DNA of 39,639 bases. It comes from an uncultured bacterium. GTDB taxonomy: Bacteria > Spirochaetota > Spirochaetia > B11-G9. A program made the position numbers and the translations under genes. A model generated the notes under the pieces. It saw only the letters and a list, made by a program, of their open reading frames with translations, was not told the origin of the DNA and searched no databases. How positions within the stretch are numbered: the stretch's first letter is position 1; the number at the start of each line of letters is the position of its first letter. Where the stretch lies: contig CBDVAD010000001.1 in NCBI GenBank assembly GCA_965371875.1, positions 1-39,639 of the forward strand, in the 5' to 3' direction. This document shows positions 1-39,639 of the stretch, in pieces.

Positions 1-204
1 GAAAATAATAATCTTCTAGTAATTGAAATCAAGAAGAATCCGAATCTCCAAGATGAAAAGTCTGATAAAAAGAAGATCAAATCATTTATGAAAGAATCAC
101 CATACTATTATTTATATGGTGCATTTATATCGATAAACTCAGGGAATCCTCCATTGTATAAAATTTCCTGGTTTGACAGGTCTGATTTGGAGGAATTGAT
201 ATGA
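1..204 (+). CDS. 3' end of an unidentified protein (its start lies left of the window)
   Basis: Frame +1 is open from base 1 to TGA 202-204 (...NLLVIEIKKNPNLQDEK...WFDRSDLEELI*). It is absent from the ORF track because it has no start in the window. 'VIEIKK' resembles an E-x-K nuclease motif, but no family can be assigned. Confidence 0.3.
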   Translation, partial: ENNNLLVIEIKKNPNLQDEKSDKKKIKSFMKESPYYYLYGAFISINSGNPPLYKISWFDRSDLEELI

Positions 205-237
205 TATCAGCAATTAAGAAAAGGTATTGTAGAACCC

Positions 238-1061
238 ATGAAACAGCTTAAATCAAAATCTCAGGATTTAAGAAACCTGTTCACTTAGAATATTACTGTC
301 AGTCATATTGCTGAGAATCTACTACATCGTAATGTGAATACAGATTCAGAACACGTTCGAAAATATATGGAAGATCAAGATTTTGATGTCCTCGGCATGG
401 AGGAAGACGGGGTAATATCCGGGTATGTTAAGAAATCATAGTTAATAACCGGACAGTGTAGAGACTTTAAGCAGATATTTTCACCGTTGGAACTAATATC
501 TGAATCAACACCCTTGATTGATCTACTACCCATGCTTGGTGAAAATTCCAGAATGTTTGTATTAGAAAGTAATCCTATTTCAGTATGCAACAAACATAAT
601 CAGGTTAACGGCATTGTGACACGAGGAGATTTACAGAAAGCACCAGTTCGAATGTTTTTATTCGGTTTAGTAACATTGCTTGAAATGCAAATGCTTCGGC
701 TTATCCGGATTAGCTACCCTCAGGATTCCTGGCAAAAATTATATCGGATAGTCGTTTAGTAAAGACAGAAAAGCTACATGAAGAACGAAAGAAAAGAAAT
801 GAGGCTATCGACCTGATGGATTGTCTTCAATTCTGTGATAAGAGAGATATTATACTGAAGACTCCGGATCTCCTGGATAAAATTGGGTTTGATGAAAAAA
901 AACATGGAAAGGTATCCTTTGAAACATCTGAAAAGCTAAGAAACAAACTGGCACATGCTCAGGATATTATTATGGGCTCAACCTGGGAAAAAGTTATCGT
1001 TCTTGTGGCAGAGATCGAAGATATTTTAAAAAAATGTGAGGTGATCAAAAACTCAGCATAA
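238..1061 (+). pseudogene. Decayed CBS-pair + HEPN (Rx4H) domain gene
   Basis: Reading from ATG 238 there are in-frame TAG codons at 286-288 and 439-441. A 1-nt frameshift in the A5 run at 734-738 then joins track ORFs 487-759 and 816-1061 (...DSWQK / IISDSRLVKTEKLHEERKKRNEAIDLMDCLQF...). There are CBS-like segments (DFDVLGMEEDGVISGYV; VNGIVTRGDLQKA). The C-terminal 'LRNKLAH' gives an R-x4-H HEPN motif at 939-956. Confidence 0.6.
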
Positions 1062-1173
1062 ACGGCAGTTCTTGCAGACACTAATCTCCGATCCTGTAAC
1101 CCCCAAATCCCATAAATCCTAATGCTGACAAGTGAAAGTAGGCAACCGACACCCCGTAAAAGACCATAGTCAT

Positions 1174-1247
1174 AAAAAAAACAAATCCTAAACAATCCCC
1201 AGCCCCGGAGGGGCGAAGTATCTCTTAACGATGGGTGCAGCTCTTCG
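1174..1247. repeat. Direct repeat copy 1 flanking the rpn-like gene; the core is a GC hairpin unit AGCCCCGGAGGGGCG + AGTATCTCTTAACGATGGGTGCAGC
   Basis: The 47-nt core 1201-1247 matches 2487-2533 at 44/47 positions in the same orientation. The upstream A-rich part is also similar. Confidence 0.8.
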
Positions 1248-1367
1248 TTCTTCTCTATGGACATAATCTTCAGACATAAAAAGGTGATCTCCTTCTAAAC
1301 CTTCCATCAGCTTTCCGTTATTCAGGAAGGATAACTTTGTTGAACTATATATCTGCGGATCATTATG

Positions 1368-1452
1368 CCACCCTTTCAGGGCTGAGAGAGTTCCGGATGT
1401 GCCGGAACACAGAGCTTCACTCTGTGTTGAAATATTGCACCCCTTCGGGGCT
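1368..1452. repeat. Cluster of four consecutive short hairpins; the outer two are inverted relatives of the AGCCCYGAARGGG unit
   Basis: The four hairpins are ccct-ttc-aggg (about 1371-1380), gttccgg-atgtg-ccggaac (1391-1409), cacagag-cttca-ctctgtg (1408-1426) and cccc-ttc-gggg (about 1441-1450). The cluster lies just downstream of the minus-strand rpn stop (1479), so it may also terminate transcription. Confidence 0.5.
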
Positions 1453-1478
1453 TATAAAAGGATTAGAACATAAGTTCC

Positions 1479-2426
1479 TTATTTTAAAATATCCATAAGC
1501 ACATCTTTTGATTCAGTAAAAAGAATCTCATCCAGAGCAAGATCCAGTTTGCCCTTGTTTTCTATCTCCATAATCAATAATCTGTCATCCTCAGAAATAC
1601 CGAATTTTCGTGAAATTTGGTTAATAAGAATATCCTTTTTTTCAAATAAGATACCTTTTTCCATCAATTTGTCTGCAGTAGTCATCAAATTCTCCCTGGC
1701 TCTGCCATCTGTTATTTCTATACATTTGAGAGCTGTATCCACAGTTATCTCTGTTGTTGAAAAAAGATAACGTAATACACTTTCCAGAAACCTGAGCCCT
1801 TCTTCTTCCCTATAGTACAATCTACCAATATTTATGATATCTTTCAAATGTGTAACAAGCTTTTTCTCATTAAATATGTTTTTCTCCATTAACAGTCCTA
1901 TCTCAATAGCTGCCCTTTTAAATGTACCATCTTTTATCTGGCTATCTGTATAGGATGACAGGTCTGTCAGCAGATATTCGAAATTCGGTACAAACCTGAA
2001 TAGCCAGTTATCTTTACTATTAAAGTAATCACTCATTTCTCTTTTCTTCCATCCGGATCTGCCATGATAGATAATCATAGGGATAATAAGCTGAAGATCA
2101 ATATCCTGCTTGATATTGGACTCCCATATATTCAGCATATACCTTAATAATTGGAAATGAATATATTTTACAGGATAGCTTTTATGTTCAAAAAGGAGGG
2201 AGATTTTTATCTTTTCTCCTCCCTTTAAACTGCATGAGTAGACAATGTCTGAAAAATACTCATCCAGCTTCTCATCGGTATAGTTGCTTGTATCAAGTTT
2301 AAGTGATTCCCTGATTATTCTATTTTTAATTTCAACAGGAAATGCTCCATTAATAAAATCCAGAGCATTCTCTCTAACGGAAAACAATTCTTTAAAAAAT
2401 TTGTCATGGGGGTTTTGTACTTTCAT
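1479..2426 (-). CDS. Rpn-family recombination-promoting nuclease / putative transposase (PD-(D/E)XK, YhgA-like)
   Basis: 315-aa ORF. The N-terminus 'NPHDKFFKELFS...ALDFINGAFP' and 'DIVYSCSLKGGEKIKISLLFEHKSY' (D...E-x-K core) are typical of the Rpn/Transposase_31 family. Confidence 0.85.
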   Translation of the reverse strand: MKVQNPHDKFFKELFSVRENALDFINGAFPVEIKNRIIRESLKLDTSNYTDEKLDEYFSDIVYSCSLKGGEKIKISLLFEHKSYPVKYIHFQLLRYMLNIWESNIKQDIDLQLIIPMIIYHGRSGWKKREMSDYFNSKDNWLFRFVPNFEYLLTDLSSYTDSQIKDGTFKRAAIEIGLLMEKNIFNEKKLVTHLKDIINIGRLYYREEEGLRFLESVLRYLFSTTEITVDTALKCIEITDGRARENLMTTADKLMEKGILFEKKDILINQISRKFGISEDDRLLIMEIENKGKLDLALDEILFTESKDVLMDILK

Positions 2427-2461
2427 AATTAGTAGTACAGGTAATTTTGCTTTGCTGCTTC

Positions 2462-2533
2462 AAAAAACAAAACCTAATCAATCCTAAGCCCCGAAGGGGC
2501 GTAGTATCTCTTAACGATGGGTGCAGCCCTTCG
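2462..2533. repeat. Direct repeat copy 2 flanking the rpn-like gene
   Basis: See 1174-1247. Core AGCCCCGAAGGGGCGTAGTATCTCTTAACGATGGGTGCAGCCCTTCG at 2487-2533. Confidence 0.8.
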
Positions 2534-2598
2534 ATCTTAGTAAAGCTGACCGCCCAGGCAATCAAAGAATCTTTGGGTTTACAGCAGAATACAGACAC

Positions 2599-2709
2599 GC
2601 GGCCGGGAGTGGAGGTGCGCGCAGCGGTCGGGTATTTCCGTAGGGGCGCCCCTGCGTGGGCGTCCTGCGGAAATACCCGACGGAACCCCCATATAGCCCG
2701 CCCGGCCGC
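2599..2709. repeat. GC-rich nested hairpin of about 110 nt (REP-like; possible terminator of the HU-fusion gene)
   Basis: The outer stem pairs gcggccggg (2599-2607) with cccggccgc (2701-2709). The inner perfect 14-bp stem pairs gtcgggtatttccg (2627-2640) with cggaaatacccgac (2668-2681). The centre carries GTAGGGGCGCCCCTGC, a short relative of the palindrome inside the RAYT gene. It is strongly GC-rich in an AT-rich background. Confidence 0.6.
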
Positions 2710-2725
2710 CCACCATACGGAACAT

Positions 2726-3580
2726 CTAAACCATCGTATCCTCACCAACACTACCGGCTTTGTCCTTAATATATTTGCTGAAGGAAATCTTTGGAACTGA
2801 TGTAGGAGGTTTTGCTTTGACGGTTATCTCCTCTCCTGTTTCCGGGTGCCTGATTATCCGTGCTTTCTGGGCCTCTTTCTTTTTTAATGAAAGACGCCCA
2901 ATTCTGCCAAGAGGAACACTCTCTCCCAGCATCATCCCTGTTTCGATGAGCAGGGTGTAATCATCCAGAATCTCTTTAGCCAGAGCCCCTGTTATGTTGT
3001 ACCTCTTGGCAATGTACCTGGTCATGGATTTGGAGGTAAATTGTTCCGGTACACTTGTTTTATCTATATGAATACTTCTGTTTATCTTCATGAAACCGTT
3101 GGTAAGAAAAATTGTCCCTTCCCTTATTCGCTCTTTCTGGTTTGCTGTATCAACAGAGGCATCGCATACGGCAATCATATAGGCTGCTGAAGTCTGTTTC
3201 AGTTGACCTGCAGAGAATCTGACAGCCTCGCCAATACGAACGCCTCCTGCAAGATCTGTATCAACAATTGATATCGTTTTAGGAACATCACTTCTCAGGT
3301 GTATACTTGCGTACTCAACTTCCCTTGCTTCCTCTTTAGGCCCGATGCTGACAATAGAACCTGAATAGGTCATAATAATCATCCCTCTTTGATCACCTGC
3401 CTCAATACCATCGACAATATTCATGTTTAAAGTTCTGGTCTGCTGTTTAAAAAGATTACATTTTCTATCCCATATATCTGCCAGTAGATTACGGAATTCT
3501 TTATTGTCAGGCATTTCTGAAGATCTGATAAGCGATTCCATATGAGATTGAATTCTTTGTGGCAATTCATTAAATGTCAT
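2726..3580 (-). CDS. Fusion protein: uncharacterised ~170-aa N-terminal domain + C-terminal HU/IHF-type DNA-binding domain
   Basis: 284-aa ORF. The C-terminus 'VPLGRIGRLSLKKKEAQKARIIRHPETGEEITVKAKPPTSVPKISFSKYIKD' fits the HU/IHF arm (R-x-G-R-N-P-x-T-G-E-type) pattern. The N-terminal domain is paralogous to the product of 3743-4273. Confidence 0.8.
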   Translation of the reverse strand: MTFNELPQRIQSHMESLIRSSEMPDNKEFRNLLADIWDRKCNLFKQQTRTLNMNIVDGIEAGDQRGMIIMTYSGSIVSIGPKEEAREVEYASIHLRSDVPKTISIVDTDLAGGVRIGEAVRFSAGQLKQTSAAYMIAVCDASVDTANQKERIREGTIFLTNGFMKINRSIHIDKTSVPEQFTSKSMTRYIAKRYNITGALAKEILDDYTLLIETGMMLGESVPLGRIGRLSLKKKEAQKARIIRHPETGEEITVKAKPPTSVPKISFSKYIKDKAGSVGEDTMV

Positions 3581-3742
3581 GGTTTTATCCCCCCTGTTAT
3601 CAGATGCTTAATAGCTCTGAATTATTTGCATATTTATAGTATATCACAAATATTATCAAATAATACCGAAAAAAATGGTTATTTTTGGAAAAGTGCATTA
3701 TATTCCAATGTATTGAAGAGAATTACCATTGGAGGTATGAAA
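3581..3742. promoter_or_regulatory. Divergent intergenic region, presumed bidirectional promoter/operator
   Basis: 162-bp AT-rich spacer between divergent paralogues. It contains the inverted repeat TATTAT-caa-ATAATA at 3651-3665. GGAGG at 3731-3735 precedes ATG 3743. No promoter hexamers could be assigned confidently. Confidence 0.3.
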
Positions 3743-4273
3743 ATGGAAGAATATTTTGCAAAGGTATCAGAAGAGGTACAGAATCACTTGAAACAGCTTG
3801 TCGGTACAGTTAATCTGTCCGAAGGGGAAGATGCTTTGGAGATACTGGCCAAAGGGTGGCTGGATAAGGAAGAGAGTTTTATGTCCCAGATAAATGAAAG
3901 GAATTTGGAAGAGGCCCGTGACTTTTCTGTCGAAGAGCCCAGAGGCGGACTGTTAATGACATATTCAGGTTCGCTTTTGACAATTGGACCAATAGGTGAA
4001 GATGGGCGGAAAGTGGAATATGTAAGTGTTGGTCTTAGAACGGATGTTCCTGAGAGTGCTGAAAAGGAAGGATCTGTTATTAGCTCTGATATTTCAGTAG
4101 GTGGAGTGGTTGATTTTTTAGTTGGACCTATTAAGAAGAGTTCACCGGTTTATAAAATTGCTGTAGTCAGGGATGAGATGCCCATTGAAGAGGAAGAAGA
4201 ACTTCTTTCGGATGTCACTCAGATTTTAATGGATGAATTTGTTGAAGTTAACAAGACTTTGATAATCGACTAA
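3743..4273 (+). CDS. Uncharacterised protein, stand-alone paralogue of the N-terminal domain of the HU-fusion protein; first gene of the kinase/FHA operon
   Basis: Track ORF 3542-4273 is trimmed to the ATG (MEEYFAKV...) that lies 7 nt after GGAGG. It shares 'LMTYSGSLLTIGP..GRKVEYVSVGLRTDVP' with 'IMTYSGSIVSIGP..AREVEYASIHLRSDVP' of the divergent gene. Confidence 0.75.
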   Translation: MEEYFAKVSEEVQNHLKQLVGTVNLSEGEDALEILAKGWLDKEESFMSQINERNLEEARDFSVEEPRGGLLMTYSGSLLTIGPIGEDGRKVEYVSVGLRTDVPESAEKEGSVISSDISVGGVVDFLVGPIKKSSPVYKIAVVRDEMPIEEEEELLSDVTQILMDEFVEVNKTLIID

Positions 4274-4274
4274 A

Positions 4275-5282
4275 ATGTTTGTAAGCAGCCCCTTTTACAG
4301 AATTAAAGCTATTACGGAAAGAAGGAAAGTACCTGTTCCCGGGGATCTTAACGAGTCCCTGGAACGGGCCTCCTATGCCCTGGATAATGAGAATATGGAT
4401 ATTCGTCCCCGGGGAAGTGACGGCGCGCCAGGCGGTCTTATTCTTTTAGGAGCCCTTCCAACAATAATTGTTCCGGATCTTCATGCCCGTATTGGATATC
4501 TTAAGACACTTCTTGCCTGGAACCCTCCTGGTGAAAATTATACTGTCTATCAGGGGCTATCTTTAGGTAAGCTGCAGGTTGTCTGTGTTGGTGATGGCTT
4601 TCATGGCGAGGCAAGGGCAATTCGGCGTTGGCAAACAGCTTATGAAGAATTCTCCCAGGACTTTAAAAAGCATAAGGCCATGGATGAGGAGATGAGGGAA
4701 AGTATAGGTGTTATGATGATTGTCATGGAACTTAAATCAGCCTTTCCTGAGTATTTCCATTTTTTAAAAGGGAATCATGAGAATATTGCAAATGAGAATT
4801 CACTGGATAATAGATCTTTTATGAAATTTGTCTATGAAGGAGCTATGGTAACATCCTGGTTTCGTAAATACATGGGAGAGGAAACTTTTCTAAAATACTA
4901 TGAGTTTGAAAAAAAGCTGCCTGTATTTGCTGTAGGAAATCGTTTCTGTGTAACCCATTCCGAACCGAGAAAGCATTACTGGAAGCATGAACTGATAGAA
5001 GCTATGATTAACCGTAAAATAGTATTCGACCTGACCTGGACTGCAAATGAAGAGGCGGAAACAAACAGTGTTAATGGATACCTGGAGGAATACTTTCCAG
5101 GGGATCTTCATGCCAGAATGTTTGGTGGTCACAGACCGGTAGCAGGCTGTTTTAATACCCGGGCCGGGGGAAAATATTTGCAGATTCATAATCCCGGCAG
5201 GTACATAGCGGCGTACATCCGTGATATGGCGGATTTTTCCACAGAAAGAGATATTTTGATTCTACCCGAAAAGGGGGCATAG
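4275..5282 (+). CDS. Calcineurin-like metallophosphoesterase (probable Ser/Thr protein phosphatase)
   Basis: The ordered metallophosphoesterase motifs are all present: PDLHA (D-x-H), VGDGFHGE (GD), KGNHEN (GNHE), VTHSEP (H), GGHRP (GH). It starts 1 nt after the upstream stop and ends 4 nt before the kinase gene. Confidence 0.8.
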   Translation: MFVSSPFYRIKAITERRKVPVPGDLNESLERASYALDNENMDIRPRGSDGAPGGLILLGALPTIIVPDLHARIGYLKTLLAWNPPGENYTVYQGLSLGKLQVVCVGDGFHGEARAIRRWQTAYEEFSQDFKKHKAMDEEMRESIGVMMIVMELKSAFPEYFHFLKGNHENIANENSLDNRSFMKFVYEGAMVTSWFRKYMGEETFLKYYEFEKKLPVFAVGNRFCVTHSEPRKHYWKHELIEAMINRKIVFDLTWTANEEAETNSVNGYLEEYFPGDLHARMFGGHRPVAGCFNTRAGGKYLQIHNPGRYIAAYIRDMADFSTERDILILPEKGA

Positions 5283-5286
5283 CCAG

Positions 5287-6924
5287 ATGGCAAAATTACC
5301 GGAAAGTATAGGTAAGTATAAAGTTGAGGCTCTTGTTGCGAAGGGGGGCATGGGCGCAGTCTATAAGGCTATCCATCCAACATTGCACAGGCCTGTAATA
5401 ATAAAAAAGCTGACTCTTAGAGGACGGAAGGATATAAATGAACGTTTTAAAAGGGAAGCACGTATTCTTATGGATTTTCGGCATGATGGTGTCGTGGATA
5501 TGTATGATCACTTTAAATTGGGATCATCGTATTATATTGTTCTTGAGTTTGTAGATGGATCATCACTGGAAGATGTTATAAAAAAGCAGCGGTATCTGGA
5601 CAATGGTACAGCAGCTTATATTCTCTATTATACTGCCATAGCACTGCACTATGCTCATGAAAAAAAAGTTGTTCACAGAGATATAAAACCAGCTAACCTC
5701 CTGTTATCAAAGGCAGGGGAGATTAAACTTGTTGATTTCGGTATTGCCGTTTCTGATGAAGATGCTGATGAAGGACTCACCAGGGATGGAATGACTCTGG
5801 GAACGCCCAGCTACATGGCACCGGAACAGTTCCAAAATACTAAGAATGTTGACAGACGGGCTGATATCTATTCTCTGGGTGTATTGGCATATGAGATGCT
5901 GACAGGGAAGAAACCTTTCCCTGGAGGGTTCAGCTCCGAACTTATGAACAGTATCCAGAAAGGTAAATATCCAAATCCGCGAAAATTCAATCCTGGCATT
6001 CATTCTGTTCTTCTCCGTTTTATCAGAAAATCAATGAAGCCGAATACAGATCGTCGTTATAAAAGCCTGGTCCCGGTAATCGAAGAACTTGAACGATTTC
6101 TTAAGGGCTATGAAAAAGAAGTACTTACCAGTATAGTCGCCGATCTGGCGACAGGGAAGGAACCGGAGAAACCGAAATACAAGATAAAAAGAGGTTCTTT
6201 TATAAAAAATTTGATACTGTCTGTTGTTGTAATCGCAATATCTCTGATCGGGATTTTTGACTATCTTACTGGTTATCACAATGTGATATTTCATGGAGAT
6301 TCATATGGGTCTGTAATTTTCCTTGCCAGAACTCCGGTCGGTTTCCAGCCATGGTATAAGATATTTATAAAAGCCGATATTTTTCAGGATGATGATAATC
6401 TTATACCGAATGTTCCTGATAAACGGATTATTTTTATAAAAGTAAGGGAAGATAGAGGGGATGGTTCATATCTGTTTCAGTCACTTCCGGTTTATCTGAC
6501 CGAGGGCCTGTACAGGGCAAAGGTTGAGATTGAAGATGAACTTACCTGGCATTCCTTTATAGTTCTATCCAGACAGCAGCAGAAACAGGATTCACAAACA
6601 AGCAAAGGTAAGATTGTTGTCTCCGGCGAATTTCAGGAGACACCTTCTTTTCTTTCTACTAAAATAGAAGTTTCAGATATACTAACAGGAGATCTTATAG
6701 AGAAAGGAATCACTGTTTCTATATTACACAAAGGGATATGGATAGATTTGGAAGAGTCAGAATCTCTGTTTACTGGTGGAATCCACAAGTTTCGAATTCG
6801 GCATGAGGATTATAATACAAAGATTTTTTCTCTTCTGATCAGAGAAAATCAGGATACTCTTATTATAAAAGCAGGTCTTGTTCCACTCTCAGGAATCGAC
6901 AGCCTGGAACCTGGCTCGGAGTGA
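5287..6924 (+). CDS. Hanks-type Ser/Thr protein kinase with one TM helix and a ~220-aa extracytoplasmic C-terminal region
   Basis: Kinase motifs GKGGMGAVYKA (P-loop), VIIKK, HRDIKPANLL, DFGIA and GTPSYMAPEQ. TM segment ILSVVVIAISLIGIF. Confidence 0.95.
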   Translation: MAKLPESIGKYKVEALVAKGGMGAVYKAIHPTLHRPVIIKKLTLRGRKDINERFKREARILMDFRHDGVVDMYDHFKLGSSYYIVLEFVDGSSLEDVIKKQRYLDNGTAAYILYYTAIALHYAHEKKVVHRDIKPANLLLSKAGEIKLVDFGIAVSDEDADEGLTRDGMTLGTPSYMAPEQFQNTKNVDRRADIYSLGVLAYEMLTGKKPFPGGFSSELMNSIQKGKYPNPRKFNPGIHSVLLRFIRKSMKPNTDRRYKSLVPVIEELERFLKGYEKEVLTSIVADLATGKEPEKPKYKIKRGSFIKNLILSVVVIAISLIGIFDYLTGYHNVIFHGDSYGSVIFLARTPVGFQPWYKIFIKADIFQDDDNLIPNVPDKRIIFIKVREDRGDGSYLFQSLPVYLTEGLYRAKVEIEDELTWHSFIVLSRQQQKQDSQTSKGKIVVSGEFQETPSFLSTKIEVSDILTGDLIEKGITVSILHKGIWIDLEESESLFTGGIHKFRIRHEDYNTKIFSLLIRENQDTLIIKAGLVPLSGIDSLEPGSE

Positions 6925-6934
6925 AGGAGATAAT

Positions 6935-7819
6935 ATGACAGTATTTTACAGAAAGATTTTTATGACATTGATAGGTTTAATAGCAGGTATGGCGAGTTGG
7001 GGGGTAATTGAAATTCTTCTTTCTTATAGTTATTTGATCAGTCGCCACCTTGTTTGGAATAGTCTTGCCGGGGCTGCAATGGGTCTGATTTTCGGTTTTT
7101 TCTTCGGCAGTGCAGAGGGGATAATGTTTTCAGATATAAAGAGGTCAATCAGAGGTGGTCTTACAGGGGCAGGCTTAGGACTGGCCGGTGGCATAGGAGC
7201 TGTAGTTCTGGCGCAGGGGCTTCTATACTGGATTGGGAATACCGAGCTGCTTGCATCCTCTTTTTCAGATTCATTTATCGCCCCTCTATCCAGAGCTTTG
7301 GGCTGGGGTCTTCTTGGTATGATTATAGGCGCTGTCGATGGTATTAGACGTGGTTCCGGGAAGCGGATTGGTATCGGTATTTCAGGAGGTCTTATTGGCG
7401 GTTTGTTTGGAGGATTATTACTGGAATTTCTTACAGGAGTATGGACAAACAGTTATGCGGCAAGAGGAATTGGTATTGTAGTTCTTGGTGTCGGGATTGG
7501 TCTCTTTTTTACTATCTTTGAGTATTCAAGGGCCTACGGCATTATCAGGATTCTTACAGGGACCCTGCGTGGTAAAGAGTATCTCCTTATTACAAAGAAA
7601 ACAAAAGTCGGCTCATCCATGGGCTCGGATATATCTCTTGGAAATTACACAGGAGTTGTAAAGAACCATGCAGTTTTAACTGCCAATAGGGATGGAGTTA
7701 TTATTAAAGATAATAAAGGGGCTGTTCTTGTAAACGATCAACCGGTAGGGGAGCAGGAATTAAAATATGAAGATGTTATCCAGATAGGAGATGCCAAACT
7801 TTTTTATCTGCCGAAATAA
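6935..7819 (+). CDS. Gly-rich polytopic membrane protein with C-terminal FHA domain
   Basis: The start is moved to the ATG after GGAGA (track ORF starts at 6878, inside the kinase gene). There are several Gly-rich hydrophobic segments. The C-terminus 'VGSSMGSDISLGN...NHAVLTANRDGVIIKDNKGAVLVNDQPV...IQIGDAKLFY' is FHA-like. Confidence 0.85.
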   Translation: MTVFYRKIFMTLIGLIAGMASWGVIEILLSYSYLISRHLVWNSLAGAAMGLIFGFFFGSAEGIMFSDIKRSIRGGLTGAGLGLAGGIGAVVLAQGLLYWIGNTELLASSFSDSFIAPLSRALGWGLLGMIIGAVDGIRRGSGKRIGIGISGGLIGGLFGGLLLEFLTGVWTNSYAARGIGIVVLGVGIGLFFTIFEYSRAYGIIRILTGTLRGKEYLLITKKTKVGSSMGSDISLGNYTGVVKNHAVLTANRDGVIIKDNKGAVLVNDQPVGEQELKYEDVIQIGDAKLFYLPK

Positions 7820-7836
7820 GTTTGATAGTAGATAAA

Positions 7837-7889
7837 ATGGGCGACACGAAGTGTCGGGGCTGGTCACAACTTCGTTGCTGCTCGCCCAT
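7837..7889. other. Intra-operon structured element (Y-shaped hairpin)
   Basis: An outer stem pairs atgggcga (7837-7844) with tcgcccat (7882-7889). It encloses cgacac-gaag-gtgtcg and caac-ttcg-ttg hairpins. The element is GC-rich relative to its surroundings and lies between the stop at 7819 and the start at 7932. Confidence 0.4.
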
Positions 7890-7931
7890 GCAACCTGGGA
7901 ACCCATTCTTAGTCGTAAGGGAGGATTTGAA

Positions 7932-9335
7932 ATGAATAATAACCTATTATTAAAAGCAGTAATAAATGCTGCAATATTGGGACTTATGGTTATGCCAGCC
8001 ATTATTTCAGCTCAAAATATTACAATTACACAGCTTGATTCAAGAGAACTTCTTACATCTTCCAGGATTGACTGTTATTTGAGTATTACGGACAATCAGG
8101 GAGAACCTTTGGAAGATGTTAAGACTGATTTAATCAGGATGAAACATGAAACAGAAGAAGGTATGGATACTGTGGAAATTCTGGATATCCAAAGAAATAA
8201 TTCAGCAGAAGGGGAGATCACATTTCTTTTAGTACTGGATAATTCGGGAAGTATGTATGAACCAGTTGGAGATGGAATGGATGGGGATCGAATGGATCAT
8301 GCAATAAGAGCTGTTAAAGAGTTTCTTGGCAGTCTTGATAAACAGAATACCAGAGTTGGTTTGGCTGTTTTTAATACAAAATACATATTACTTGTTGAAC
8401 CTGACAAGAATATAAAAGCCATAGAAGAGGCTCTTGAAAGAATAGAAAAACCTGACAGTAAGAATGCGTATACCGAACTGTTCTACTCCATTAGTCAGGC
8501 TGCGATGGATATGGCACGATATCGCGGACGAAAAGCAATAGTTCTTCTTTCGGATGGAGAAAACTACCCATACTTCACTATGTCCGGAAACCTTCACCCG
8601 GATTTGGGAGAAAATCTCTATCTTCCTGACGATGGATTGGAACCTTTAAAACGGGAAGGAGTGACCCTTTATGGTATTAATTTTTCAACCGAGAAAGATA
8701 AGTCTCTGGCATCAATCAGTATTGAATCCGGCGGAACAATGTATGACGCAATCACAGATGACGAGTTGTCAGGAGTCTATGGCCGGATTAAAAACCGGAT
8801 AGAAAAGGAATACAGGGTTACTGTCAGAGCTCCTCTTGTTTTCCTCGGATCACCAAAAATCAGCGCTGAATATAAAGCTTCCGATGATACAAAAAGCTAT
8901 TATGCCAGGCCCCTTATGGGGACTCCGGAAAGAGACTACCTCTTTCTGTCACTGATGATACTGCTGCTCTCTTTCGTAATATGGGTTATTTTAATGCTGA
9001 TCCGCTTTGAAAAAACTGCAGACCATGCCGAGCTTTCAATGCTGCCTATGGGAAGGGGTAAACCTTTACAAAGAACCATAGCTCTGACATCTCAAATGAC
9101 GGTTATTGGCGGTTCAGCCCAGGCAGATTTTACTGTAGCAGGAATCCCGAGTCTGAAGGAATCTCATGCTACTATTGTGCAGGATGAAAAAGCAGGCACA
9201 TTTACACTGGTTTCCGACGAGGAAGTACGGGTCAATAACAGGATGACTAAAAACCGAAAACTAAATCCTGGTGATGTTATAAATATAGAGGGAGCAACAA
9301 TTGTTTTTGATGCACCTGAAAACAGTAAACAGTAA
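7932..9335 (+). CDS. Secreted/membrane-anchored vWA domain protein with TM helix and C-terminal cytoplasmic FHA domain
   Basis: The start is taken at MNNNLLLKAV... (signal-like), preceded by GGGAGG. MIDAS motif 'LLVLDNSGSM'. TM segment LFLSLMILLLSFVIWVILMLI. The C-terminus 'MTVIGGSAQADFTV...SHATIVQDEKAGTFTLVSDEEVRVNN' is FHA-like. Confidence 0.9.
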   Translation: MNNNLLLKAVINAAILGLMVMPAIISAQNITITQLDSRELLTSSRIDCYLSITDNQGEPLEDVKTDLIRMKHETEEGMDTVEILDIQRNNSAEGEITFLLVLDNSGSMYEPVGDGMDGDRMDHAIRAVKEFLGSLDKQNTRVGLAVFNTKYILLVEPDKNIKAIEEALERIEKPDSKNAYTELFYSISQAAMDMARYRGRKAIVLLSDGENYPYFTMSGNLHPDLGENLYLPDDGLEPLKREGVTLYGINFSTEKDKSLASISIESGGTMYDAITDDELSGVYGRIKNRIEKEYRVTVRAPLVFLGSPKISAEYKASDDTKSYYARPLMGTPERDYLFLSLMILLLSFVIWVILMLIRFEKTADHAELSMLPMGRGKPLQRTIALTSQMTVIGGSAQADFTVAGIPSLKESHATIVQDEKAGTFTLVSDEEVRVNNRMTKNRKLNPGDVINIEGATIVFDAPENSKQ

Positions 9336-9386
9336 ACAGTTATCAGTAAACAGAATTTGCTAACTGAAAAAGGGGATTGGTGAAGG

Positions 9387-9725
9387 ATGGACGAGACAAT
9401 TTACATGTCCAGTAATGTTGGCAAGAGACTCGAAAAGGTGAAAAAGGCGGAACACCATTTTCTTGTGTTTAACGGGAAGAAGATTGCTCTTGTCAGCAAA
9501 ATTATAATCGGTCGTTCCCGGTCCTGCGATGTTGTATTAAACGACGCTCTTGTTTCCCGGAAACACGCTGTTATCCAGAAGATTAAGGATGAATATTTTA
9601 TTAAGGATTTAAACAGCAAAAACGGGACCTATGTAAATAAGAAGAAAGTCCCTGATAGGCAATATATCAGGCTGGAAAAAGCGGATTCCATTAAGATTGG
9701 GAAAAACACCATACAACTGCAGTAA
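9387..9725 (+). CDS. Small stand-alone FHA domain protein
   Basis: 'IIIGRSRSCDVVLNDALVSRKHAVIQKIKDEYFIKDLNSKNGTYVNKKKV' is a canonical FHA core (G-R...S-R-x-H...N-G). Confidence 0.9.
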   Translation: MDETIYMSSNVGKRLEKVKKAEHHFLVFNGKKIALVSKIIIGRSRSCDVVLNDALVSRKHAVIQKIKDEYFIKDLNSKNGTYVNKKKVPDRQYIRLEKADSIKIGKNTIQLQ

Positions 9726-9807
9726 GCAGGTTTATGATTTGATTTCCCTTTTCCTGATTGCATAATAAGTAATAAATTTATAGAGTGGGACAATCAGGAG
9801 TGGTTTA

Positions 9808-10143
9808 GTGAATATTCAGATAATCGGAACAAAAAAAAGTAATAATACAAAAAAAGCTATTAGGTTTTTTAAGGAAAGAAATATAAAATTCCACTTTATG
9901 GATTTAAACGAGCGGGAAATTTCAGAGGGAGAGCTTTCAAATATTATGAATCGGATCTCACCTGAAGATTTAATCGATACTGAAAGCGCTGCATATAAAA
10001 AACGGGGATTTGCATATATGGAATATGACCCTGCAGAGGAAATTCTTGAGGATAACAATCTTATGCGAACCCCTGTAGTAAGAAATGGAAAAGAAGTTAC
10101 AGTTGGTTATGCAATTGAAGTCTGGAAACAGTGGATAATATAA
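9808..10143 (+). CDS. ArsC/Spx/YffB-family thioredoxin-fold protein, cysteine-free variant
   Basis: GTG start after CAGGAG. 'IQIIGTKKSNNTKKAIRFFKERNIKFHFMDL' aligns with the family N-terminus, but the usual Cys positions are replaced and the whole protein has no Cys. Confidence 0.65.
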   Translation: MNIQIIGTKKSNNTKKAIRFFKERNIKFHFMDLNEREISEGELSNIMNRISPEDLIDTESAAYKKRGFAYMEYDPAEEILEDNNLMRTPVVRNGKEVTVGYAIEVWKQWII

Positions 10144-10895
10144 AATACGCGGTATTGGGAAGTGGATCCAGCGCGAATGCATATATATTTCAGAAGGATA
10201 ATTTTTCTTTTATTATAGATAATGGATTCTCGTTAAAGGAGCTCGCAAGAAGGGCTGTAATAGCTGGTTTTGAATTATCAGATGTTAAATTTATACTTTT
10301 GACTCATACCCACAGTGACCATTTTAGTGGTGTAGGGACTCTTTCACGTAAGTATAAAATTCCTGTTGTTGTAAATCATTTGCTTGCCGATGAGGATTTT
10401 AATAAAATGAAACCCTTCAGTAGACTTGATGTTGTTCCGGGAAAAGAGTACCAGTTTGAGTCATTGAGTTTTATCCCTTTTTCAACCTCTCACGACTCCT
10501 GCTGTTCCCTGGGGTTTTATTTCTCCTTTGGGGATGAAACATTTATGCTGCTTACAGATACAGGTGTCATTACAGATGAAATGCGTAGTCTTGCAATGAA
10601 AACAGAGACAATATTTCTTGAAGCAAACTATTCTGTAGAACTACTTGAATCCGGTAATTATCCTGAATTTCTTAAAAAAAGGATTAGTTCAGATAAAGGA
10701 CATCTTTCCAATGATGATGCTATTGAATTCCTCAATACAATGGAGGATAGTGAACTGAGAATGGTATATCTTGGTCATCTATCAGGTTCAAATAATACTC
10801 CGGGACATATAATGGATGATTTGGAAAAGAAGTTAAAATGGAATGGAAACATAAAAATATGCAATAAAGGTGAAATATATGAAAGCCCTCGATGA
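10131..10895 (+). CDS. MBL-fold metallo-hydrolase
   Basis: 'AVLGSGSSANAY' and the H-x-H-x-D-H motif 'LTHTHSDHFSG', with later conserved His/Asp residues. GTG start overlapping the upstream gene. Confidence 0.85.
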   Translation: MDNIKYAVLGSGSSANAYIFQKDNFSFIIDNGFSLKELARRAVIAGFELSDVKFILLTHTHSDHFSGVGTLSRKYKIPVVVNHLLADEDFNKMKPFSRLDVVPGKEYQFESLSFIPFSTSHDSCCSLGFYFSFGDETFMLLTDTGVITDEMRSLAMKTETIFLEANYSVELLESGNYPEFLKKRISSDKGHLSNDDAIEFLNTMEDSELRMVYLGHLSGSNNTPGHIMDDLEKKLKWNGNIKICNKGEIYESPR

Positions 10896-11955
10896 TCTAC
10901 ATATAAGACAGATAAGCCCTCTTATCTCTCCAAAAGAGTTGAAAAATGAATTTACAGCAGACAGCAAGGCTTATGAGACTGTCATTCAAAGCAGGAAAAC
11001 AATAACAGAAATTCTGGAACGAAAAGATGACAGAATTATTGCTGTTGTTGGCCCCTGTTCAATTCATGATACAGTATCGGGTCTTGAATATGCAGAAAAA
11101 CTGAAAAAATTATCGAATAAAATTAGTGATGAGATATTTCCTGTTATGAGGGTTTATTTTGAAAAACCAAGAACCACAATTGGTTGGCGTGGCTTAATAA
11201 TGGATCCTGATATGGATGATTCCTATAATATTCATAAAGGGCTGCATATTTCAAGAGAACTTCTTTTGAAGCTGGCTCATATGGGACTTCCTGCCGGCTC
11301 AGAGATGCTGGATCCAATAATTCCACAATATATATCTGATCTCATATCGTGGTCTGCCATTGGTGCAAGAACAGCAGAAAGTCAAACTCACAGAAGCCTT
11401 GCAAGTGGTATGTCCATGCCTGTTGGTTTTAAAAATGGAACCGGTGGAAATTTGAACCTGGCAGTAAATGCTATTGATACGGCTCAGCATCCATCCAGTT
11501 TTATAGGAATAGACCAGGATGGAAATACTTGTATTCTAAGGACAGATGGGAACAGATCCTGTCACCTTATATTAAGAGGCGGCACATCAGGACCGAACTA
11601 CTATGAAGAGGATGTAGAAGAGTCTGTAGAGTTGATGAAAAAAGCTAATATTAAATATCCTTCAGTTATTATTGACTGCAGTCATGCTAATTCGGGAAAA
11701 AAACATACACGTCAGCGAAGAGTTTTCAGATCTGTAATTGATCAGATTATTTATGGACAAACAAACATATCAGGTATTATGCTTGAAAGTAATCTTTTTG
11801 AGGGAAATCAAAAATATTCAGGAAGCCTTGAAGAATTAAAATATGGAGTTTCTATAACCGATTCATGTATTGGATGGAAGGAAACAGAAGAAATACTCCT
11901 GTCTGCAGCGGAAGATCTAAGAGAATACAGGAAGAATAAGAAAAATATGGTGTAG
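10879..11955 (+). CDS. aroG: 3-deoxy-7-phosphoheptulonate (DAHP) synthase, class I
   Basis: 'IRQISPLISPKELK', 'VVGPCSIHD', 'KPRTTIGWRGLIMDPDMDDS' and 'IDCSHANS' are class I DAHP synthase signatures. An alternative GTG start lies at 10870. The isozyme (F/G/H) cannot be determined. Confidence 0.9.
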   Translation: MKALDDLHIRQISPLISPKELKNEFTADSKAYETVIQSRKTITEILERKDDRIIAVVGPCSIHDTVSGLEYAEKLKKLSNKISDEIFPVMRVYFEKPRTTIGWRGLIMDPDMDDSYNIHKGLHISRELLLKLAHMGLPAGSEMLDPIIPQYISDLISWSAIGARTAESQTHRSLASGMSMPVGFKNGTGGNLNLAVNAIDTAQHPSSFIGIDQDGNTCILRTDGNRSCHLILRGGTSGPNYYEEDVEESVELMKKANIKYPSVIIDCSHANSGKKHTRQRRVFRSVIDQIIYGQTNISGIMLESNLFEGNQKYSGSLEELKYGVSITDSCIGWKETEEILLSAAEDLREYRKNKKNMV

Positions 11956-11979
11956 AGACGCCCAAATTGGGCGTCTGTA
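11952..11979. repeat. GTAG-headed REP-like palindrome overlapping the aroG-like stop codon
   Basis: gTAGagacgccc-aaatt-gggcgtctgtac. The TAG stop (11953-11955) is part of the GTAG head. It shares the 10-mer GTAGAGACGC with the element at 12547. Confidence 0.65.
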
Positions 11980-11995
11980 CGAATGGAGAATGGAT

Positions 11996-12550
11996 ATGAA
12001 AAGAATTGCTCTAATTTTAGCCCATGGTTTTGAAGAGGTTGAAGCCGTTACTCCTATAGATATCCTCCGTCGGGGTGGTATTGATGTTGTTATTGCAGGT
12101 ATCGGTGATAATAAAATAATTGGTTCTCATGGAATCAGTATTGAATGTGATACTACTATCGGGCAGATAGATGCAGTTGATTTTGACGGTGTTGTAATCC
12201 CCGGAGGACTGACCGGGGCAAACAATATATCAGAATCAGAAGAAGCAGGAAGGTTCATCGAGAGTATTTATCAGAATAAAAAAATAGTGGCTGCTATCTG
12301 TGCATCCCCTTCAATTGTACTTTCTCCATTAAAAGTTCTTGATGGTAAAAAATCTACCGGATATCCGGGTTTTGAAAATGGATTTAGCGAATTTGTAGAG
12401 CTGAAAACAGATAAAGTAGTTGTTGACGGTAATATTATAACCAGTAAAGGACCAGGTACAGCAGCTGATTTTTCATTTGCTATACTGGAATATCTGGTTG
12501 GACAGGAAAAGGCAGAATCTGTAGCTAAGGCCATGTTATATAAATCGTAG
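11996..12550 (+). CDS. DJ-1/PfpI family protein
   Basis: 'ILAHGFEEVEAVTPIDILRR', nucleophile elbow 'AAICASP' and 'DGNIITSKGPGTAADF'. An alternative ATG lies at 11990. Confidence 0.9.
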   Translation: MKRIALILAHGFEEVEAVTPIDILRRGGIDVVIAGIGDNKIIGSHGISIECDTTIGQIDAVDFDGVVIPGGLTGANNISESEEAGRFIESIYQNKKIVAAICASPSIVLSPLKVLDGKKSTGYPGFENGFSEFVELKTDKVVVDGNIITSKGPGTAADFSFAILEYLVGQEKAESVAKAMLYKS

Positions 12551-12575
12551 AGACGCACGGCCGTGCGTCTCTACG
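12546..12575. repeat. 30-nt perfect GTAG-headed palindrome overlapping the DJ-1 stop codon
   Basis: cGTAGagacgcacgg|ccgtgcgtctctacg, i.e. 15+15 perfect. The TAG stop (12548-12550) lies within the GTAG head. Confidence 0.7.
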
Positions 12576-12578
12576 GTA

Positions 12579-12604
12579 TAATGGCACGATAAATCGTGCC
12601 ATTA
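12579..12604. repeat. Second palindrome between the convergent DJ-1 and ackA genes
   Basis: taatggcacga-taaa-tcgtgccatta. On the minus strand it reads GTAATGGCACG.... It probably serves as a bidirectional terminator/REP pair with 12546-12575. Confidence 0.6.
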
Positions 12605-12614
12605 CAAATCGATA

Positions 12615-13949
12615 TCAGGGAATTTTTGCTACAATATCAGCAAGTTCCGGTTTCTTTTCAATATCTGCCTTTAAACCATGGGCTCTTACCGGATTAACAT
12701 AATCTCTACTCTGGAAAGAGTAGGTGAAATTTGTATGCACATCGTACCTTCCCTCTACGAGGGCTACTGCATCCTCAGTCATTACAAGTTCTTCATCAGT
12801 CGGAATAACAAACACCCGCGTTTTTGAGCCTTCTCCGGTAATATCTGTTTCAGCATTTCTTGTTTTGGATATCATACTCTTTTCTGAATCTGTTATTATG
12901 CCGAGGTTATCGAGACCTTCCAGTACTTTAGTTCTTATCAGAGGGGCCATTTCGCCTACACCTGCGGTAAATACCAGTGCATCTACTCTTCCCAGAGCAG
13001 CAGCATACGATCCTATATACTTTTTCAGACGATACACTTCCATATCTATTGCCAGCTCAGATCTTTTATCTCCTTCAGCCGCAGCTTTCTGGATATCACG
13101 CCGGTCTGTATACTTACCTGAAATTCCAAGAACACCGCTTTTTTTATTTAAGGCCTTTTCTATTTCCGCAGCAGTTAAGTCTGTCTTATTCATTAGATAA
13201 AAAACAATGGCCGGATCGAAATCTCCGCTTCTTGTTCCCATAATAAGACCTTCAAGGGGAGTTAATCCCATGGAAGTATCAATAGAAACACCGTTTTTAA
13301 CAGCACATATACTTGCACCATTTCCAATATGACAAATTATTAAATTCAATTCTGAGGGTTGCCTGCCCAACAGTACAGCTGCTCTCTTTGATACATATAG
13401 AAAAGAAGTACCATGATAGCCGTATCTCCTGACATTGTAGTCTTTATACCACTCATACGGGAGTGCGTAGAGATAGGCTTTCTCCGGCATGGTCTGATGC
13501 CATGCTGTATCCATAATAGCACACTGCGGGACTCCGGGCAAAACTGCCATTGCTGCTTCAATCCCCTGAATATTTGCAGGATTATGCAGTGGAGCCAGAT
13601 CGGAAACCTCTTTGAAAGTCGCAAGTGCTTCATCATCAATTATCAAAGACTTGTTGAACTTCTCTCCCCCTTGAACAACTCTATGACCTACAGCCTTTAT
13701 TTCACTCATATCTTTGAGTGCGCCGACTTTTGGATCTATAATCGTTTCAATTATCAGCTGAATTGCTTCGGTATGATTCTCACAGGCCTGTTCTTTGACA
13801 TACTTTTCTTCTCCGGTCCTGTTATGTTCGATCACAGAATCATGTCCTACTCTTTCAACAATTCCACTGGCAAGGACTTCCTTTTTTTGCCAGTCGTACA
13901 CCTGATATTTTGCGGAGGAACTGCCGCAGTTGAGGGTTAAAATAATCAT
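12615..13949 (-). CDS. ackA: Acetate kinase
   Basis: '[17 protein letters not shown]', '[10 protein letters not shown]', 'LAPLHNPAN', 'RRYGYHGTS', '[10 protein letters not shown]' and '[13 protein letters not shown]'. At 444 aa it carries a ~40-aa C-terminal extension relative to typical ~400-aa enzymes. Confidence 0.95.
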
Positions 13950-14060
13950 TACATCTCCTTAGGTAAAAGCTGATAATAACTTATTTTCACAGGAAGTAAA
14001 GGGAAAAGCAACAAAATAATAGGAAAGAGTTGAAATTTTCTGTTTTCCTTCATTTTCTCT

Positions 14061-14126
14061 GAAGCAGGAACACAAAATTGCCTGTTGTAGTAGTTATGAG
14101 GACTATAAAATTTACTTTATTTTTTC
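14061..14126 (+). repeat. 66-nt 5' module (upstream region + first ~10 codons), copy A
   Basis: About 89% identical (7 mismatches in 66) to 15392-15457: TGAAGCAGGAACACAAAATTGCCTGTTGTAGTAGTTATGAGGACTATAAAATTTAC.... My hand-counted coordinates here may be off by 1 nt. Confidence 0.75.
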
Positions 14127-15376
14127 TTTTATTTTATATTTGGAAATCTTTATTACTGCCTGGGAATGTAATAGGCAGCAAGCTGGAGGACAATGATTTT
14201 ATTACCAGGGTTATTCTCAAAGAAGTGAATTATTCATTTTGTTTCCTTAGCGGTATGGATATAAGGAGCTCTGATATTGATATGGACTTTTCATTTGAGT
14301 CATATTTTATTAGAGCAGGACGGTTAAAAAGAAAGGGAGTATGGAGGGAATTATTTAACCCTCTGAGTGTATCTGCGGGTTCCTATTTGTTTAGTGAATT
14401 ACCAGGCCTTGGAAAAGATTATTCATATTATACCGGAGGGATTTATGGTCTGTCCTGTGGAATCGAAAAAGGGCCAGGTCTAAGTATTCTTTTTACAGAT
14501 AATTTGTGGATTGGAGGTCACTATACAATTGGCTCAGATCCTTTTTTACTAACAGCCTTTCTTTCAACCGGTAAATATAATAATATTCCATCGACTGACT
14601 GGACAAGTGATTTTCAGATAGTCCCTGTAACAGATCCCATTCATCTTGGCATAAATACAATTCTGGATTGGAATAAATTAAAAATTGATTATCTGGGATC
14701 TCTTTCCGGAAGTAATACATACAAAGCAGGTTCTTATAACCGTATTCATATTGATTTACTATGGGAAAAATTGAGTTTTAAAGGTTTTGGCGGAATAACT
14801 TCTCCGGATTTCATTAGTTCTGATCTAAACCTGACAGAGGATAAATATTTACTCAGTTTTTGGATTGGAATTTATCCCTGTAGGCATTGGGAAACTATAC
14901 TAAAATTACAATATAGTGAAGAACATCTCCCTGTTCTTCCTGTTGCTTTTATTCCCATCTCCGGCGGCTCTTCTCTTAAAATTAAATATGATAATTCAAA
15001 GTTTATTTTTACCAGCGAACTTGGGCAGAAATTTGATTTCGACAGTAATGGAACAGAATCTGTGGCAAACAAGTTTGACACAAGGATAGGCATTTCCGGA
15101 CGACTCTCCATATTCGGCAGTATTGGGTTCACTTCAAATTTTGATAACCTCACAGAGAGACGATTTGAACTGAATGCAGGTTGGAGTAAGAGGGGTACTG
15201 ATGTAGAAATTATTTATAAATATAAGGAAGAAATCTTTGAGCCAGTAGACCAGTACAGGTTAAGACTGAAGGTTGATCAGGAATTTGGGGAGGGGTCTGT
15301 TTTCCTCAGGTTTGAGATAAAAGAAGGGTGGCTGCTGGAAGGTTTATCTGTGGGTTTTAAAACTGTTTTTTCATAG
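14096..15376 (+). CDS. Hypothetical envelope protein, probably an outer-membrane beta-barrel
   Basis: Start taken at the internal ATG (MRTIKFTLFFLLFYIW...). It has a hydrophobic N-terminus and long runs of alternating polar/hydrophobic residues rich in Gly/aromatics, and it ends ...GFKTVFS. I recognised no family motif. Confidence 0.55.
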   Translation: MRTIKFTLFFLLFYIWKSLLLPGNVIGSKLEDNDFITRVILKEVNYSFCFLSGMDIRSSDIDMDFSFESYFIRAGRLKRKGVWRELFNPLSVSAGSYLFSELPGLGKDYSYYTGGIYGLSCGIEKGPGLSILFTDNLWIGGHYTIGSDPFLLTAFLSTGKYNNIPSTDWTSDFQIVPVTDPIHLGINTILDWNKLKIDYLGSLSGSNTYKAGSYNRIHIDLLWEKLSFKGFGGITSPDFISSDLNLTEDKYLLSFWIGIYPCRHWETILKLQYSEEHLPVLPVAFIPISGGSSLKIKYDNSKFIFTSELGQKFDFDSNGTESVANKFDTRIGISGRLSIFGSIGFTSNFDNLTERRFELNAGWSKRGTDVEIIYKYKEEIFEPVDQYRLRLKVDQEFGEGSVFLRFEIKEGWLLEGLSVGFKTVFS

Positions 15377-15391
15377 TTGCTCTTTTTGCAT

Positions 15392-15457
15392 TGAAGCAGG
15401 AAATCAAATTTGCCTGTTATAGTAGTTATGGGGATTATAAAATTTATTTTATTTTTT
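15392..15457 (+). repeat. 66-nt 5' module, copy B (in front of and into the prepilin peptidase gene)
   Basis: See 14061-14126. Both copies place TATAGT/TGTAGT 6 nt before the ATG. Confidence 0.75.
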
Positions 15458-15901
15458 GCCACATTCCTGATTTTCTCAGTTCCTGCTTCTGTAATAGATA
15501 TTAAACAGAAGCGGATTCCTGACCTGATTGTTTTTCCGGCAGTAGTAGTACTATCAGCATTTCGAAAAATTAGTTTTGGTGATCCGTTAATAAGAATACT
15601 ATTGGAGATTCTGTTAGGATATTTGATTTTTATTGGAATCCGATTTTTAACAAAAGGAAAGCTTGGGATGGGAGATGTAAAGTTTGCAGCCTTAATGGGG
15701 GTCTTTATTGGATTTCCAGGTTGGTTCGTTGCTACAGGATTGGCCTCTCTTTTTGGACTTGTATTTGCAGTAATAGGTTTATTATCCGGAAGGATAGATA
15801 AAAAAACGAAGATTCCCTTTGCTCCTTTTTTAACAGCCGGAAGTATTGCTGCATTCTTTTTAAATTATGATATTTTATTAAAAATTCAGGTTTGGATATA
15901 A
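15428..15901 (+). CDS. gspO: Prepilin peptidase, short A24 form (TadV/CpaA-like size, no N-terminal methyltransferase region)
   Basis: 157 aa from ATG (MGIIKFILFF...). It contains the two catalytic Asp contexts 'KRIPDLIVFP' and 'LGMGDVKFAALMG'. Confidence 0.88.
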   Translation: MGIIKFILFFATFLIFSVPASVIDIKQKRIPDLIVFPAVVVLSAFRKISFGDPLIRILLEILLGYLIFIGIRFLTKGKLGMGDVKFAALMGVFIGFPGWFVATGLASLFGLVFAVIGLLSGRIDKKTKIPFAPFLTAGSIAAFFLNYDILLKIQVWI

Positions 15902-18075
15902 TGAGAAAATTATTTTTTATATTACTATTGCCTGTAACTGTCATTTTGCTGCCTGCTCAGGAAATAAAGCAGATGGAATTTGTAAACCAGTCGATAAAGG
16001 ACATCCTGTTTACTCTTGCACAAACAACGGGTAGTTCCATTATCGCCGATGATACTGTGGATGGGGATGCATCATATTATTTTACTGATACCGATCTTGA
16101 TACTGCTCTGGAGCATTTTCTTTCCCACTATGACCTCTATTTCTGGAAAAAAGATGGAATCTACTACGTTTCAAAGATTATGGTGAAATATAATGAGACT
16201 ACCAGCGCATTAACACTTTTTGCAAAGGATGTGGAGCCCCGATTGATCTTTGAGAAGATATCAAAAGAAATAAAGTCTACTATTCTTTATGATGCTCTTC
16301 CCCGTGATTTGCTGACGGTAAACGCTGATGCCCTTCCTGTGGACAAAGTAATAGAAATTGTAATGCGTCGTTTTACAGACTATGAAATTGAAAGCCTTGA
16401 TGACTACATCTATGTAAAGAGACGATTGGTTGAACGGGGTGTTTCTCCCGAAAGGACTGCCGGTACAATTACTGCTTCTATTAATGGGGACAATAGTCTT
16501 TTTTCAATTTCAGTGGATTCAATACGTTTGTCTGATGCATTATCACAGCTTTTTTCAGAATCAGGATATGAATATTCAATGATGAAAAGAGGGGATTCTG
16601 TTCTGGAAAACATCCATTTCAAGAAAAAGTCGTTTGATGAATTATTACATCTTTTACTGGAACGGAGTGATGGAGATTTTACTGTACGTAAGGGTATCTA
16701 TTATATCTTTGATGTTTCCAGGAACGAAATCCTTAAAAAACTGGACAATGTTGAATATATAAAGCTGAACAATATTCCTGTTGAACTTCTTCCCACACTG
16801 TTTCCTTCGGGGCTTGCAAGTTCTTCTATTTTTAAGATCGACAAGGAAAATAATGCAATTATTCTTTCCGGCAGCTTCGAAGAAATTGGTCCTGTAAGGG
16901 AGTTTATTGCAAAAATAGAATCTGAATATGAAGAAAAACAGGTATCAAAACTTTATCTTTCTTTTCTTACTGTGGATGAGCTTTTAAAGCTGCTTCCTGT
17001 CCGTTTGCAGAAACTTCAGATTACTAGAACAGGTAGTTCCCGGGTATTGATTCTTGAAGCAGCAAAAAAGCTTTCAGATGACTTTTTCTATTATGCAGGG
17101 ATGATCGACAGACCGAACGAAGGGCTTGCCATACACCTTAAATATATAAGGGCGGAAGATCTGTTAAAAAATCTTCCCCCATCTGTCAGTGAAAATGATA
17201 TTGTCAAATCAGCTGACCCAAACATGGTCTTTTTTAAGGGTTCTAAAGATAAGCTTAATCGATTCCTTAAGGACCTGGAATATATTGATAAGCCTATTCC
17301 TCAGATTAGGTATGAACTTCTTGTTGTGCAGTATCAGGAAAGTAAAAATAAAGAATTTGGTCTTACTGCCAGTAATGAGATAATGCAGGAGGGAGCACAG
17401 ACTTCCATTCTTGGGACACTGGGCAATCTTATAAATCTGAATCTTGATATTGTGACAACTTTTGGCTATCTGTTTGCCATAGATCTAAATGCTAAAATAA
17501 GTGATACGGAAGCGAGGATCATGGCCGACACTACCCTGAATGGTCTTACAGGTGAGGATATCAGTTTTCAGAACACCAATACCTACAGATACAGAGATAT
17601 GGAAATTGACCCTGATACAGGTGAAGCACAATCGACAGGTGTAACCCGTGAAATTACGTCCGGTCTTATAATCAGCATAAACGGCTGGGTTTCCGGTGAC
17701 AATATGATAACAATGGATGTGAAGTCCACAGTTTCAAAGAGGGGCGCAGATGTCTCATCTTCAACAGGAAATCCTCCTCCTACTTCAGAGAAGGTTATAA
17801 GTACTCATGTACGCACTCCATCTGGGAAGCCTGTGATAATTAGCGGCCTTCTTCAGCAGGAAAGGGATGTAATTCTTCAGAAAACCCCCATTCTAAGCAG
17901 CATCCCACTTCTGGGATGGCTGTTTACAAGTGAAGTTGAAACATCCACGAATACAGAATTGATTATCTATATTGTTCCCTATATTGAATATCCTGAACGT
18001 GAAAGGCTTGCGAGTGACAAGATCTTTAAAGACTACTATAAGAGTTTTTTCGAGGGAAAGAGTTCATGGAACTGA
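15901..18075 (+). CDS. gspD: Secretin (GspD/PilQ family)
   Basis: The ATG overlaps the peptidase TAA. Signal peptide MRKLFFILLLPVTVILLPAQE. C-terminal secretin domain '...SGLIISINGWVSGDNMITMDVKS...VRTPSGKPVIISGLLQQE...KTPILSSIPLLGWLF...TELIIYIVPYI'. Confidence 0.92.
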   Translation: MRKLFFILLLPVTVILLPAQEIKQMEFVNQSIKDILFTLAQTTGSSIIADDTVDGDASYYFTDTDLDTALEHFLSHYDLYFWKKDGIYYVSKIMVKYNETTSALTLFAKDVEPRLIFEKISKEIKSTILYDALPRDLLTVNADALPVDKVIEIVMRRFTDYEIESLDDYIYVKRRLVERGVSPERTAGTITASINGDNSLFSISVDSIRLSDALSQLFSESGYEYSMMKRGDSVLENIHFKKKSFDELLHLLLERSDGDFTVRKGIYYIFDVSRNEILKKLDNVEYIKLNNIPVELLPTLFPSGLASSSIFKIDKENNAIILSGSFEEIGPVREFIAKIESEYEEKQVSKLYLSFLTVDELLKLLPVRLQKLQITRTGSSRVLILEAAKKLSDDFFYYAGMIDRPNEGLAIHLKYIRAEDLLKNLPPSVSENDIVKSADPNMVFFKGSKDKLNRFLKDLEYIDKPIPQIRYELLVVQYQESKNKEFGLTASNEIMQEGAQTSILGTLGNLINLNLDIVTTFGYLFAIDLNAKISDTEARIMADTTLNGLTGEDISFQNTNTYRYRDMEIDPDTGEAQSTGVTREITSGLIISINGWVSGDNMITMDVKSTVSKRGADVSSSTGNPPPTSEKVISTHVRTPSGKPVIISGLLQQERDVILQKTPILSSIPLLGWLFTSEVETSTNTELIIYIVPYIEYPERERLASDKIFKDYYKSFFEGKSSWN

Positions 18076-19568
18076 CAGAAGAGATGCCAGAAGAAATAGA
18101 CGGCGTATTAGTTTCAGATTTCCTGCCTCTTCCTGATGAGAAGAATCAATACAGTTCTGATTTTATAGAAACCCATTCGGCAATTGTTTTAAAGACAGAT
18201 GATATTTCCGTTACCATCGGTATCTGCAGCCCTGGCAACACTGAGTTAAGAGAAACACTTTTTCATTTTCATGATAAGAAGATTATATATAAGCAAATTG
18301 ATCATGATGAACTCTCAGAATATCTTGGGAAACTTCACGGGGGACTTGATGATCAGAATCTTTCAGCGGCTTCTTCGGTCAATGAAAAACTGCTCCTTGA
18401 TAAAATTGCCAATGATGCGCCTATAATCAATTTTGTAAATAGTACTATCATTGAGGGAATTCGCAAAAGGGCATCGGATATTCATATCGAAACCTTTACC
18501 GATACTGTTAAGGTCCGGTACCGGATCGATGGAGTCCTCCAGACAGTCAATCAGATATCCCCTTCCATGTTTCCGGCAGTATCATCACGAATCAAGATAA
18601 TGTCTAATTTGAATATCATGGAGCGAAGGCTTCCTCAGGACGGTAGAATATCGGTCCATCTTGGGGGAGATACTCAGGATATTCGTGTTTCTATTGTCCC
18701 GACAGCGAGGGGTGAATCTATTGTTCTCCGGTTGTTAAATAGAAAAAGTGCACTTATAGGACTTGATGAAATAGGCCTCCGGAATAAGGGTCTCATCGAT
18801 ATCAGGAAAATGCTTAAAACTCCTTTTGGTTTGATTCTCGCTACCGGCCCTACAGGAAGCGGAAAAACTACCACCCTGAACTCCATGCTCCGGGAGATGG
18901 ATAGTGAGAGTCAGAAAATAATAACAATAGAAGACCCTATTGAATATGTGATCGACGGCATTGATCAGATTCAAACTAATGAAGCTATAGGACTTACTTT
19001 TACAAGTATTCTAAAACGTATTCTTAGACAGGACCCGAATATTATAATGGTCGGTGAGATAAGAGACCAGGAAACTGCAGATCTATGTATCCGTGCAGCT
19101 TTGACGGGGCACCTGGTTCTTTCAACACTTCATACAAATGATGCTGTCTCTGTAATAGACAGGCTTCGGGATATGGGCATTGAGCCTTTTATGATTGCTG
19201 CAGTTCTTAAAACATCCATGGCACAGCGACTGGTAAGAAAATTGTGCCCTGACTGCATGAAGAAGAGGAAAATCGGTTCTGCTGAGAAAGAGTTCTTCAG
19301 GGAAACCGGAAGCATACCTGAATACATCTTTGATGCAGTTGGATGTGACAGCTGCGATGGAACAGGGTATCATGGACGGACACTTATTCATGAGTATTTT
19401 TCCTGGGATGAAGAGATTGAACGTCTGATTGCAGCAGGCGCAAAACATTCTGAGATAAAAGCATATTTGAAAAAAACGGGAATGGTCACTTTATTTTCAG
19501 ATGGTCTTATAAAGATAAAAGAGGGTATGACTACCCTTGCAGAGCTTGAAATGGTAATGACAGTCTGA
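18066..19568 (+). CDS. gspE: Type II secretion / type IV pilus assembly ATPase (GspE/PilB family)
   Basis: 'DIHIE', 'RYRIDGVL', 'LPQDGRI', Walker A 'GPTGSGKTTT', 'IMVGEIRD', 'TGHLVLSTLHTND' and a tetracysteine motif CPDC...CDSC. Confidence 0.95.
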   Translation: MELTEEMPEEIDGVLVSDFLPLPDEKNQYSSDFIETHSAIVLKTDDISVTIGICSPGNTELRETLFHFHDKKIIYKQIDHDELSEYLGKLHGGLDDQNLSAASSVNEKLLLDKIANDAPIINFVNSTIIEGIRKRASDIHIETFTDTVKVRYRIDGVLQTVNQISPSMFPAVSSRIKIMSNLNIMERRLPQDGRISVHLGGDTQDIRVSIVPTARGESIVLRLLNRKSALIGLDEIGLRNKGLIDIRKMLKTPFGLILATGPTGSGKTTTLNSMLREMDSESQKIITIEDPIEYVIDGIDQIQTNEAIGLTFTSILKRILRQDPNIIMVGEIRDQETADLCIRAALTGHLVLSTLHTNDAVSVIDRLRDMGIEPFMIAAVLKTSMAQRLVRKLCPDCMKKRKIGSAEKEFFRETGSIPEYIFDAVGCDSCDGTGYHGRTLIHEYFSWDEEIERLIAAGAKHSEIKAYLKKTGMVTLFSDGLIKIKEGMTTLAELEMVMTV

Positions 19569-20770
19569 TGAACAGGTATAAATGCACGGTTTCTGATAAG
19601 AACGGGAAGATCCTGAAATTTGTCCGCCAGGGCAGCTCTCCTGCAGCCATTCAGTCAGAACTTCAGAAGGAAGAGTACTTCCCTATTTCCATTCGGGAGC
19701 AGGCTGCAAAGAACACCAAAGGACAAGCCTATAGCTCAAAAAAGACAATTGCCGAATTCACTGCTCTGTTATCAATGCTTCTTGATTCAGGCTTGAGTGT
19801 AAAGGATGGGCTTGAAATCCTGAAAACAATTACTAAGGATATTAAAGTCAACGCTCTGGTTTATGCAATAGAAAAAGACTTAAAAGCCGGTTCTTCATTT
19901 TATTCAAGTATCAGGAATATAGGTCCCTCACTTCCTGCTATATATTCGAGTATGGTAAAGGTAGGTGAGACGACCGGAGATATCGCTTATGTATTCCGGA
20001 AGATTAATGATTATCTTATCAGGCAGAAAAGAATAAGTGAGAAGCTTGTCAGTTCATTGATCTACCCTGTTATTGTGTTGTCTGTTGCCGTATTCAGTAT
20101 GATACTTATTTCAACATTTATCATACCTAAAATGTCGGAAATATTTATCGATCTCGGTTCCGGTGTTCCCGATGAGGTCAGTCAGGTTCTTTCATTTTCG
20201 AAGGGAATTTTTACTGGTTTTCTTATTACAATTCCTCTTGTAGTAATCTTAGGTGTTGTCATATCTGCGTTTCGGAAAAGAAATAGTAATTTTGCGGTTA
20301 CTGTCGATTGGTTGAAACTTAAAGTGCCTTTTATTGGATCTTTCAGTGAAGATAATCACTTCCTGAACATTCTGTTTACTTTGGATGCGCTTACATCCTG
20401 CGGTGTAACCGTGGAAGATGCCCTGGCCGAGGTCACGGGTACTGCTGACAATGCAGCTATAAAGGAAGCATTTATCCTCGTCCATGAGAAAGTTCTTAAA
20501 GGTACCAGTCTTTCGATCGCTCTCTCTGATGAGAATATTATCCCTCTCAGAATTTCCAAATGGATTTCTGTTGGAGAGAGAACCGGCAGTATGAAAAAAG
20601 TTTTCGGCCAGTTGTCGGATTATTATGAGAATGAACTGGAGAAGAAATCGACGAGATTTATGAGTCTCATAGAACCTGCTCTAATAATATTTACAGGGGG
20701 AATAGTGTTTGGAATTGTGATGATGGTAATTATTCCCCTGTTTTCTACTTTCGGGACAATCCTGGAATGA
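19568..20770 (+). CDS. gspF: Type II secretion platform protein (GspF/PilC family)
   Basis: 400 aa with a duplicated T2SSF-type architecture: two soluble repeats ('LSMLLDSGLSVKDGLEIL', 'LFTLDALTSCGVTVEDALAEV') and three TM segments. ATGA/TGATG start-stop overlaps with both neighbours. Confidence 0.92.
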   Translation: MNRYKCTVSDKNGKILKFVRQGSSPAAIQSELQKEEYFPISIREQAAKNTKGQAYSSKKTIAEFTALLSMLLDSGLSVKDGLEILKTITKDIKVNALVYAIEKDLKAGSSFYSSIRNIGPSLPAIYSSMVKVGETTGDIAYVFRKINDYLIRQKRISEKLVSSLIYPVIVLSVAVFSMILISTFIIPKMSEIFIDLGSGVPDEVSQVLSFSKGIFTGFLITIPLVVILGVVISAFRKRNSNFAVTVDWLKLKVPFIGSFSEDNHFLNILFTLDALTSCGVTVEDALAEVTGTADNAAIKEAFILVHEKVLKGTSLSIALSDENIIPLRISKWISVGERTGSMKKVFGQLSDYYENELEKKSTRFMSLIEPALIIFTGGIVFGIVMMVIIPLFSTFGTILE

Positions 20771-21885
20771 AAATTAAATTGTTTTACTATAATAGTAATG
20801 GCTTAGATAGAAATTTGATAAACCTTTGCGGTACTACTCCTGCGGGTAGGATAGAGCCAAAACAAAAGTTTTATATACTGCCTGACAGACAGATGAGCTT
20901 TGCAAAAATACTGAATTTACCTCCGGTCGCGGTCAATAAACTCCGTGATATGGTTCGCTATCAGATAATTAAAATTTATCCGGGCGGCAGTAAAGATGTA
21001 TTCTTTGATTTCATCCCCTTTAAAACTGAGGCAGGATGGAAGATTGTTCTATACATTCTTAAGAAGAAGAACATAAACGAAGCTATGGGTAATAAAAGGT
21101 TTAGGGGTATTGTTTTACCTCTGCAGCTTCTGTTTAAGATGGAATTACAAAGTATCTCTACTCTTATTATTTTTTATCCTGATATGGTGGAGATATGGAA
21201 GTTTGTAAATGGAATCCCGGAAAGAATAGAAAGGCATGATCCGGAAGGGTTTTCTGTTCAGGATTCACTGTTATCAGAAAACGAAATATTCAATCCTGAA
21301 AAACTTATGACCATTTACCCCAATAATGAAATGCTGGAATGGGAAAGAAAGAACGGCAGGACAAAGAAATTTTCTGAAACTCTGGATTCCATCAGAAATG
21401 ATACGATCTATTTCCATGAATTAAGGGTAACAAAATCTGATAAAATAACACCGATTATTACCATTACTGCTTTCATCATTTCCCTCCATCTATTAGCAAT
21501 GACCGTCTTGAAGCAGCAAGACCTTGTAAGAGCAGTGACTGAGGTAGATTCACAAATTACAGATGTTCGTATGGAGACCGTACATAACCAGAAAGCCCTT
21601 GGAATAATTGAAAAACTGGATGATGAGTTAAAACAGATCAGGGGAAATGCTCCAATAAATGTCTATAATCTCCTTCTTCGAACCAGAAAGGTAATAGATT
21701 TAGATTCTCTATTATTATCATTTACACTTAAAGGTATGGACCTGACTCTGACTCTTAGAAGTAGAAGTGCACTTAGTGATTTGGAAAGTATTAAGGAAGA
21801 GTTTGGTAATGTAAGAGCATCCAATATCCGTACCCTGGAGGATGGTAATAAAAGTTACACAGTCTGGGTTGAGATAAAACAGTGA
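20767..21885 (+). CDS. Bitopic assembly protein, GspL- or PilM/PilN-like (tentative)
   Basis: 372 aa with a cytoplasmic N-domain ('LNLPPVAVNKLRDMVRYQIIKIYPG'), a single TM helix (ITPIITITAFIISLHLLAMTVL) and a periplasmic C-domain. The call rests on position and topology only. Confidence 0.45.
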   Translation: MKIKLFYYNSNGLDRNLINLCGTTPAGRIEPKQKFYILPDRQMSFAKILNLPPVAVNKLRDMVRYQIIKIYPGGSKDVFFDFIPFKTEAGWKIVLYILKKKNINEAMGNKRFRGIVLPLQLLFKMELQSISTLIIFYPDMVEIWKFVNGIPERIERHDPEGFSVQDSLLSENEIFNPEKLMTIYPNNEMLEWERKNGRTKKFSETLDSIRNDTIYFHELRVTKSDKITPIITITAFIISLHLLAMTVLKQQDLVRAVTEVDSQITDVRMETVHNQKALGIIEKLDDELKQIRGNAPINVYNLLLRTRKVIDLDSLLLSFTLKGMDLTLTLRSRSALSDLESIKEEFGNVRASNIRTLEDGNKSYTVWVEIKQ

Positions 21886-22373
21886 AAAAGAAAATTATTG
21901 TTTTTATATTTATTACTCTGGCTGTTATAAATACTTTTTCAGCAGGATTCTGGATATGGGACATTGGACAGAAAATGGAACTCCTTGAGCAGAAGAAAGA
22001 GAATGCCCTGGAATTGGATAGTTCTATTTATAATAACACTTCTTTAAAGCTTGTAATTTCAAAACTGGAGGAAGAAGTATCTGTAGAAAAAGCTTTTATA
22101 CGTGAAGACAGGGAATTTAATACACTTAAAATGACCGAAGAAGTTCTCCTCCTTCTTAAAGAAAATAGAATCAAGGTGATTAGCTACCGTCTGGAAGGTG
22201 AAGAAAACAGAGAAGAACTTGCCCTTACTGCCGAAGGAAAGCCAGGGTCGATTATAAAATTGATTTATGAGCTCTCTTTTTCTAAAAAAGGATATCGTAT
22301 TAATTTTGTTAAGATAGATGCAAAATCCCCGGGGGAACAGTCTACACTCGTAATCAGGATTACATATGCATAA
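21882..22373 (+). CDS. Small bitopic protein, GspM/PilO-like (tentative)
   Basis: 163 aa with an N-terminal TM helix and then a coiled-coil-like segment. GTG start overlapping the upstream stop. The call rests on position and topology only. Confidence 0.4.
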   Translation: MKKKIIVFIFITLAVINTFSAGFWIWDIGQKMELLEQKKENALELDSSIYNNTSLKLVISKLEEEVSVEKAFIREDREFNTLKMTEEVLLLLKENRIKVISYRLEGEENREELALTAEGKPGSIIKLIYELSFSKKGYRINFVKIDAKSPGEQSTLVIRITYA

Positions 22374-22836
22374 TATCAATCTGCAAGGTCTTTTGCGATC
22401 TGTTTCTATAATAATTATTTCTTTGGTTGTTTTTCTCTATATTGGGCTTACTGTCTTCTTAGCGGATATTATTTTAGAAAGTAGTAATTCACAACCCCGG
22501 AAAGAGTATGAATATAGAGACAGTGCAAAGGGTACGAGTGTTCCGGAATTTACATATAACCTTGAATCACTTTTTCTAAAACAGTTGATTCCGGTGATAG
22601 TTGAAACAAAAATTGTAACTGAATCTATTCCCCCTGTGGCTCCTCCCTCATTGCAGTTTGTGGGAATGATTGAAACTGACGAGGCAATAATTTATTCCTT
22701 CCGGAATATGGATACAAACAGACTGCTTCTTCTTGAGGAAGGAGTTGAAATGGCAGGTATCACACTGCTTTCTGTTGAGTCGACAGGATATACATTTAAG
22801 AATAATGAAATTACATTCCAGGTGGATAAGAAATGA
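22366..22836 (+). CDS. Small bitopic protein, GspC/PilP-like (tentative)
   Basis: 156 aa with an N-terminal TM helix. The C-terminal 'LQFVGMIETDEAIIYSFRN...LLLEEGVEMAGITLLSVES' resembles the secretin-contacting beta-domain of GspC/PilP. Confidence 0.4.
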   Translation: MHNINLQGLLRSVSIIIISLVVFLYIGLTVFLADIILESSNSQPRKEYEYRDSAKGTSVPEFTYNLESLFLKQLIPVIVETKIVTESIPPVAPPSLQFVGMIETDEAIIYSFRNMDTNRLLLLEEGVEMAGITLLSVESTGYTFKNNEITFQVDKK

Positions 22837-23552
22837 AGAGATATATTTACAGTTTATTACTGATTATTACATTAGTTTCCGGTTGTAAGAGTGTGGATGC
22901 TGGTGGTTTCAGCCAGTTTTCTGAGGCTCCCTTATTTGGAATGATTTATGATTCGGAAAGTTCCCCCGTTGTCGGAGCGCGGGTATTGCTTGATGATGAA
23001 AAATATTCTCAAACTGACATAAACGGAAGGGTTCTGTTCAGTGCAGTATCCCGTGGGGATCATTCTGTTGTGATAACTAAAGAGGGTTTTGAAGAAGTGC
23101 AGATGGTCCTGAACTTTTCAAACAGGGACCAGGTTCTTTATTCTACTCTCATTTCGATTGAGAGTATCCTTGATAATCTTGAGAACGCTTTGAATATTGG
23201 TAAAATGACAGAGGCGAAGTACTTTCTGGAGAGAGCATCCAAAATCAATTCAGATGATATCCGTTTCAAATATCTGAATGTTGTATATCTTTCGGAAATA
23301 AAAGAATACACAAGGGCCCTTGAGGAGATAGATTTATTAAGAAAAACTCATCCAGGGGACCCTTATATTATTATGACCCAGGCTAAAGTACTTTTCTATG
23401 GACTAAATAAGAAGGCAGAAGCATTGGAACTGCTGCAGAATTTTACTCCGCCAAATAGAAATGAGGAGTTTGAGAGCCTTATGGAAGAAATGGCATCCGA
23501 AATAAATACAGTAGAAATAACGAAAGAGACAACAGGGGAAAATAATGACTGA
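22833..23552 (+). CDS. Lipoprotein with carboxypeptidase-regulatory-like beta-sandwich + TPR repeats (candidate secretin pilotin)
   Basis: Lipobox LVSGC. 'GARVLLDDEKYSQTDINGRVLFSAVSRGDHSVVITKEGFE'. TPR-like helices 'AKYFLERASKINSDDIRFKYLNVVYLSEIKEYTRALEEIDLL'. Confidence 0.6.
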   Translation: MKRYIYSLLLIITLVSGCKSVDAGGFSQFSEAPLFGMIYDSESSPVVGARVLLDDEKYSQTDINGRVLFSAVSRGDHSVVITKEGFEEVQMVLNFSNRDQVLYSTLISIESILDNLENALNIGKMTEAKYFLERASKINSDDIRFKYLNVVYLSEIKEYTRALEEIDLLRKTHPGDPYIIMTQAKVLFYGLNKKAEALELLQNFTPPNRNEEFESLMEEMASEINTVEITKETTGENND

Positions 23553-24030
23553 AATTAAGTTTAGAGCCAATATTAAGACCAGTATTAAAAAACTAAAAGC
23601 CTTGATAAAGAATGAAGATGGATGGACTTTCGTTGAAACTCTGATAGTTATCTCTATTGTTTTAATTCTTACAAGTACTGTGGGTTTCATGGCTTTCAGG
23701 TATGTTGGCAAAGCCAAAATAGTTGCGGCCAAAACGCAGATAGAAAATCTTTCCATGGCTTTAGATACCTATTTCATGGATAACATGCGCTACCCTATAG
23801 AGGAACAGGGACTTGGAGCCTTATGGGAGAAACCCATTCTTGAACCGATACCAAAGAATTGGGACGGACCATATCTTAAAAAGAATCTTGCGAAGGACCC
23901 CTGGGAAAATGATTATGAATATGTAGTACCAGGGCCCAATGGATTACCTTATGGAATAAGCTCTCCTGGAGCAGATGGAACACCAGGAGGTGAAGGAGAT
24001 GCAAGGGATATCACTTCCTGGGAGAATTAA
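23545..24030 (+). CDS. gspG: Type II secretion major pseudopilin GspG
   Basis: Prepilin N-terminus '...NEDG|WTFVETLIVISIVLIL' (Glu at +5). T2SS-G signature 'AKTQIENLSMALDTYFMDNMRYP' and 'DPWENDYEYVVPGPNG...SPGADGTPGGEGDARDITSW'. Confidence 0.93.
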   Translation: MTEIKFRANIKTSIKKLKALIKNEDGWTFVETLIVISIVLILTSTVGFMAFRYVGKAKIVAAKTQIENLSMALDTYFMDNMRYPIEEQGLGALWEKPILEPIPKNWDGPYLKKNLAKDPWENDYEYVVPGPNGLPYGISSPGADGTPGGEGDARDITSWEN

Positions 24031-24031
24031 A

Positions 24032-24232
24032 TTGAAAGGGTCTAAATCGACGGAGGGTTTTTTTCTTCTGGATGCTGTTATATCCCTTCTTGTTGTCTCA
24101 GTTGTTATTATTGAAATTCTTGTATTTGCCCTCAATGCCGGAGGTTCCGCGGTAAAAACGAATGTAAAAATTACCAGATCTATTGAAACAAGAAACAGGA
24201 GTGCTGTTGAACTTTTTGAAGATCAGAACTAA
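24032..24232 (+). CDS. Small minor-pseudopilin-like protein (tentative)
   Basis: A TTG start after GGAGA gives 'LKGSKSTEG|FFLLDAVISLLVVSVVIIEIL' (Asp at +5). Track ORF 23975-24232 begins inside gspG. Confidence 0.4.
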   Translation: MKGSKSTEGFFLLDAVISLLVVSVVIIEILVFALNAGGSAVKTNVKITRSIETRNRSAVELFEDQN

Positions 24233-24716
24233 CGAAGGGTTTACTCTGATAGAAACACTTATTGCCATTACTCTTGTTTCTCTGATAGGTATTCCTGTTT
24301 TTATGGTTTTTTCTGATACAGTTAGTTTTACCGGAAATGTTAAGGACCTTAATCGCTGGAATAAAGAGCTGATTCAGCTGGAAAGGGTTCTTAGAAAATC
24401 AGTTGGGGAAGTCGGGATTCCCTTCTGGATAAGTGATATTGAACTTACTGAGGAAGCTGGTAGTATGAGTGTTCCATACTGGAATGGGCAAGCAGACTCC
24501 TTTCTTGAAATGAAAACCCTGGATACAGCCTTTAAGATAACTACACCTGAGGGGAGTACAGTATTCAATGGATATGATGGAGTAGAGTTTGATATCCTTA
24601 AAGACATTGGGTCACGGACTATTGGATTATCCATCAATGTGAAAAAAACAAAAAGAGAAGATGTAAAATTCCAATGTACTTTCGGGGCCATTGGAAGAGA
24701 AGTATTTAATGAGTGA
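24183..24716 (+). CDS. Minor pseudopilin (GspH/I/J class not resolvable)
   Basis: Classic prepilin cleavage/methylation motif 'NEG|FTLIETLIAITLVSLIG'. A TTG at 24216 would give a conventional 8-aa leader (MKIRTNEG). Confidence 0.75.
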   Translation: MKQETGVLLNFLKIRTNEGFTLIETLIAITLVSLIGIPVFMVFSDTVSFTGNVKDLNRWNKELIQLERVLRKSVGEVGIPFWISDIELTEEAGSMSVPYWNGQADSFLEMKTLDTAFKITTPEGSTVFNGYDGVEFDILKDIGSRTIGLSINVKKTKREDVKFQCTFGAIGREVFNE

Positions 24717-24758
24717 GGTGCGAGACTCGCAGCACCGAACTAAAGTGAAAAATAGAAG

Positions 24759-25799
24759 ATGAAAGATACCGAGAACGGTTTTTCGAGTATACAGACAATG
24801 CTTATCCTCCTGATTTTGAGCCTCTCGGTATTAGGACTGAGTACAGGGATATCCCTGACTCAGAAATATTATCAAAAAAATGAAGCAATTCAGCAGGATC
24901 TCATTCTTCTAAAGGCAGAGGTTGCAGCAGTAATCAAACAGCTTGAAAGTGATCCCACACCGGAATCTGATTCCCCGACTGATCCTGTCTGGAGTTATAT
25001 CGAAGGCCAGTCGACTAAATATGAGTATATAAAGTTGACTGATGTATCAAGCAGAATCAATCCGAACTGGGTAAGATCTGTATTTTTTGAAAGAACTGAT
25101 CTTAAGAAATTTCTGTTAAACGGTGTTTCTTCTGATATGTTTAAAAACAACAGAGAGAAGGTCGGATACATAATTGATATAGAGTCCGGCTATTCTGAAT
25201 TGATAGATCCTGAAGCACTGGAAACCTTATTTACTCCTTACAGCTACCTGAACGTAAATACTGCCTATGAGTATGTGTTAAAGGACATGTATGAGCTTGT
25301 AACAGAGGATTCGGGTGGGGCGATAAGCTTTCATACTTTCATAGCAGGAGCATTGGCTGAAAAGCATATTATTACGGAAGAAGAACTTCTAAACGCTGCC
25401 GGAAGTGATTATGAAGCTATCTATCCTATAATAAGTACACTACCCGAAATGAATGTTCATTTTATTCCTGAGTTTATCCTGGAACAGGTGCTGGCCTATC
25501 CATATGGTGGAGAGGTTATTGATAATAACAGTTCAATTTACAATACTCTCCTTACCTTAAGAATGGGTAATGAAATTACTATGGTTGATTTGCAGGGTCT
25601 TATGGAAACCGAAGGCTTGCAGGAACGTGTATTTCATCATCTTGGAACAAAGACCTGGTTCTGGAAAGTGGAGATTGCTACTGAGCGTACTAAAATAGAG
25701 GCAATCATTATTTGTTTGCCTTTAACTGGAAGCAACTCTACAGAGAGTGGAATGAAACCGGATTACAGTTATAGGCTGTATGCTTTTAATATAAAATAG
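24759..25799 (+). CDS. GspK-like large minor pseudopilin (tentative)
   Basis: 346 aa. The N-terminus 'TENG|FSSIQTMLILLILSLSVLG' has a prepilin-like hydrophobic helix without an acidic +5 residue, as in GspK. It is last in the pseudopilin block. Confidence 0.45.
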   Translation: MKDTENGFSSIQTMLILLILSLSVLGLSTGISLTQKYYQKNEAIQQDLILLKAEVAAVIKQLESDPTPESDSPTDPVWSYIEGQSTKYEYIKLTDVSSRINPNWVRSVFFERTDLKKFLLNGVSSDMFKNNREKVGYIIDIESGYSELIDPEALETLFTPYSYLNVNTAYEYVLKDMYELVTEDSGGAISFHTFIAGALAEKHIITEEELLNAAGSDYEAIYPIISTLPEMNVHFIPEFILEQVLAYPYGGEVIDNNSSIYNTLLTLRMGNEITMVDLQGLMETEGLQERVFHHLGTKTWFWKVEIATERTKIEAIIICLPLTGSNSTESGMKPDYSYRLYAFNIK

Positions 25800-25828
25800 T
25801 TAAGTTATTTTAATAATGTTTCCTAATA

Positions 25829-25897
25829 TCTGAAGCAGCATCGTAAATTCACCAGTACTACAGTTATAAGAACCAAAAAAATTATTACAAGTGTGGT
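25829..25897 (+). repeat. 69-nt direct repeat, left copy (flanks the RAYT gene)
   Basis: TCTGAAGCAGCATCGTAAATTCACCAGTACTACAGTTATAAGAACCAAAAAAATTATTAC[A/T]AGTGTGGT. There is one mismatch to 26601-26669. Confidence 0.9.
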
Positions 25898-25914
25898 AAA
25901 GTGTGTGTGGTGGT

Positions 25915-26472
25915 ATGATATATAATCCGGAATTACATCATCGTCGTTCTATACGATTAAAAGGATATGATTATTCACAATCAGGAATATATTTTGTTAC
26001 AATTTGTACAAAGGATAAGGAACATACATTTGGAATTATCAAAAATGGGGAAATAGCTTTAAATAAATATGGGAATATTGTAAAAAATGAATGGATGAAA
26101 ACACCAAAAATACGGAAGGAAATTGAATTGCATAGATTTATTGTCATGCCAAACCATATTCACGGGATTGTTGAAATTATCGATGGTAGGGGCGACCGGC
26201 CGGTCGCCCCTACGGGCAAACCATTCACCCCACCAATGGCAATTCCAGCAATAAAAGAACCAGGACCAAAACACAAAACAATCGGTTCCATGGTTGCCGG
26301 TTATAAATCAACTGTCACAAAACAAATAAATATTTTACGAAATATCCCCTTTGCCCCTGTATGGCAACGGAATTACTACGAACATATCATTCGAAATGAA
26401 GAATCATATTATCGGATATCAGAATTTATAAAATCCAATCCCATGAATTGGCCGGATGATATATATAACTAA
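25915..26472 (+). CDS. REP-associated tyrosine transposase (RAYT; IS200/IS605 Y1 HUH family)
   Basis: 'HRRSIRLKGYDYSQSGIYFVTICT', HUH motif 'MPNHIHGIV' and catalytic Tyr region 'WQRNYYEHIIRNEESY'. It has the internal insert 'GRGDRPVAPTG'. Confidence 0.9.
   Translation: MIYNPELHHRRSIRLKGYDYSQSGIYFVTICTKDKEHTFGIIKNGEIALNKYGNIVKNEWMKTPKIRKEIELHRFIVMPNHIHGIVEIIDGRGDRPVAPTGKPFTPPMAIPAIKEPGPKHKTIGSMVAGYKSTVTKQINILRNIPFAPVWQRNYYEHIIRNEESYYRISEFIKSNPMNWPDDIYN
26186..26213. repeat. 28-nt perfect GTAG-headed palindrome inside the RAYT coding sequence
   Basis: GTAGGGGCGACCGG|CCGGTCGCCCCTAC, i.e. 14+14 perfect. It encodes RGDRPVAP on both strands (see minus-strand track ORF 26059-26274). Confidence 0.9.
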
Positions 26473-26600
26473 TTATGATCTTCAGGACAATCAAACAAAT
26501 TCCATCTATTTTACTTATTCTATCATGGTTTTACAATTATCTAATATAGTTTTCTACTTCTTACACCATACAATTAAATTTTTTTAAATTTTCCCAGTTT

Positions 26601-26669
26601 TCTGAAGCAGCATCGTAAATTCACCAGTACTACAGTTATAAGAACCAAAAAAATTATTACTAGTGTGGT
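26601..26669 (+). repeat. 69-nt direct repeat, right copy
   Basis: See 25829-25897. Confidence 0.9.
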
Positions 26670-27423
26670 GTTGGTGAAAAAGTTTATTTTTATAACAGTA
26701 TGTTTGCTTATATTTATTGTTATTACTTTGACGATAGATCTCTTTCGAACAATAACCGGTATTAATGAAGTTAATAATGAACTGGAAAGTATTTCCAGAC
26801 AAAATGAAAATTTAGTTACTCTGGTTCAAGAAAATCAACAGAATACCAAAGAAACAATATCAGGTTTCAGTTTACATCTGAATGAAAAAATCACAGAACT
26901 CTCCAAAGATGCTGAGAAGCGTAACAGGAAATTTGATATTGCTTTTTTTGATTTAAGAAAATCAAGTCGTATGGAAATAGACGAAGTGAAGAGTCTAATA
27001 ACATTTTATATAGAGGAAGTGAAGAATAAAAAAACAGCTGAGAATTTACTCTTTCTCAATACTCTTGTGGAATCGGATATTCAGATTCAACAGCTTCTAA
27101 ATGAAGGTTCAGTCAAGTATAGAGATGAAGATTTCACAGCAGCTGTTAAAGTATATAGAAAGATTCTCGATATAGATCCATTTAATGTAGAAGCTATCTG
27201 TTATTTTAATGCTTCCCTCTATTACCAGAACCCAGGGGACGAAAGTAACTTTTCCGGGATAAAAAATGATCTGATTCTTCTTCTTAAAGAGAATGTTCTT
27301 ACAAAAGATGAAGAGCTAACTGTTCTAAATGTTCTTGTCGGTATTAAAAGAGAAGAGGGCAATGCTGATTCTTTAATACAATACCAGGATTTCCTGCAGA
27401 AGCTTGCGGAAGACCGTAAATGA
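26665..27423 (+). CDS. Bitopic protein: N-terminal TM helix, coiled-coil region, C-terminal TPR-like repeats
   Basis: 'KKFIFITVCLLIFIVITLTIDLF' is the TM helix. 'EDFTAAVKVYRKILDIDPFNVEAICYFNASLYYQNPGD' is TPR-like. The start codon (GTG/TTG cluster) is uncertain. Confidence 0.6.
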   Translation: MVLVKKFIFITVCLLIFIVITLTIDLFRTITGINEVNNELESISRQNENLVTLVQENQQNTKETISGFSLHLNEKITELSKDAEKRNRKFDIAFFDLRKSSRMEIDEVKSLITFYIEEVKNKKTAENLLFLNTLVESDIQIQQLLNEGSVKYRDEDFTAAVKVYRKILDIDPFNVEAICYFNASLYYQNPGDESNFSGIKNDLILLLKENVLTKDEELTVLNVLVGIKREEGNADSLIQYQDFLQKLAEDRK

Positions 27424-28436
27424 GAATAAAAAAGCTTCTAATATCTATAATATATATTTCCCTCACAATTTCAATTTGGAGTTTCGATTTATGTCTGGCA
27501 AACCTTTATCAGTATAGTCCTGATGGAAGTATTTTTACAGAAAATGATATTGAAAGGGATCTGTTTAAGAGTTTAAGAGAAACGGATAAAGAAGGTGTAC
27601 TCTCTATTTCAAGAACAAATAGCAATAATATTCCTAAATCGATTCTAGATACAGCAGCTTTAAGTGAATCTGAAAATGTTAACTTTATTCTCTATGGTTT
27701 TATAAAAGTAACAGAAAACTACTATGACTTTGAAGTAAAGCTCTATGACCGGGAGGCCGGTGAAATTAAAAATATTTTTTATGCAAAGAATACAACTTCA
27801 AGTTACAGGGACCTGGTTCATACAATGTCTTCGAGAATTATCGCTTACTTTTACAAAACTCTTGGTATAACAAAAAGGAAATCAGAGGAGGAAAAAGAAC
27901 ATGGTGTTATCGATATTGAAACGGGACTTGGATACTGGATGCCTTTTGATCCCTGGGCAGAATCGCTTATGGGACTTGTGTCAGTTCATTTAAGCAGCAG
28001 CCTGACACCAATAAACCCTCTTTTAAAATGGGATGTTTTTACTTTTGCATTGGGATACGGCATTGGGCTGGACTATTCATTGGGAATGAACAAAGAGGGT
28101 TTTGAAAGCTACTCTCTTCATTTACTTAGGATGGGATTTCCTGTTTCCTTATCTGCAACATGGCATTACAGGAATAAAATTGTCCTGCAGATTGCACCTG
28201 AACTACAGCTGGACATACTCTTTCAGGACCGTCTGTATGGAAGTGTTGTGGGTGAAAAAAGCGCCGTGTTTTCTTTGTCCACCTCCATTGGGTATGAATA
28301 TCTATTTACTGATAAACGGCTCTCATTAGGGTTTGCAACCCGTCTTCATACGGCTTTTTATAACAATATACTTTTTTCGATAGAACCATCTTTTTATTGC
28401 AGATACAGATTTAATCCAATGGATAAAGGAGATTAG
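27420..28436 (+). CDS. Hypothetical envelope protein with signal peptide and beta-barrel-like C-terminal half
   Basis: ATGA overlap with the upstream gene. N-terminal hydrophobic signal. The C-terminal ~180 aa have alternating-pattern strands rich in G/Y/F/L and end ...SFYCRYRF-NPMDKGD. Confidence 0.55.
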   Translation: MRIKKLLISIIYISLTISIWSFDLCLANLYQYSPDGSIFTENDIERDLFKSLRETDKEGVLSISRTNSNNIPKSILDTAALSESENVNFILYGFIKVTENYYDFEVKLYDREAGEIKNIFYAKNTTSSYRDLVHTMSSRIIAYFYKTLGITKRKSEEEKEHGVIDIETGLGYWMPFDPWAESLMGLVSVHLSSSLTPINPLLKWDVFTFALGYGIGLDYSLGMNKEGFESYSLHLLRMGFPVSLSATWHYRNKIVLQIAPELQLDILFQDRLYGSVVGEKSAVFSLSTSIGYEYLFTDKRLSLGFATRLHTAFYNNILFSIEPSFYCRYRFNPMDKGD

Positions 28437-28437
28437 G

Positions 28438-29211
28438 ATGAAGGTTCAATTTTTAGTAATTTTTCTATTTTCACTCTTGTTGTTGTCATGTTCTGAAGGG
28501 CTGTTAAGCGATATGCTCCGTGTTAATACAGATCCTGTTGTCGAGGGACCGTCTGTAGTCTCTTTCGAAAAAGAAGAAACAATAGAAATAAGCTGGAACT
28601 CAGATCCTGGAGCTGATGAATATATTCTCTACAGGGCAGAAGATACTCTTGTCCCGGTTTATGAAATCCTCTATCAGGGAACGAGCCTTTCTCTAACAGA
28701 TACAGATATTACAGGTGAACATCGTTATCTCTATACTCTGGGCAAAGTACGGGGAACAGTGTTGTTTGGGCCTTCTGATCCAAAACTTGGTGTGGGAAGT
28801 AATGTAATTCAGGATAATCTGGAAGGGAATAATATAAAAGAGAAGGCAACAACACTTGTATGGGATCTTGATGCAAACCTATATTATTACCGTTCCAATG
28901 ATAGTGAGGAAATAGAAGATTTTGATTGGTATTCAATTACAGTTCCTCCCAGAAGAAAAGCCATGATTGTTGTCACTCAAGATGGATTAGGTTCCGGAGC
29001 TGACTCCTGGATGAATTATTATCTTGAAGGCCATGTGTCCGAAACAATAATAAACAGTAATGCGATACCAATAGAGAACTACTCTTATAATGAGAAAACC
29101 TTTTACTTTTTAATCTCACCAAATTCTTCAGAGTTTATTGGTGATCCTACTCTTGGCGGTGGTGGTCTTATAAATTACAGGGTGTCTTTAAATTCAATTC
29201 AAAGTCTTTAA
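28438..29211 (+). CDS. Lipoprotein with FN3-like and PPC (pre-peptidase C-terminal)-like modules
   Basis: Lipobox LLLSC. 'IEISWNSDPGADEYILYRAED' is FN3-like. 'DFDWYSITVPPRRKAMIVV' resembles the D-x-D-W-Y motif of PPC domains. Confidence 0.55.
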   Translation: MKVQFLVIFLFSLLLLSCSEGLLSDMLRVNTDPVVEGPSVVSFEKEETIEISWNSDPGADEYILYRAEDTLVPVYEILYQGTSLSLTDTDITGEHRYLYTLGKVRGTVLFGPSDPKLGVGSNVIQDNLEGNNIKEKATTLVWDLDANLYYYRSNDSEEIEDFDWYSITVPPRRKAMIVVTQDGLGSGADSWMNYYLEGHVSETIINSNAIPIENYSYNEKTFYFLISPNSSEFIGDPTLGGGGLINYRVSLNSIQSL

Positions 29212-29222
29212 GCAGGTAGATA

Positions 29223-29882
29223 ATGATGAAAAATAAAAAGTTAATTCGAATAAATACTTCAATTACAATATTGCTAATTATTTTTACAATCGGATGTTCT
29301 GTTACTCCCATACCGTCTGCAGTTAAAGATCATGAGGATGTGACTGTAATAGAAGAGAACTCCTCTCTTTTTGTAGAGGATGGTGTTACAGGGGTAATTG
29401 AGTTTGCAACAAATGATACAAAGTACTCAGAACAATTCGGGTACACATTGTGGAGTCAGGAAGGTTTAGTGTCTGACCCTTTTACTAATCTGAATGTGAC
29501 ACTTTCCAAACTCAGCGGGAACGATGTGGCAGGATATGGTGTAGTATTCGGCAGTCATGATGATACGATGCTGGTTGTACTCATAAATACAAAGAAAGAG
29601 TTCATAATCGGAGAATTAACCGGCAATCTGTTTACAGTATTACAATTCTGGGATGACGCAGCCAGTTTGAAATCCGGTTATAACCAGATAAATATTATTG
29701 ATATTACCTACGATTCGGGAACAGGCGAATTCGATTTGAGTTTTAATGGTGTCCTGGTATCTACATTCCGGGATGATGATGCGCCCTTTCATACACAGGG
29801 TAAAAATGGATATATCGTTGTTATTTCTCCACTGGATGATTTTCCAAACATTCCGGTTTCCATAACATTTAAAAATAATTAG
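29223..29882 (+). CDS. Lipoprotein, possible concanavalin/LamG-like beta-sandwich
   Basis: Lipobox FTIGC. 'VAGYGVVFGSHDDTMLVVLINTKKEFIIGEL...INIIDITYDSGTGEFDLSFNGVLV'. The fold assignment is a guess. Confidence 0.5.
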   Translation: MMKNKKLIRINTSITILLIIFTIGCSVTPIPSAVKDHEDVTVIEENSSLFVEDGVTGVIEFATNDTKYSEQFGYTLWSQEGLVSDPFTNLNVTLSKLSGNDVAGYGVVFGSHDDTMLVVLINTKKEFIIGELTGNLFTVLQFWDDAASLKSGYNQINIIDITYDSGTGEFDLSFNGVLVSTFRDDDAPFHTQGKNGYIVVISPLDDFPNIPVSITFKNN

Positions 29883-29895
29883 GAGCCTATAATTA

Positions 29896-32800
29896 ATGAA
29901 TAATATAAGAAAAAATATATCTTTTACAATTCTGGTTCTTTTTATAATGTCAATTGTACCCTTTCCCCTTCTTGCAGATAATGCAGAAGTCTATAAAGAT
30001 ATCTTTACCCATAAGACTCCGGCAGAGAGATATATTCCTGTTGCAGTGGTAGCATCACCCTCTGAAAACGAGGTTCCTGAATCTGCTGCAGAGACTCAGA
30101 CTCTTGCGTCTCTACAGAAGCAAAGACCTGTCTCTGATTCTCCTGTAGAGTTCTATTCCCAAAAAATAACACCGGATGTAGAAAGTATTCTTGTATACGA
30201 TGGGATAAAATTAGAGATTCCTGCCGGAGCGGTAGATAAAGAGGTAACCATAGAGATAATAAAGCTTAAATCTGCCCCTCGTGTTAACGAAACAATAAGA
30301 AATGTAACAACAGGTGCAGAATCTTATCGTTTTTTACCGGACGGTATTCATTTTAAAAAAAATATCAAAATTTCAATACCCTTTAGTAAGGCTCTTCTCG
30401 AATCGGAAACAGCCCTTTCCAATCTGTTTACATATTTTTTTGATGAAAACAGCAATACCTGGGAACGCCTTCCTCGGATAGAAATCGATAAAGAGAAAAC
30501 TGTTGTTGTCAGTTTGACAGACCATTTTACAGATATGATAAACGGAACCCTTAAAATGCCGGAAAGTCCCGGCCCGGTTAACTTCGATATTAACAGCATA
30601 AAAAACCTGGAAGCTGCTAACCCGTCTTCCGGAGTAATGAACCTGAAAGGTTTTACACCAGATTCACAGGGAAGCGCATCTTTTCAGATAGCTCTGAATC
30701 TGCCGCAAGGACTGGGAAGCGCATATCCGAACCTTTCTTTAAGCTACAACAGCGACAGTCCAAACAGCTGGATGGGAAGGGGCTTTGATATTTCCGTTCC
30801 ATCTATTACAACGGATACAAAATTTGGTCTTCCTGACTACGACGATAGTGACACCTATATTCTCGGTGGTGAAGAACTTGTTCTTATATCCGGTTCCGGT
30901 TTCCCAAAATCCTATCGTCCACGTATAGAGAAAGAGTTTAAAAGAATAATAAGAAAACTCGAAGGTGGAGTTGATTACTGGGAAGTAACGGACAAAAATG
31001 GAAGAGTTCAGACATTCGGTACAGAGGAAGGATGGATTGGCCCTGATAGGAATAACCATACAAAAACCTATACCTGGTATTTAACAAAAGAGACAGACAC
31101 CAATGGAAACTTTGTAAGTTATATCTATGATTATGACAGTGATAATAAATATACCTATTTAAAAGAGATCCATTATTCAGGAAATAATAATGTCAGTACC
31201 AGTAATTCCGGTCCCTATAAGGTTGTTTTTAATACGTCTGAATCCAGACCAGACAGAAGAATAGATGCAAGGGGTACCTTTGTATCCAAACTGGTAAGAA
31301 GACTCGACAGTGTTGATATCTATTACAATACTGAAGTTATTCGTACCTATGAGTTTACATATGAACAAAATGAGTTTGGACAAACGGTATTAAATAGTTT
31401 TGCTGAGCTTGATGGCAGTGGGAATGAGTTTTATGGCTATGGGTTTGATTATAATAAATTATCTATCCATGATGCCGGAACTGGTATTATTGCCTATGAT
31501 GGGTTTGGAGATGAAACAATTGAATGGGGAGCTGTTTCCGGCCCCACTTTCCCAGGACTCAACCAGACTCGTACCTTCGGAATTGGCGCCAGTTTATATT
31601 TAGGAGTATCTGTCGATATTTTTAAAAGAATAAGATGGTTTAAATGGGGGTGGAGACGTCTTTTTTCATTGGGAGTAAGCGGAGGGGTTAATTATTCAAA
31701 TACTATTACAAAATCAACTTTGTTGGATATTAATGGAGATAACCTGCCTGATGCAGTATGGAAAGATGGCGGAGTTTTAAGAGGATATCAGAATACAGGA
31801 AATGGATTTGATACAAGTACTGACAATGATATTTCTCTTCCTGGTTTACCTGGGCTTTTAAACAGAAATAGTCAGTTGGGATACAATCTGGGGCTTTCAG
31901 TAACTGCTGGAGTGCTCAGCGGTTCTTTATCTATGCAGAACAACTGGATGAAGAGTAAGAGTTCGTTTAATGACATAGATGGTGATGGACGAATAGATTA
32001 TCTTATTGCAGACAGCAGTAAATATTACAGAAACACAACAGACAGTTTTACTCCGACAGACTATGGGACATATGTAAGTCTGACACAATCTGAGAATATA
32101 AACGAGGATGATTATCTTCGTACATATTACAGTCAGGAACCGCTTCGGAAATGGAAGGCATATACAGGTGGGAGAATAGAGATCAGTCAATCCATGAACC
32201 TTCTGGACAGTAGTCTTGTTTCTGAAGATGGTGTTGCAGCAATAACATATCCGGATGGTGGATATCCTGAATTCAGTATTCATTTGAGTTCAGATCAGTC
32301 TGAGGGTTCAGATACCCGTTCCTACAATATTGAAGAAGGGGACGAGTTATTTTTTCATATGGATGCCGGAATTGATTCAAGGGAAGATGATATTAATTGG
32401 GACATTAATATAGCCTACACTGATATAAACTATTTTGAAAAAATGGATGATCCCTCAATTATAAAACTTAAAGAACTTTATTATAACTCTCTGCCCGATG
32501 ACAGACTTGATAGATTTTATAATTCAGCTTATGTGCAATATGAGGATGATCCGCCCAAAAAGAGATGGGAATATACTCTTAAATCCGACTGGAGAAACTA
32601 TCTGAATAGTACTTCACTTGCAGCTGTTATTGAATATGGACTATTTGTTCCAGCAAGAATATCGGAAGATATATTTACCGGAATTTTTAATAGAGCGAGT
32701 GATACTGAAATTATTTATACAGATAATAATAATAATTCTGATGATAAAATTATCCCTGGAGAGAAGGCTGCTCTTATAGATTCTTTTTTGTACAGACCCG

Positions 32801-35800
32801 AATTTAGAGATTTTATCCGGCTGAACAATGGTGCTGATAATGTAGTAAGAAACTATCTTCTTTTGGAATCGAGCCTGTCTCAGAGACATAGCCTGTTTTA
32901 TTATACTGACTTTTCAGGAAGCAGTGTTTTGCCTGAAGAGTCCGGCGGAGCCAGAAGTTTTCTTAAATCGGCTCCTTTGATAAGTATTGAACCTAAAATA
33001 GATATAACTGAAGATAACATGACCCCTGGAGCTGAACTTTACAATGGGGAGATTCTTCTTGATAGGATTTATAATGAGACAGGAGATGAAGTTGTTGCGA
33101 CTTTAAGTCTGGTTCCTGACAATGGTGCTCTGCAGCTTGTTAGTACAGGCAGTCAGGGTTCGGGTGTTATTATTGGATCTGTGGTAACTGAATCTGCCGG
33201 TGGAATAAGTGCTTCTTTTTTACGGAACGGAATAAAACACAGCTATAGTTTAAGCAATCCTGAAAGTGTTCTAACCGGTTTGCCCTCGGATATATATGAT
33301 AGTGAAGTTCTTGATGCAGTTACATCCGGTTATGACTTTGTATATTTCCCTTCTCATACCAGTTTGAGTATTTCCGATTATAACACGATTTATGGAACAA
33401 TAGATGTCCAGGAGGATAAGAACTTTTTTCAGACAGTTTATGATCGATATCCGGAAGTATCCGATATCGAAGAGTACATACTTAAAGATCCAATGTTGCC
33501 GGAAGAGCTTGATCATCTGAATGTTATACTGCCTGGAGTTAATTTACCTGCAAATTATACCTTGCTGCCTCTTTTAGAGTATGCATCTGTCTACAATTCT
33601 GCATCTACTAAAGATAAAGTCTTCCTTGAAGAAATTTACTCACGATCCCCTGAAATACCTCCCATAGAAAGATATGATCTTGTATCAGGTATAAGCATCC
33701 CGGATGAAACACGTCTTGTCCTTATTTTTGATACTTTAAGTGATGACGGGGTTTCCATACATGATAATCCATTGTTTTTATCCGGAAACACAAACAGTGT
33801 CGGAATTATTGCTTTAAGTGAAGCTGAATATACAGATTATTTTGAAGAAAAGGCTGATATTCAAAGTCTTTTTAACGAAGTTGTAAATGATGATTCAGAT
33901 ACCTTTTTTATTCTAAAAAATAATATTACAGAAGCAGAAAAGAATGTATTTGAGACTGCATGCCGTCAATATTTAAGGGATGAAATTGAATTTCCTTATT
34001 ATGAATACAATGAGGCTGAAGGGCTGTTTACCATAAGATCCGGATTAAACAGTACTGAGTTAACTGAGATATCCACTCTCTTTTCAGGACTGGATTTAAG
34101 TGTATTTACAACTCTTAACAGAAGCTTACGGTATTATTCCAATGCAGTGCTCCCTGTTGTTTATGAAAGTGCAGCTGCAGTTTCAAGTGTGGATAATCCT
34201 GTTCCGGAAGGAACCGGCCCCCTGAACCATACAAATCCAGGTACTGTCAGCATTCCATATTTTGATAACCTTGGGAGAAGTTCATATTTAATTAAGTATA
34301 TTCATAACTATTATTCAGAATCTGACTATAGTTCAGAAAATCTAATAAATTATCCTGAAAATATATATAACGAGAGTGCTCTGATTGGTACTGAACTTAT
34401 TGAAAATACTCCTGAGGACAGAATACCTGATAGTTTTGAGATATTCAGCGGAGGAGTAGCCGGTTGGTATTACGGTGTCTGGACTGGCTATCATGGTCTT
34501 TTCCAAAATGAAAAGCTCCACGCCATTCCTCCTGAGAACGGTCCGGGAGAAGTAATCCGTCCGAAATACTTTACTCCTATGAAACAGAATATAAAAGATA
34601 ATAATGATCCTATTAAAACTTCCGTGGGGAGAGATCAGATTTTTATACTGGATAAGTGGAGCCTTATTATGGATGCAAGTTCGTATACGGAATCTGACTT
34701 CACTGAAGAGGGAGAGCCGGTAAGTGTAAGCTACAACTTTGCACCTGCAATAAAAGGAAACCTGCTGCACGCTGACAGAAATGGAGGAGATACATATTTT
34801 AATGTTCCGCGAGGGAGTAAACCCATGGAGGGTGGAAAGATAGGATATTTAAGTTCTGGAAAATCTACTTCAAGAGATATAAAAGGAAGTCTGGATTTTG
34901 GTGTTGGTTCTTTAAGTTTATCACTAAGTGAAAATGAAGGAACATCATGGCAGTACCAGAATGTAATGGATATAAACGGTGATAGGTATCCTGATATAAT
35001 CTCCTATACTTCAGATAAAGATGGTTCAGGTAGTTTTTCAGTTGTAGAAGGAAATGGAACCGGATTTGGTTCTGTAGTTGATTATTCAAGTCCCGTCAAG
35101 CATCTTTCGTATAGTGAGAATCTGACCTACGGTTTCGGAGCTTCTCCCGGCAGTCATTTCCCTGGGATTGAACCGGCAATGTCACCTTCCGGCAGGGTGA
35201 AATCGACAGGAATTGGAACCCCTGACAGTGGATCGGGAGGGGGATTTGGATTCTCCGGTTTTAACGGAACAGCGGGTGTTTCCTTTAATACCCAGGGATT
35301 TACTGATGTCACAGGAGACGGACTTCCTGACCATATTCAGAGGAGTGGATCAGGGGTGTACAATGTAGCTATTAATAAGGGTGATAATAGTTTTGCAGAT
35401 CCAGCTGTTTCTTTTGGCAGCGGGATAGATGAGGATCTTTATGAAGGTACTGTGATTGCTTCCGGTTTATCAAAAACTGCAAAGGGTATAAGCTTTAGTA
35501 ATTCCGGTAGTCTTGGTACTGGTGTATCAGTATCGATAGCAAGTGTAGGTTTTAATGCCTCTGCTAATCGAACTCTGTCGCAGCTTATGGATATTAATGG
35601 CGATGGGTTGTCCGATCAGGTAGTTAAAAAACCTGCTGAGGATTTCTTCCGGGTACGATTTAATATGGGGGATGAGTTTGCTGATGATGAAACAAGAATA
35701 TACCGTCCGGATTGGGATCCTGATGGATTTCCAGATATAACAAGTGCCCTTGAATCTATTATTGGTGAAAATTCTGGTTCTTTTAGCAACCTGGATTTAC

Positions 35801-38800
35801 CTTTAGTGGGAAAACTTGATCTTACCCCTTCTGCTCTTCCTTCCAATGCAGAAGATAATCCATTTTTTTCCATTATCAATCCTCTTGGAATTGATGATGC
35901 CATAAGTTATACAAACGGTATATCAATCAATCTGGGAGCCAGTCTGCATTTAAATTTTAAAGCCTACCTGGTATTACTCAGGTTTGGGTTTGATGTAATT
36001 CCAGGTATAAACGGGTCTTATGCTGTGAGTACAACCAGCCTTTCCATGAAGGATATTAATGGAGATGGTCTTCCAGATCATGTTCTTAAAAGAACTGGAA
36101 GTGATGAGTTAAAGATAAAAATCAATAGTATGGGAATGACAGGCCTCCTTAATAAAATAACCATGCCCACAGGTGGAAACATGGACCTCGAATACGGCCG
36201 AAGGGGAAACACTGTCGACATGCCTCAGAACCGATATGTCCTTACTAAAGTAACAAAGAACGACGGTTATCAGGATGATCCGACTATGGCAGGAGAACAC
36301 AGTTACACGGAAACCTTTGACTACAAAGATGGATACTATGACAGAGGAGAGAGGAAATTCTACGGTTTTCATGAAGTATCAGTAACCAAAGGAGACGGAT
36401 CTGTTACAACAACAATCTATAATAATGATAATTACTATACAAAAGGACTTGTTTCTTCAACAGTAATAGAAAATGAAAACGGAATAACTTTCCTTGAACA
36501 GGAGAACAGCTACAGCCTGAGAAGTATTGGAACCTATACTGACGGAGACGTAAAGTACCCATACCTTTCTACGGAAATAAGCAGAACCTTTGATGTATCA
36601 GATTCTGATGTAATCGAAACAGAAAAACAATACTTTTATGACAGCCTGGGGAATGTTATTCGTATGGAAGATACAGGAATCTACTCAGATCCGGATGATG
36701 ATATAACATTGAATATAATCTATTCAGATGACCATAACAGTAATTATTTAATGAGTCTTCCGACAAGTCTGACAGTAAAAGATTCGACCGGTGATATAAT
36801 AAGAAAAAGAGAAGGAACTTACGACGGAAACGGAAATCTTACTGCCTTAAAAAGCTATTACAACGATTATGACTTCTCTGAATATACCTTCGGATATGAT
36901 GCTAATTATGGAAACTTAAGCTCTGTAGAAGATCCCCTTGGTTATAGAAAAGAATATACTTATGATAATGAAGTTCACCGATATGTAACAGAGATAGATA
37001 CTTCAAGTATTTATGGAGGAGATTCATATACCTCCACTCTAAGCTATGACTACAGATATGGCGTTGAAACATCCCAAACCGATAGTAACGGAAACACCCT
37101 GTCTAAGGAATATGATAATTTTGGACGGCTTAAAACCATAATAAGTCCATACGATACAGGAACGGTTAAAGCAGTGGAATACTCATACCTTACAGATACA
37201 TTTCCCTGGAAGGCACTGACAAAAAACAAGATAAGTTTCGATGCAGCAGACGTAAGTACCATGGACACTTATGTAATAATTGACGGCCTAAACAGAATAA
37301 TAAGCACAGCCAAAGAGGGAGAAGTCTACAATGAAAGTGGAAACCTGCATGGCTGGAACAAAAGCGGATATGTAAGCTATGACAACAAAGCACGACCAGT
37401 TGAAGAGGGCCAGACAGTCTTCGAAGAAACAAGCACTTCACCTGAAGTAGAGAAGACAGCATTACGTCCAACACTAAAAACATACGACGCACTGGACAGA
37501 ATACTAACCATAACCTTTCCTGACGATTCTTTAATAACAAAGATCTATTCTGTAGAGGGAAACATAACAAAAGAAACAGTTACAGATCCCCTTGGTAACA
37601 TAACGGAAACTTATAAAGACATTAGAGGAAATATTGTAAAATTAGAGAAAAAGGACTCAATAGGAACACTCCTGACAGAATCCTTTTACAGCTATAATGT
37701 CCTGGGGGAACTATTAAAAGTGCTGGATGCAAAAGGAAGTGAAGTTACCTTTACCTACGACATTCTTGGAAGAAGACTGACATTGCAAAGTCCGGAAACA
37801 GGATTAACAGAGTTCGAGTATGACAAAGCAGACCACCTTATAAGAAAGGTGGATGCAAACCTTAGAAATGACGGAGCATCCATAAACTACATCTACGGTA
37901 CCCTTGGAAGAATAGAAAAGATAGACTATCCATTTATGACCGATACAAGCTACACTTATGGTGCACAGGGAGATGACTACAACAGGGCAGGCAGAATAGT
38001 AAGAATAACGGACGAATCCGGAAGCACAGAAAACTACTATGGAGAACTCGGAGAAACAACCAGTGTAACAAAAACAATAGGCCGGCTTACACCTTTAGCA
38101 GATGACAAGAGTGCCAGCTTTAACTACACCTTCGACTACCAGGGAAGAATGGAAGCCATAACCTACCCCGATGGAGAGGTTGTAAGTTACGAGTACAACA
38201 GAGGCGGAGAAGTAGAAAAAGTAAGCAGTGTCCACAACGGTCTTTCTACAACCTACATAGAAAACATAGGTTACGACGAATACGGCCAGAGAGCATACAT
38301 AAAATATGGAAACGGAATAGAGACAAAGTATACCTACGATGAGGACCGGCGCTGGCTTAACAATATAGAAACCAAAAGTACTCTTAATACCTTACAGGAC
38401 ATTGATTACACCTTTGACAAAACAGGTAATATCCTGGCAATAGTAAACATATCGGGAAGGTATACAACGAACCAGAACTATGAGTATGACGGACTATATC
38501 AGCTGACAAAGGGAGAAGGATACTTCGAAGACAGGGAGTACGGCTTTACTAGTGGAACCTCCAGGTACATCCAGAACTTCAGCTATGACAGCACAGGAAA
38601 TATCCTCTCAAAGACAAGCAGTAACATGGTTACCCCTTCCGGCGGAGTAAGTGCTCTTAACTACAATTACAGCTATACATATTATACTGATAAACCAAAA
38701 CAGGCAGAAATAATTGGAAATTTATGGTATCTTTATGATGGTAACGGGAATATAATAGAAGAACGTGCAGGCGGCCATAGTACTGAAGGTATACAGGGCA

Positions 38801-39639
38801 GTGGAACAATTACAAAAAACGGGAAAATTACAGAAATGAACAGAGGCATAGCCCTTACAAGAAATACAGAAGAAGTAGATAACGTCTATAAACGAACCTA
38901 TGTCTGGGATGAAGAGAACCGTCTTAAGACAACAATAGACTCACAAACAGTAGAATACCGCTACGACAGCACAGGTGAACGGACAAACAAGATGTCTGAT
39001 GATGGAGGAGAGACTCTCTACTTCAACAGCATGTGGCTGGCTGCAGAAGACAGTTACGACTTCAGGCAGAGTAAAAATATCTATCTTGGAGAAACAAGAA
39101 TAGCTACACGGCTTAACATGGAAAGCGATCCTTCCACAGGTTATGAAGCGGTGAATACCTACTACTATCATCCGGATCATCTGGGCAGCAGTAATATTGT
39201 AACAACTCCGGATGGAGACGTGTTTGAGCATATTGAATACACCCCATATGGTGAGACATGGATTGAAAAGAGTGATGATATGTTTGATATGCTGCCCTAT
39301 AAATTTACCGCAAAGGAACTTGATGATGAGACGGGGCTCTACTACTACGGAGCGAGGTATCTGAATCCGAGGACTTCAAGGTGGATCAGTTCTGATCCGG
39401 CAATGGATGGAATTAATTGGTATGCATATGCAAATAATAATCCAGTGAAGTATATCGATCCTACTGGTTTAGAACCCATAATAGCAGATGATATTAATGG
39501 GCAACCAATATTAGAAAGAAAATATAAACCTGCTGGAGTCGATAATAAAATAATCAGAGAAAAATATGGTTATGGGAATGAATTTGATTCTACCAGCACA
39601 AAAGAATATATGACCATGGAAAATGGTCAAACTTTTCCT
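29896..39639 (+). CDS. Giant secreted TcB/TcC-like RHS polymorphic toxin, 3'-partial (>3,248 aa): signal peptide + SpvB-like + FG-GAP + RHS/YD shell + RHS core + start of the C-terminal toxin module
   Basis: It is not in the ORF track. Manual translation of every line from 29881 to 39639 in the frame of ATG 29896 (AGGAG at 29881-29885) found no stop. The last complete codon ends exactly at 39639. Motifs are listed in the findings. Confidence 0.9.
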   Translation, partial: MNNIRKNISFTILVLFIMSIVPFPLLADNAEVYKDIFTHKTPAERYIPVAVVASPSENEVPESAAETQTLASLQKQRPVSDSPVEFYSQKITPDVESILVYDGIKLEIPAGAVDKEVTIEIIKLKSAPRVNETIRNVTTGAESYRFLPDGIHFKKNIKISIPFSKALLESETALSNLFTYFFDENSNTWERLPRIEIDKEKTVVVSLTDHFTDMINGTLKMPESPGPVNFDINSIKNLEAANPSSGVMNLKGFTPDSQGSASFQIALNLPQGLGSAYPNLSLSYNSDSPNSWMGRGFDISVPSITTDTKFGLPDYDDSDTYILGGEELVLISGSGFPKSYRPRIEKEFKRIIRKLEGGVDYWEVTDKNGRVQTFGTEEGWIGPDRNNHTKTYTWYLTKETDTNGNFVSYIYDYDSDNKYTYLKEIHYSGNNNVSTSNSGPYKVVFNTSESRPDRRIDARGTFVSKLVRRLDSVDIYYNTEVIRTYEFTYEQNEFGQTVLNSFAELDGSGNEFYGYGFDYNKLSIHDAGTGIIAYDGFGDETIEWGAVSGPTFPGLNQTRTFGIGASLYLGVSVDIFKRIRWFKWGWRRLFSLGVSGGVNYSNTITKSTLLDINGDNLPDAVWKDGGVLRGYQNTGNGFDTSTDNDISLPGLPGLLNRNSQLGYNLGLSVTAGVLSGSLSMQNNWMKSKSSFNDIDGDGRIDYLIADSSKYYRNTTDSFTPTDYGTYVSLTQSENINEDDYLRTYYSQEPLRKWKAYTGGRIEISQSMNLLDSSLVSEDGVAAITYPDGGYPEFSIHLSSDQSEGSDTRSYNIEEGDELFFHMDAGIDSREDDINWDINIAYTDINYFEKMDDPSIIKLKELYYNSLPDDRLDRFYNSAYVQYEDDPPKKRWEYTLKSDWRNYLNSTSLAAVIEYGLFVPARISEDIFTGIFNRASDTEIIYTDNNNNSDDKIIPGEKAALIDSFLYRPEFRDFIRLNNGADNVVRNYLLLESSLSQRHSLFYYTDFSGSSVLPEESGGARSFLKSAPLISIEPKIDITEDNMTPGAELYNGEILLDRIYNETGDEVVATLSLVPDNGALQLVSTGSQGSGVIIGSVVTESAGGISASFLRNGIKHSYSLSNPESVLTGLPSDIYDSEVLDAVTSGYDFVYFPSHTSLSISDYNTIYGTIDVQEDKNFFQTVYDRYPEVSDIEEYILKDPMLPEELDHLNVILPGVNLPANYTLLPLLEYASVYNSASTKDKVFLEEIYSRSPEIPPIERYDLVSGISIPDETRLVLIFDTLSDDGVSIHDNPLFLSGNTNSVGIIALSEAEYTDYFEEKADIQSLFNEVVNDDSDTFFILKNNITEAEKNVFETACRQYLRDEIEFPYYEYNEAEGLFTIRSGLNSTELTEISTLFSGLDLSVFTTLNRSLRYYSNAVLPVVYESAAAVSSVDNPVPEGTGPLNHTNPGTVSIPYFDNLGRSSYLIKYIHNYYSESDYSSENLINYPENIYNESALIGTELIENTPEDRIPDSFEIFSGGVAGWYYGVWTGYHGLFQNEKLHAIPPENGPGEVIRPKYFTPMKQNIKDNNDPIKTSVGRDQIFILDKWSLIMDASSYTESDFTEEGEPVSVSYNFAPAIKGNLLHADRNGGDTYFNVPRGSKPMEGGKIGYLSSGKSTSRDIKGSLDFGVGSLSLSLSENEGTSWQYQNVMDINGDRYPDIISYTSDKDGSGSFSVVEGNGTGFGSVVDYSSPVKHLSYSENLTYGFGASPGSHFPGIEPAMSPSGRVKSTGIGTPDSGSGGGFGFSGFNGTAGVSFNTQGFTDVTGDGLPDHIQRSGSGVYNVAINKGDNSFADPAVSFGSGIDEDLYEGTVIASGLSKTAKGISFSNSGSLGTGVSVSIASVGFNASANRTLSQLMDINGDGLSDQVVKKPAEDFFRVRFNMGDEFADDETRIYRPDWDPDGFPDITSALESIIGENSGSFSNLDLPLVGKLDLTPSALPSNAEDNPFFSIINPLGIDDAISYTNGISINLGASLHLNFKAYLVLLRFGFDVIPGINGSYAVSTTSLSMKDINGDGLPDHVLKRTGSDELKIKINSMGMTGLLNKITMPTGGNMDLEYGRRGNTVDMPQNRYVLTKVTKNDGYQDDPTMAGEHSYTETFDYKDGYYDRGERKFYGFHEVSVTKGDGSVTTTIYNNDNYYTKGLVSSTVIENENGITFLEQENSYSLRSIGTYTDGDVKYPYLSTEISRTFDVSDSDVIETEKQYFYDSLGNVIRMEDTGIYSDPDDDITLNIIYSDDHNSNYLMSLPTSLTVKDSTGDIIRKREGTYDGNGNLTALKSYYNDYDFSEYTFGYDANYGNLSSVEDPLGYRKEYTYDNEVHRYVTEIDTSSIYGGDSYTSTLSYDYRYGVETSQTDSNGNTLSKEYDNFGRLKTIISPYDTGTVKAVEYSYLTDTFPWKALTKNKISFDAADVSTMDTYVIIDGLNRIISTAKEGEVYNESGNLHGWNKSGYVSYDNKARPVEEGQTVFEETSTSPEVEKTALRPTLKTYDALDRILTITFPDDSLITKIYSVEGNITKETVTDPLGNITETYKDIRGNIVKLEKKDSIGTLLTESFYSYNVLGELLKVLDAKGSEVTFTYDILGRRLTLQSPETGLTEFEYDKADHLIRKVDANLRNDGASINYIYGTLGRIEKIDYPFMTDTSYTYGAQGDDYNRAGRIVRITDESGSTENYYGELGETTSVTKTIGRLTPLADDKSASFNYTFDYQGRMEAITYPDGEVVSYEYNRGGEVEKVSSVHNGLSTTYIENIGYDEYGQRAYIKYGNGIETKYTYDEDRRWLNNIETKSTLNTLQDIDYTFDKTGNILAIVNISGRYTTNQNYEYDGLYQLTKGEGYFEDREYGFTSGTSRYIQNFSYDSTGNILSKTSSNMVTPSGGVSALNYNYSYTYYTDKPKQAEIIGNLWYLYDGNGNIIEERAGGHSTEGIQGSGTITKNGKITEMNRGIALTRNTEEVDNVYKRTYVWDEENRLKTTIDSQTVEYRYDSTGERTNKMSDDGGETLYFNSMWLAAEDSYDFRQSKNIYLGETRIATRLNMESDPSTGYEAVNTYYYHPDHLGSSNIVTTPDGDVFEHIEYTPYGETWIEKSDDMFDMLPYKFTAKELDDETGLYYYGARYLNPRTSRWISSDPAMDGINWYAYANNNPVKYIDPTGLEPIIADDINGQPILERKYKPAGVDNKIIREKYGYGNEFDSTSTKEYMTMENGQTFP

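Follow-up and report, generated by a model that had tools for sequence, protein, structure and literature searches.

Organization of the locus

The window, the whole 39,639-nucleotide stretch of spirochete DNA analyzed here, carries near its left end two back-to-back genes, A and B, whose products share a domain of about 170 residues. Downstream of B, on the same strand, lie the genes of a Ser/Thr kinase signaling module. The genes and domains are as follows.

2726..3580, minus strand: gene A (from the ORF list), 284 aa; shared domain at the N-terminus, a linker predicted to be flexible, and an HU/IHF domain at the C-terminus
3065..3580, minus strand: shared domain of A, ~172 aa (residues 1–172); BLASTP against B, E = 1e-26
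2759..3037, minus strand: HU/IHF domain of A (residues 182–274); arm motif R-H-P-E-T-G-E; Pfam PF00216, E = 1.6e-11
3743..4273, plus strand: gene B, 176 aa; shared domain only; first gene of the operon
4275..5282, plus strand: putative Ser/Thr phosphatase, a divergent PPP-like metallophosphoesterase; sub-threshold match to Pfam Metallophos, E = 0.0018
5287..6924, plus strand: Hanks-type Ser/Thr kinase with a transmembrane segment; Pfam Pkinase, E = 2.4e-51
6935..7819, plus strand: multi-pass membrane protein, FHA domain at the C-terminus; matched by Pfam Yop-YscD_cpl (FHA-like), E = 8.5e-11
7851..9335, plus strand: protein with a signal peptide, a vWA domain, a transmembrane segment, and a C-terminal FHA domain; likely start ATG 7929; Pfam VWA_2, E = 1.6e-13, and VWA, E = 1.4e-11
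9387..9725, plus strand: small stand-alone FHA protein; Pfam FHA, E = 8.6e-24

Both reading frames of the divergent pair lie where the original prediction had placed them. The mechanical open reading frame of B begins at 3542; we took ATG 3743 as the true start because most close homologs are 176 residues long and a GGAGG sequence is found at 3731–3735, 7 nt before this codon.

The genes downstream of B follow in a fixed order, starting 1 nt past its stop codon with the weak Metallophos match, followed by the kinase, the TM-FHA protein, the vWA-TM-FHA protein, and the small FHA protein. A phosphatase-kinase-FHA-vWA operon had been predicted here; Pfam confirmed the kinase, FHA, and vWA components, and the phosphatase component was left with a single match below the cut-off. 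GNHE and DxH motifs are readable in the sequence of this putative phosphatase, and a comparison with the PDB returned PP5 and BSU1 around the GNHE motif at non-significant scores. The cognate phosphatase of Hanks kinase/FHA modules is usually a PP2C enzyme, and none is encoded in the locus. The C-terminal 245 residues of the kinase gave no Pfam match. The C-terminal 99 residues of the vWA protein matched the FHA family (E = 1e-4; 23.1 bits against a cut-off of 20.7), so that a Hanks-type kinase and FHA-type domains in three proteins are encoded together. Many species carry the locus once, as a stable block. We also considered an anti-phage defense system and rejected it: PADLOC matched only the generic kinase domain and none of A, B, the phosphatase, the FHA proteins, or the vWA protein.

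Paralogy of A and B

BLASTP aligned the two proteins over residues 3–173 of A and 5–176 of B, numbered from the 3743 start, with 50 identities in 172 positions (29%), 56% positives, and one gap. The query for B was the 178-aa translation from ATG 3737, in which the aligned residues are 7–178. The claim that the pair is paralogous over the whole shared domain is thus borne out, and the core strings on which it was based are confirmed, 21 of their 37 positions being identical. A trace of the duplication can be seen in the DNA itself, where 3281–3373 and 3956–4051 form inverted repeats that are 70–72% complementary.

Homologs of A (n = 196) are mostly 281–300 aa long and carry PF00216, and those of B (n = 132) are mostly 176 aa long and carry no Pfam domain. 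The two families form distinct clades, with a shared-domain identity of 0.50 within B, 0.46 within A, and 0.34 between them. At 27 positions, the same residue is found in both families (at least 80% conserved in each), and only 2 positions show fixed differences. Judged from the sequences, the duplication is ancient, and B is no recent truncation of A. B is the more widespread copy and the one more tightly linked to the operon.

The HU/IHF fusion that had been proposed for one of the two copies was found in A. The match of residues 182–274 to Bac_DNA_binding (PF00216) scored 44.7 bits against a cut-off of 22.4, and the same family was matched by all 18 A-family members of alignment A1. When the AlphaFold2 model of A (pLDDT 87, pTM 0.63) was compared with known structures, Foldseek returned 1p71_A, 1ihf_A, 2np2_A, and other HU/IHF structures with a probability of 1.00 and target-normalized TM scores of 0.66–0.87. 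In this model, the C-terminal domain has the two-helix stalk and the β-sheet with extended arms of the HU fold. The arm tip RHPETGE aligns with RNPKTGE of IHF-α and retains the intercalating proline; across the A family, the motif reads R(H/N)P(E/A)TGE. Residues 171–180, between the two domains, have a pLDDT of 58, and we therefore describe the linker as flexible in the model.

The shared domain

The AlphaFold2 model of B (pLDDT 88.3, pTM 0.83) and that of A predict the same order of elements in the shared domain, which is of the α/β type: N-terminal helices, a run of strands, and a long C-terminal helix. The original prediction had not recognized the family, and neither did our searches. Pfam gave no match at E ≤ 1 for B of the window; over all 49 alignment members, no family besides the HU families matched more than two members (best E 0.025). 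NCBIfam contained nothing for B, and a PDB sequence profile search with the shared domain reached a best E of 0.57. In Foldseek searches, the best E was 0.026 against the PDB, with a query-normalized TM of at most 0.25, and 0.004 (TM 0.23) against the viral structures of BFVD; the N-domain of A had no structural match among the 50 Foldseek PDB matches listed. Candidate START/helix-grip, PH-like (Rpn13 PRU, REC114), and Sm-like folds were all at noise level (TM ≤ 0.25) and were rejected. Both models are confident, yet the shared domain has no match in these libraries.

When 1.84 billion representative proteins were searched with a profile, only 224 relatives emerged, and all those with an organism name belong to Spirochaetota. 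The locus is carried by about 190 species genomes labeled Spirochaetota; cultured carriers include Breznakiella homolactica, Spirochaeta thermophila, and Salinispira pacifica. We found no description of this family in the literature on FHA, vWA, and kinase proteins in spirochetes or on the HU family in Treponema.

One relative, P0318, has a different architecture. It is a real gene, present on 8 contigs, and encodes a vWA domain, a transmembrane segment, and the shared domain, in that order, so that the shared domain stands in place of the FHA domain of the window protein; a TM-FHA gene adjoins it. Together with the TM-FHA neighbor, this architecture puts the shared domain on the cytoplasmic side of that pair of membrane proteins. 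The gene directly upstream encodes a HAMP-adenylate/guanylate cyclase, and no kinase gene is adjacent. Two distant outliers were uninformative: P0374 lies on a 694-bp contig, and P0387 has unannotated neighbors, with a PIF1-like helicase a few genes off on the longer of its two contigs.

Conservation of the gene layout

We compared 80 loci, one per species, obtained by scanning a genome collection with a B-only alignment; 78 of them were informative for the position of A. B heads the phosphatase/STK/membrane-FHA/vWA-FHA operon in 78 of the 80 loci, as expected of the operon leader it had been taken for, and it stays directly upstream of the kinase gene even in the 8 loci that have no phosphatase gene. 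The divergent arrangement also proved to be conserved in other genomes, with A adjacent to B and divergent from it in 61 of the 78 informative loci. A is not adjacent in the other 17: in 15, the available upstream DNA contains no A gene, and in L056 and L069, A is located at the operon 3′ end. In three loci (L013, L039, and L040), a small FHA gene fills the divergent slot upstream of B instead of A. Adjacency of A and B is not obligatory.

The TYSGS motif and the invariant residues

An invariant, hydroxyl-rich loop of the shared domain had been put forward, speculatively, as a phospho-acceptor, and we located it in both proteins and both models.

3356..3370, minus strand: TYSGS motif of A (residues 71–75); in the model, a turn between strands 67–71 and 76–79
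3959..3973, plus strand: TYSGS motif of B (residues 73–77); in the model, a turn between strands 69–73 and 78–81, block pLDDT 93

In alignment A3, Ser-73, Gly-74, and Ser-75 of A are invariant, and Thr-71 and Tyr-72 are at least 90% conserved. In B numbering, which is used from here on, T73, S75, G76, and S77 do not vary in either family. The motif is held within a wider set of invariant polar residues (H15, K42, R89, Y93, R99, D101, S134, and N170), and to judge from its composition, this set looks more like a binding pocket. The strand register of the B model would bring the TYSGS turn, E92/Y93, S95, and R99–P103 together at one end of the sheet.

Spelled out as a full mechanism, the original suggestion would have the adjacent kinase phosphorylate T73, S75, or S77, the phosphatase reverse the reaction, and the FHA domains read the mark, whereby DNA binding by A would be switched or A and B would be tethered to the membrane complex. 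The invariance of T73, S75, G76, and S77 in both families would fit this mechanism, as would the kinase, the phosphatase, and three FHA domains in the operon. So would the particularly tight linkage of B to the kinase, kept in the phosphatase-less loci, and the exchange of an FHA domain for the shared domain in the vWA membrane protein P0318, a pattern to be expected if two interacting partners had been fused. Mycobacterial HupB, moreover, is phosphorylated by Ser/Thr kinases. However, the motif is a tight, well-ordered β-turn (pLDDT > 90) in two independent models, with no flexible segment, and the residue at +3 after T73 is the invariant glycine. FHA ligands usually have a hydrophobic or acidic residue at +3, and a glycine there is atypical. 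The placement of the motif within a polar set typical of a pocket also argues against a phospho-acceptor, as does P0318, which keeps T-x-S-G-S although no kinase is adjacent. On the models, (M/L)TYSGS looks structurally unlikely as a phospho-acceptor or FHA ligand and is not favored; we regard the mechanism as a whole as quite unlikely.

The shared domain could instead be a sensor of a second messenger or another small molecule. In that case, A would be a regulator in the style of one-component systems, with the HU domain as its output, B would buffer the ligand or sense it for the kinase module, and phosphorylation would act elsewhere. Consistent with this, the invariant residues, T73, S75, and S77 as well as the wider set, are mostly polar or charged, the same constellation is found in both paralogs, and the strand register would place the TYSGS turn and R99–P103 at the same sheet end. 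The position of P0318 directly downstream of a cyclase gene points in the same direction, but this cyclase-linked copy has lost R99, D101, and P103, and no known ligand-binding fold resembles the domain in the Foldseek search described above, in which START, PH, and Sm-like folds stayed at noise level. A sensor of this kind appears rather unlikely to us.

A conserved block in the A–B spacer

The spacer between the two genes contains the following features.

3581..3742, no strand: divergent spacer, 162 bp, 28% GC (whole window 38%)
3650..3692, plus strand: conserved block ATATTATCAAATAATACCGAAAAAAATGGTTATTTTTGGAAAA with phased A/T tracts and GG steps 9–10 bp apart; candidate binding site of A
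3638..3647, minus strand: candidate extended −10 of the A promoter, GTGATATACT, by consensus reading only
3699..3704, plus strand: candidate −10 of the operon promoter, TATATT; the presumed −35 position falls on TGGTTA, a poor consensus match

Length and base composition agree with the 162-bp AT-rich spacer described earlier for these back-to-back genes. Spacer lengths in 61 related loci run from 69 to 525 bp, with a median of 129 bp.

Of 62 A–B spacers, 24 contain the block, about 40 bp long, in exactly the same register; the remaining 38 lack it and have other promoter layouts. The loci that bear it belong to two orders, Spirochaetales (a Salinispira MAG) and Treponematales (Breznakiella). 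The strict block pattern occurs once per locus, in the A–B spacer only, and is always oriented toward B; no further copy was found elsewhere in the 80 loci or in the window. The block is absent from 17 of 17 loci with a non-adjacent A (Fisher p = 0.001). When loci are ranked by how identical their HU domain is to that of the window, those with and without the block separate perfectly (AUC 1.000, compared with 0.93 for B, 0.81 for the A N-domain, 0.73 for the phosphatase, and 0.61 for the kinase). These figures take no account of phylogeny, and the block-bearing loci are that half of the family which is more closely related to the window. The two groups also differ in the arm tip, which is RHPETG in loci with the block and RNPATG in those without it.

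To the left of the block, AGTATAWCAC is conserved in several relatives (e.g. L001–L007). To its right, every block-bearing locus has a TAT-rich hexamer 6–8 nt after TGGAAAA, and the position of the operon −10 would be fixed by L020, in which only 33 nt separate the block from the start codon of B. The block would overlap the upstream and spacer part of this candidate B promoter. Several loci without an adjacent A have a consensus TTGACA −35 upstream of B, whereas the −35 is poor in block-bearing loci.

Other assignments within the region were discarded. By eye, the spacing in the block does not fit the GG-N10-GC of a sigma-54 promoter, and a sigma-28 promoter would lack TAAA at the −35 position. 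The IHF consensus WATCAANNNNTTR is matched at 7 of 9 positions by TATCAAATAATAC in the window, a match that is not conserved across loci and on which we base no claim. The whole window has no tRNAs, and nothing in it reached the Rfam gathering thresholds; an E-value scan of 1100–2800 returned only spurious matches, SNORA29 (inside a coding region) and Acido-Lenti-1 (E = 0.06).

HU-family proteins usually bind DNA non-specifically (PMC5499826), and A could be a general nucleoid-associated protein or a global effector of the kinase pathway, in which case adjacency would reflect shared function only and the block would be a mere promoter. The loci in which A is non-adjacent, including the two with A at the operon 3′ end, and the 38 spacers without a block agree with this view, and the A/T tracts resemble an UP element, so the block could be an unusually conserved promoter. 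Conservation nevertheless extends base for base over ~40 bp and across two orders, well past the −35 and −10 hexamers, and the block is unique to the A–B spacer and covaries best, among the locus proteins, with the HU domain. We consider a general role of this kind distinctly unlikely. The layout had originally been likened to that of a regulator and its target operon, and this idea gains indirect support from the spacer sequences, since the block is conserved in 24 of 62 spacers, found nowhere else in the DNA compared, absent where A is non-adjacent, and tracked by the HU domain.

Discussion

Our preferred reading, which we hold tentatively and put just short of an even chance, is that A serves the kinase module as DNA-binding output and as autoregulator, and that B, a paralog without a DNA-binding domain, has the same partner or ligand. 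The shared domain would connect A and B to a membrane signaling module in which a receptor Ser/Thr kinase and a PPP-like phosphatase are joined by three FHA proteins, one soluble and two in the membrane, with a periplasmic vWA domain on one of the latter two. With its proline-tipped arms intact, the HU/IHF domain of A would bind and bend the ~40-bp element of phased A/T tracts, and from its site between back-to-back promoters, A would control its own gene and the B-led operon. B would be made together with the kinase. Having the same 27 conserved positions as the N-domain of A, it should bind the partner or ligand of A, and with no DNA-binding domain of its own, we infer that it most likely serves as a competitor or partner of A, feeding back on signaling.

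A more far-reaching proposal is unlikely, although it merits consideration. The shared domain would be a new fold and the dedicated cytoplasmic output of a Hanks-kinase/FHA/vWA receptor complex, its HU fusion a new class of transcription factor that bends DNA site-selectively and under signal control, and B a built-in decoy. If this is true, A would be a spirochete-specific counterpart of the response regulator in Ser/Thr kinase signaling.

In Agrobacterium, TrlR and TraS are paralogs of TraR that have no DNA-binding domain and act as anti-regulators. The A/B pair is similar in that one paralog has a DNA-binding domain, the other has none, and both have a conserved core in common. By this analogy, a heteromer of A and B, or competition between them for a shared ligand, is plausible. 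Unlike in the TrlR/TraS picture, B is no recent truncation, and the duplication is ancient.

To our knowledge, it is clear for only a minority of bacterial Hanks-type kinases how the signal reaches gene expression. Here a candidate pathway, both compact and conserved, would lead from a receptor kinase by way of phospho-readers to a dedicated DNA-binding protein and a defined ~40-bp element, and the presence of the locus in cultured species makes this pathway directly testable. The locus also defines an uncurated domain family with no recognizable structural relative and an HU architecture that the main text of a 2017 survey of the HU superfamily, in which the words "kinase" and "FHA" do not occur, leaves unlinked to kinases and FHA domains (PMC5499826). 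The significance is moderate rather than broad, as the locus has been seen in one phylum only.

The C-terminal 93 residues of A have the same fold as HU/IHF proteins such as IHF and Borrelia Hbb, including the R-x-P-x-T-G-E arm with its intercalating proline. The candidate target of A is rich in A/T tracts and probably bent, as IHF sites are. Compared with HU/IHF, A adds a 172-aa N-terminal domain, a 3-residue insertion in the arm, and a genetic tie to a Ser/Thr kinase operon. Its architecture also differs from that of the HU-like TDE_2259 in the Treponema TrtA paper.

The closest parallels to the module as a whole are the Sulfolobus set of ArnA (FHA), ArnB (vWA), the kinases ArnC/D, and PP2A, and the Deinococcus DRA0331–0334 set of vWA, STK, FHA, and PP2C (PMC7472852; bioRxiv 10.64898/2026.01.23.701218). 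The abstracts on these two systems mention neither the A nor the B domain. As far as these sources describe the sets, a kinase, a putative Ser/Thr phosphatase, FHA domains, and a vWA domain are likewise encoded together here; the Sulfolobus phosphatase is also of the PPP type, and the output there is transcriptional control. Relative to both systems as described there, the spirochete module stands apart in that its FHA and vWA proteins are membrane-anchored, it has three FHA domains, and it is headed by B and paired with A.

A divergent paralogue pair with a shared domain

Gene A, 2726-3580, minus strand: open reading frame of 284 amino acids; shared domain followed by an HU/IHF domain
Gene B, 3743-4273, plus strand: 176 amino acids, start set by homologue length and GGAGG; shared domain alone
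A|B spacer, 3581-3742: 162 bp, 28% GC compared with 38% for the window
Block, 3650-3692: conserved sequence in the A|B spacer

The mechanical open reading frame of B starts at 3542. Because most close B homologues are 176 amino acids long and a GGAGG sequence (3731-3735) is found 7 nt ahead of an ATG at 3743, we assigned B to 3743-4273.

The original prediction of two back-to-back paralogues across an AT-rich spacer was confirmed. Pairwise BLASTP aligned A and B at E = 1e-26 across 172 columns with a single gap (29% identity, 56% positives), and the core strings that had been quoted are exact. At the DNA level, inverted repeats (70-72% complementary) span the TYSGS-to-DVP core of both genes. 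Mean identity over the shared domain is 0.50 within the B family, 0.46 within the A family, and 0.34 between them; 27 positions carry the same residue with at least 80% conservation in each family, and only two differences are fixed. At the sequence level, these values indicate that the duplication is ancient and that both copies have retained the same functional constellation.

The predicted HU/IHF fusion was borne out as well. Residues 182-274 of A match Pfam Bac_DNA_binding (E = 1.6e-11), and among the 50 matches listed by a Foldseek search of the PDB, the A model hit HU/IHF structures only (probability 1.00, TM 0.66-0.87 normalized by target). The arm motif RHPETGE aligns opposite RNPKTGE of IHF-alpha, revealing that the intercalating proline is present. 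The C-terminal domain of A is a bona fide HU/IHF member.

The shared domain is confined to Spirochaetia among named sources

A word-indexed search returned 132 homologues of B and 196 of A. All named sources are Spirochaetia, including Breznakiella homolactica, Spirochaeta thermophila, Salinispira pacifica, and Sediminispirochaeta. The annotations seen for B homologues read "hypothetical protein," and those of A homologues are mostly "HU family DNA-binding protein" or "nucleoid DNA-binding protein." A joint A and B profile matched only 224 of 1.84 billion representative proteins (E ≤ 0.001), in essentially two architectures: about 176 amino acids alone, or about 280-305 amino acids with HU. 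B has no match in Pfam or NCBIfam, in agreement with the earlier view of an unrecognized family.

The AlphaFold2 model of B is confident (pLDDT 88.3, pTM 0.83) and runs from three helices at the N terminus through seven strands to a long C-terminal helix. The A model (pLDDT 87) has the same overall succession of N-terminal helices, strand run, and long C-terminal helix, followed by a linker of low confidence and the HU domain. For the shared domain, the best Foldseek match in the PDB reached E = 0.026 with a TM of 0.25, the structure search of a viral library was equally empty, and the best PDB sequence-profile match had an E value of 0.57. Kinship with helix-grip/START, PH-like, or Sm-like folds was considered and rejected, as the resemblances are at noise level. 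P0266, a B-family protein, carries a Gly/Ser/Ala/Asp-rich low-complexity insertion of about 70 residues directly after TYSGSLLALGP, so the strand 3-4 loop tolerates large insertions.

When 31 B-family and 18 A-family sequences were aligned together, 15 positions proved invariant (B numbering): H15, K42, F46, T73, S75, G76, S77, R89, Y93, R99, D101, P103, S134, F166, and N170. The TYSGS motif forms a tight turn between strands 2 and 3 in the B model. It had been proposed as a phospho-acceptor for the adjacent kinase, a reading that is not favored and that we consider unlikely: both models predict a rigid, well-ordered turn, an invariant glycine occupies the +3 position, and TYSGS belongs to a wider invariant polar cluster. 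When placed by strand register, the TYSGS turn, E92/Y93, S95, and R99-P103 lie at the same end of the sheet. The cluster would fit a ligand or phospho-ligand site equally well; we regard such a pocket as an unlikely reading too.

B leads a conserved kinase/FHA/vWA operon

The phosphatase-kinase-FHA-vWA operon led by B was described correctly, although the phosphatase assignment is weak. The phosphatase-like (PPP-like) gene begins 1 nt past the B stop codon; its product contains GNHE, matches Metallophos below the cut-off (E = 0.0018), and has only non-significant PDB matches to PP5/BSU1. It is followed by genes for a Hanks-type kinase with a transmembrane segment (Pkinase E = 2.4e-51), whose C-terminal half received no assignment from the domain search; a multi-pass membrane protein with an FHA domain at its C-terminal end (TM-FHA); a protein with a signal peptide, vWA domain, transmembrane segment, and FHA domain (the latter matched above the cut-off in the C-terminal 99 residues, E = 1e-4); and a small FHA protein of 112 amino acids.

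We surveyed synteny using one genome per species. A B relative is encoded in 193 genomes, and we searched the best 80 loci, all labeled Spirochaetota, by tblastn with each protein of the window. Genes for the phosphatase, kinase, TM-FHA, and vWA-FHA proteins follow B in 78 of 80 loci, the phosphatase being missing in 8. The divergent arrangement proposed for A and B is clearly conserved: of the 78 loci having upstream DNA, 61 carry A in divergent orientation next to B, with a median spacer of 129 bp (range 69-525). A is convergent at the operon 3' end in two (L056 and L069) and was not seen within the available flank in 15, three of which (L013, L039, and L040) have a small FHA gene in the divergent slot. 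This small gene, last in the operon in the window, is mobile within the cluster and adjoins A in other loci (also L021, L056, L065, and L077).

A natural fusion, P0318 (701 amino acids; L081-L083, 8001-10106), occurs on eight contigs from several samples. It comprises a signal peptide, vWA, a transmembrane segment, a divergent shared domain (MTLSGS), and a helical tail, such that the shared domain occupies the FHA position of the window's vWA protein. Its gene lies downstream of genes for a HAMP-adenylate/guanylate cyclase and a TM-FHA protein; a 7TMR-DISM/SpoIIE phosphatase is nearby, and no Hanks kinase is adjacent. The domain order and the TM-FHA neighbor place the shared domain at the cytoplasmic side of the TM-FHA/vWA pair.

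The A|B spacer contains a conserved block that covaries with the HU domain

The block, aTtTTTTCAAAaatttcCGaAAAaAATGGTTtTTTaTGGAAAA, is present in exact register in 24 of 62 A|B spacers, with a TAT-rich hexamer 6-8 nt past it. B proteins of the carriers range from 91% down to 49% identity to that of the window, and carriers include a Salinispira MAG (Spirochaetales) and Breznakiella (Treponematales). The strict pattern occurs once per locus, always toward B and only in the A|B spacer; the rest of the 80 loci and of the 39.6-kb window is free of it. The 17 loci in which A is not adjacent all lack it (Fisher p = 0.001, kinship ignored); several of these have consensus TTGACA promoters instead.

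The block is composed of A/T tracts with GG steps 9-10 bp apart. Phasing of A-tracts predicts intrinsically bent DNA, the preferred substrate of HU/IHF, and such bending is therefore predicted here. To the left of the block, AGTATAWCAC is conserved in several window relatives and reads, on the minus strand, as a candidate extended -10 (TGnTATACT) of gene A. On this reading, two back-to-back candidate promoters would share an upstream region occupied by the block.

Other spacer layouts were also observed. One subgroup of block-bearing loci (L014, L018, L019, L026, L030, L041, L050, L053, L066, and L076) carries a conserved palindrome, GCAGCTGC (CTGCGACTGCAG in L041), in the B homologue's 5' leader, where it follows the candidate -10 at a distance of about 15-25 nt. 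The window's own clade lacks this palindrome, which may be a second operator or leader hairpin. Spacers of 69-72 bp (L031, L032, L037, L047, L051, L054, L058, and L065), mostly from MAGs labeled Treponema, Treponemataceae, or unclassified Spirochaetes, lack the A/T-tract block and have their own conserved layout of ATGACA, 17 nt, TACACT, and an SD sequence, indicating that at least once in its history the pair has exchanged one regulatory design for another.

Across loci, we compared block presence with how closely each protein matches its counterpart in the window by identity, expressed as AUC.

Covariation of protein identity with block presence (AUC, all loci; excluding L001-L009)
HU domain of A: 1.000; 1.000
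B: 0.93; 0.88
N-domain of A: 0.81; 0.68
Phosphatase: 0.73; 0.56
Kinase: 0.61; 0.38

HU domains of block-bearing loci are all at least 55% identical to that of the window, whereas the others are all at most 54% (n = 58), and the arm tip is RHPETG in the former group and RNPATG in the latter. This is the pattern expected of a DNA-binding domain and its site, and is suggestive, as the statistics ignore phylogeny. That A is purely a global nucleoid protein and the block just a promoter appears quite unlikely.

Our preferred, still tentative reading has three parts. A would act at the block, both as the module's DNA-binding output and as an autoregulator, and the shared domain would connect it to the kinase/phosphatase/FHA machinery. 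Because B has no DNA-binding domain, is co-expressed with the kinase, and presents the same conserved face, it would use the same partner or ligand as A and probably competes or partners with it.

Other features of the window

Two 77-nt direct repeats (1176-1252 and 2462-2538, 90% identical) contain the hairpin GCCCCGAAGGGGC and bracket a YhgA-like/Transposase_31 gene (1479-2426, minus strand); a partial inverted copy lies at 1429-1454, and three further copies are found in the related locus L001. The repeat has the appearance of a lineage-specific sequence, either repetitive extragenic or from the end of a mobile element. Directly past the A stop codon, non-coding positions 2540-2725 are 62% GC within a 38% GC contig, hold an internal inverted repeat of about 55 nt (2627-2681), and are about 70% conserved at the same place in the related locus L002. 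This stretch matched no Rfam family and could be a structured 3' element or a foreign-DNA remnant. A single open reading frame (29893-39639, plus strand) spans 3,249 codons or more and runs off the contig end; with its signal-peptide-like N terminus and strongly A-rich coding strand (AT skew up to 0.34), it probably encodes a giant secreted or surface protein.

Comparison with known systems

The shared domain, its HU fusion, and the spacer element have not been described previously in the literature searched, and the main text of the 2017 survey of HU superfamily architectures (PMC5499826) does not mention "kinase" or "FHA." The A/B module represents a clean candidate pathway that lends itself to testing, has a new domain family at its core, and is restricted to one phylum. 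Its operon is of the same kind as the Hanks kinase/phosphatase/FHA/vWA modules known from Sulfolobus (ArnA/ArnB with PP2A; PMC7472852) and Deinococcus (DRA0331-0334; bioRxiv 10.64898/2026.01.23.701218).

Follow-up and report, generated by a model that had tools for sequence, protein, structure and literature searches.

In silico analysis of a 39,639-nt stretch of DNA from an uncultured spirochaete (hereafter the window) revealed a six-gene operon that is probably (about 65%) a spirochaete-specific transmembrane Ser/Thr phospho-signalling module operating by the mechanism proposed below. The operon seems to represent a variant, not described before, of a familiar kind of bacterial signalling system, with a PP1-like phosphatase in place of the usual PP2C. 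The six open reading frames, g1 to g6, are all on the plus strand as the initial annotation had placed them, with intergenic gaps of 1, 4, 10, 109, and 51 nt in that order (Table 1), and the domain calls and gene order of that annotation were borne out. Two starts were revised by comparison with orthologues: g4 begins at 6935 (294 aa), while the longest ORF would begin at 6878, and g5 begins at the ATG at 7929 (468 aa) instead of the GTG at 7851. The start of g1 agrees with 75 orthologues, each of about 176 aa, and the ORF of g2 begins 1 nt past the g1 stop codon.

Table 1. Features of the operon and its divergent upstream neighbor (positions in the window).
Feature	Position	Strand	Description
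g0	2726..3580	-	Paralogue of the g1 domain (residues 1-173) with a C-terminal HU/IHF DNA-binding domain
g0/g1 divergent intergenic region	3581..3742		Presumed to contain the promoters of g0 and g1
g1	3743..4273	+	176 aa; fold without assigned relative
g2	4275..5282	+	Predicted divergent PPP-like (PP1/PP5-fold) metallophosphatase
g3	5287..6924	+	Receptor-type Hanks Ser/Thr kinase
g4	6935..7819	+	294 aa; ~6 glycine-zipper-rich TM segments and C-terminal degenerate FHA-fold domain
g5	7929..9335	+	468 aa; signal peptide, N-terminal beta region, vWA, TM, degenerate FHA-fold domain
g6	9387..9725	+	Small soluble canonical FHA protein

The kinase g3 was recognized by Pfam (Pkinase, E = 2.4e-51). Its cytoplasmic kinase domain (residues 1-280) is followed by one TM segment (~307-327) and a beta-rich ectodomain of 218 aa, and a TM segment with an ectodomain is found in all g3 orthologues. 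K40, HRDIKPxN, DFG, and APE, which place g3 among the Hanks-type kinases, are conserved in 61 orthologues, as are T165, T170, and T173 of the activation loop. By sequence, no catalytic residue expected of an active Hanks kinase is missing from g3, whose layout is receptor-like. The ectodomain gave no significant match in the PDB or Pfam; in a few orthologues it matched CarboxypepD_reg, PEGA, or PKD weakly. The only Pfam FHA match in the genome is g6. Likewise, g3 is the only Pkinase match and neither PF00481 nor PF13672 was matched, the five PPMs of the genome all being of the SpoIIE type; since the genome is 80% complete, a sole kinase and the lack of a PP2C are provisional for the organism. 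PP2C_2 was not found in eight of nine operon-bearing genomes.

A bacterial Hanks kinase almost always has an operon-linked PPM/PP2C enzyme as its cognate phosphatase (PMC6213207), and our literature search found no known bacterial PPP as the operon partner of such a kinase. The initial annotation had put a calcineurin-like enzyme in the phosphatase slot instead of a PP2C, and the structural comparison of g2 upheld this. When the AF2 model (pLDDT 93.6) was compared with the PDB by Foldseek, the best 50 neighbors were all PPP Ser/Thr phosphatases (PP5, PP1, PP2A, PPZ1, and RdgC; E = 2.5e-11 to 9e-10, TM 0.57-0.72), and a profile of the g2 family matched only PPPs in the PDB, PP1 being best at 2.9e-4. 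Across 40 homologues there is no variation in the residues of D68xH70, G106D107, G166N167H168E169, H228, and G285H286, which form the two-metal motif series of the calcineurin-like superfamily (DxH / GD / GNH[DE] / H / GH). The score of g2 against Metallophos (PF00149) is 19.2 bits, below the Pfam gathering cut-off of 21.5, which some orthologues exceed (26.2 bits in one of them, L093).

The PPP signature consists of GDxHG, GDxxDRG, and GNHE (PMC2887360), of which GNHE alone is intact in g2; PDLHA(R) stands for GDxHG and GDGFH[S/G/A]E for GDxxDRG, and the phosphate-binding DRG is absent. The bacterial PPP motif (I/L/V)D(S/T)G is also absent from the g2 sequence, where the equivalent region reads QIHNP, and the family has an N-terminal motif of its own, R44-P45...P52-G53-G54. 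Eukaryote-type PPPs (PP1, PP2A, PP5) and bacterial PPPs (E. coli PrpA, M. xanthus Pph2) have the closest predicted fold. With these enzymes g2 shares the two-metal core and the PPP-typical helix-LxGNHE segment, which aligns with PP1, but identity is only ~12-14% and, besides the two altered signature motifs, IDSG is gone.

The gene arrangement is conserved far beyond chance, and the operon is conserved in many free-living spirochaetes. Among one-per-species GTDB loci, g1 lies upstream of g2 in 72 of 76 and g3 downstream of g2 in 57 of 64, and g1-g2-g3-g4-g5 are colinear in at least 42 of the 50 species loci with enough flank. Among 301 Spirochaetota genomes sampled evenly, 62 carry g2; all of these have a Hanks kinase, and in 57 of them a Pkinase match starts 29-416 nt downstream of g2 on the same strand. 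The expected co-conservation of the genes was thus confirmed by both colinearity and kinase adjacency. Relatives of g2 occur in 457 GTDB species; among the 80 loci listed, almost all are labelled spirochaete. The conserved order is found in single copy and beside housekeeping genes in 37 of 121 sampled genera, with g6 varying in position (downstream, upstream, or directly before g2).

A second, minimal architecture was seen in the two genomes examined from one family (f2), where a canonical FHA gene, g2, and then the kinase gene form a triad with 1-nt or overlapping junctions. In none of the 11 genomes of this family that carry g2, including the two with the confirmed triad, was the g1 domain found, and this domain also occurs in operons without g2; its distribution follows that of g4 and g5 rather than that of g2. 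In some lineages (G035, G123, G158) g1-g3-g4-g5 stand without a detectable g2, and in a few genomes g1-g2 lie apart from the kinase. As g4 and g5 are missing from the minimal triad, they form a separable module.

Because g2 is without GDxxDRG and the bacterial PPP motif and scores below the Metallophos cut-off, a non-protein substrate is possible. The calcineurin-like superfamily includes ApaH-type and phosphodiesterase relatives. If g2 were a phosphoesterase acting on a small molecule or nucleotide, its link to the kinase would be regulatory or merely genomic, and the operons without g2 and the genomes in which g1-g2 are apart from the kinase would fit. There is also precedent, as many proteins initially called PPPs proved to be phosphodiesterases (PMC2887360). 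We nevertheless regard this explanation as unlikely: the best 50 structural neighbors are all protein Ser/Thr phosphatases with no nuclease or phosphodiesterase among them, the helix and LxGNHE segment align with PP1, 57 of 62 genomes and two different operon architectures place g2 next to the kinase, and the PP2C searches were negative in the genome itself (PF00481, PF13672) and in eight of nine operon-bearing genomes (PP2C_2).

The initial annotation also counted three FHA readers, which is too many, as the phosphothreonine-contacting Arg, Ser, and Asn are kept in g6 only. This protein matched Pfam FHA at E = 8.6e-24 and retains GR, SxxH, and NGT in all 16 orthologues; it is predicted to be the sole true phosphothreonine reader of the operon. 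It scored 73 bits against the FhaB/FipA model NF049868, under the cut-off. In g4, Pfam matched Yop-YscD_cpl (E = 8.5e-11) and left the canonical FHA family unmatched; the canonical Arg occurs in none of 30 orthologues, and Ser and Asn are absent from the residue counts listed for this domain. The glycine pattern of g4 is invariant in the 30 orthologues, and its TM segments were identified by hydropathy.

The vWA domain of g5 (VWA_2, 1.5e-13) has the full MIDAS, D104xS106xS108, T182, and D209, invariant or nearly so in 30 orthologues, and is followed by a TM segment at residues 340-358. The g5 profile matched 4rck (2.6e-17), BatB (1.1e-8), and the FHA domain of M. tuberculosis FhaA (6.8e-6) in the PDB. 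In the alignment with FhaA, GR has become GG and SRRH has become KESH in the g5 tail. Pfam FHA was matched by 14 of the 30 orthologues and not by the window protein, and of the canonical residues Arg is found in none of the 30, Ser in two, and Asn in two. A periplasmic vWA domain with cytoplasmic FHA-like tails, as previously suggested, fits hydropathy and the positive-inside rule, the membrane topology resting on hydropathy only. The FHA-like domains of both membrane proteins are similar to the FHA fold of the YscD type, which is regarded as phospho-independent. The YscD/PrgH-type cytoplasmic FHA-fold domains of type III secretion (PF16697), the family that g4 matches, are likewise missing the phosphothreonine-binding Arg, Ser, and Asn, as in g4 and g5, but their membrane parts are unrelated to those of g4 and g5, and the operon is without secretion-system genes.

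These features would also suit a cluster that is mainly an envelope-spanning structural or transport assembly built from the g4/g5 FHA folds, the glycine-zipper bundle, and the periplasmic vWA, with the kinase, the phosphatase, and g6 only regulating its formation, like PpkA/PppA/Fha1 in type VI secretion. The Yop-YscD_cpl match of g4 in place of canonical FHA, the phosphothreonine pockets of g4 and g5 that are degenerate across orthologues, the invariant glycine-zipper pattern, the intact MIDAS, and the separability of g4 and g5 from the triad all argue for it. However, no secretion, pilus, or other machinery genes flank the operon in the window or in two relatives with Pfam gene tables, no conserved substrate or ATPase gene is nearby, and g6 scored 49 bits against TIGR03354 (TagH), far under the cut-off of 120; we therefore consider an assembly of this kind improbable. 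With this g6 score, and with genes downstream in the window that include ArsC-like and MBL genes and none of T6SS, the operon does not belong to the T6SS PpkA/PppA/Fha1 (TagH) pathway.

The product of g1 matched nothing in Pfam, NCBIfam, or PADLOC. Its AF2 model (pLDDT 88.4, pTM 0.83) predicts two N-terminal helices, seven beta strands, and a long C-terminal helix, with a hairpin turn, T73-x-S75-G76-S77, that is invariant in 50 orthologues. Foldseek returned no solved or viral-library relative (best E 0.045 in the PDB and 0.026 in BFVD, TM < 0.3), and the family comprises just 229 clusters at 50% identity in 1.84 billion proteins. The paralogue g0 is transcribed divergently from the operon, shares 29% identity with g1 over 172 aa (E = 2e-28), and carries Bac_DNA_binding at residues 182-274 (E = 1.6e-11); 36 orthologues preserve both its SGS loop and its HU arm (KAR..P.TGE). 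Of 37 wide loci, 19 contain g0, in most cases upstream in divergent orientation or immediately behind g5. In a single protein, P0305, a g1-like domain is joined to a g5-like vWA-TM protein. The intergenic region between g0 and g1 presumably holds the promoters of both genes; GGAGG is found 7 nt upstream of the ATG of g1, and a promoter scan of the region did not score above shuffles, so that no promoter is assigned.

In the signalling module that we propose, the g3 ectodomain would sense an envelope or periplasmic cue, leading to autophosphorylation on T165, T170, and T173, and the MIDAS-bearing vWA domain of g5 may share in sensing. The g6 protein would dock on the phosphothreonines of autophosphorylated g3, and g2 would remove the phosphates and reset the system, in the role that PP2C has beside other bacterial Hanks kinases. 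The membrane proteins g4 and g5 might serve as scaffolds whose degenerate FHA-fold tails make phosphate-independent contacts, like YscD-type FHA; their docking logic is guesswork, because the FHA domains are degenerate. The pathway would probably act on or through the g1 domain, as its target or adaptor, and pass the signal to DNA by way of g0. A more specific version, possible but doubtful, is that the g1 domain serves Hanks-kinase signalling as an unrecognized phospho-switch or docking domain, being either phosphorylated on its T-x-S-G-S hairpin or gated through it where the g4/g5 membrane complex faces the cytoplasm, with g0 as the "response regulator" of this Ser/Thr kinase pathway, working in one step and altering DNA bending or nucleoid binding upon an envelope signal, and with the PP1-like g2 as the dedicated reset enzyme.

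That the cluster is instead a TerY-P-like conflict or anti-phage system, with vWA, kinase, and phosphatase as a defence switch, is very improbable: the combination of parts is reminiscent of TerY-P triads, among which some provide phage defence (PMC10542128), and the g3 kinase domain matches PADLOC kinase models, but this match is to a generic kinase domain only and the other six of the seven proteins have none, which leaves the cluster outside the PADLOC anti-phage systems, and it is no TerY-P triad either, as g2 is PPP-like and no PP2C, g3 has a TM segment and an ectodomain and no zinc ribbon or OB fold, the predicted periplasmic vWA of g5 is Bat-like and lies behind a signal peptide, and the conserved order, in single copy next to housekeeping genes, recurs in 37 of the 121 genera sampled.

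Like the mycobacterial cluster fhaA-fhaB-pstP-rodA-pbpA-pknA-pknB and the PASTA-kinase/PP2C pairs PrkC/PrpC and Stk1/Stp1 (PMC6213207), the spirochaete operon sets a receptor Hanks kinase beside a phosphatase, with FHA proteins, among which g6 resembles FhaB/FipA at its sub-cut-off score. It differs from them in having no PP2C, PASTA domain, or cell-wall synthesis gene, and the FHA-fold domains of its membrane proteins are degenerate.

In its parts list, the operon is closest to the Sulfolobus Arn network and the TerY-P triads. The Arn network of Sulfolobus acidocaldarius comprises ArnA (FHA), ArnB (vWA), ArnC and ArnD (Hanks kinases), and the PPP phosphatase Saci-PP2A (PMC5007285), so that four kinds of parts are in common: a Hanks kinase, an FHA reader, a vWA protein, and a phosphatase of the PPP family rather than PP2C. 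Output to DNA and transcription, as proposed for the spirochaete module, would be a further likeness. However, the Arn network is archaeal and cytoplasmic, its phosphatase and kinases are encoded outside the ArnA/ArnB operon, and the vWA protein ArnB is intracellular and itself a phospho-target, while the g5 vWA is predicted to be periplasmic. It is also without membrane FHA-fold proteins, the g1 domain, and the HU fusion. The homology seen between the two systems is at the domain level. The TerY-P triads (PMC10542128) and the Deinococcus operon DRA0331-0334, which encodes vWA, STPK, FHA, and PP2C proteins (bioRxiv 10.64898/2026.01.23.701218), share with the spirochaete operon a vWA protein, a Hanks kinase, and a phosphatase as a push-pull phosphorylation switch, predicted in the spirochaete case; the Deinococcus operon also has a canonical FHA protein, as the spirochaete operon has g6. 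These systems use a PP2C and a cytoplasmic TerY-like vWA, and the kinase of TerY-P has a zinc ribbon or OB fold, whereas the spirochaete operon combines a PPP-like phosphatase and a receptor-type kinase with a predicted periplasmic Bat-like vWA that bears a TM segment and an FHA-fold tail.

Open reading frame (ORF) calls together with Pfam and NCBIfam scans bore out the six-gene operon of the initial annotation, both in gene order and in domain types, and added a seventh gene (g0) beside it. The start of g1 was set by an alignment of 75 orthologs of about 176 aa each; ortholog alignments also gave the starts of g4 and g5, the latter at an ATG and not at the GTG at 7851. With the corrected starts, the intergenic gaps from g1 to g6 are 1, 4, 10, 109, and 51 nt. 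The single long gap, between g4 and g5, holds a GC-rich stem; a hairpin at this place was rejected, its predicted folding energy being that of shuffled sequence (z 0.23). A promoter scan of the operon region gave no signal beyond shuffled sequence, and a terminator scan, likewise not above shuffles, found none on the plus strand within or immediately after the operon. A promoter-like site was seen between g6 and the gene directly downstream, whose ArsC/Spx-family product has zero cysteines, so that no thiol redox switch is possible.

Coordinates of the operon, the divergent gene g0, and neighboring features
Feature	Position	Strand	Match or remark
g1–g6	3743–9725	+	six consecutive ORFs
g0, g1 paralog with HU/IHF domain	2726–3580		divergently transcribed seventh gene; HU/IHF domain match 1.6e-11 (Pfam/NCBIfam)
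g1, orphan-domain protein	3743–4273	+	no Pfam or NCBIfam match
g2, putative PPP-like phosphatase	4275–5282	+	Metallophos 19.2 bits, sub-threshold (cut-off 21.5)
g3, receptor-type Hanks kinase	5287–6924	+	Pkinase 2.4e-51
g4, membrane FHA-fold protein	start 6935	+	Yop-YscD_cpl (FHA-fold) 8.5e-11
g5, vWA-TM-FHA-fold protein	start ATG 7929	+	vWA matches 1.6e-13
g4–g5 gap	7820–7928		109 nt
g6, small FHA protein	9387–9725	+	canonical FHA 8.6e-24
Promoter-like site	9739–9766		
ArsC/Spx-family protein	9808–10143		

Scanning one genome per GTDB species, we found 457 relatives of g2. Among the best 80 of these loci, whose labels are almost all spirochete, g1 lies upstream of g2 in 72/76, a kinase gene follows g2 in 57/64, and g1-g2-g3-g4-g5 are colinear in 42 of the 50 loci with sufficient flank. 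The check on neighborhood conservation proposed in the initial annotation was therefore positive, and the operon is real and conserved. In 301 evenly drawn Spirochaetota genomes, g2 was present in 62, spanning 37 of 121 genera; all 62 carry a Hanks kinase, and in 57 of them the kinase-domain match starts 29–416 nt 3' of g2 on the same strand. A second architecture, in which a canonical FHA gene is followed by g2 and the kinase, the genes overlapping or standing 1 nt apart, was seen in the two genomes examined of one spirochete family (f2); g1, g4, and g5 are absent at the g2-kinase locus of both.

Operons of g1-g3-g4-g5 without a phosphatase gene were observed at L088, L090, L091, and L092. 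One genome with such an operon (G005) has g2 elsewhere, and three others (G035, G123, and G158) gave no g2 match with E below 1e-20. In one spirochete clade (L035, 8403–12671; L030, L053, and L058), g1-g2 stands away from the kinase, which is located elsewhere in these genomes without adjoining g4 or g5; at L035, genes for a DUF3276 protein and for a HisKA_3/LuxR two-component pair come after g1-g2. One further genome contains a full operon (L089) and a second, solitary g2 paralog (L017, 8395–9972), placed after the gene for a bacterial SH3 protein, with a caspase-like (Peptidase_C14) gene nearby.

Across 40 homologs of g2 (44–90% identity), the residues D68xH70, G106D107, G166N167H168E169, H228, and G285H286 are invariant, and a family-specific N-terminal motif, R44-P45...P52-G53-G54, is common to them. 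The best 50 PDB neighbors of an AlphaFold2 model built on the homolog alignment (pLDDT 93.6, pTM 0.93) were all PPP Ser/Thr phosphatases (PP5, PP1, PP2A, PPZ1, and RdgC; E 2.5e-11 to 9e-10), and the family profile matched PPPs alone in the PDB, with PP1 best (2.9e-4). That alignment covers the PPP-typical helix and LxGNHE; in a weak second stretch, GHR of g2 lies opposite 'AHQ' and QIHNP near 'SAPNY' of the matched PP1-like chain. PMC2887360 defines a classical PPP signature, GDxHG / GDxxDRG / GNHE, as well as a PPP motif for bacteria, (I/L/V)D(S/T)G; GNHE is the one element of these that g2 fits. As the remaining signatures are lacking, g2 is best described as PPP-like by modeled fold and predicted active-site metals, yet as a divergent family of its own. 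Because standard family models place it no higher than their threshold, it would tend to be overlooked when bacterial genomes are surveyed for phosphatases. With Ser/Thr phosphatases as its structural neighbors, we consider it unlikely that g2 acts on a small molecule instead of a protein.

According to the literature, the phosphatase paired with a bacterial Hanks kinase is in the overwhelming majority of cases a PP2C enzyme encoded in the same operon (PMC6213207). The genome of the operon, a 3.95-Mb assembly that is 80% complete, gave one Pkinase match, one Pfam FHA match, and five SpoIIE-type PPMs, and no match to PF00481 or PF13672; PP2C_2 is absent from 8 of 9 other operon-bearing genomes, Breznakiella homolactica among those lacking it. 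Given that an operon-linked PP2C is the usual partner, the PPP-like fold of g2 and the missing PF00481 and PF13672 uphold the central point of the initial annotation, a calcineurin-like enzyme in place of PP2C.

The proposal of three FHA readers did not hold. In a joint alignment of 16 g6, 30 g5, and 30 g4 orthologs, the canonical Arg, Ser, and Asn of the pThr pocket are each kept in 16/16 g6 proteins, whereas g5 retains Arg in 0/30 and Ser and Asn in 2/30 each, and g4 retains Arg in 0/30 (Ser and Asn were not among the residues listed for g4). The g5 family profile matched the FHA domain of FhaA at 6.8e-6, with the canonical GR changed to GG, SRRH to KESH, and NG lost. Judged from these alignments, g4 and g5 are FHA-fold domains with predicted degenerate pockets, as likewise found in the YscD-type family that g4 matches. 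Because their canonical residues are lost, the operon would contain one true phosphothreonine reader, g6.

Topology was read from hydropathy and positive-inside charges. The kinase g3 has one predicted TM segment at about 307–327, followed by a 218-aa ectodomain; g4 has about six predicted TM segments of the glycine-zipper kind and keeps both of its termini inside; and g5 is predicted to have a signal peptide, a Bat-like vWA domain that lies in the periplasm and whose MIDAS is intact, a single TM segment, and a tail in the cytoplasm. The earlier layout, with FHA domains inside and the other parts of g4 and g5 facing or spanning the envelope, is compatible with this prediction, which falls short of proof. 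A reading in which g4 and g5 build a structural assembly in the envelope and the kinase acts just as its regulator seems slightly less probable still than a small-molecule substrate of g2. Ectodomains of the kinase orthologs (loci L001–L082) fall into two length groups, 201–220 and 291–356 aa, a pattern suggesting that one beta-rich repeat was gained or lost. Their profile found nothing below E 0.45 in the PDB, and Pfam yielded just scattered weak beta-sandwich matches in few orthologs, with no significant relative.

The model of g1 was confident (pLDDT 88.4), and Foldseek found no neighbor for it in the PDB or a viral library (best E 0.045 and 0.026, TM <0.3). Neither Pfam, NCBIfam, nor PADLOC gave a match, and the database names are without exception 'hypothetical protein'. 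The divergent g0 is a g1 paralog (29% identity over 172 aa, E 2e-28) joined to an HU domain with a conserved DNA-binding arm; an S-G-S hairpin turn is invariant in both. Among 1.84 billion representatives, this small domain family accounts for 229 clusters, almost all of them either g1-type proteins of about 176 aa or g0-type proteins of about 280–305 aa. The 1-nt junction had prompted the idea that g1 is a fixed regulatory subunit of g2. This was weakened, because all 11 family-f2 genomes tested have g2 and no g1 domain, and some g1-g3-g4-g5 operons lack g2; by its distribution in these sequences, the g1 domain appears to accompany g4 and g5, not g2. In a 701-aa database protein (P0305), a g5-like signal peptide-vWA-TM part carries a g1-like domain (404–576) in place of the FHA-fold tail; this single lead may reflect a Rosetta-stone relation of g5 to the g1 domain, or else an artifact of gene calling or annotation. 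Rare divergent g1-like domains also occur within longer proteins without Pfam matches (P0380 and P0387); since P0380 is apparently of high-G+C origin, the domain may not be strictly spirochetal.

The sequences show a kinase and a PPP-like metal site that are both intact, a single canonical FHA domain, and close gene linkage conserved across many genomes; the signaling pathway proposed from them is a putative one. External activation of g3 would lead to autophosphorylation on conserved activation-loop threonines, g6 would read this mark, and g2 would erase it; g4 and g5 may scaffold the complex at the membrane, with g1 and g0 as possible targets or adaptors and g0 relaying the signal to DNA. 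A TerY-P-like defense system is very improbable, as PADLOC matched the generic kinase domain alone; membership in TerY-P, defense, T6SS, or T3SS systems was rejected.

In descriptions of bacterial Hanks kinases the partner is nearly always a PP2C, and here an entire lineage of bacteria seems to have a divergent PP1-like enzyme in this role. This partner and the HU-linked orphan domain are of chief interest; the small orphan-fold family, free and HU-fused, provides a testable path by which Ser/Thr phosphorylation could reach DNA. Naturally occurring variants (full operon, phosphatase-less operon, and minimal FHA-phosphatase-kinase triad) split the system into modules. The system is also compact: it contains the sole Hanks kinase and the sole Pfam-recognized FHA domain found in this genome (80% complete), and so provides a clean model for kinase-phosphatase-reader logic. 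Our literature search found no description of this spirochete module. By their parts, the nearest known systems are the Sulfolobus Arn network, which combines FHA and vWA proteins and Hanks kinases with a phosphatase of the PPP family (PMC5007285), the TerY-P triads, and the Deinococcus vWA-STPK-FHA-PP2C operon. The spirochete module differs from these in the type or linkage of its phosphatase, in its predicted periplasmic vWA domain, in its degenerate membrane FHA-fold proteins, and in the g1/HU pair.

Follow-up and report, generated by a model that had tools for sequence, protein, structure and literature searches.

A conserved spirochaete gene block unites type II secretion-like genes, a four-gene envelope module and a giant RHS toxin, suggesting a dedicated export or display route

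Our analysis suggests, with a probability of about 0.6, that a type II secretion system (T2SS)-like machine, four envelope proteins (M1–M4) and a toxin of roughly 3,300 residues make up a system of three parts that is conserved in Spirochaetia and Treponema. The block was studied in a window of 39,639 nucleotides, which is a whole contig and therefore holds no sequence beyond the 3′ side of the toxin. A sequence-only reading of this window had put forward the T2SS, the envelope genes and the toxin as a joint export or display route; conserved synteny, described below, supports this proposal, suggesting that the toxin has a secretin-based route of its own, in which it would pass through the secretin. 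We found no published description of the linkage between T2SS, module and toxin in the literature.

Every gene from position 14078 to 39639 lies on the plus strand in an unbroken series (open reading frame (ORF) listing and translation of the terminal ORF), in the order T2SS-like set, RAYT insertion, M1–M4 and the toxin, which is cut by the window end. Neighbouring genes overlap by 1–10 nt (up to ~50 nt with longest-ORF starts) or are separated by 1–42 nt, except around the RAYT gene, where the gaps measure 103 nt and 192 nt. The T2SS end and the toxin start lie 4.1 kb apart. This agrees with the sequence-only reading, which had described a co-oriented string with the RAYT insertion as its real break and the toxin ~4 kb downstream of the T2SS. 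The first gene of the series (14078–15376) encodes a 432-aa protein with a hydrophobic N-terminus, for which Pfam and NCBIfam gave no match; of the relatives, only the closest two (L007 and L008, 46–51%) also have it ahead of the peptidase gene, and its membership of the system is uncertain.

Pfam matches and prepilin motifs confirm the previously noted T2SS set of peptidase, secretin, ATPase, platform, GspG and minor pseudopilins. It starts with a short A24 prepilin peptidase (15410–15901; Peptidase_A24, 7.6e-15), which has the A24 domain only, without a methyltransferase domain, and is found in most related loci. This is followed by a GspD-like secretin of 727 aa (15892–18075; Secretin 8e-26, Secretin_N 1.9e-7, STN weak), a GspE-type secretion ATPase (18066–19568; T2SSE 2.7e-125, MshEN 9e-5) and a GspF-type inner-membrane platform (19568–20770; T2SSF 3.7e-43 in two stretches). 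Three membrane proteins of 372, 163 and 156 aa (20767–21885, 21882–22373 and 22366–22836), each with a hydrophobic segment, gave no match in Pfam/NCBIfam searches; they are conserved at 55–67% in L007, L008 and L048, and their position suggests that they are GspL, GspM and GspC. The next gene (22833–23552) encodes a lipoprotein (lipobox LVSGC; CarboxypepD_reg 1.8e-6, PEGA 1.6e-4, TPR_19 1.9e-4) that stays beside the module in nearly every locus, even in one without GspE/F/G nearby (L041), and is a candidate pilotin-like partner of the secretin. The major pseudopilin GspG (23545–24030; T2SSG 3e-35, motif G|WTFVE) precedes three minor pseudopilin-like genes, conserved weakly across loci in tblastn searches, that encode products of ~73–85 aa (23975–24232; G|FFLLD), 177 aa (24183–24716; G|FTLIE, N_methyl 2.7e-5) and 346 aa (24759–25799; G|FSSIQ), the last being GspK-like without Glu5.

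Between the T2SS genes and the module lies the RAYT insertion cassette (25808–26669), whose gene (25903–26472; NCBIfam REP_Tyr_transpos 9.8e-16, below the cutoff) is bracketed by a 90-nt direct repeat (25808–25897 and 26580–26669, 89% identity). This repeat duplicates a conserved, promoter-like M1 leader, whose motif TCTGAAGCA...ATACTA also occurs 5′ of M1 in L001, L048 and L008, all without RAYT. The T2SS and M1 are spaced by 250–370 nt in relatives, and since this gap carries the conserved promoter-like motif, T2SS and module may be separate transcription units. In T. succinifaciens-type loci, M1 overlaps the last T2SS gene with no gap.

M1 (26665–27423) is a 252-aa membrane-anchored coiled-coil/TPR protein with an N-terminal hydrophobic helix and weak TPR matches, which are clearer in its orthologues of 209–562 aa; in our model its anchor would sit in the inner membrane. 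M2 (27420–28436) is a predicted outer-membrane protein, modelled by AlphaFold (mean pLDDT 82.6) as a periplasmic α/β domain joined to a small OmpA/OmpX-like β-barrel. The best Foldseek matches of the barrel are the transmembrane barrels of OmpA, NspA and OmpX (E 2e-8 to 1e-5); similarity to TolB-N was seen for the N-domain. This family has no Pfam entry and no family name, and its organisms, where given by the sources, are spirochaetes. M3 (28438–29211) is a lipoprotein (lipobox LLSC) with Fn3-like and PPC-like β-sandwich domains, matched faintly in Pfam (fn3_5 and PPC at ~0.06), and is conserved in every module. The lipoprotein M4 (29223–29882), whose lipobox Cys is invariant, has a predicted concanavalin/lectin-like jelly-roll fold (AlphaFold pLDDT 86.1), with Foldseek matches to CBM66, galectins, GH16 and the BoNT Hc-N domain (E ~1e-6 to 1e-5); the toxin gene is always directly preceded by M4. 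The β-barrel and lipoprotein genes earlier noted next to the toxin are thus borne out by structure prediction and lipoboxes.

The toxin gene (29896–39639) runs for 3248 codons without a stop. Residues 1–27 (29896–29976) form a putative Sec signal, read by inspection as MNNIRKNISFTILVLFIMSIVPFPLLA|DN, in keeping with the classical Sec signal peptide claimed before, and all aligned toxin relatives have hydrophobic N-termini. A ZU5-like autoproteolytic domain (30199–30540) ends in HFTDMI (aa 210–215, nt 30523–30540); its Pfam match in the window toxin has an E of 0.03–0.05, seven of ten aligned members match (best 5.2e-5), and the HFT autocleavage motif is invariant in 9/9 spirochaete toxins. The following part (30667–36453) comprises SpvB (aa 258–429; 6e-24), ~1600 aa with FG-GAP propeller signals and TcdB_toxin_midN (aa 2041–2186; 6.9e-22), with PDB matches to TcdB, YenB and the SpvB N-terminus; this middle region is conserved at 20–41% in relatives. 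Judged by the TcdB2 domain layout, its SpvB-to-midN spacing would be ~1300 aa longer than in TcB. An RHS/YD shell (36454–39471; RHS_repeat 8.4e-26), aligning over aa 2733–3201 with the TccC3, YenC2 and Rhs shells (E up to 7e-35), ends in a PVKYIDPTGLEP motif (DPTGLEP, nt 39457–39477). Because the window is the whole contig, the toxin is cut 56 residues past this motif, within its variable C-terminal domain (39472–39639).

This layout places the toxin in the SP-ZU5-SpvB-propeller-RHS class of antibacterial polymorphic toxins, already described in 2012, and not among the insecticidal Tc toxins. The C-terminal tips of the family match M23, Amidase_2, NlpC/P60, VanY/M15, AHH or Tox-HDC, so the tips in relatives are peptidoglycan hydrolases or nucleases and hence of antibacterial type. 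The gene after one toxin with an M23 tip (L005) encodes a lipoprotein and would be compatible with an immunity function, and orphan RHS-tip cassettes lie downstream of the toxin locus in L003. Pfam searches of the scanned window ORFs gave no match to PAAR, VgrG, Hcp, TcA, holin or endolysin families, as the sequence-only reading had stated, and no alternative delivery genes were found in the window or in the 10-kb flanks of relatives.

Comparative genomics, which had been named as a check on the T2SS/toxin synteny, supports the linkage in three surveys. A scan of GTDB species representatives used a GspF alignment as query and two peptide patterns, and so samples this kind of T2SS locus, not the full range of spirochaete T2SS. 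It gave 27 GspF loci, each from a different spirochaete species in GTDB, and 18 of these had enough DNA to be informative. M1–M4 and the toxin adjoin the T2SS in 15 of these 18 species, co-oriented and directly downstream in 14 and inverted directly upstream in L026. In a module-centred scan, the T2SS lies upstream of the module in 16/16 metagenome loci of at least 7 kb, and the toxin follows the module in 13 of the 14 loci with downstream DNA. Toxin-centred look-ups placed a T2SS upstream in five of nine spirochaete loci (the window, L001, L003, L004 and L006). The block holds together down to ~23–30% GspF identity and 30–40% toxin identity, and the module abuts the T2SS under both T2SS gene orders, E-F-L-M-C-lipoprotein-G-minors as in the window and E-F-G-minors-large protein-lipoprotein as in Treponema and Breznakiella. 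Beyond the block, only the closest two relatives have flanking genes in common with the window, so the adjacency persists where the T2SS is internally rearranged, where the block is inverted and where flanking synteny is completely lost; found in dozens of independent loci, it is not due to chance. A comparable pairing occurs in a second phylum, in which a Nitrospirota SpvB-RHS toxin of 3384 aa lies divergently beside an MshE/PilMNO/secretin/pseudopilin cluster.

The exceptions identify M1–M4, rather than the T2SS, as the toxin's tightest and constant partner. Every spirochaete toxin locus carries the module, including three of the nine toxin-centred loci (L002, L005 and L043/44) with no T2SS within 10 kb. 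One further locus of the nine, from the oral Treponema sp. OMZ 906 (L041), has only a truncated secretin of 399 aa, located between M3 and M4 before two tandem toxins and orthologous to residues 356–721 of the window secretin (42% identity); GspE/F/G were not found within 10 kb of this module, which speaks for the secretin as the core partner. Conversely, L019 and L056 have T2SS and module with no adjacent toxin, L010 has only stray M4-like and M1-like genes, and in L013 D-E-F is followed by nothing recognisable, neither module nor toxin. The three toxin loci without a nearby T2SS, together with L019 and L056, would be consistent with M1–M4 alone handling and anchoring the toxin while the T2SS serves to export or assemble parts of the module, such as by moving M3 and M4 to the surface, with the toxin leaving by vesicles, lysis or another route. 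Two further points favour this explanation: M3 and M4 are lipoproteins sized like ordinary T2SS cargo, and the RHS shell reaches or exceeds the size that a secretin can pass, a folded shell being ~10 nm wide against a T2SS secretin lumen of ~7–8 nm. However, OMZ 906 keeps a secretin in its module without GspE/F/G, which is hard to account for if pseudopilus-driven lipoprotein export is the purpose, the locus has no linked genes for vesicle formation or lysis, and the M2 barrel is too small to be a conduit itself; we consider this explanation rather unlikely.

A general-purpose T2SS with many unlinked substrates, next to which the toxin locus merely tends to lie, for instance at an integration hot spot or among co-regulated envelope genes, appears improbable, whether or not the toxin is one cargo among many. 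T2SS elsewhere in bacteria usually carry many cargoes, some toxins are located away from the T2SS, and the promoter-like element separating T2SS from module is conserved, but adjacency in 15 of 18 species despite unconserved flanks and internal rearrangement, and the overlap with M1 in T. succinifaciens-type loci, are difficult to reconcile with this view; recovered loci with enough DNA are of the linked type bar L010 and L013, with L019 carrying the module only. Equally doubtful is a surface fibre, type IV-pilus-like or an extended pseudopilus rather than a piston-type exporter, that contacts target cells or bears the toxin at its tip: the propeller region, four pilin-like genes and the MshE/PilMNO-type pilus cluster beside the Nitrospirota relative would fit it, but the major pilin clearly belongs to the T2SSG-type pseudopilins, the window has no Pfam match to a PilT-type retraction ATPase or PilMNOP, and oral treponemes retain a secretin with no pilin genes nearby.

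Returning to the three-part export or display system, beyond the gene content, domain identities, M2 and M4 folds, conserved linkage and antibacterial tip types of relatives described here, we infer an order of events, passage through the secretin and a role for each module protein. Sec would carry the toxin across the inner membrane, and in the periplasm it would fold, with the RHS shell around the C-terminal toxin domain, and may undergo self-cleavage at two sites, HF|T in ZU5 and DPxGL near the C-terminus. M1–M4 would hold the toxin and pass it to the secretin, with the pseudopilus machinery powering export or exposure at the surface; for oral treponemes, with their truncated secretin only, the driver would have to be something else. 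At the surface, the toxin may be tethered by the module and either released or fired at neighbouring bacteria.

To our knowledge, the passage of a folded RHS-shell protein, here with ~1300 extra residues, through a T2SS secretin would be unprecedented. Known systems offer likenesses for the alternatives: the Pul system, which moves pullulanase to the surface, resembles a T2SS that would move the M3 and M4 lipoproteins, and PilY1-type propeller adhesins, which ride on minor pilins, provide a model for a toxin at the tip of a fibre.

From position 14078 to the end of the window, all sizeable ORFs lie on the plus strand, bearing out the single co-oriented string described in the sequence-only reading, and the tight junctions noted there are likewise seen: neighbouring genes overlap slightly or lie no more than 42 nt apart, with a sole exception around an inserted RAYT-like gene. 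Within this string, Pfam searches revealed an outer-membrane secretin GspD (Secretin 8e-26, plus Secretin_N), a GspE ATPase (T2SSE 2.7e-125), a GspF platform protein (T2SSF 3.7e-43), a GspG-type major pseudopilin (T2SSG 3e-35), a 177-aa minor pseudopilin (N_methyl 2.7e-5), a short, 163-aa form of prepilin peptidase (Peptidase_A24 7.6e-15) and, encoded within the same cluster, a CarboxypepD_reg/TPR lipoprotein. Prepilin motifs could also be read in the translations of an 85-aa gene (G|FFLLD) and of a 346-aa GspK-like gene (G|FSSIQ). Three membrane proteins occupy the position expected of GspL, GspM and GspC, with no Pfam or NCBIfam match. The earlier claim of a complete T2SS set therefore stands for the peptidase, secretin, ATPase, platform, GspG and minor pseudopilins, on whose sequences we would classify the machine as a T2SS, and needs narrowing for GspC, GspL and GspM, which have candidates by position only.

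The window has a G+C content of ~38%, and its nearest relatives in a genome scan with our GspF alignment are uncultured Spirochaetia MAGs (GspF identity 79-82%). The left 14 kb holds genes unrelated to the system, including an acetate kinase gene and a signalling cluster (3542-9725) in which two paralogous-looking proteins without assigned function precede a Ser/Thr kinase (5287-6924), a membrane FHA protein (6878-7819), a vWA protein (7851-9335) whose C-terminal region appears FHA-like by eye, without a match, and a small FHA protein (9387-9725). Near the left end, a 77-nt repeat (1176-1252 and 2462-2538, 90% identity) with a G+C-rich hairpin core, CCCCGGAGGGG, flanks a YhgA-like (Transposase_31) gene at 1479-2426; gene and repeats may constitute a small mobile or REP-type element.

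The toxin, read on the plus strand from 29896, lacks its C-terminus, since the window is the complete 39,639-nt contig; 3248 codons are visible. Its N-terminus reads by inspection as a signal peptide, in agreement with the Sec signal peptide previously assigned to it. A ZU5-like domain is weak in the window copy (E 0.03-0.05) and gives matches, down to 5.2e-5, in 7 of the 10 members aligned; it is accompanied by an invariant HFTDMI motif (aa 210-215) of the autoproteolytic HF|S/T type. Pfam further identified an SpvB domain (aa 258-429, 6e-24), a segment matching FG-GAP_3 (9.6e-8), TcdB_midN (aa 2041-2186, TcdB_toxin_midN 6.9e-22) and an RHS shell (RHS_repeat 8.4e-26), to which TccC3, YenC2 and Rhs shells align with E-values down to 7e-35, the value reached by TccC3 over aa 2733-3201. 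Further PDB matches were to TcdB and YenB, and an N-terminal profile matched PDB entries in its SpvB part only, with no solved relative of ZU5 found. The C-terminal autoprotease motif DPTGLEP lies at aa 3188, in PVKYIDPTGLEP (aa 3183-3194), and the contig stops 56 residues past this DPxGL motif. Between SpvB and TcdB_midN, ~1600 aa (aa 430-2040, window 31183-36015) give scattered FG-GAP signals only. The corresponding spacing in TcdB2 is roughly 300 aa, so the window toxin carries ~1300 extra residues.

More than 400 proteins of ~3,300 aa belong to this toxin family, the majority of them from Spirochaetales, Marispirochaeta, Breznakiella and Treponema, and the C-terminal tips among relatives include M23, Amidase_2, NlpC/P60, VanY/M15, AHH and Tox-HDC. 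The DPTGLE motif of the Marispirochaeta aestuarii toxin precedes an M23 tip, and the gene after the toxin codes for a lipoprotein and would suit the role of immunity gene. Orphan RHS-tip cassettes lie downstream of the toxin in the complete genome of L003. Small genes, orphan RHS-tip fragments (TEN_YD-shell matches) and genes with NADase_transloc domains follow the toxins in L003 (20074-30074) and in L004, from Breznakiella homolactica (22861-23640), and are the spare toxin-tip array usual in polymorphic toxin loci. Judged on its sequence, the toxin is most readily classified as an antibacterial weapon. We rejected an insecticidal Tc toxin, as TcA is nowhere present, the tips of relatives are antibacterial and candidate immunity genes lie close by; TcA-like genes were found neither in the window nor among the genes called in the 10-kb flanks of nine relatives. 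Delivery by a T6SS was likewise set aside, PAAR, VgrG and Hcp not being found. The reported lack of delivery genes in the window was reproduced in the ORFs scanned, among which we found no PAAR, VgrG, Hcp, TcA, holin or endolysin.

Between the machine and the toxin lie four envelope genes, M1 to M4 (26665-27423, 27420-28436, 28438-29211 and 29223-29882), for none of which we found a Pfam or NCBIfam family; only structure prediction with Foldseek was informative on their folds, and it gave generic ones. M1 begins with a membrane helix and has a coiled coil and a weak TPR signature, which is clearer in its orthologues (209-562 aa). The predicted model of M2 (mean pLDDT 82.6) combines a periplasmic alpha/beta domain with a small beta-barrel whose best structural matches are the transmembrane domains of OmpA, NspA and OmpX; as modelled, this barrel would be too small for a conduit. 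A PDB profile search with the M2 alignment gave no match. M3 is a lipoprotein with the lipobox LLSC and faint Fn3 and PPC signals. M4, also a lipoprotein, has an invariant lipobox cysteine, and its model (pLDDT 86.1) shows a jelly roll of the concanavalin type, for which the structural matches are CBM66, galectins, GH16 and the Hc-N domain of botulinum toxin. The M2 model and the M3 and M4 lipoboxes thus confirm the neighbouring beta-barrel and lipoprotein genes postulated before. In the M2 and M4 families there is no Pfam match and hardly any name, and all source names that identify an organism are spirochaetes.

The string is interrupted ahead of M1 by an ORF (25903-26472) that matches NCBIfam REP_Tyr_transpos at 9.8e-16 and 57.9 bits, under the 80-bit cutoff; it has no Pfam match, and its translation shows HIH and YYEH motifs. 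A 90-nt direct repeat brackets this RAYT-like gene (25808-25897 and 26580-26669, 89% identity) and holds a promoter-like motif, TCTGAAGCA ... ATACTA. The same leader is conserved upstream of M1, in single copy, in three relatives without the insertion, indicating that the insertion duplicated a native promoter-like leader and therefore that an intact copy remains in front of the module. At this position relatives have a T2SS-M1 gap of 250-370 nt, and in loci of the Treponema succinifaciens type T2SS and module overlap, with zero gap. The coding sequence of the RAYT-like gene also contains a perfect 28-nt G+C-rich palindrome, GTAGGGGCGACCGG/CCGGTCGCCCCTAC (26186-26213), which encodes GRGDRPVAPTG and may be an embedded REP-like hairpin.

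Across nine toxin-centred spirochaete loci, the window included and L043/L044 counted as one, M1-M4 are present in every case, and M4 is always the gene directly ahead of the toxin. A T2SS lies directly upstream of module and toxin in the window, L001, L003 (a 3.9-Mb genome), L004 and L006 (T. succinifaciens); the 10-kb flanks of L002, L005 and L043/44 contain none. Loci of the second kind would be compatible with the module alone handling the toxin and the T2SS serving the module lipoproteins, a reading that we consider unlikely and beside which stands the arrangement in Treponema sp. OMZ 906 (L041). There, the order is a pilotin-like lipoprotein, M1, M2, M3, a 399-aa secretin (8057-9256 of the CP051196.1 locus), M4, the toxin, two small genes and a second toxin, the tandem toxins being ~3,240 aa each, with no GspE, GspF or GspG within 10 kb. 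This short secretin is 42% identical to residues 356-721 of the window secretin and matches these residues only, and therefore lacks the N-terminal (N0-N2) domains.

The sequence-only reading had proposed comparing whether such T2SS genes and toxins co-occur in related genomes, and they do: M1-M4 and toxin adjoin the T2SS in 15 of 18 T2SS-centred loci, and a T2SS precedes the module in 16 of 16 module-centred loci. The T2SS-centred scan, with the GspF alignment against one genome per GTDB species, returned 34 loci, 27 of them spirochaetal, 18 of which had enough DNA to judge. M1-M4 and toxin follow the T2SS in the same orientation in 14 of these 18; in L026 they are inverted and upstream of it. 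L019 has T2SS and module without toxin, L010 merely stray M4-like and M1-like genes near the T2SS, and L013 neither module nor toxin recognisable near it. In L010 (15510-21199), from a termite-gut Treponema, four unrelated ORFs (~5 kb) separate the T2SS from an M1-like gene, with which the locus ends, and an M4-like gene lies on the opposite strand immediately upstream of the T2SS, a rearranged variant. In the module-centred scan, with the M2 alignment against metagenome contigs, 16 loci of at least 7 kb, several of them near-duplicates, all have a T2SS upstream of the module; 14 of them extend beyond the module on its downstream side, and in 13 of these the toxin comes next (the exception being L056).

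The order of T2SS genes differs between the clade of the window and the Treponema/Breznakiella clade, and the genes flanking the window are common only to its two closest relatives; together with the inverted L026, this indicates that the linkage is independent of ancestry. The seven non-spirochaete loci of the GspF scan have neither module nor toxin. Given the linkage found in the spirochaetes, we regard a general T2SS with a coincidental toxin neighbourhood as improbable. A full T2SS-module-toxin locus occurs on each of two contigs of one MAG (Treponema sp. RGIG9161; L030 and L031), and the tblastn identities of the two are the same; the locus is either truly duplicated or doubled by assembly or binning. 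A Nitrospirota MAG (L042) encodes a 3384-aa SpvB-RHS protein (1651-9221, minus strand), without ZU5 or M1-M4, as divergent neighbour of a MshE/PilM/PilN/PilO/secretin/pseudopilin cluster (10001-20155). Toxin and secretin may here have become associated independently, in a second phylum; there is one such case, and chance could account for it.

The module is found with either partner alone, the secretin is kept where the rest of the T2SS is gone, and M4 keeps its place next to the toxin, which together suggest an adaptor role for the module, with the secretin as the outer-membrane element that is conserved. We infer, with a probability of roughly 0.6, a dedicated secretin-linked export or display route for the toxin. 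Along this route, the toxin would be exported across the inner membrane by Sec and would fold in the periplasm into a shell sequestering its toxic tip, with autocleavage at HF|T and DPxGL; the envelope-spanning M1-M4 set would then capture it, its export or surface exposure would depend on the secretin, with the pseudopilus supplying the power where there is one, and the toxin would be tethered at the surface before its release toward neighbouring bacteria. A Tc-type shell is ~10 nm across and the lumen of a T2SS secretin ~7-8 nm; this size relation, together with the ~1300 extra residues, is the main difficulty for secretin passage. A more specific version, which we advance tentatively and at somewhat less than even odds, is that secretin and M1-M4 form a dedicated route for a ~370 kDa shelled toxin across or onto the spirochaete outer membrane, a T2SS-derived interbacterial weapon replacing TcA and T6SS, with full pseudopilus power in most lineages and a truncated secretin in oral treponemes (the T. 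denticola group). That the T2SS-like genes instead build a contact fibre, as their pseudopilins might permit, deserves little credence; the L041 secretin stands apart from such genes, and no PilT was found by Pfam in the window ORFs scanned.

We found no report in the open-access literature of a T2SS or secretin link to Rhs/Tc toxins in spirochaetes. The toxin class itself is already known, as the TcdB/TcaC polymorphic toxins of Zhang et al. 2012; what is new here is the pairing of a T2SS with a polymorphic toxin as its proposed dedicated cargo, together with an accessory module of four proteins not described before, a comparative and predictive finding. It addresses how Sec-dependent RHS/Tc-like toxins without PAAR/VgrG or TcA exit diderm cells, and the linkage to a secretin machine and four new envelope proteins offers concrete candidates for that exit route. 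Cultivable carriers include T. succinifaciens, B. homolactica and the genetically tractable T. denticola group, in which TDE1558, a 3,320-aa YD protein present in the literature found only as an annotation and in a microarray table (PMC3747143, PMC7586716), fits a candidate family member by size and annotation. If the route holds, the size limit now accepted for the cargo of T2SS secretins would come into question, and the view, published in a 2021 comparative study that lists zero complete secretion systems for treponemes (PMC8049484), that these bacteria have none would need revision. Spirochaetes of the gut, the rumen, termites and the mouth would then possess a major weapon against other bacteria.

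Among known systems, Slam/type XI likewise places a TPR protein (here M1) beside an outer-membrane barrel (M2), with lipoproteins downstream. A faint TPR_Slam match in one M1 orthologue led us to consider M1 and M2 as a split Slam (T11SS), which we rejected on the small, OmpA-like barrel of M2: it resembles OmpA, OmpX and NspA, whereas the Slam barrel is larger, 14-stranded and of the DUF560 type, and M2 has no DUF560 match, TPR and barrel being on separate proteins. T6SS Rhs effectors share with the window toxin family an RHS shell around a polymorphic antibacterial toxin, immunity genes (candidate ones in this family) and orphan cassettes downstream; unlike in those systems, PAAR, VgrG, Hcp and other T6SS genes appear neither in the window ORFs scanned nor in the 10-kb flanks of relatives, and the Sec signal peptide means that the toxin would enter the periplasm first.

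The TcB-TcC shells (TcdB2-TccC3, YenB-YenC2) share with the window toxin the N-terminal SpvB domain, the propeller, TcdB_midN and the RHS shell, and in both a variable toxin domain comes after a C-terminal DPxGL motif for autocleavage. The window toxin differs in fusing B and C, in its signal peptide and ZU5, and in the ~1300 additional residues between SpvB and midN. Unlike in Tc toxins, TcA is absent from the window and its relatives' flanks, and relatives' tips are peptidoglycan hydrolases and nucleases with candidate immunity genes; from its domains, the toxin would thus classify as a TcB-TcC-like shell lacking a TcA partner. The excerpted text of Zhang et al. 2012 (PMC3482391) describes an identical architecture for TcdB/TcaC-type polymorphic toxins (signal peptide, ZU5 autopeptidase, SpvB, integrin-like propeller, RHS and variable tip), with spirochaetes among the carriers, and the variable tips, candidate immunity genes and orphan cassettes expected of such toxins all occur in relatives of the window toxin. 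In the same excerpts the export pathway is left undefined, 'T2SS' labels any signal-peptide toxin, and neither the word 'secretin' nor a linkage to T2SS or M1-M4 appears.

The closest counterpart of the machine is the Klebsiella Pul T2SS, which, like the window, has a secretin, GspE, GspF, GspG, minor pseudopilins, a prepilin peptidase and a small lipoprotein partner, and whose genes (pulA beside pulC-O, pulS) lie beside that of a Sec-dependent cargo, in the Pul case surface-located. The Pul cargo is a 116-kDa enzyme, whereas the candidate cargo of the window machine is an RHS toxin of ~370 kDa that would form a shell. Also unlike Pul, the window peptidase has no methyltransferase domain, one clade of the system retains a truncated secretin only, and a conserved four-gene envelope module stands between the genes of machine and cargo.

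What the first reader, a model, noticed from the sequence alone, without database searches (positions are those of the whole stretch)
26186..26213. RAYT gene carries a copy of its own presumptive substrate: a 28-nt perfect GTAG-headed palindrome translated in frame
GTAGGGGCGACCGG|CCGGTCGCCCCTAC lies between the HUH motif (NHIHG) and the catalytic-Tyr region (RNYYEH). It is about 80% G+C in an AT-rich gene. Because it is a perfect palindrome, it encodes RGDRPVAP on both strands; the minus-strand track ORF shows the same peptide. Established knowledge is that RAYTs bind and cleave REP hairpins with a conserved 5' GTAG head. Related GTAG-headed palindromes occur elsewhere in the window (2640, 11952, 12546). 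It is unclear whether the insert is a tolerated loop, a self-regulatory RNA/DNA hairpin or an inactivating hit.
Basis: partly seen in the sequence, partly recalled or inferred. Interest (0 to 1): 0.6.

Follow-up and report, generated by a model that had tools for sequence, protein, structure and literature searches.

The report
REP hairpin inside its transposase gene
A small bacterial gene for a REP-associated tyrosine transposase carries, in frame in a floppy surface loop, one copy of the 28-base DNA hairpin repeat that such enzymes act on; this is real, but it is a published hallmark of this enzyme subclass, so it is an ordinary new example.

Summary
GTAGGGGCGACCGG|CCGGTCGCCCCTAC is a perfect 28-nt palindrome at 26186-26213, inside a 185-aa Y1/HUH gene (25915-26472, +).

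It is a genuine "double-foot" REP. This genome holds 11 exact copies and at least 87 related GTAG...CTAC palindromes, mostly outside long open frames. REP counts track RAYT presence across 41 related genomes.

The insert encodes residues 91-100, in a disordered loop (pLDDT below 50) between the HUH strand and the next helix. It does not lie in a core element.

Quentin, Siguier, Chandler & Fichant (2018, PMC6006769) already describe this. [quoted passage not shown] Their supplement lists this exact 28-mer.

Corrections and additions:
- RNYYEH is the GTAG-recognition motif, not the catalytic-Tyr region.
- The true catalytic Tyr (YIxNNP) reads Phe here (FIKSNP). A near-identical contig from a public run reads Tyr.
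- No REP flanks this gene.
- The same 28-mer sits in homologues from other phyla, once in another reading frame.
- Orthologues show REP turnover in the loop.

Verdict: new member of a known kind, low to moderate interest.

The parts
25915..26472 (+). RAYT / TnpA_REP gene of subclass 2.4 type, 185 aa. The start is ATG 25915 (MIYNPELHH...), which matches homologue N-termini.
   Evidence: ORF list. More than 8000 homologues, several named 'REP element-mobilizing transposase RayT' by their source. NCBIfam NF047646 scores 58 bits, below its cutoff of 80. Foldseek top hit is 4er8_A at E 6e-6.
26155..26163 (+). HUH motif (H81-I82-H83 within MPNHIHG), on the strand formed by residues 81-88.
   Evidence: H81 and H83 are invariant in alignment A1. 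The strand E81-88 appears in the AF2 model.
26179..26280 (+). Hypervariable disordered loop (residues 89-122) between the HUH strand (beta3) and the next helix (alphaC).
   Evidence: Mean pLDDT is 45-51 over residues 91-120 and no secondary structure is predicted. Length and sequence are hypervariable among homologues.
26186..26213 (.). In-frame 28-nt 'double-foot' REP, GTAGGGGCGACCGG|CCGGTCGCCCCTAC. It encodes residues 91-100 (G-RGDRPVAPT).
   Evidence: There are 11 exact copies in the genome with unrelated flanks. The RNA hairpin folds at -30 kcal/mol, z = -3.7. The same 28-mer is listed for a subclass 2.4 gene in the Quentin 2018 supplement.
26362..26394 (+). WQRNYYEHIIR, the GTAG-foot recognition motif (equivalent to W94, Q95, E100, H101 and R104 of E. 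coli TnpA_REP).
   Evidence: phmmer alignment to 4er8_A residues 92-122. The residue roles come from PMC6006769 section 14.
26425..26442 (+). Y motif, reading FIKSNP instead of YIxNNP. Codon 171 is TTT (Phe) where the catalytic Tyr should be.
   Evidence: 113 of 114 homologues have Tyr; only the window protein has Phe. Residue 171 aligns to Y115 of 4ER8. A 283-nt contig from public run X1 with only 2 differences reads T26426A, giving TAT (Tyr).
25829..25897 (+). Left copy of a 69-nt direct repeat that brackets the gene. There is no flanking REP here.
   Evidence: 1 mismatch between the two copies; no other copy in the genome.
26601..26669 (+). Right copy of the 69-nt direct repeat. It runs into the start of the downstream gene.
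   Evidence: In the syntenic locus of G002, only one copy is present, downstream of the RAYT gene.
11952..11980 (.). Dispersed REP of the sister GTAGAGACG... family (GTAGAGACGCCCAA-T-TTGGGCGTCTGTAC).
12547..12574 (.). Dispersed REP, GTAGAGACGCACGGCCGTGCGTCTCTAC.
   Evidence: The same 28-mer recurs in genus relatives G005 and G006.

Best explanation
The palindrome is a bona fide 28-nt 'double-foot' REP (GTAG foot, GC-rich stem, CTAC foot). It belongs to a family that is dispersed through this spirochaete genome and occurs unchanged in many phyla. It sits in frame in the hypervariable, intrinsically disordered beta3-alphaC loop of a subclass 2.4 TnpA_REP (RAYT).

Shown:
- It is a member of a dispersed, mostly extragenic family that co-occurs with RAYT genes.
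- It lies in a loop away from the folded HUH/Y1 core.
- Almost every homologue carries one or more such palindromes, or their decayed remains, at the same loop.
- REP type is heritable along the enzyme tree, yet it turns over.

Inferred mechanism:
- RAYT-mediated single-strand transposition, and/or gene conversion between REPs, acts preferentially near its own gene.
- Copies that land in this loop survive for two reasons. The loop tolerates any sequence, and two of the three frames of the palindrome are stop-free on either strand.
- Once a REP is there, its conserved 8-nt feet let other 28-nt REPs replace it without changing the frame.
- The peptide (RGDRPVAPT) is a passenger linker.

In this assembly the catalytic Tyr is Phe, so this copy probably binds REP DNA but cannot cleave it.
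For: **Dispersed family**
- The genome has 11 exact copies in unrelated flanks.
- It has 87 GTAG...CTAC palindromes of 26-32 nt, against 0-4 for unrelated control heads.
- Only 33% lie in open frames of at least 120 aa, against 91% of random sites.

**Co-occurrence**
- All 10 RAYT-positive genomes among 41 relatives carry the REP pattern (1-64 copies each).
- 30 of the 31 RAYT-negative genomes have none.

**Loop mapping**
- In the AF2 model (pLDDT 79 overall), residues 92-106 fall below 50, between strand 81-88 and helix 123-142.
- The top fold match is TnpA_REP, 4er8_A.

**Generality**
- Loops of the 120 best homologues read RGDRPVAPT, VGATGRSPL, RGTMHRAPT, VGAYCNTPL and similar. These are GTAG palindromes read in two frames.
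- The identical 28-mer is found in genes of Methylohalobius crimeensis and three metagenomic homologues, once in the other frame.

**Turnover**
- The G004 homologue has the same REP lying between older decayed arms (GCAGGGGCGAT...ATCGCCCCTAT).
- The syntenic G002 orthologue has a different REP in another frame.
- Most paralogues carry decayed copies that have lost one foot.

**Cis preference**
- In 5 of 6 loci that have flanking REPs, every flanking copy is of the same variant as the internal one: C48, C183, C202, G005:C194 and L036.
- At L039 the downstream copy matches but the upstream copy is a different variant.

**Heritability**
- REP type needs 16 changes on a tree built without the loop. 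All 200 label shuffles needed at least 49.

**Literature**
- PMC6006769 states the phenomenon, the loop location and the likely neutrality, and lists this 28-mer.
Against: - A 28-nt insertion is not a multiple of three. Simple insertion would therefore shift the frame, so either extra bases come with it or replacement dominates. I could not resolve which.
- No REP flanks this particular gene within 1.5 kb, so a local source is not visible here.
- 28/28 identity across more than 12 phyla, and near-universal presence at one loop, could also reflect selection on the in-gene copy.
- No biochemical evidence exists for any subclass 2.4 enzyme.
- The tree test is expected to cluster under any model in which the in-gene REP is inherited.
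Confidence: 0.8

Rival explanations
1. The in-gene REP is a selected cis element, not a passenger. It could be a heritable master or seed copy that keeps enzyme and substrate together as one transferable unit. Alternatively it could be an autoregulatory DNA/RNA hairpin that the enzyme binds to limit its own expression.
For: - REPs are present at the same loop in nearly all homologues.
- The 28-mer is identical in genes whose proteins are only 56-59% identical and whose G+C ranges from 35 to 53%.
- Internal REPs match the flanking REP variant at 6 loci; at L039 only the downstream flank matches.
- The hairpin is strong, at -30 kcal/mol.
- REP type follows the enzyme tree.
Against: - Many in-gene copies are decayed or have lost a foot, for example C95, C202, C183 and L011.
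- Number, frame and exact position vary.
- 80 of 81 sampled occurrences of the exact 28-mer in other genomes lie far from any RAYT gene, so cross-phylum identity is a property of the REP family, not of the in-gene copy.
- No Rfam family and no terminator signature is found at the site.
Confidence: 0.13
2. It is a one-off inactivating hit, or the gene is a decaying pseudogene. The REP landed by chance and the gene is dead.
For: The catalytic Tyr171 is Phe in this assembly. No flanking REPs are present. NCBIfam scores below its cutoff and Pfam gives no match.
Against: - The ORF is intact over its full length, and all other conserved residues are present.
- The insert is in a disordered loop.
- A near-identical strain reads Tyr at codon 171.
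- The same arrangement occurs in thousands of homologues.
- An intact homologue 68% identical in G004 carries the same REP.
Confidence: 0.05
3. It is an assembly artefact: a chimeric join of two RAYT halves at a repeated palindrome in a fragmented MAG.
For: REPs break short-read contigs. Logan contigs from related samples end at 26181 and restart at 26210. The assembly has 636 contigs.
Against: Both halves are similarly close to the single G004 homologue, which carries the REP at the same place. The flanking genes on both sides are syntenic with G002, which also has a RAYT gene between them.
Confidence: 0.02

Closest known systems
TnpA_REP subclass 2.4 (Quentin, Siguier, Chandler & Fichant 2018, BMC Genomics 19:475, PMC6006769); equivalent to RAYT Group 4 of Bertels, Gallie & Rainey 2017 (PMC5581495)
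   Same: It shares the NH[IFV]H HuH motif and the WQ motif. Length is about 190 aa with no C-terminal tail domain. It has the variable beta3-alphaC insertion. [quoted passage not shown] The exact 28-mer is listed in their Supplementary file 2 for ACL24704.1.
   Different: The host is a spirochaete genus, a phylum their summary does not name. There is no flanking REP within 1.5 kb; 69-nt direct repeats bracket the gene instead. The Y motif reads FIKSNP, with Phe at the catalytic Tyr, in this assembly.
E. coli TnpA_REP / RayT (YafM), PDB 4ER8, with REP/BIME (Nunvar 2010, PMC2817692; Messing 2012, PMC3479197): subclass 2.2
   Same: It has the Y1 HUH fold (Foldseek E 6e-6). The W94/Q95/E100/H101/R104 GTAG-recognition residues are conserved with identical spacing to the catalytic position. 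It is associated with GTAG-footed REPs.
   Different: Sequence identity is 17%. The E. coli enzyme has no beta3-alphaC insertion and no REP inside its gene. E. coli REPs are single-foot with bulged stems and flank the gene.
In-frame REP/RPE insertions in unrelated genes (Rickettsia RPEs; GTAG/CGTC REPs inside genes, Di Nocera et al. 2013, PMC3733652)
   Same: A short palindromic repeat is translated in frame in a tolerant part of a protein. The same REP families in this genome also occur inside some long open frames.
   Different: Here the host gene is the presumed mobilising enzyme itself. The site is the same loop throughout a whole enzyme subclass, not a scattered set of genes.
IS200/IS605 insertion sequences (TnpA_IS200; IS608, ISDra2)
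   Same: It has the same Y1 HUH fold and recognises a DNA hairpin on single-stranded DNA.
   Different: It is not a multi-copy IS: paralogues in the genome are at most 51% identical. There are no subterminal left-end and right-end hairpins bracketing the gene. The hairpin is inside the ORF.

Membership tests
TnpA_REP subclass 2.4 (Quentin 2018) / RAYT Group 4 | HuH motif NH[IFV]H | tested here: met
   The motif reads MPNHIHG. H81 and H83 are invariant in alignment A1.
TnpA_REP subclass 2.4 (Quentin 2018) / RAYT Group 4 | WQ motif with conserved GTAG-recognition residues (W94, Q95, E100, H101, R104 of 4ER8) | tested here: met
   WQRNYYEHIIR aligns position for position with WQPRFWEHAIR of 4er8_A.
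TnpA_REP subclass 2.4 (Quentin 2018) / RAYT Group 4 | Y motif YIxNNP carrying the catalytic tyrosine | tested here: not met
   The motif reads FIKSNP, with F171 aligned to Y115 of 4ER8. 113 of 114 homologues have Tyr. A near-identical public contig reads TAT (Tyr) at this codon, so the lineage meets the feature but this assembly's allele does not.
TnpA_REP subclass 2.4 (Quentin 2018) / RAYT Group 4 | Insertion of variable length and sequence between beta3 and alphaC | tested here: met
   The loop of residues 89-122 has pLDDT below about 50, between strand 81-88 and helix 123-142. It is hypervariable in the alignment.
TnpA_REP subclass 2.4 (Quentin 2018) / RAYT Group 4 | [quoted passage not shown] | tested here: met
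   The REP is at 26186-26213, in frame, residues 91-100. This exact 28-mer is catalogued for a 2.4 member.
TnpA_REP subclass 2.4 (Quentin 2018) / RAYT Group 4 | Canonical REPs within +/-1000 nt of the gene | tested here: not met
   No GT[AG]G[AG]G[AG]C half-site or its complement lies within +/-1500 nt, other than the internal copy. Homologues in M. crimeensis and L039 do have flanking copies.
TnpA_REP subclass 2.4 (Quentin 2018) / RAYT Group 4 | About 194 aa, with no conserved C-terminal tail domain | tested here: met
   The protein is 185 aa and ends 9 residues after the N175-P176..W179 motif.
TnpA_REP subclass 2.4 (Quentin 2018) / RAYT Group 4 | Curated sequence-model membership (NCBIfam NF047646 REP_Tyr_transpos; Pfam PF01797 Y1_Tnp) | tested here: inconclusive
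   NF047646 scores 58.1 bits against a cutoff of 80, matched in two stretches split by the loop. Pfam gives no hit at E <= 0.01. Homologues carry PF01797 only faintly.
GTAG-tagged REP (repetitive extragenic palindrome) | 5' GT[AG]G foot on a short GC-rich hairpin | tested here: met
   The element has a GTAG foot, a 12-bp stem and a 4-nt loop when folded, at -30 kcal/mol.
GTAG-tagged REP (repetitive extragenic palindrome) | Many dispersed copies, predominantly extragenic | tested here: met
   The 80%-complete assembly holds 11 exact and 87 related copies. 33% lie in long open frames, against 91% of random sites.
GTAG-tagged REP (repetitive extragenic palindrome) | Phyletic co-occurrence with a RAYT gene | tested here: met
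   All 10 RAYT-positive relatives have the pattern. 30 of 31 RAYT-negative relatives have none.
GTAG-tagged REP (repetitive extragenic palindrome) | Specific binding and cleavage by the cognate RAYT | not testable with these tools
   This needs purified protein and ssDNA oligonucleotides.
IS200/IS605 insertion sequence | Several near-identical gene copies per genome, bracketed by subterminal hairpins | tested here: not met
   The best paralogue is 51% identical. No bracketing hairpins are present.

The most novel reading that the evidence does not exclude
The in-gene REP is not a passenger. It is the selected, heritable seed copy of the family. Because the hairpin lies inside the ORF, enzyme and substrate cannot be separated by recombination or horizontal transfer. 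A single gene arriving in a new genome could then found a REP family. This would explain why one 28-mer is identical in RAYT genes and genomes of more than 12 phyla, and why internal and flanking variants usually match.
Probability: 0.12. Interest if true: 0.7.

Novelty: new member of a known kind. Interest (0 to 1): 0.25.

Why it matters
The window adds a spirochaete example to a documented class, and it ties a published observation to concrete, testable material.

Points it contributes:
- A perfect REP sits in a gene that is otherwise AT-rich.
- Natural Tyr and Phe alleles exist at the catalytic residue.
- Orthologues show REP replacement, and decayed older REP arms flanking the current copy, in the same loop.

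The biology that remains open is whether in-gene REPs are neutral passengers or cis-acting elements. That question is of some interest for how REP families are founded and maintained, but this locus does not by itself settle it.

A practical point for the scan: several earlier notes call this arrangement undescribed. It is described in PMC6006769.

Tried and rejected
- **Protein and RNA libraries.** Pfam gave no hit for the protein. NCBIfam matched only below its cutoff. Rfam found nothing at the palindrome; the only match was a sub-threshold mir-601 hit in the 69-nt repeat, which I take as chance.
- **Terminator.** The hairpin is not terminator-like, as no T run follows it.
- **Public reads.** The runs held only short, low-depth contigs of a strain about 1% diverged, so the TTT codon could not be checked in the source sample. 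They did show TAT in that related strain.
- **Chimeric assembly.** This was considered and rejected on synteny and on the G004 homologue.
- **First palindrome census.** It used too-loose criteria and gave uninformative control counts. It was replaced by a strict census.
- **Is the exact 28-mer mainly kept inside RAYT genes elsewhere?** No. Only 1 of 81 sampled occurrences was.
- **Literature search.** Full-text searching for the 28-mer or its peptides returned only irrelevant hits. The sequence was found in the Quentin 2018 supplement instead.
- **Insertion boundaries.** I could not derive clean boundaries, nor explain how a 28-nt unit keeps the frame.

Full report
**1. Observation**

Window 26186-26213 reads GTAGGGGCGACCGGCCGGTCGCCCCTAC. 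It is a perfect palindrome of two 14-nt arms with no spacer.
- None of 100 dinucleotide-preserving shuffles contained it.
- By my own arithmetic, a perfect 28-nt palindrome is expected about 1.5e-4 times in 39.6 kb.
- It is 79% G+C, in a gene of 35% G+C.

The palindrome lies in frame in the ORF 25903/25915-26472 (+). The ATG at 25915 gives MIYNPELHH..., matching homologue N-termini. The palindrome encodes G91-RGDRPVAPT100. The antisense ORF shows the same peptide, as any perfect palindrome must. As RNA, the 68-nt surroundings fold with a 12-bp stem at -30.3 kcal/mol, z = -3.7.

**2. The gene**

- Pfam gives no hit. NCBIfam NF047646 (REP-associated tyrosine transposase) matches in two stretches at 58 bits, below its cutoff of 80.
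- A homology search saturated at 8000 relatives. Many are named 'REP element-mobilizing transposase RayT' by their sources, with lengths of 174-297 aa.
- An AlphaFold2 model built on 65 homologues (mean pLDDT 79, pTM 0.74) has its best PDB match in 4er8_A, E. coli TnpA_REP bound to a REP hairpin (E 6e-6). IS200/IS608/ISDra2 transposases follow.
- In the model, the HUH histidines (H81, H83) lie on strand 81-88. The next element is helix 123-142. Residues 92-106 and 115-117 have pLDDT below 50. The palindrome-encoded residues 91-100 are therefore in a disordered loop, not in a core element.

**3.

phmmer aligns WQRNYYEHIIRNEESYYRISEFIKSNP to residues 92-122 of 4ER8, NIWQPRFWEHAIRNTKDYRHHVDYIYINP.
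- The WQ...EH..R stretch is the GTAG-foot recognition motif (W94, Q95, E100, H101, R104; PMC6006769 section 14).
- The catalytic Tyr115 is the Y of YIxNNP, and it aligns to residue 171.
- Here residue 171 is Phe (TTT, 26425-26427).
- Among 114 homologues with a recognisable motif, 113 have Tyr. Only the window protein has Phe.
- A 283-nt contig from public run X1 differs from the window at only two positions, and one of them is T26426A, giving TAT (Tyr). A more diverged contig in X3 shows the same change.

The Phe is therefore private to this assembly. It is either a recent inactivating change or a consensus error. Y-to-F is the classical nucleophile-dead substitution in this enzyme family; ISDra2 Y132F was crystallised, for example 2xo6 (listed).

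**4. The palindrome is a REP of a dispersed family**

- The assembly (3.95 Mb, 636 contigs, about 80% complete) contains 11 exact copies. The other ten have unrelated flanks.
- A strict census finds 87 GTAG...CTAC palindromes of 26-32 nt with at most 2 mismatched pairs. Unrelated control heads give 0-4, and the reversed genome gives 3.
- The copies fall into subfamilies: GTAGGGGCGACCGG (11 exact), GTAGGGGCGAACGG (10), several GTAGAGACG... types, and others.
- Only 33% lie in stop-free frames of at least 120 aa, against 91% of random sites, so the family is mainly extragenic.
- Among 41 related genomes, all 10 with a RAYT homologue carry the 28-nt pattern (1-64 copies; 16-64 in the seven genomes of the genus). 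30 of the 31 without a RAYT have none.

**5. The arrangement is general**

In the 120 best homologues, the stretch after the HUH motif reads RGDRPVAPT (30 exact), VGATGRSPL, RGTMHRAPT, VGAYCNTPL, RGELHSP or GRVQRAPT, often in tandem fragments. These are GTAG-footed palindromes read in the two stop-free frames.

At the DNA level, the identical 28-mer lies in several RAYT genes:
- Methylohalobius crimeensis (gene G+C 53%), with two further copies just upstream and across the stop codon;
- metagenomic homologues P0012 and P0007;
- P0091, where it is read in the other frame.

Conservation is therefore at the DNA level, not the peptide level.

Eight RAYT-like paralogues in the window's own genome each carry a different REP variant at the same loop, most with one foot decayed. 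Where flanks are available, the flanking REPs are of the same variant (C48, C183, C202). The same holds for G005:C194 and L036. At L039 the downstream copy matches, but the upstream copy is a different variant.

On a tree built from the non-loop parts, REP type needs 16 changes. All 200 label shuffles needed at least 49. The in-gene REP is thus inherited with the enzyme clade, but it also switches.

**6. Turnover in the loop**

- The closest homologue (G004, 68% aa identity) has the same perfect 28-mer lying between older decayed arms (GCAGGGGCGAT ... ATCGCCCCTAT). It is 21 nt longer on the left than the window's version.
- A syntenic RAYT in G002 has the same upstream and downstream genes. 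It carries a different palindrome, GTAGGGGCGCAATTTATTGCGCCC, read as VGAQFIAP, plus tandem DNNEPI repeats.
- I infer that REPs enter or replace one another in this loop repeatedly. The shared 8-nt feet and the fixed 28-nt length would let replacement preserve the frame. How a first 28-nt insertion stays in frame remains unexplained.

**7. What is already published**

Quentin, Siguier, Chandler & Fichant (2018, PMC6006769) define TnpA_REP subclass 2.4 (Bertels Group 4) by these features:
- motifs NH[IFV]H, WQ and YIxNNP;
- median length of 194 aa;
- a beta3-alphaC insertion of variable length and sequence;
[quoted passage not shown] They add that the region is a peripheral extension, likely of little consequence for activity.

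Their Supplementary file 2 lists GTAGGGGCGACCGGCCGGTCGCCCCTAC for ACL24704.1. It also lists the sister 28-mer GTAGGGGCGAACGGCCGTTCGCCCCTAC and GTAGAGACAAGGCATGCCTTGTCTCTAC, both of which occur in this genome. Di Nocera et al. (2013, PMC3733652) document GTAG REPs in frame inside other genes. The phenomenon is therefore known, and this locus is a new member.

**8. How widespread the 28-mer is**

The hits came from Desulfobacterota, Chloroflexota, Planctomycetota, Latescibacterota, Binatia, Gemmatimonadota, Acidobacteriota, Nitrospinota, Tectomicrobia, Zixibacteria, Bacteroidota and Proteobacteria. Of 81 sampled occurrences, only one lay in a RAYT loop. Cross-phylum identity is therefore a property of the REP family as a whole.

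**9. What differs at this locus**

- No REP half-site lies within 1.5 kb of the gene. Instead, two 69-nt direct repeats (1 mismatch, found nowhere else in the genome) bracket it. G002 has a single copy, downstream of its RAYT.
- The catalytic residue is Phe.
- Neither Rfam nor a terminator scan flags the hairpin.

**10. Verdict**

The best explanation (confidence about 0.8) is a cognate REP tolerated in the disordered beta3-alphaC loop of a subclass 2.4 TnpA_REP. It would be maintained by repeated local insertion or conversion, together with survivorship of copies that land there.

The main rival (about 0.13) is that the in-gene copy is itself selected, as a seed copy or an autoregulatory hairpin. 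The frequency of decayed in-gene copies argues against a strict requirement, but does not exclude this.

Novelty: new member of a known kind. Interest: 0.25.

Noticed in passing
genome contigs C210:336, C239:2614, C440:3404, C28:10607, C122:1483 and others (window copy 26186 is the exception): Dispersed REP copies usually have flanks that extend the palindrome with copy-specific sequence. 46% of the 87 copies extend by at least 2 nt, against about 6% expected. All ten extragenic exact copies do so; the in-gene copy does not. Several are followed by T runs. This suggests insertion into loops of pre-existing hairpins or terminators.
   Followed up: partly
genome contigs C122:1483, C194:1693, C352:1263, C63:3583: Some REP copies are embedded in a longer repeated element (about TTTGGGCGTTACCCCGTT-REP-GACGGGGTCAGGCTTTCC...). 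This looks like a composite or MITE-like unit built around the REP.
   Followed up: no
window 25829-25897 and 26601-26669: 69-nt direct repeats with 1 mismatch bracket the RAYT gene and occur nowhere else in the genome. The syntenic G002 locus has only the downstream copy. The G004 locus (C248) has a different insert of about 1.8 kb between the same two genes.
   Followed up: partly
genome contigs C14:5544, C284:281, C4:16103, C84:8824, C24:6092: Several REPs lie in stop-free frames of 500-750 aa. They may be in-frame insertions in other genes, as reported for REPs and Rickettsia RPEs. The host proteins were not identified.
   Followed up: no
L010 (G019:C3, in-gene): A class-level relative carries GTAGGGGCAACCGGCTGGTTGCCCCTAC in its RAYT loop. 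This is the window's 28-mer with a compensatory G-C to A-T stem change. It also has the same ATTG...CAAT flank extension as copy C28:10607 of the window's genome.
   Followed up: no
window 25848-25914: A sub-threshold Rfam match to mir-601 (24 bits against a gathering score of 98) falls within the left 69-nt repeat. It is almost certainly chance.
   Followed up: no

Follow-up and report, generated by a model that had tools for sequence, protein, structure and literature searches.

A giant ZU5-SpvB-RHS protein with features of a secreted polymorphic toxin, encoded after a type II secretion operon in a spirochaete

Introduction

How very large toxins leave the cell that makes them, and how RHS cocoons gain access to their targets without a TcA translocator or a type VI secretion system (T6SS), are poorly understood. 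The stretch of spirochaete DNA analysed here (39,639 nt, hereafter the window) raises both questions, as it ends in an open frame of more than three thousand codons that follows a type II secretion system (T2SS) operon. What is this giant protein, and do the genes before it have anything to do with its export? The original prediction called it a TcB/TcC-type fusion toxin. We think that the locus as a whole is probably best explained by a polymorphic RHS toxin that is secreted, belongs to the signal peptide-ZU5-SpvB-FG-GAP propeller-RHS class, acts on bacteria and has its export linked to the T2SS.

Results

An intact frame that runs off the end of the window

29896..39639, plus strand: giant ORF, 3,248 codons, no stop (translation)

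Machine translation of positions 29896-39639 gave 3,248 codons and no stop. This agrees with the original prediction that the frame is open from the ATG at 29896 to the last base, and each peptide quoted in that prediction was found in its place. The GC content of ~38% gives an estimated stop frequency of ~0.066 per codon, and by our own estimate the chance of a stop-free frame of 3,248 codons is therefore ~1e-96. A reading as a pseudogene was rejected, as the frame is intact. The ORF lister gave no plus-strand ORF past 29882; the giant ORF is missing from its track because ORFs that run off an end are not listed there.

Searches with the giant protein found 667 relatives. The best 120 are almost all 3,100-3,500 aa long and come mostly from spirochaetes. 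The closest relative among the matches listed is 60% identical, and the best matches among GTDB representatives are fragments (74% and 66% identical). By sequence comparison, then, the giant protein, truncated at its C-terminus, is typical of a mostly spirochaetal family of ~3,200-3,500 aa. Because family members are 3,200-3,500 aa long and have tails of ~150-270 aa after the core, we judge that the window end cuts the ORF about 100-210 aa before the expected C-terminus. The toxin domain of the giant ORF and any immunity gene fall beyond the window, and exact 50-nt searches with the 3' end of the ORF gave no matches in metagenome or viral contigs.

A predicted signal peptide and a ZU5 domain at the N-terminus

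29896..29976, plus strand: Sec-type signal peptide, aa 1-27, predicted cleavage between LLA and DN (hydropathy heuristic)
30151..30555, plus strand: ZU5-fold putative autoproteolytic domain, ~aa 86-220 (AF2 model and Foldseek)
30523..30531, plus strand: H-F-T, aa 210-212, candidate autocleavage site between HF and T (family alignment)

The strongest hydrophobic stretch of the giant protein, and the only strong one, is aa 8-26 (KD 2.44). A signal-peptide-like N-terminus is also present in 85 of 121 family members, so that the Sec signal of the original prediction is in keeping with the hydropathy heuristic, which is the sole method behind both results. Past the predicted signal peptide, a hydropathy scan of the giant protein gave no hydrophobic or pore-forming segment to account for passage into a target cell, and on this ground a TcA-like pore encoded in cis was rejected.

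The signal peptide is followed by a region (~aa 86-220) that AF2 models at pLDDT >90. Foldseek matches this stretch to ankyrin ZU5 (E ~1e-5, prob 1.0, TM 0.63-0.66) and also to GAIN, NLRP1 FIIND and UNC5b; the Pfam ZU5 match is weak (E 0.024). Within it, the HFT motif sits at the turn joining the last two strands of the model and is near-invariant among 121 aligned family members (H in 110, F in 111, T in 109). By predicted fold, the giant protein contains a ZU5 domain, and the motif suggests that this domain cuts itself between HF and T. The ZU5 domain was absent from the original prediction.

A cocoon with a large insert

30667..31182, plus strand: SpvB/TcaC N-terminal domain, aa 258-429 (Pfam PF03534, E 6e-24)
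31693..32100, plus strand: FG-GAP repeats 1-2, motifs at aa 611 and 693 (motif; all-beta in AF2)
32101..34470, plus strand: insert of ~790 aa between FG-GAP repeats 2 and 3 (AF2, pLDDT 81)
34471..36195, plus strand: FG-GAP repeats 3-6, motifs at aa 1692, 1804, 1899 and 2053 (motif; AF2)
36016..36453, plus strand: TcdB_toxin_midN, aa 2041-2186 (Pfam PF12256, E 7e-22)
36454..39237, plus strand: RHS/YD-repeat shell (RHS_repeat, E 8e-26; YD_repeat_2x, E 1e-8)
39238..39471, plus strand: Rhs-associated core, aa 3115-3192, ending PVKYIDPTGL (TIGR03696, E 1e-21)
39472..39639, plus strand: first 56 aa of a putative polymorphic C-terminal toxin domain (no Pfam match)

The SpvB/TcdB N-terminal signature, the YD repeats and the RHS core that had been named from motifs are all borne out by profile searches, in which SpvB, TcdB_midN, RHS-repeat and Rhs-core matches were significant. 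The SpvB region aligns to residues 28-210 of TcdB2, aa 2733-3201 align to TccC3, and the best PDB sequence matches of the giant protein are TcdB2-TccC3 fusions (E 7e-35). The TcdB-mid-like region of the original prediction holds for midN and not for midC (PF12255), which had no match in the giant protein at E <= 0.01 and is not among the precomputed Pfams in the best 120 of the 667 relatives.

Six D-x-[NDT]-G-D-x-x-x-D motifs had also been proposed, and they start exactly at 31726, 31972, 34969, 35305, 35590 and 36052; the FG-GAP_3 profile scores 25.2 bits, slightly below the Pfam cut-off of 26.9. By motif position, repeats 2 and 3 are ~1,000 aa apart. The motif spacing and the predicted secondary structure suggest that the split repeats could nevertheless pack as one propeller.

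The insert of ~790-1,000 aa among the FG-GAP repeats was missed in the original prediction. It is modelled as beta-sandwich, alpha/beta and helical modules and is strongly acidic (net charge -83), and its central part (~aa 850-1500) is variable in the family conservation profile. A search with the insert against 1.84 billion representatives returned 26 matches, all of them collinear pieces of the family; judged by this search, the central part is without relatives outside the ZU5-SpvB-RHS family. The insert had no Pfam matches and no PDB fold matches at E<1e-3. In a viral library it matches phage host-specificity, tail-fibre and C1q modules weakly and locally, and the PDB fold search gave weak CBM-like and jelly-roll-like matches. 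Because of the insert, the distance from SpvB to the core is longer here (~2,850 aa) than in TcdB2-TccC3 (~2,050 aa), as estimated from alignment coordinates. This distance was used as the measure; the short FG-GAP anchors are unmappable onto distant relatives.

The Rhs core is intact, and its PxxxxDPxGL motif is present, which suggests cutting after DPTGL by an Rhs aspartyl autoprotease. The 56-aa tail beyond it has no BLAST homologue among the best 120 of the 667 relatives and no Pfam match.

Tails of the relatives and the genes after them

The tails of the relatives after the core (~150-270 aa) are hypervariable, and the polymorphic tails of ~170-230 aa that were compared are mutually unrelated. 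Pfams recorded in the best 120 of the 667 relatives include M23, Amidase_2, NlpC/P60, VanY/M15_4, AHH and Tox-HNH-like. Four peptidoglycan-hydrolase tails were examined (loci L002, L003, L082 and L084), and in each case the next ORF carries a lipoprotein-type signal. In L083, where the tail is glycine-rich, a small membrane protein comes next, and after other tails the ORFs are cytoplasmic. In nine relatives a small same-strand ORF starts 0-27 nt after the toxin gene or overlaps its stop, and orphan cassettes of an RHS tip and a small ORF lie downstream in L002, L005, L083 and L085.

We propose bacterial targets because the peptidoglycan-hydrolase tails of the relatives precede lipoprotein immunity-like genes. 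More generally, the relatives' tails (peptidoglycan hydrolases and nucleases), together with immunity-like genes, point to bacterial targets, and on the reading of these tails the most likely victims of the giant toxin are competing bacteria, not insects. The putatively antibacterial type of the family's tails had gone unnoticed in the original prediction.

A T2SS operon and four envelope-protein genes upstream

15410..25799, plus strand: type II secretion operon (Pfam)
15410-15901, plus strand: prepilin peptidase (Pfam Peptidase_A24)
15892-18075, plus strand: secretin (Pfam Secretin)
18066-19568, plus strand: GspE (Pfam T2SSE, E 3e-125)
19568-20770, plus strand: GspF (Pfam T2SSF)
23545-24030, plus strand: GspG (Pfam T2SSG)
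to 25799, plus strand: further pseudopilin-like genes (Pfam N_methyl matches in the T2SS operon)
26665..27423, plus strand: accessory gene A, N-terminal membrane anchor and TPR-like region
27420..28436, plus strand: accessory gene B, 338-aa signal-peptide protein without known family
28438..29211, plus strand: accessory gene C, lipoprotein with Fn3-like domain (invariant lipobox Cys)
29223..29882, plus strand: accessory gene D, lipoprotein, 13 nt before the giant ORF (invariant lipobox Cys)

The window holds a same-strand array in which the T2SS operon is followed by four envelope-protein genes and then, at the end, by the toxin gene. Genes A to D and the toxin gene are closely packed: the first two overlap by 4 nt, and the next three junctions measure 1, 11 and 13 nt. 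Promoter and terminator scans were uninformative, with promoter-like counts at the level of shuffled sequence and no plus-strand terminator-like site in the gaps from 25.8 to 29.9 kb. A RAYT-like transposase gene lies between the T2SS genes and the A-D cassette. With its predicted signal peptide and an adjoining, complete-looking T2SS, the giant protein is a possible T2SS substrate. The original prediction drew no connection between the toxin gene and the adjoining T2SS operon and genes A-D.

The A-D cassette recurs in most of the spirochaete loci examined. Gene D is the most widely conserved partner, found in 12 spirochaete loci including Treponema pedis. Orthologues of gene A occur in matching position in L001, L004, L006-8, L010 and L011, and TPR proteins take its position in L003 and L083-85. 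The family profile of gene C matches the Fn3-like structure 3mpc (E 2.6e-4); proteins B and D had no Pfam or PDB-profile matches.

The order T2SS-cassette-toxin is also found in L001, L004 and L083, with the T2SS genes themselves in the same order, and in L018 a closely packed T2SS array leads on the same strand straight into the toxin gene. Among related loci with a flank of 8 kb or more, T2SS homologues are upstream in 13 of 48 versus downstream in 1 of 34, and the linkage extends from Spirochaetota to Beta- and Gammaproteobacteria. The loci counted are phylogenetically non-independent, and the ZU5 motif pattern was the means by which most were recovered. With chance modelled generously, at 6 GspE-like genes per 4 Mb, the linkage has P ~2e-13. 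Within the spirochaete clade, 7 of 11 loci are without a T2SS within 10 kb.

Discussion

The cocoon parts that the giant protein has in common with TcB and TcC support that part of the original prediction; the ZU5 domain, the insert, the tails and the T2SS context are not those of a classical Tc toxin. The label 'TcB/TcC fusion toxin' understates the architecture and suggests the wrong biology. By domain architecture, the class is one already catalogued as the 'TcdB/TcaC-type' polymorphic toxins (Zhang, de Souza, Anantharaman, Iyer & Aravind 2012, Biol Direct 7:18; PMC3482391), and it is catalogued and annotated but unstudied.

The features suggest a route from producer to target. Sec export would carry the toxin into the periplasm, where the SpvB, propeller and RHS parts would close as a cocoon around the C-terminal toxin and the Rhs aspartyl protease would cut after DPTGL, leaving the toxin loose inside. 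The ZU5 domain would cut itself between HF and T and, by analogy with GAIN and FIIND, the N-terminal piece would stay bound non-covalently as a releasable tether. The adjoining T2SS and the envelope proteins A-D could then export or display the particle at the outer membrane, and the insert that splits the FG-GAP repeats, which is acidic and evolves fast, could bind the target surface. Finally, the payload would act on competing bacteria while a downstream immunity protein shields the producer. No TcA translocator would be involved.

We postulate, tentatively and with considerable doubt, that family members are cocoon toxins which need no TcA or other partner to act, and that the co-encoded T2SS (plus A-D in spirochaetes) is dedicated to exporting them or displaying them at the surface, with ZU5 as a GAIN-like tether and the insert as a built-in receptor-binding module. 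This would be an undescribed route by which rival bacteria receive peptidoglycan hydrolases, nucleases and pore-formers. If it is true, the ~360-kDa particle would be an unusually large T2SS substrate.

The class could be right and the T2SS adjacency incidental or regulatory, with exit by vesicles, by lysis or through A-D alone and with the T2SS serving as a general secretion system. The known secretin channels of T2SSs seem too small to admit a folded cocoon of ~360 kDa, which favours this explanation, as do the 7 of 11 spirochaete-clade loci without a nearby T2SS and the RAYT-like transposase gene that lies between T2SS and cassette. Complete secretion systems are, moreover, reportedly missing from treponemes with family members (PMC8049484). 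However, the excess of T2SS genes upstream (13/48 versus 1/34, in two phyla, P ~2e-13) and the single same-strand arrays that end in the toxin gene in L001, L004, L083 and L018 are not what an incidental neighbour would lead one to expect. An incidental T2SS is thus possible, although we lean against it.

Alternatively, the protein might be a true Tc-toxin BC subunit. The genome would then encode a TcA pentamer at another site, to which the subunit docks by its propeller before its payload enters eukaryotic (e.g., invertebrate) cells. Its best solved relatives are indeed TcdB2-TccC3 (E 7e-35), SpvB, TcdB_midN, FG-GAP, RHS and core are all present, and the window covers neither the downstream region nor the rest of the genome. 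The original prediction had seen no TcA-like partner in the window, where the largest other ORF is 727 aa, and neither the preceding 30 kb nor any of nine homologous loci (10-kb flanks) shows a TcA-sized gene. The insert of ~800-1,000 aa falls in the very FG-GAP region expected to form the TcA-docking surface, TcdB_midC was undetected, and in the family peptidoglycan-hydrolase tails are followed by lipoprotein ORFs. At least one Tc toxin is reportedly released by lysis that depends on a type X secretion system (T10SS; PMC10847048), in contrast to the predicted Sec signal and adjoining T2SS here. Together these points make a Tc BC subunit very unlikely. We give even less credence to a YD-repeat protein that is not toxic and serves at the surface as an adhesin or in carbohydrate binding, a reading put forward in genome papers on treponemes. 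Carbohydrate binding has been proposed for YD proteins such as TDE1558 (3,320 aa; PMC3747143), and the weak CBM-like and jelly-roll-like matches of the insert would fit. However, the giant protein keeps an intact Rhs core with its cleavage motif, and the family has hypervariable tails with recognised toxin Pfams, immunity-like genes and orphan cassettes; because these features define polymorphic toxins, an adhesin is disfavoured.

Read as a secreted antibacterial toxin, the giant protein is itself a typical member of a catalogued family, and the locus and its relatives offer a concrete gene set for study: a T2SS, four envelope proteins, a putative ZU5 tether and a variable, possibly binding insert. 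Spirochaetes from hosts and from the environment, Treponema among them, carry the family in abundance, and it may therefore shape competition in oral, gut and sediment communities.

Comparison with known systems

The cocoons of Tc toxins (TcdB2-TccC3, PDB 4O9X/6H6E; YenB-YenC2, 4IGL) have SpvB, FG-GAP, TcdB_midN, an RHS shell and a core with DPxGL in common with the giant protein. In contrast, they require a TcA pentamer, have an uninterrupted propeller and no signal peptide or ZU5 domain, and carry eukaryote-directed payloads without immunity genes. The giant protein has no TcA nearby, no midC match and ~800 extra residues between SpvB and core.

T6SS Rhs effectors (Pseudomonas protegens RhsA, 7Q97; Tse5, 8CP6; Tse15) likewise form an RHS cocoon, with a C-terminal toxin whose autoproteolytic release is predicted here, and their cores match the giant protein at E 1e-14 to 1e-18. 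They pair an antibacterial toxin with a cognate immunity gene, and immunity-like genes are found in the relatives here. However, their N-termini are of the PAAR, clade or VgrG-binding type, and they lack a signal peptide, SpvB and a propeller. The giant protein had no match to PAAR or T6SS Pfams, and there is no VgrG gene among the annotated neighbours in the window; a T6SS effector was rejected on the lack of PAAR and T6SS genes.

Teneurins and the mosquito SGS proteins (YD shells of bacterial origin; SGS4, 3,398 aa, PDB 9ON3) also form giant YD shells from a single chain of comparable length. Relatives of the giant protein have the TEN_YD-shell Pfam on record, and SGS4 matches its Rhs core (E 7e-11). 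The match is limited to the core region, whereas the insert and N-terminus are unmatched.

The ZU5, GAIN and FIIND modules of PIDD, NLRP1, adhesion GPCRs and Nup98 have the same fold and an H-F-[S/T]-type motif before the last strand. After cleavage, the halves of these proteins stay non-covalently associated. They belong to eukaryotic signalling, whereas here the module forms the N-terminus of a secreted bacterial toxin and its cleavage is putative.

The nearest system is the TcdB/TcaC-type class itself (PMC3482391), which is described with a signal peptide, an optional N-terminal ZU5 autopeptidase, SpvB, an integrin-like beta-propeller, RHS and a variable C-terminal toxin, as in the giant protein. 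The lineages given include spirochaetes, the tails include peptidases and nucleases, and 'TcdB/TcaC export' is treated as a pathway of its own. The ZU5 active site is given there as a CxH thiol motif, in contrast to the conserved HFT of the family here. The passages of that paper that define the class report no linked T2SS operon, A-D cassette or FG-GAP insert, whereas all three are present in this locus.

A giant open reading frame for a TcdB/TcaC-type RHS protein

Translation from the ATG at 29896 (+) meets no stop in 3,248 codons, and the frame is still open where the window ends. Stop codons are expected at ~0.066 per codon at ~38% GC, and the chance of such a frame is therefore ~1e-96 by our own calculation. 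The ORF track has no entry on the plus strand after 29882 and omits this ORF because, as its lister's own description says, ORFs running off an end go unlisted. The original prediction read the frame as a TcB/TcC-type fusion toxin, and that reading holds in part. Neither outcome that it named as refuting, an in-frame stop or a lack of significant SpvB/RHS matches, occurred. All quoted peptides and the six FG-GAP-type motifs are found precisely where claimed, and the protein matches the profiles for SpvB (E 6e-24, aa 258-429, counted from ATG 29896), TcdB_toxin_midN (E 7e-22, aa 2041-2186), RHS_repeat (E 8e-26) and the TIGR03696 Rhs core (E 1e-21, aa 3115-3192). FG-GAP_3 scores slightly under its cut-off, and the suggested TcdB_toxin_midC domain has no profile match in the ORF. 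Of the protein's 3,248 residues, only one is a cysteine.

A search of 5.8 billion proteins returned 667 relatives at E <= 1e-10. Among the best 120 of these, nearly all are 3,100-3,500 aa long, the nearest is 60% identical, and those that are named come mostly from Spirochaetota (Marispirochaeta, Treponema, Breznakiella). Named relatives are annotated as "SpvB/TcaC N-terminal domain-containing protein" or "toxin TcdB middle/N-terminal domain-containing protein". More than 100 of the best 120 keep residues 100-850 and 1500-3200, aa 850-1500 are variable, and there is no conservation beyond aa 3200. A census of GTDB species genomes (76 loci, recovered mostly via the motif DHFTDMIN) found the ZU5-SpvB-RHS architecture to be widespread, in Actinomycetota, Chloroflexota, Gamma- and Betaproteobacteria, Desulfobacterota and others. 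The solved 3,398-aa chain SGS4 (PDB 9on3_A), close to the family in length, matches in the Rhs core (E 7e-11); outside the core we saw no similarity between SGS4 and the giant protein.

ZU5 domain and the insert among the FG-GAP repeats

A weak Pfam match to ZU5 near the N-terminus (E 0.024) prompted a motif search, which found H-F-T-D-M at aa 210-214. Among 121 aligned members, H is kept in 110, F in 111 and T in 109. In an AlphaFold2 model of aa 60-260, pLDDT is >90 across the ZU5 domain and HFT sits at the turn joining the last two strands. Foldseek matched this model to ankyrin ZU5 (E ~1e-5, probability 1.0, TM 0.63-0.66, rmsd ~4 A), and also to autoproteolytic GAIN domains, NLRP1 FIIND and UNC5b. 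Cleavage occurs at HF↓S or SF↓S in PIDD, Nup98 and FIIND domains and at HL↓T in GAIN domains, and in all of these the fragments remain non-covalently attached once cleaved. We suspect that the ZU5 domain of the toxin could cut itself at HF↓T, leaving a non-covalent tether.

The first two FG-GAP motifs begin at aa 611 and 693 and the other four at aa 1692, 1804, 1899 and 2053, with a large insert between 693 and 1692. SpvB and the Rhs core lie 2,850 aa apart in the window's protein, against ~2,050 aa, estimated from alignment coordinates, in TcdB2-TccC3, the best solved relatives; the median distance is 2,785 aa in the best 120 of the 667 relatives (mostly spirochaete), and the distance is ~2,370-2,450 aa in non-spirochaete relatives. 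A structure model of aa 590-1760 (pLDDT 81, pTM 0.66) predicts beta-rich ends and, in the middle, beta-sandwich, alpha/beta and helical modules. Nothing in the PDB matches this model under E 1e-3. Its weak local matches are to jelly-roll or CBM-type domains in the PDB and, in a viral library, to phage host-specificity J, tail-fibre, C1q-domain and receptor-binding proteins (E down to 4e-5). Among 1.84 billion representative proteins, only 26 match the variable core (aa 850-1500), all 26 being collinear pieces of the same family. The insert (790 aa) is strongly acidic, with a net charge of -83, and contains no hydrophobic membrane-type segment; the only one in the whole protein is the predicted signal peptide. 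We postulate that the variable insert binds the target.

Polymorphic tails and the likely target

The Rhs core ends in an intact PVKYIDPTGL↓E, matching the canonical autocleavage motif. In relatives, the tails after the core are 170-230 aa long and unrelated to one another, and the 56 tail residues in the window match nothing in Pfam or among the 120 relatives. The giant gene is therefore cut off by the window ~100-210 aa before its expected end. Precomputed Pfam domains of relatives include Peptidase_M23, Amidase_2, NlpC/P60, VanY/M15_4, AHH and a Tox-HNH-type domain. Where the tail is a peptidoglycan hydrolase, the next ORF carries a lipoprotein-type signal in all four loci examined (L002, L003, L082, L084); in L083 a small membrane protein comes after a glycine-rich tail, and cytoplasmic ORFs come after other tails. 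In four homologous loci, orphan RHS C-terminal fragments lie downstream of the full-length gene, every one with a small ORF behind it, and look like displaced toxin/immunity cassettes:

L002, 24980-28471
L005, 27257-29522
L083, 20617-30074
L085, 20849-23532

Ntox35 occurs in L005, and NADase_transloc proteins lie nearby in L004 and L083.

Polymorphic tails with immunity-like neighbours are, according to PMC3482391, the standard signature of antibacterial polymorphic toxin/immunity systems. This pattern argues against an insecticidal Tc role. There is no TcA-sized gene in nine homologous loci or in the window, where we agree that a TcA-like translocator partner is absent. We suspect that the toxin acts on competing bacteria. 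It would be exported by Sec, its cocoon would fold and cleave itself at DPTGL↓E, and the payload, having no TcA-like pore, would need some other way across the target envelope.

Upstream genes and linkage to a T2SS operon

The genes before the toxin, all on the plus strand, are as follows:

14078-15376 (+), 432-aa ORF heading the T2SS operon, no Pfam matches
15410-25799 (+), T2SS operon: Peptidase_A24, Secretin, T2SSE (E 3e-125), T2SSF, T2SSG, N-methyl pseudopilin
25903-26472 (+), RAYT-like (REP-associated tyrosine transposase) ORF with HUH motif, between the T2SS genes and gene A
26665-29882 (+), four tightly spaced accessory genes:
gene A (+, first), membrane-anchored TPR-like protein
gene B (+), 338-aa signal-peptide protein (~340 aa across loci)
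gene C (+), lipoprotein with Fn3-like domain (~260 aa across loci)
gene D (+, last, stopping 13 nt short of the giant ORF), lipoprotein (~220 aa across loci)

The RAYT-like ORF matches its NCBIfam model (E 1e-15, 57.9 bits) under the curated cut-off of 80 bits, and is missing from the equivalent place in L001, the closest syntenic locus. The first residues of the 432-aa ORF (MPVVVVMRTIKFTLFF) are very similar to those of the prepilin peptidase ORF that follows it (MPVIVVMGIIKFILFF). Elsewhere in the window, 1479-2426 (-) encodes an Rpn-family recombination-promoting nuclease or putative transposase (TIGR01784 "T_den_put_tspse", 51.9 bits versus a cut-off of 52.1).

The A-D cassette precedes the toxin gene in most spirochaete loci (the window, L001, L003, L004, L006-L008, L010, L011, L022 and L083-L085) and, by tblastn, was found in spirochaete loci only. 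Neither protein B nor protein D has a relative in Pfam or among PDB profiles. Eleven spirochaete-clade loci have good flanks. Of these, the window, L001, L004 (Breznakiella homolactica) and L083 share the order T2SS, cassette, toxin, whereas L003, L010, L084 and L085 have the cassette but no T2SS within 10 kb. L005 and L082 have only one small ORF upstream (D-like by tblastn in L005, 237 aa in L082), and L002 has an unrelated 311-aa ORF.

Among 48 loci with at least 8 kb of upstream flank, drawn from the homologous loci examined first and the census, GspE homologues, alone or together with those of GspF, secretin or GspG, lie upstream in 13 (11 on the same strand), and downstream in only 1 of 34. 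By our assignment of phyla from record titles, they occur in none of the 15 loci from Actinomycetota and Chloroflexota versus 13 of the 33 others. Because these loci lack phylogenetic independence, the nominal P of ~2e-13 under a generous chance model is indicative only. The toxin gene of Noviherbaspirillum (L018) comes right after a dense same-strand array with GspE and secretin homologues among its genes, and the L018 and L025 proteins have SpvB, midN and RHS matches, as in the window. Beta- and gammaproteobacterial toxins that adjoin T2SS genes are those of L018, L020, L024, L025, L044, L048, L049, L052, L053, L064 and L067. In the six measurable proteobacterial loci ~800 aa stand ahead of SpvB, far more than in spirochaete forms, and in L025 this region includes an F5/8 type C domain.

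The adjacent T2SS and proteins A-D may export or display the toxin; a particle of ~360 kDa would have to get through the secretin.

Comparison with known systems

Treponemes have been reported to be without complete secretion systems (PMC8049484), and a literature search of incomplete coverage found no paper tying this toxin class to a secretin or T2SS operon. Treponeme genome papers touch on such proteins in passing, e.g., TDE1558, of 3,320 aa (PMC3747143), and Song et al. 2021, who surveyed Tc toxins, say nothing of spirochaetes. Zhang et al. 2012 (PMC3482391) define "TcdB/TcaC-type" polymorphic toxins as having a signal peptide, SpvB, an integrin-like propeller, RHS repeats and often an N-terminal ZU5, and include spirochaetes among the lineages and peptidases and nucleases among the tails. 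Since that class was already defined, the window's protein belongs to a known kind, computationally described and experimentally unstudied, and three features of the family are apparently undescribed: its T2SS linkage, the A-D cassette and the insert that splits the FG-GAP repeats.
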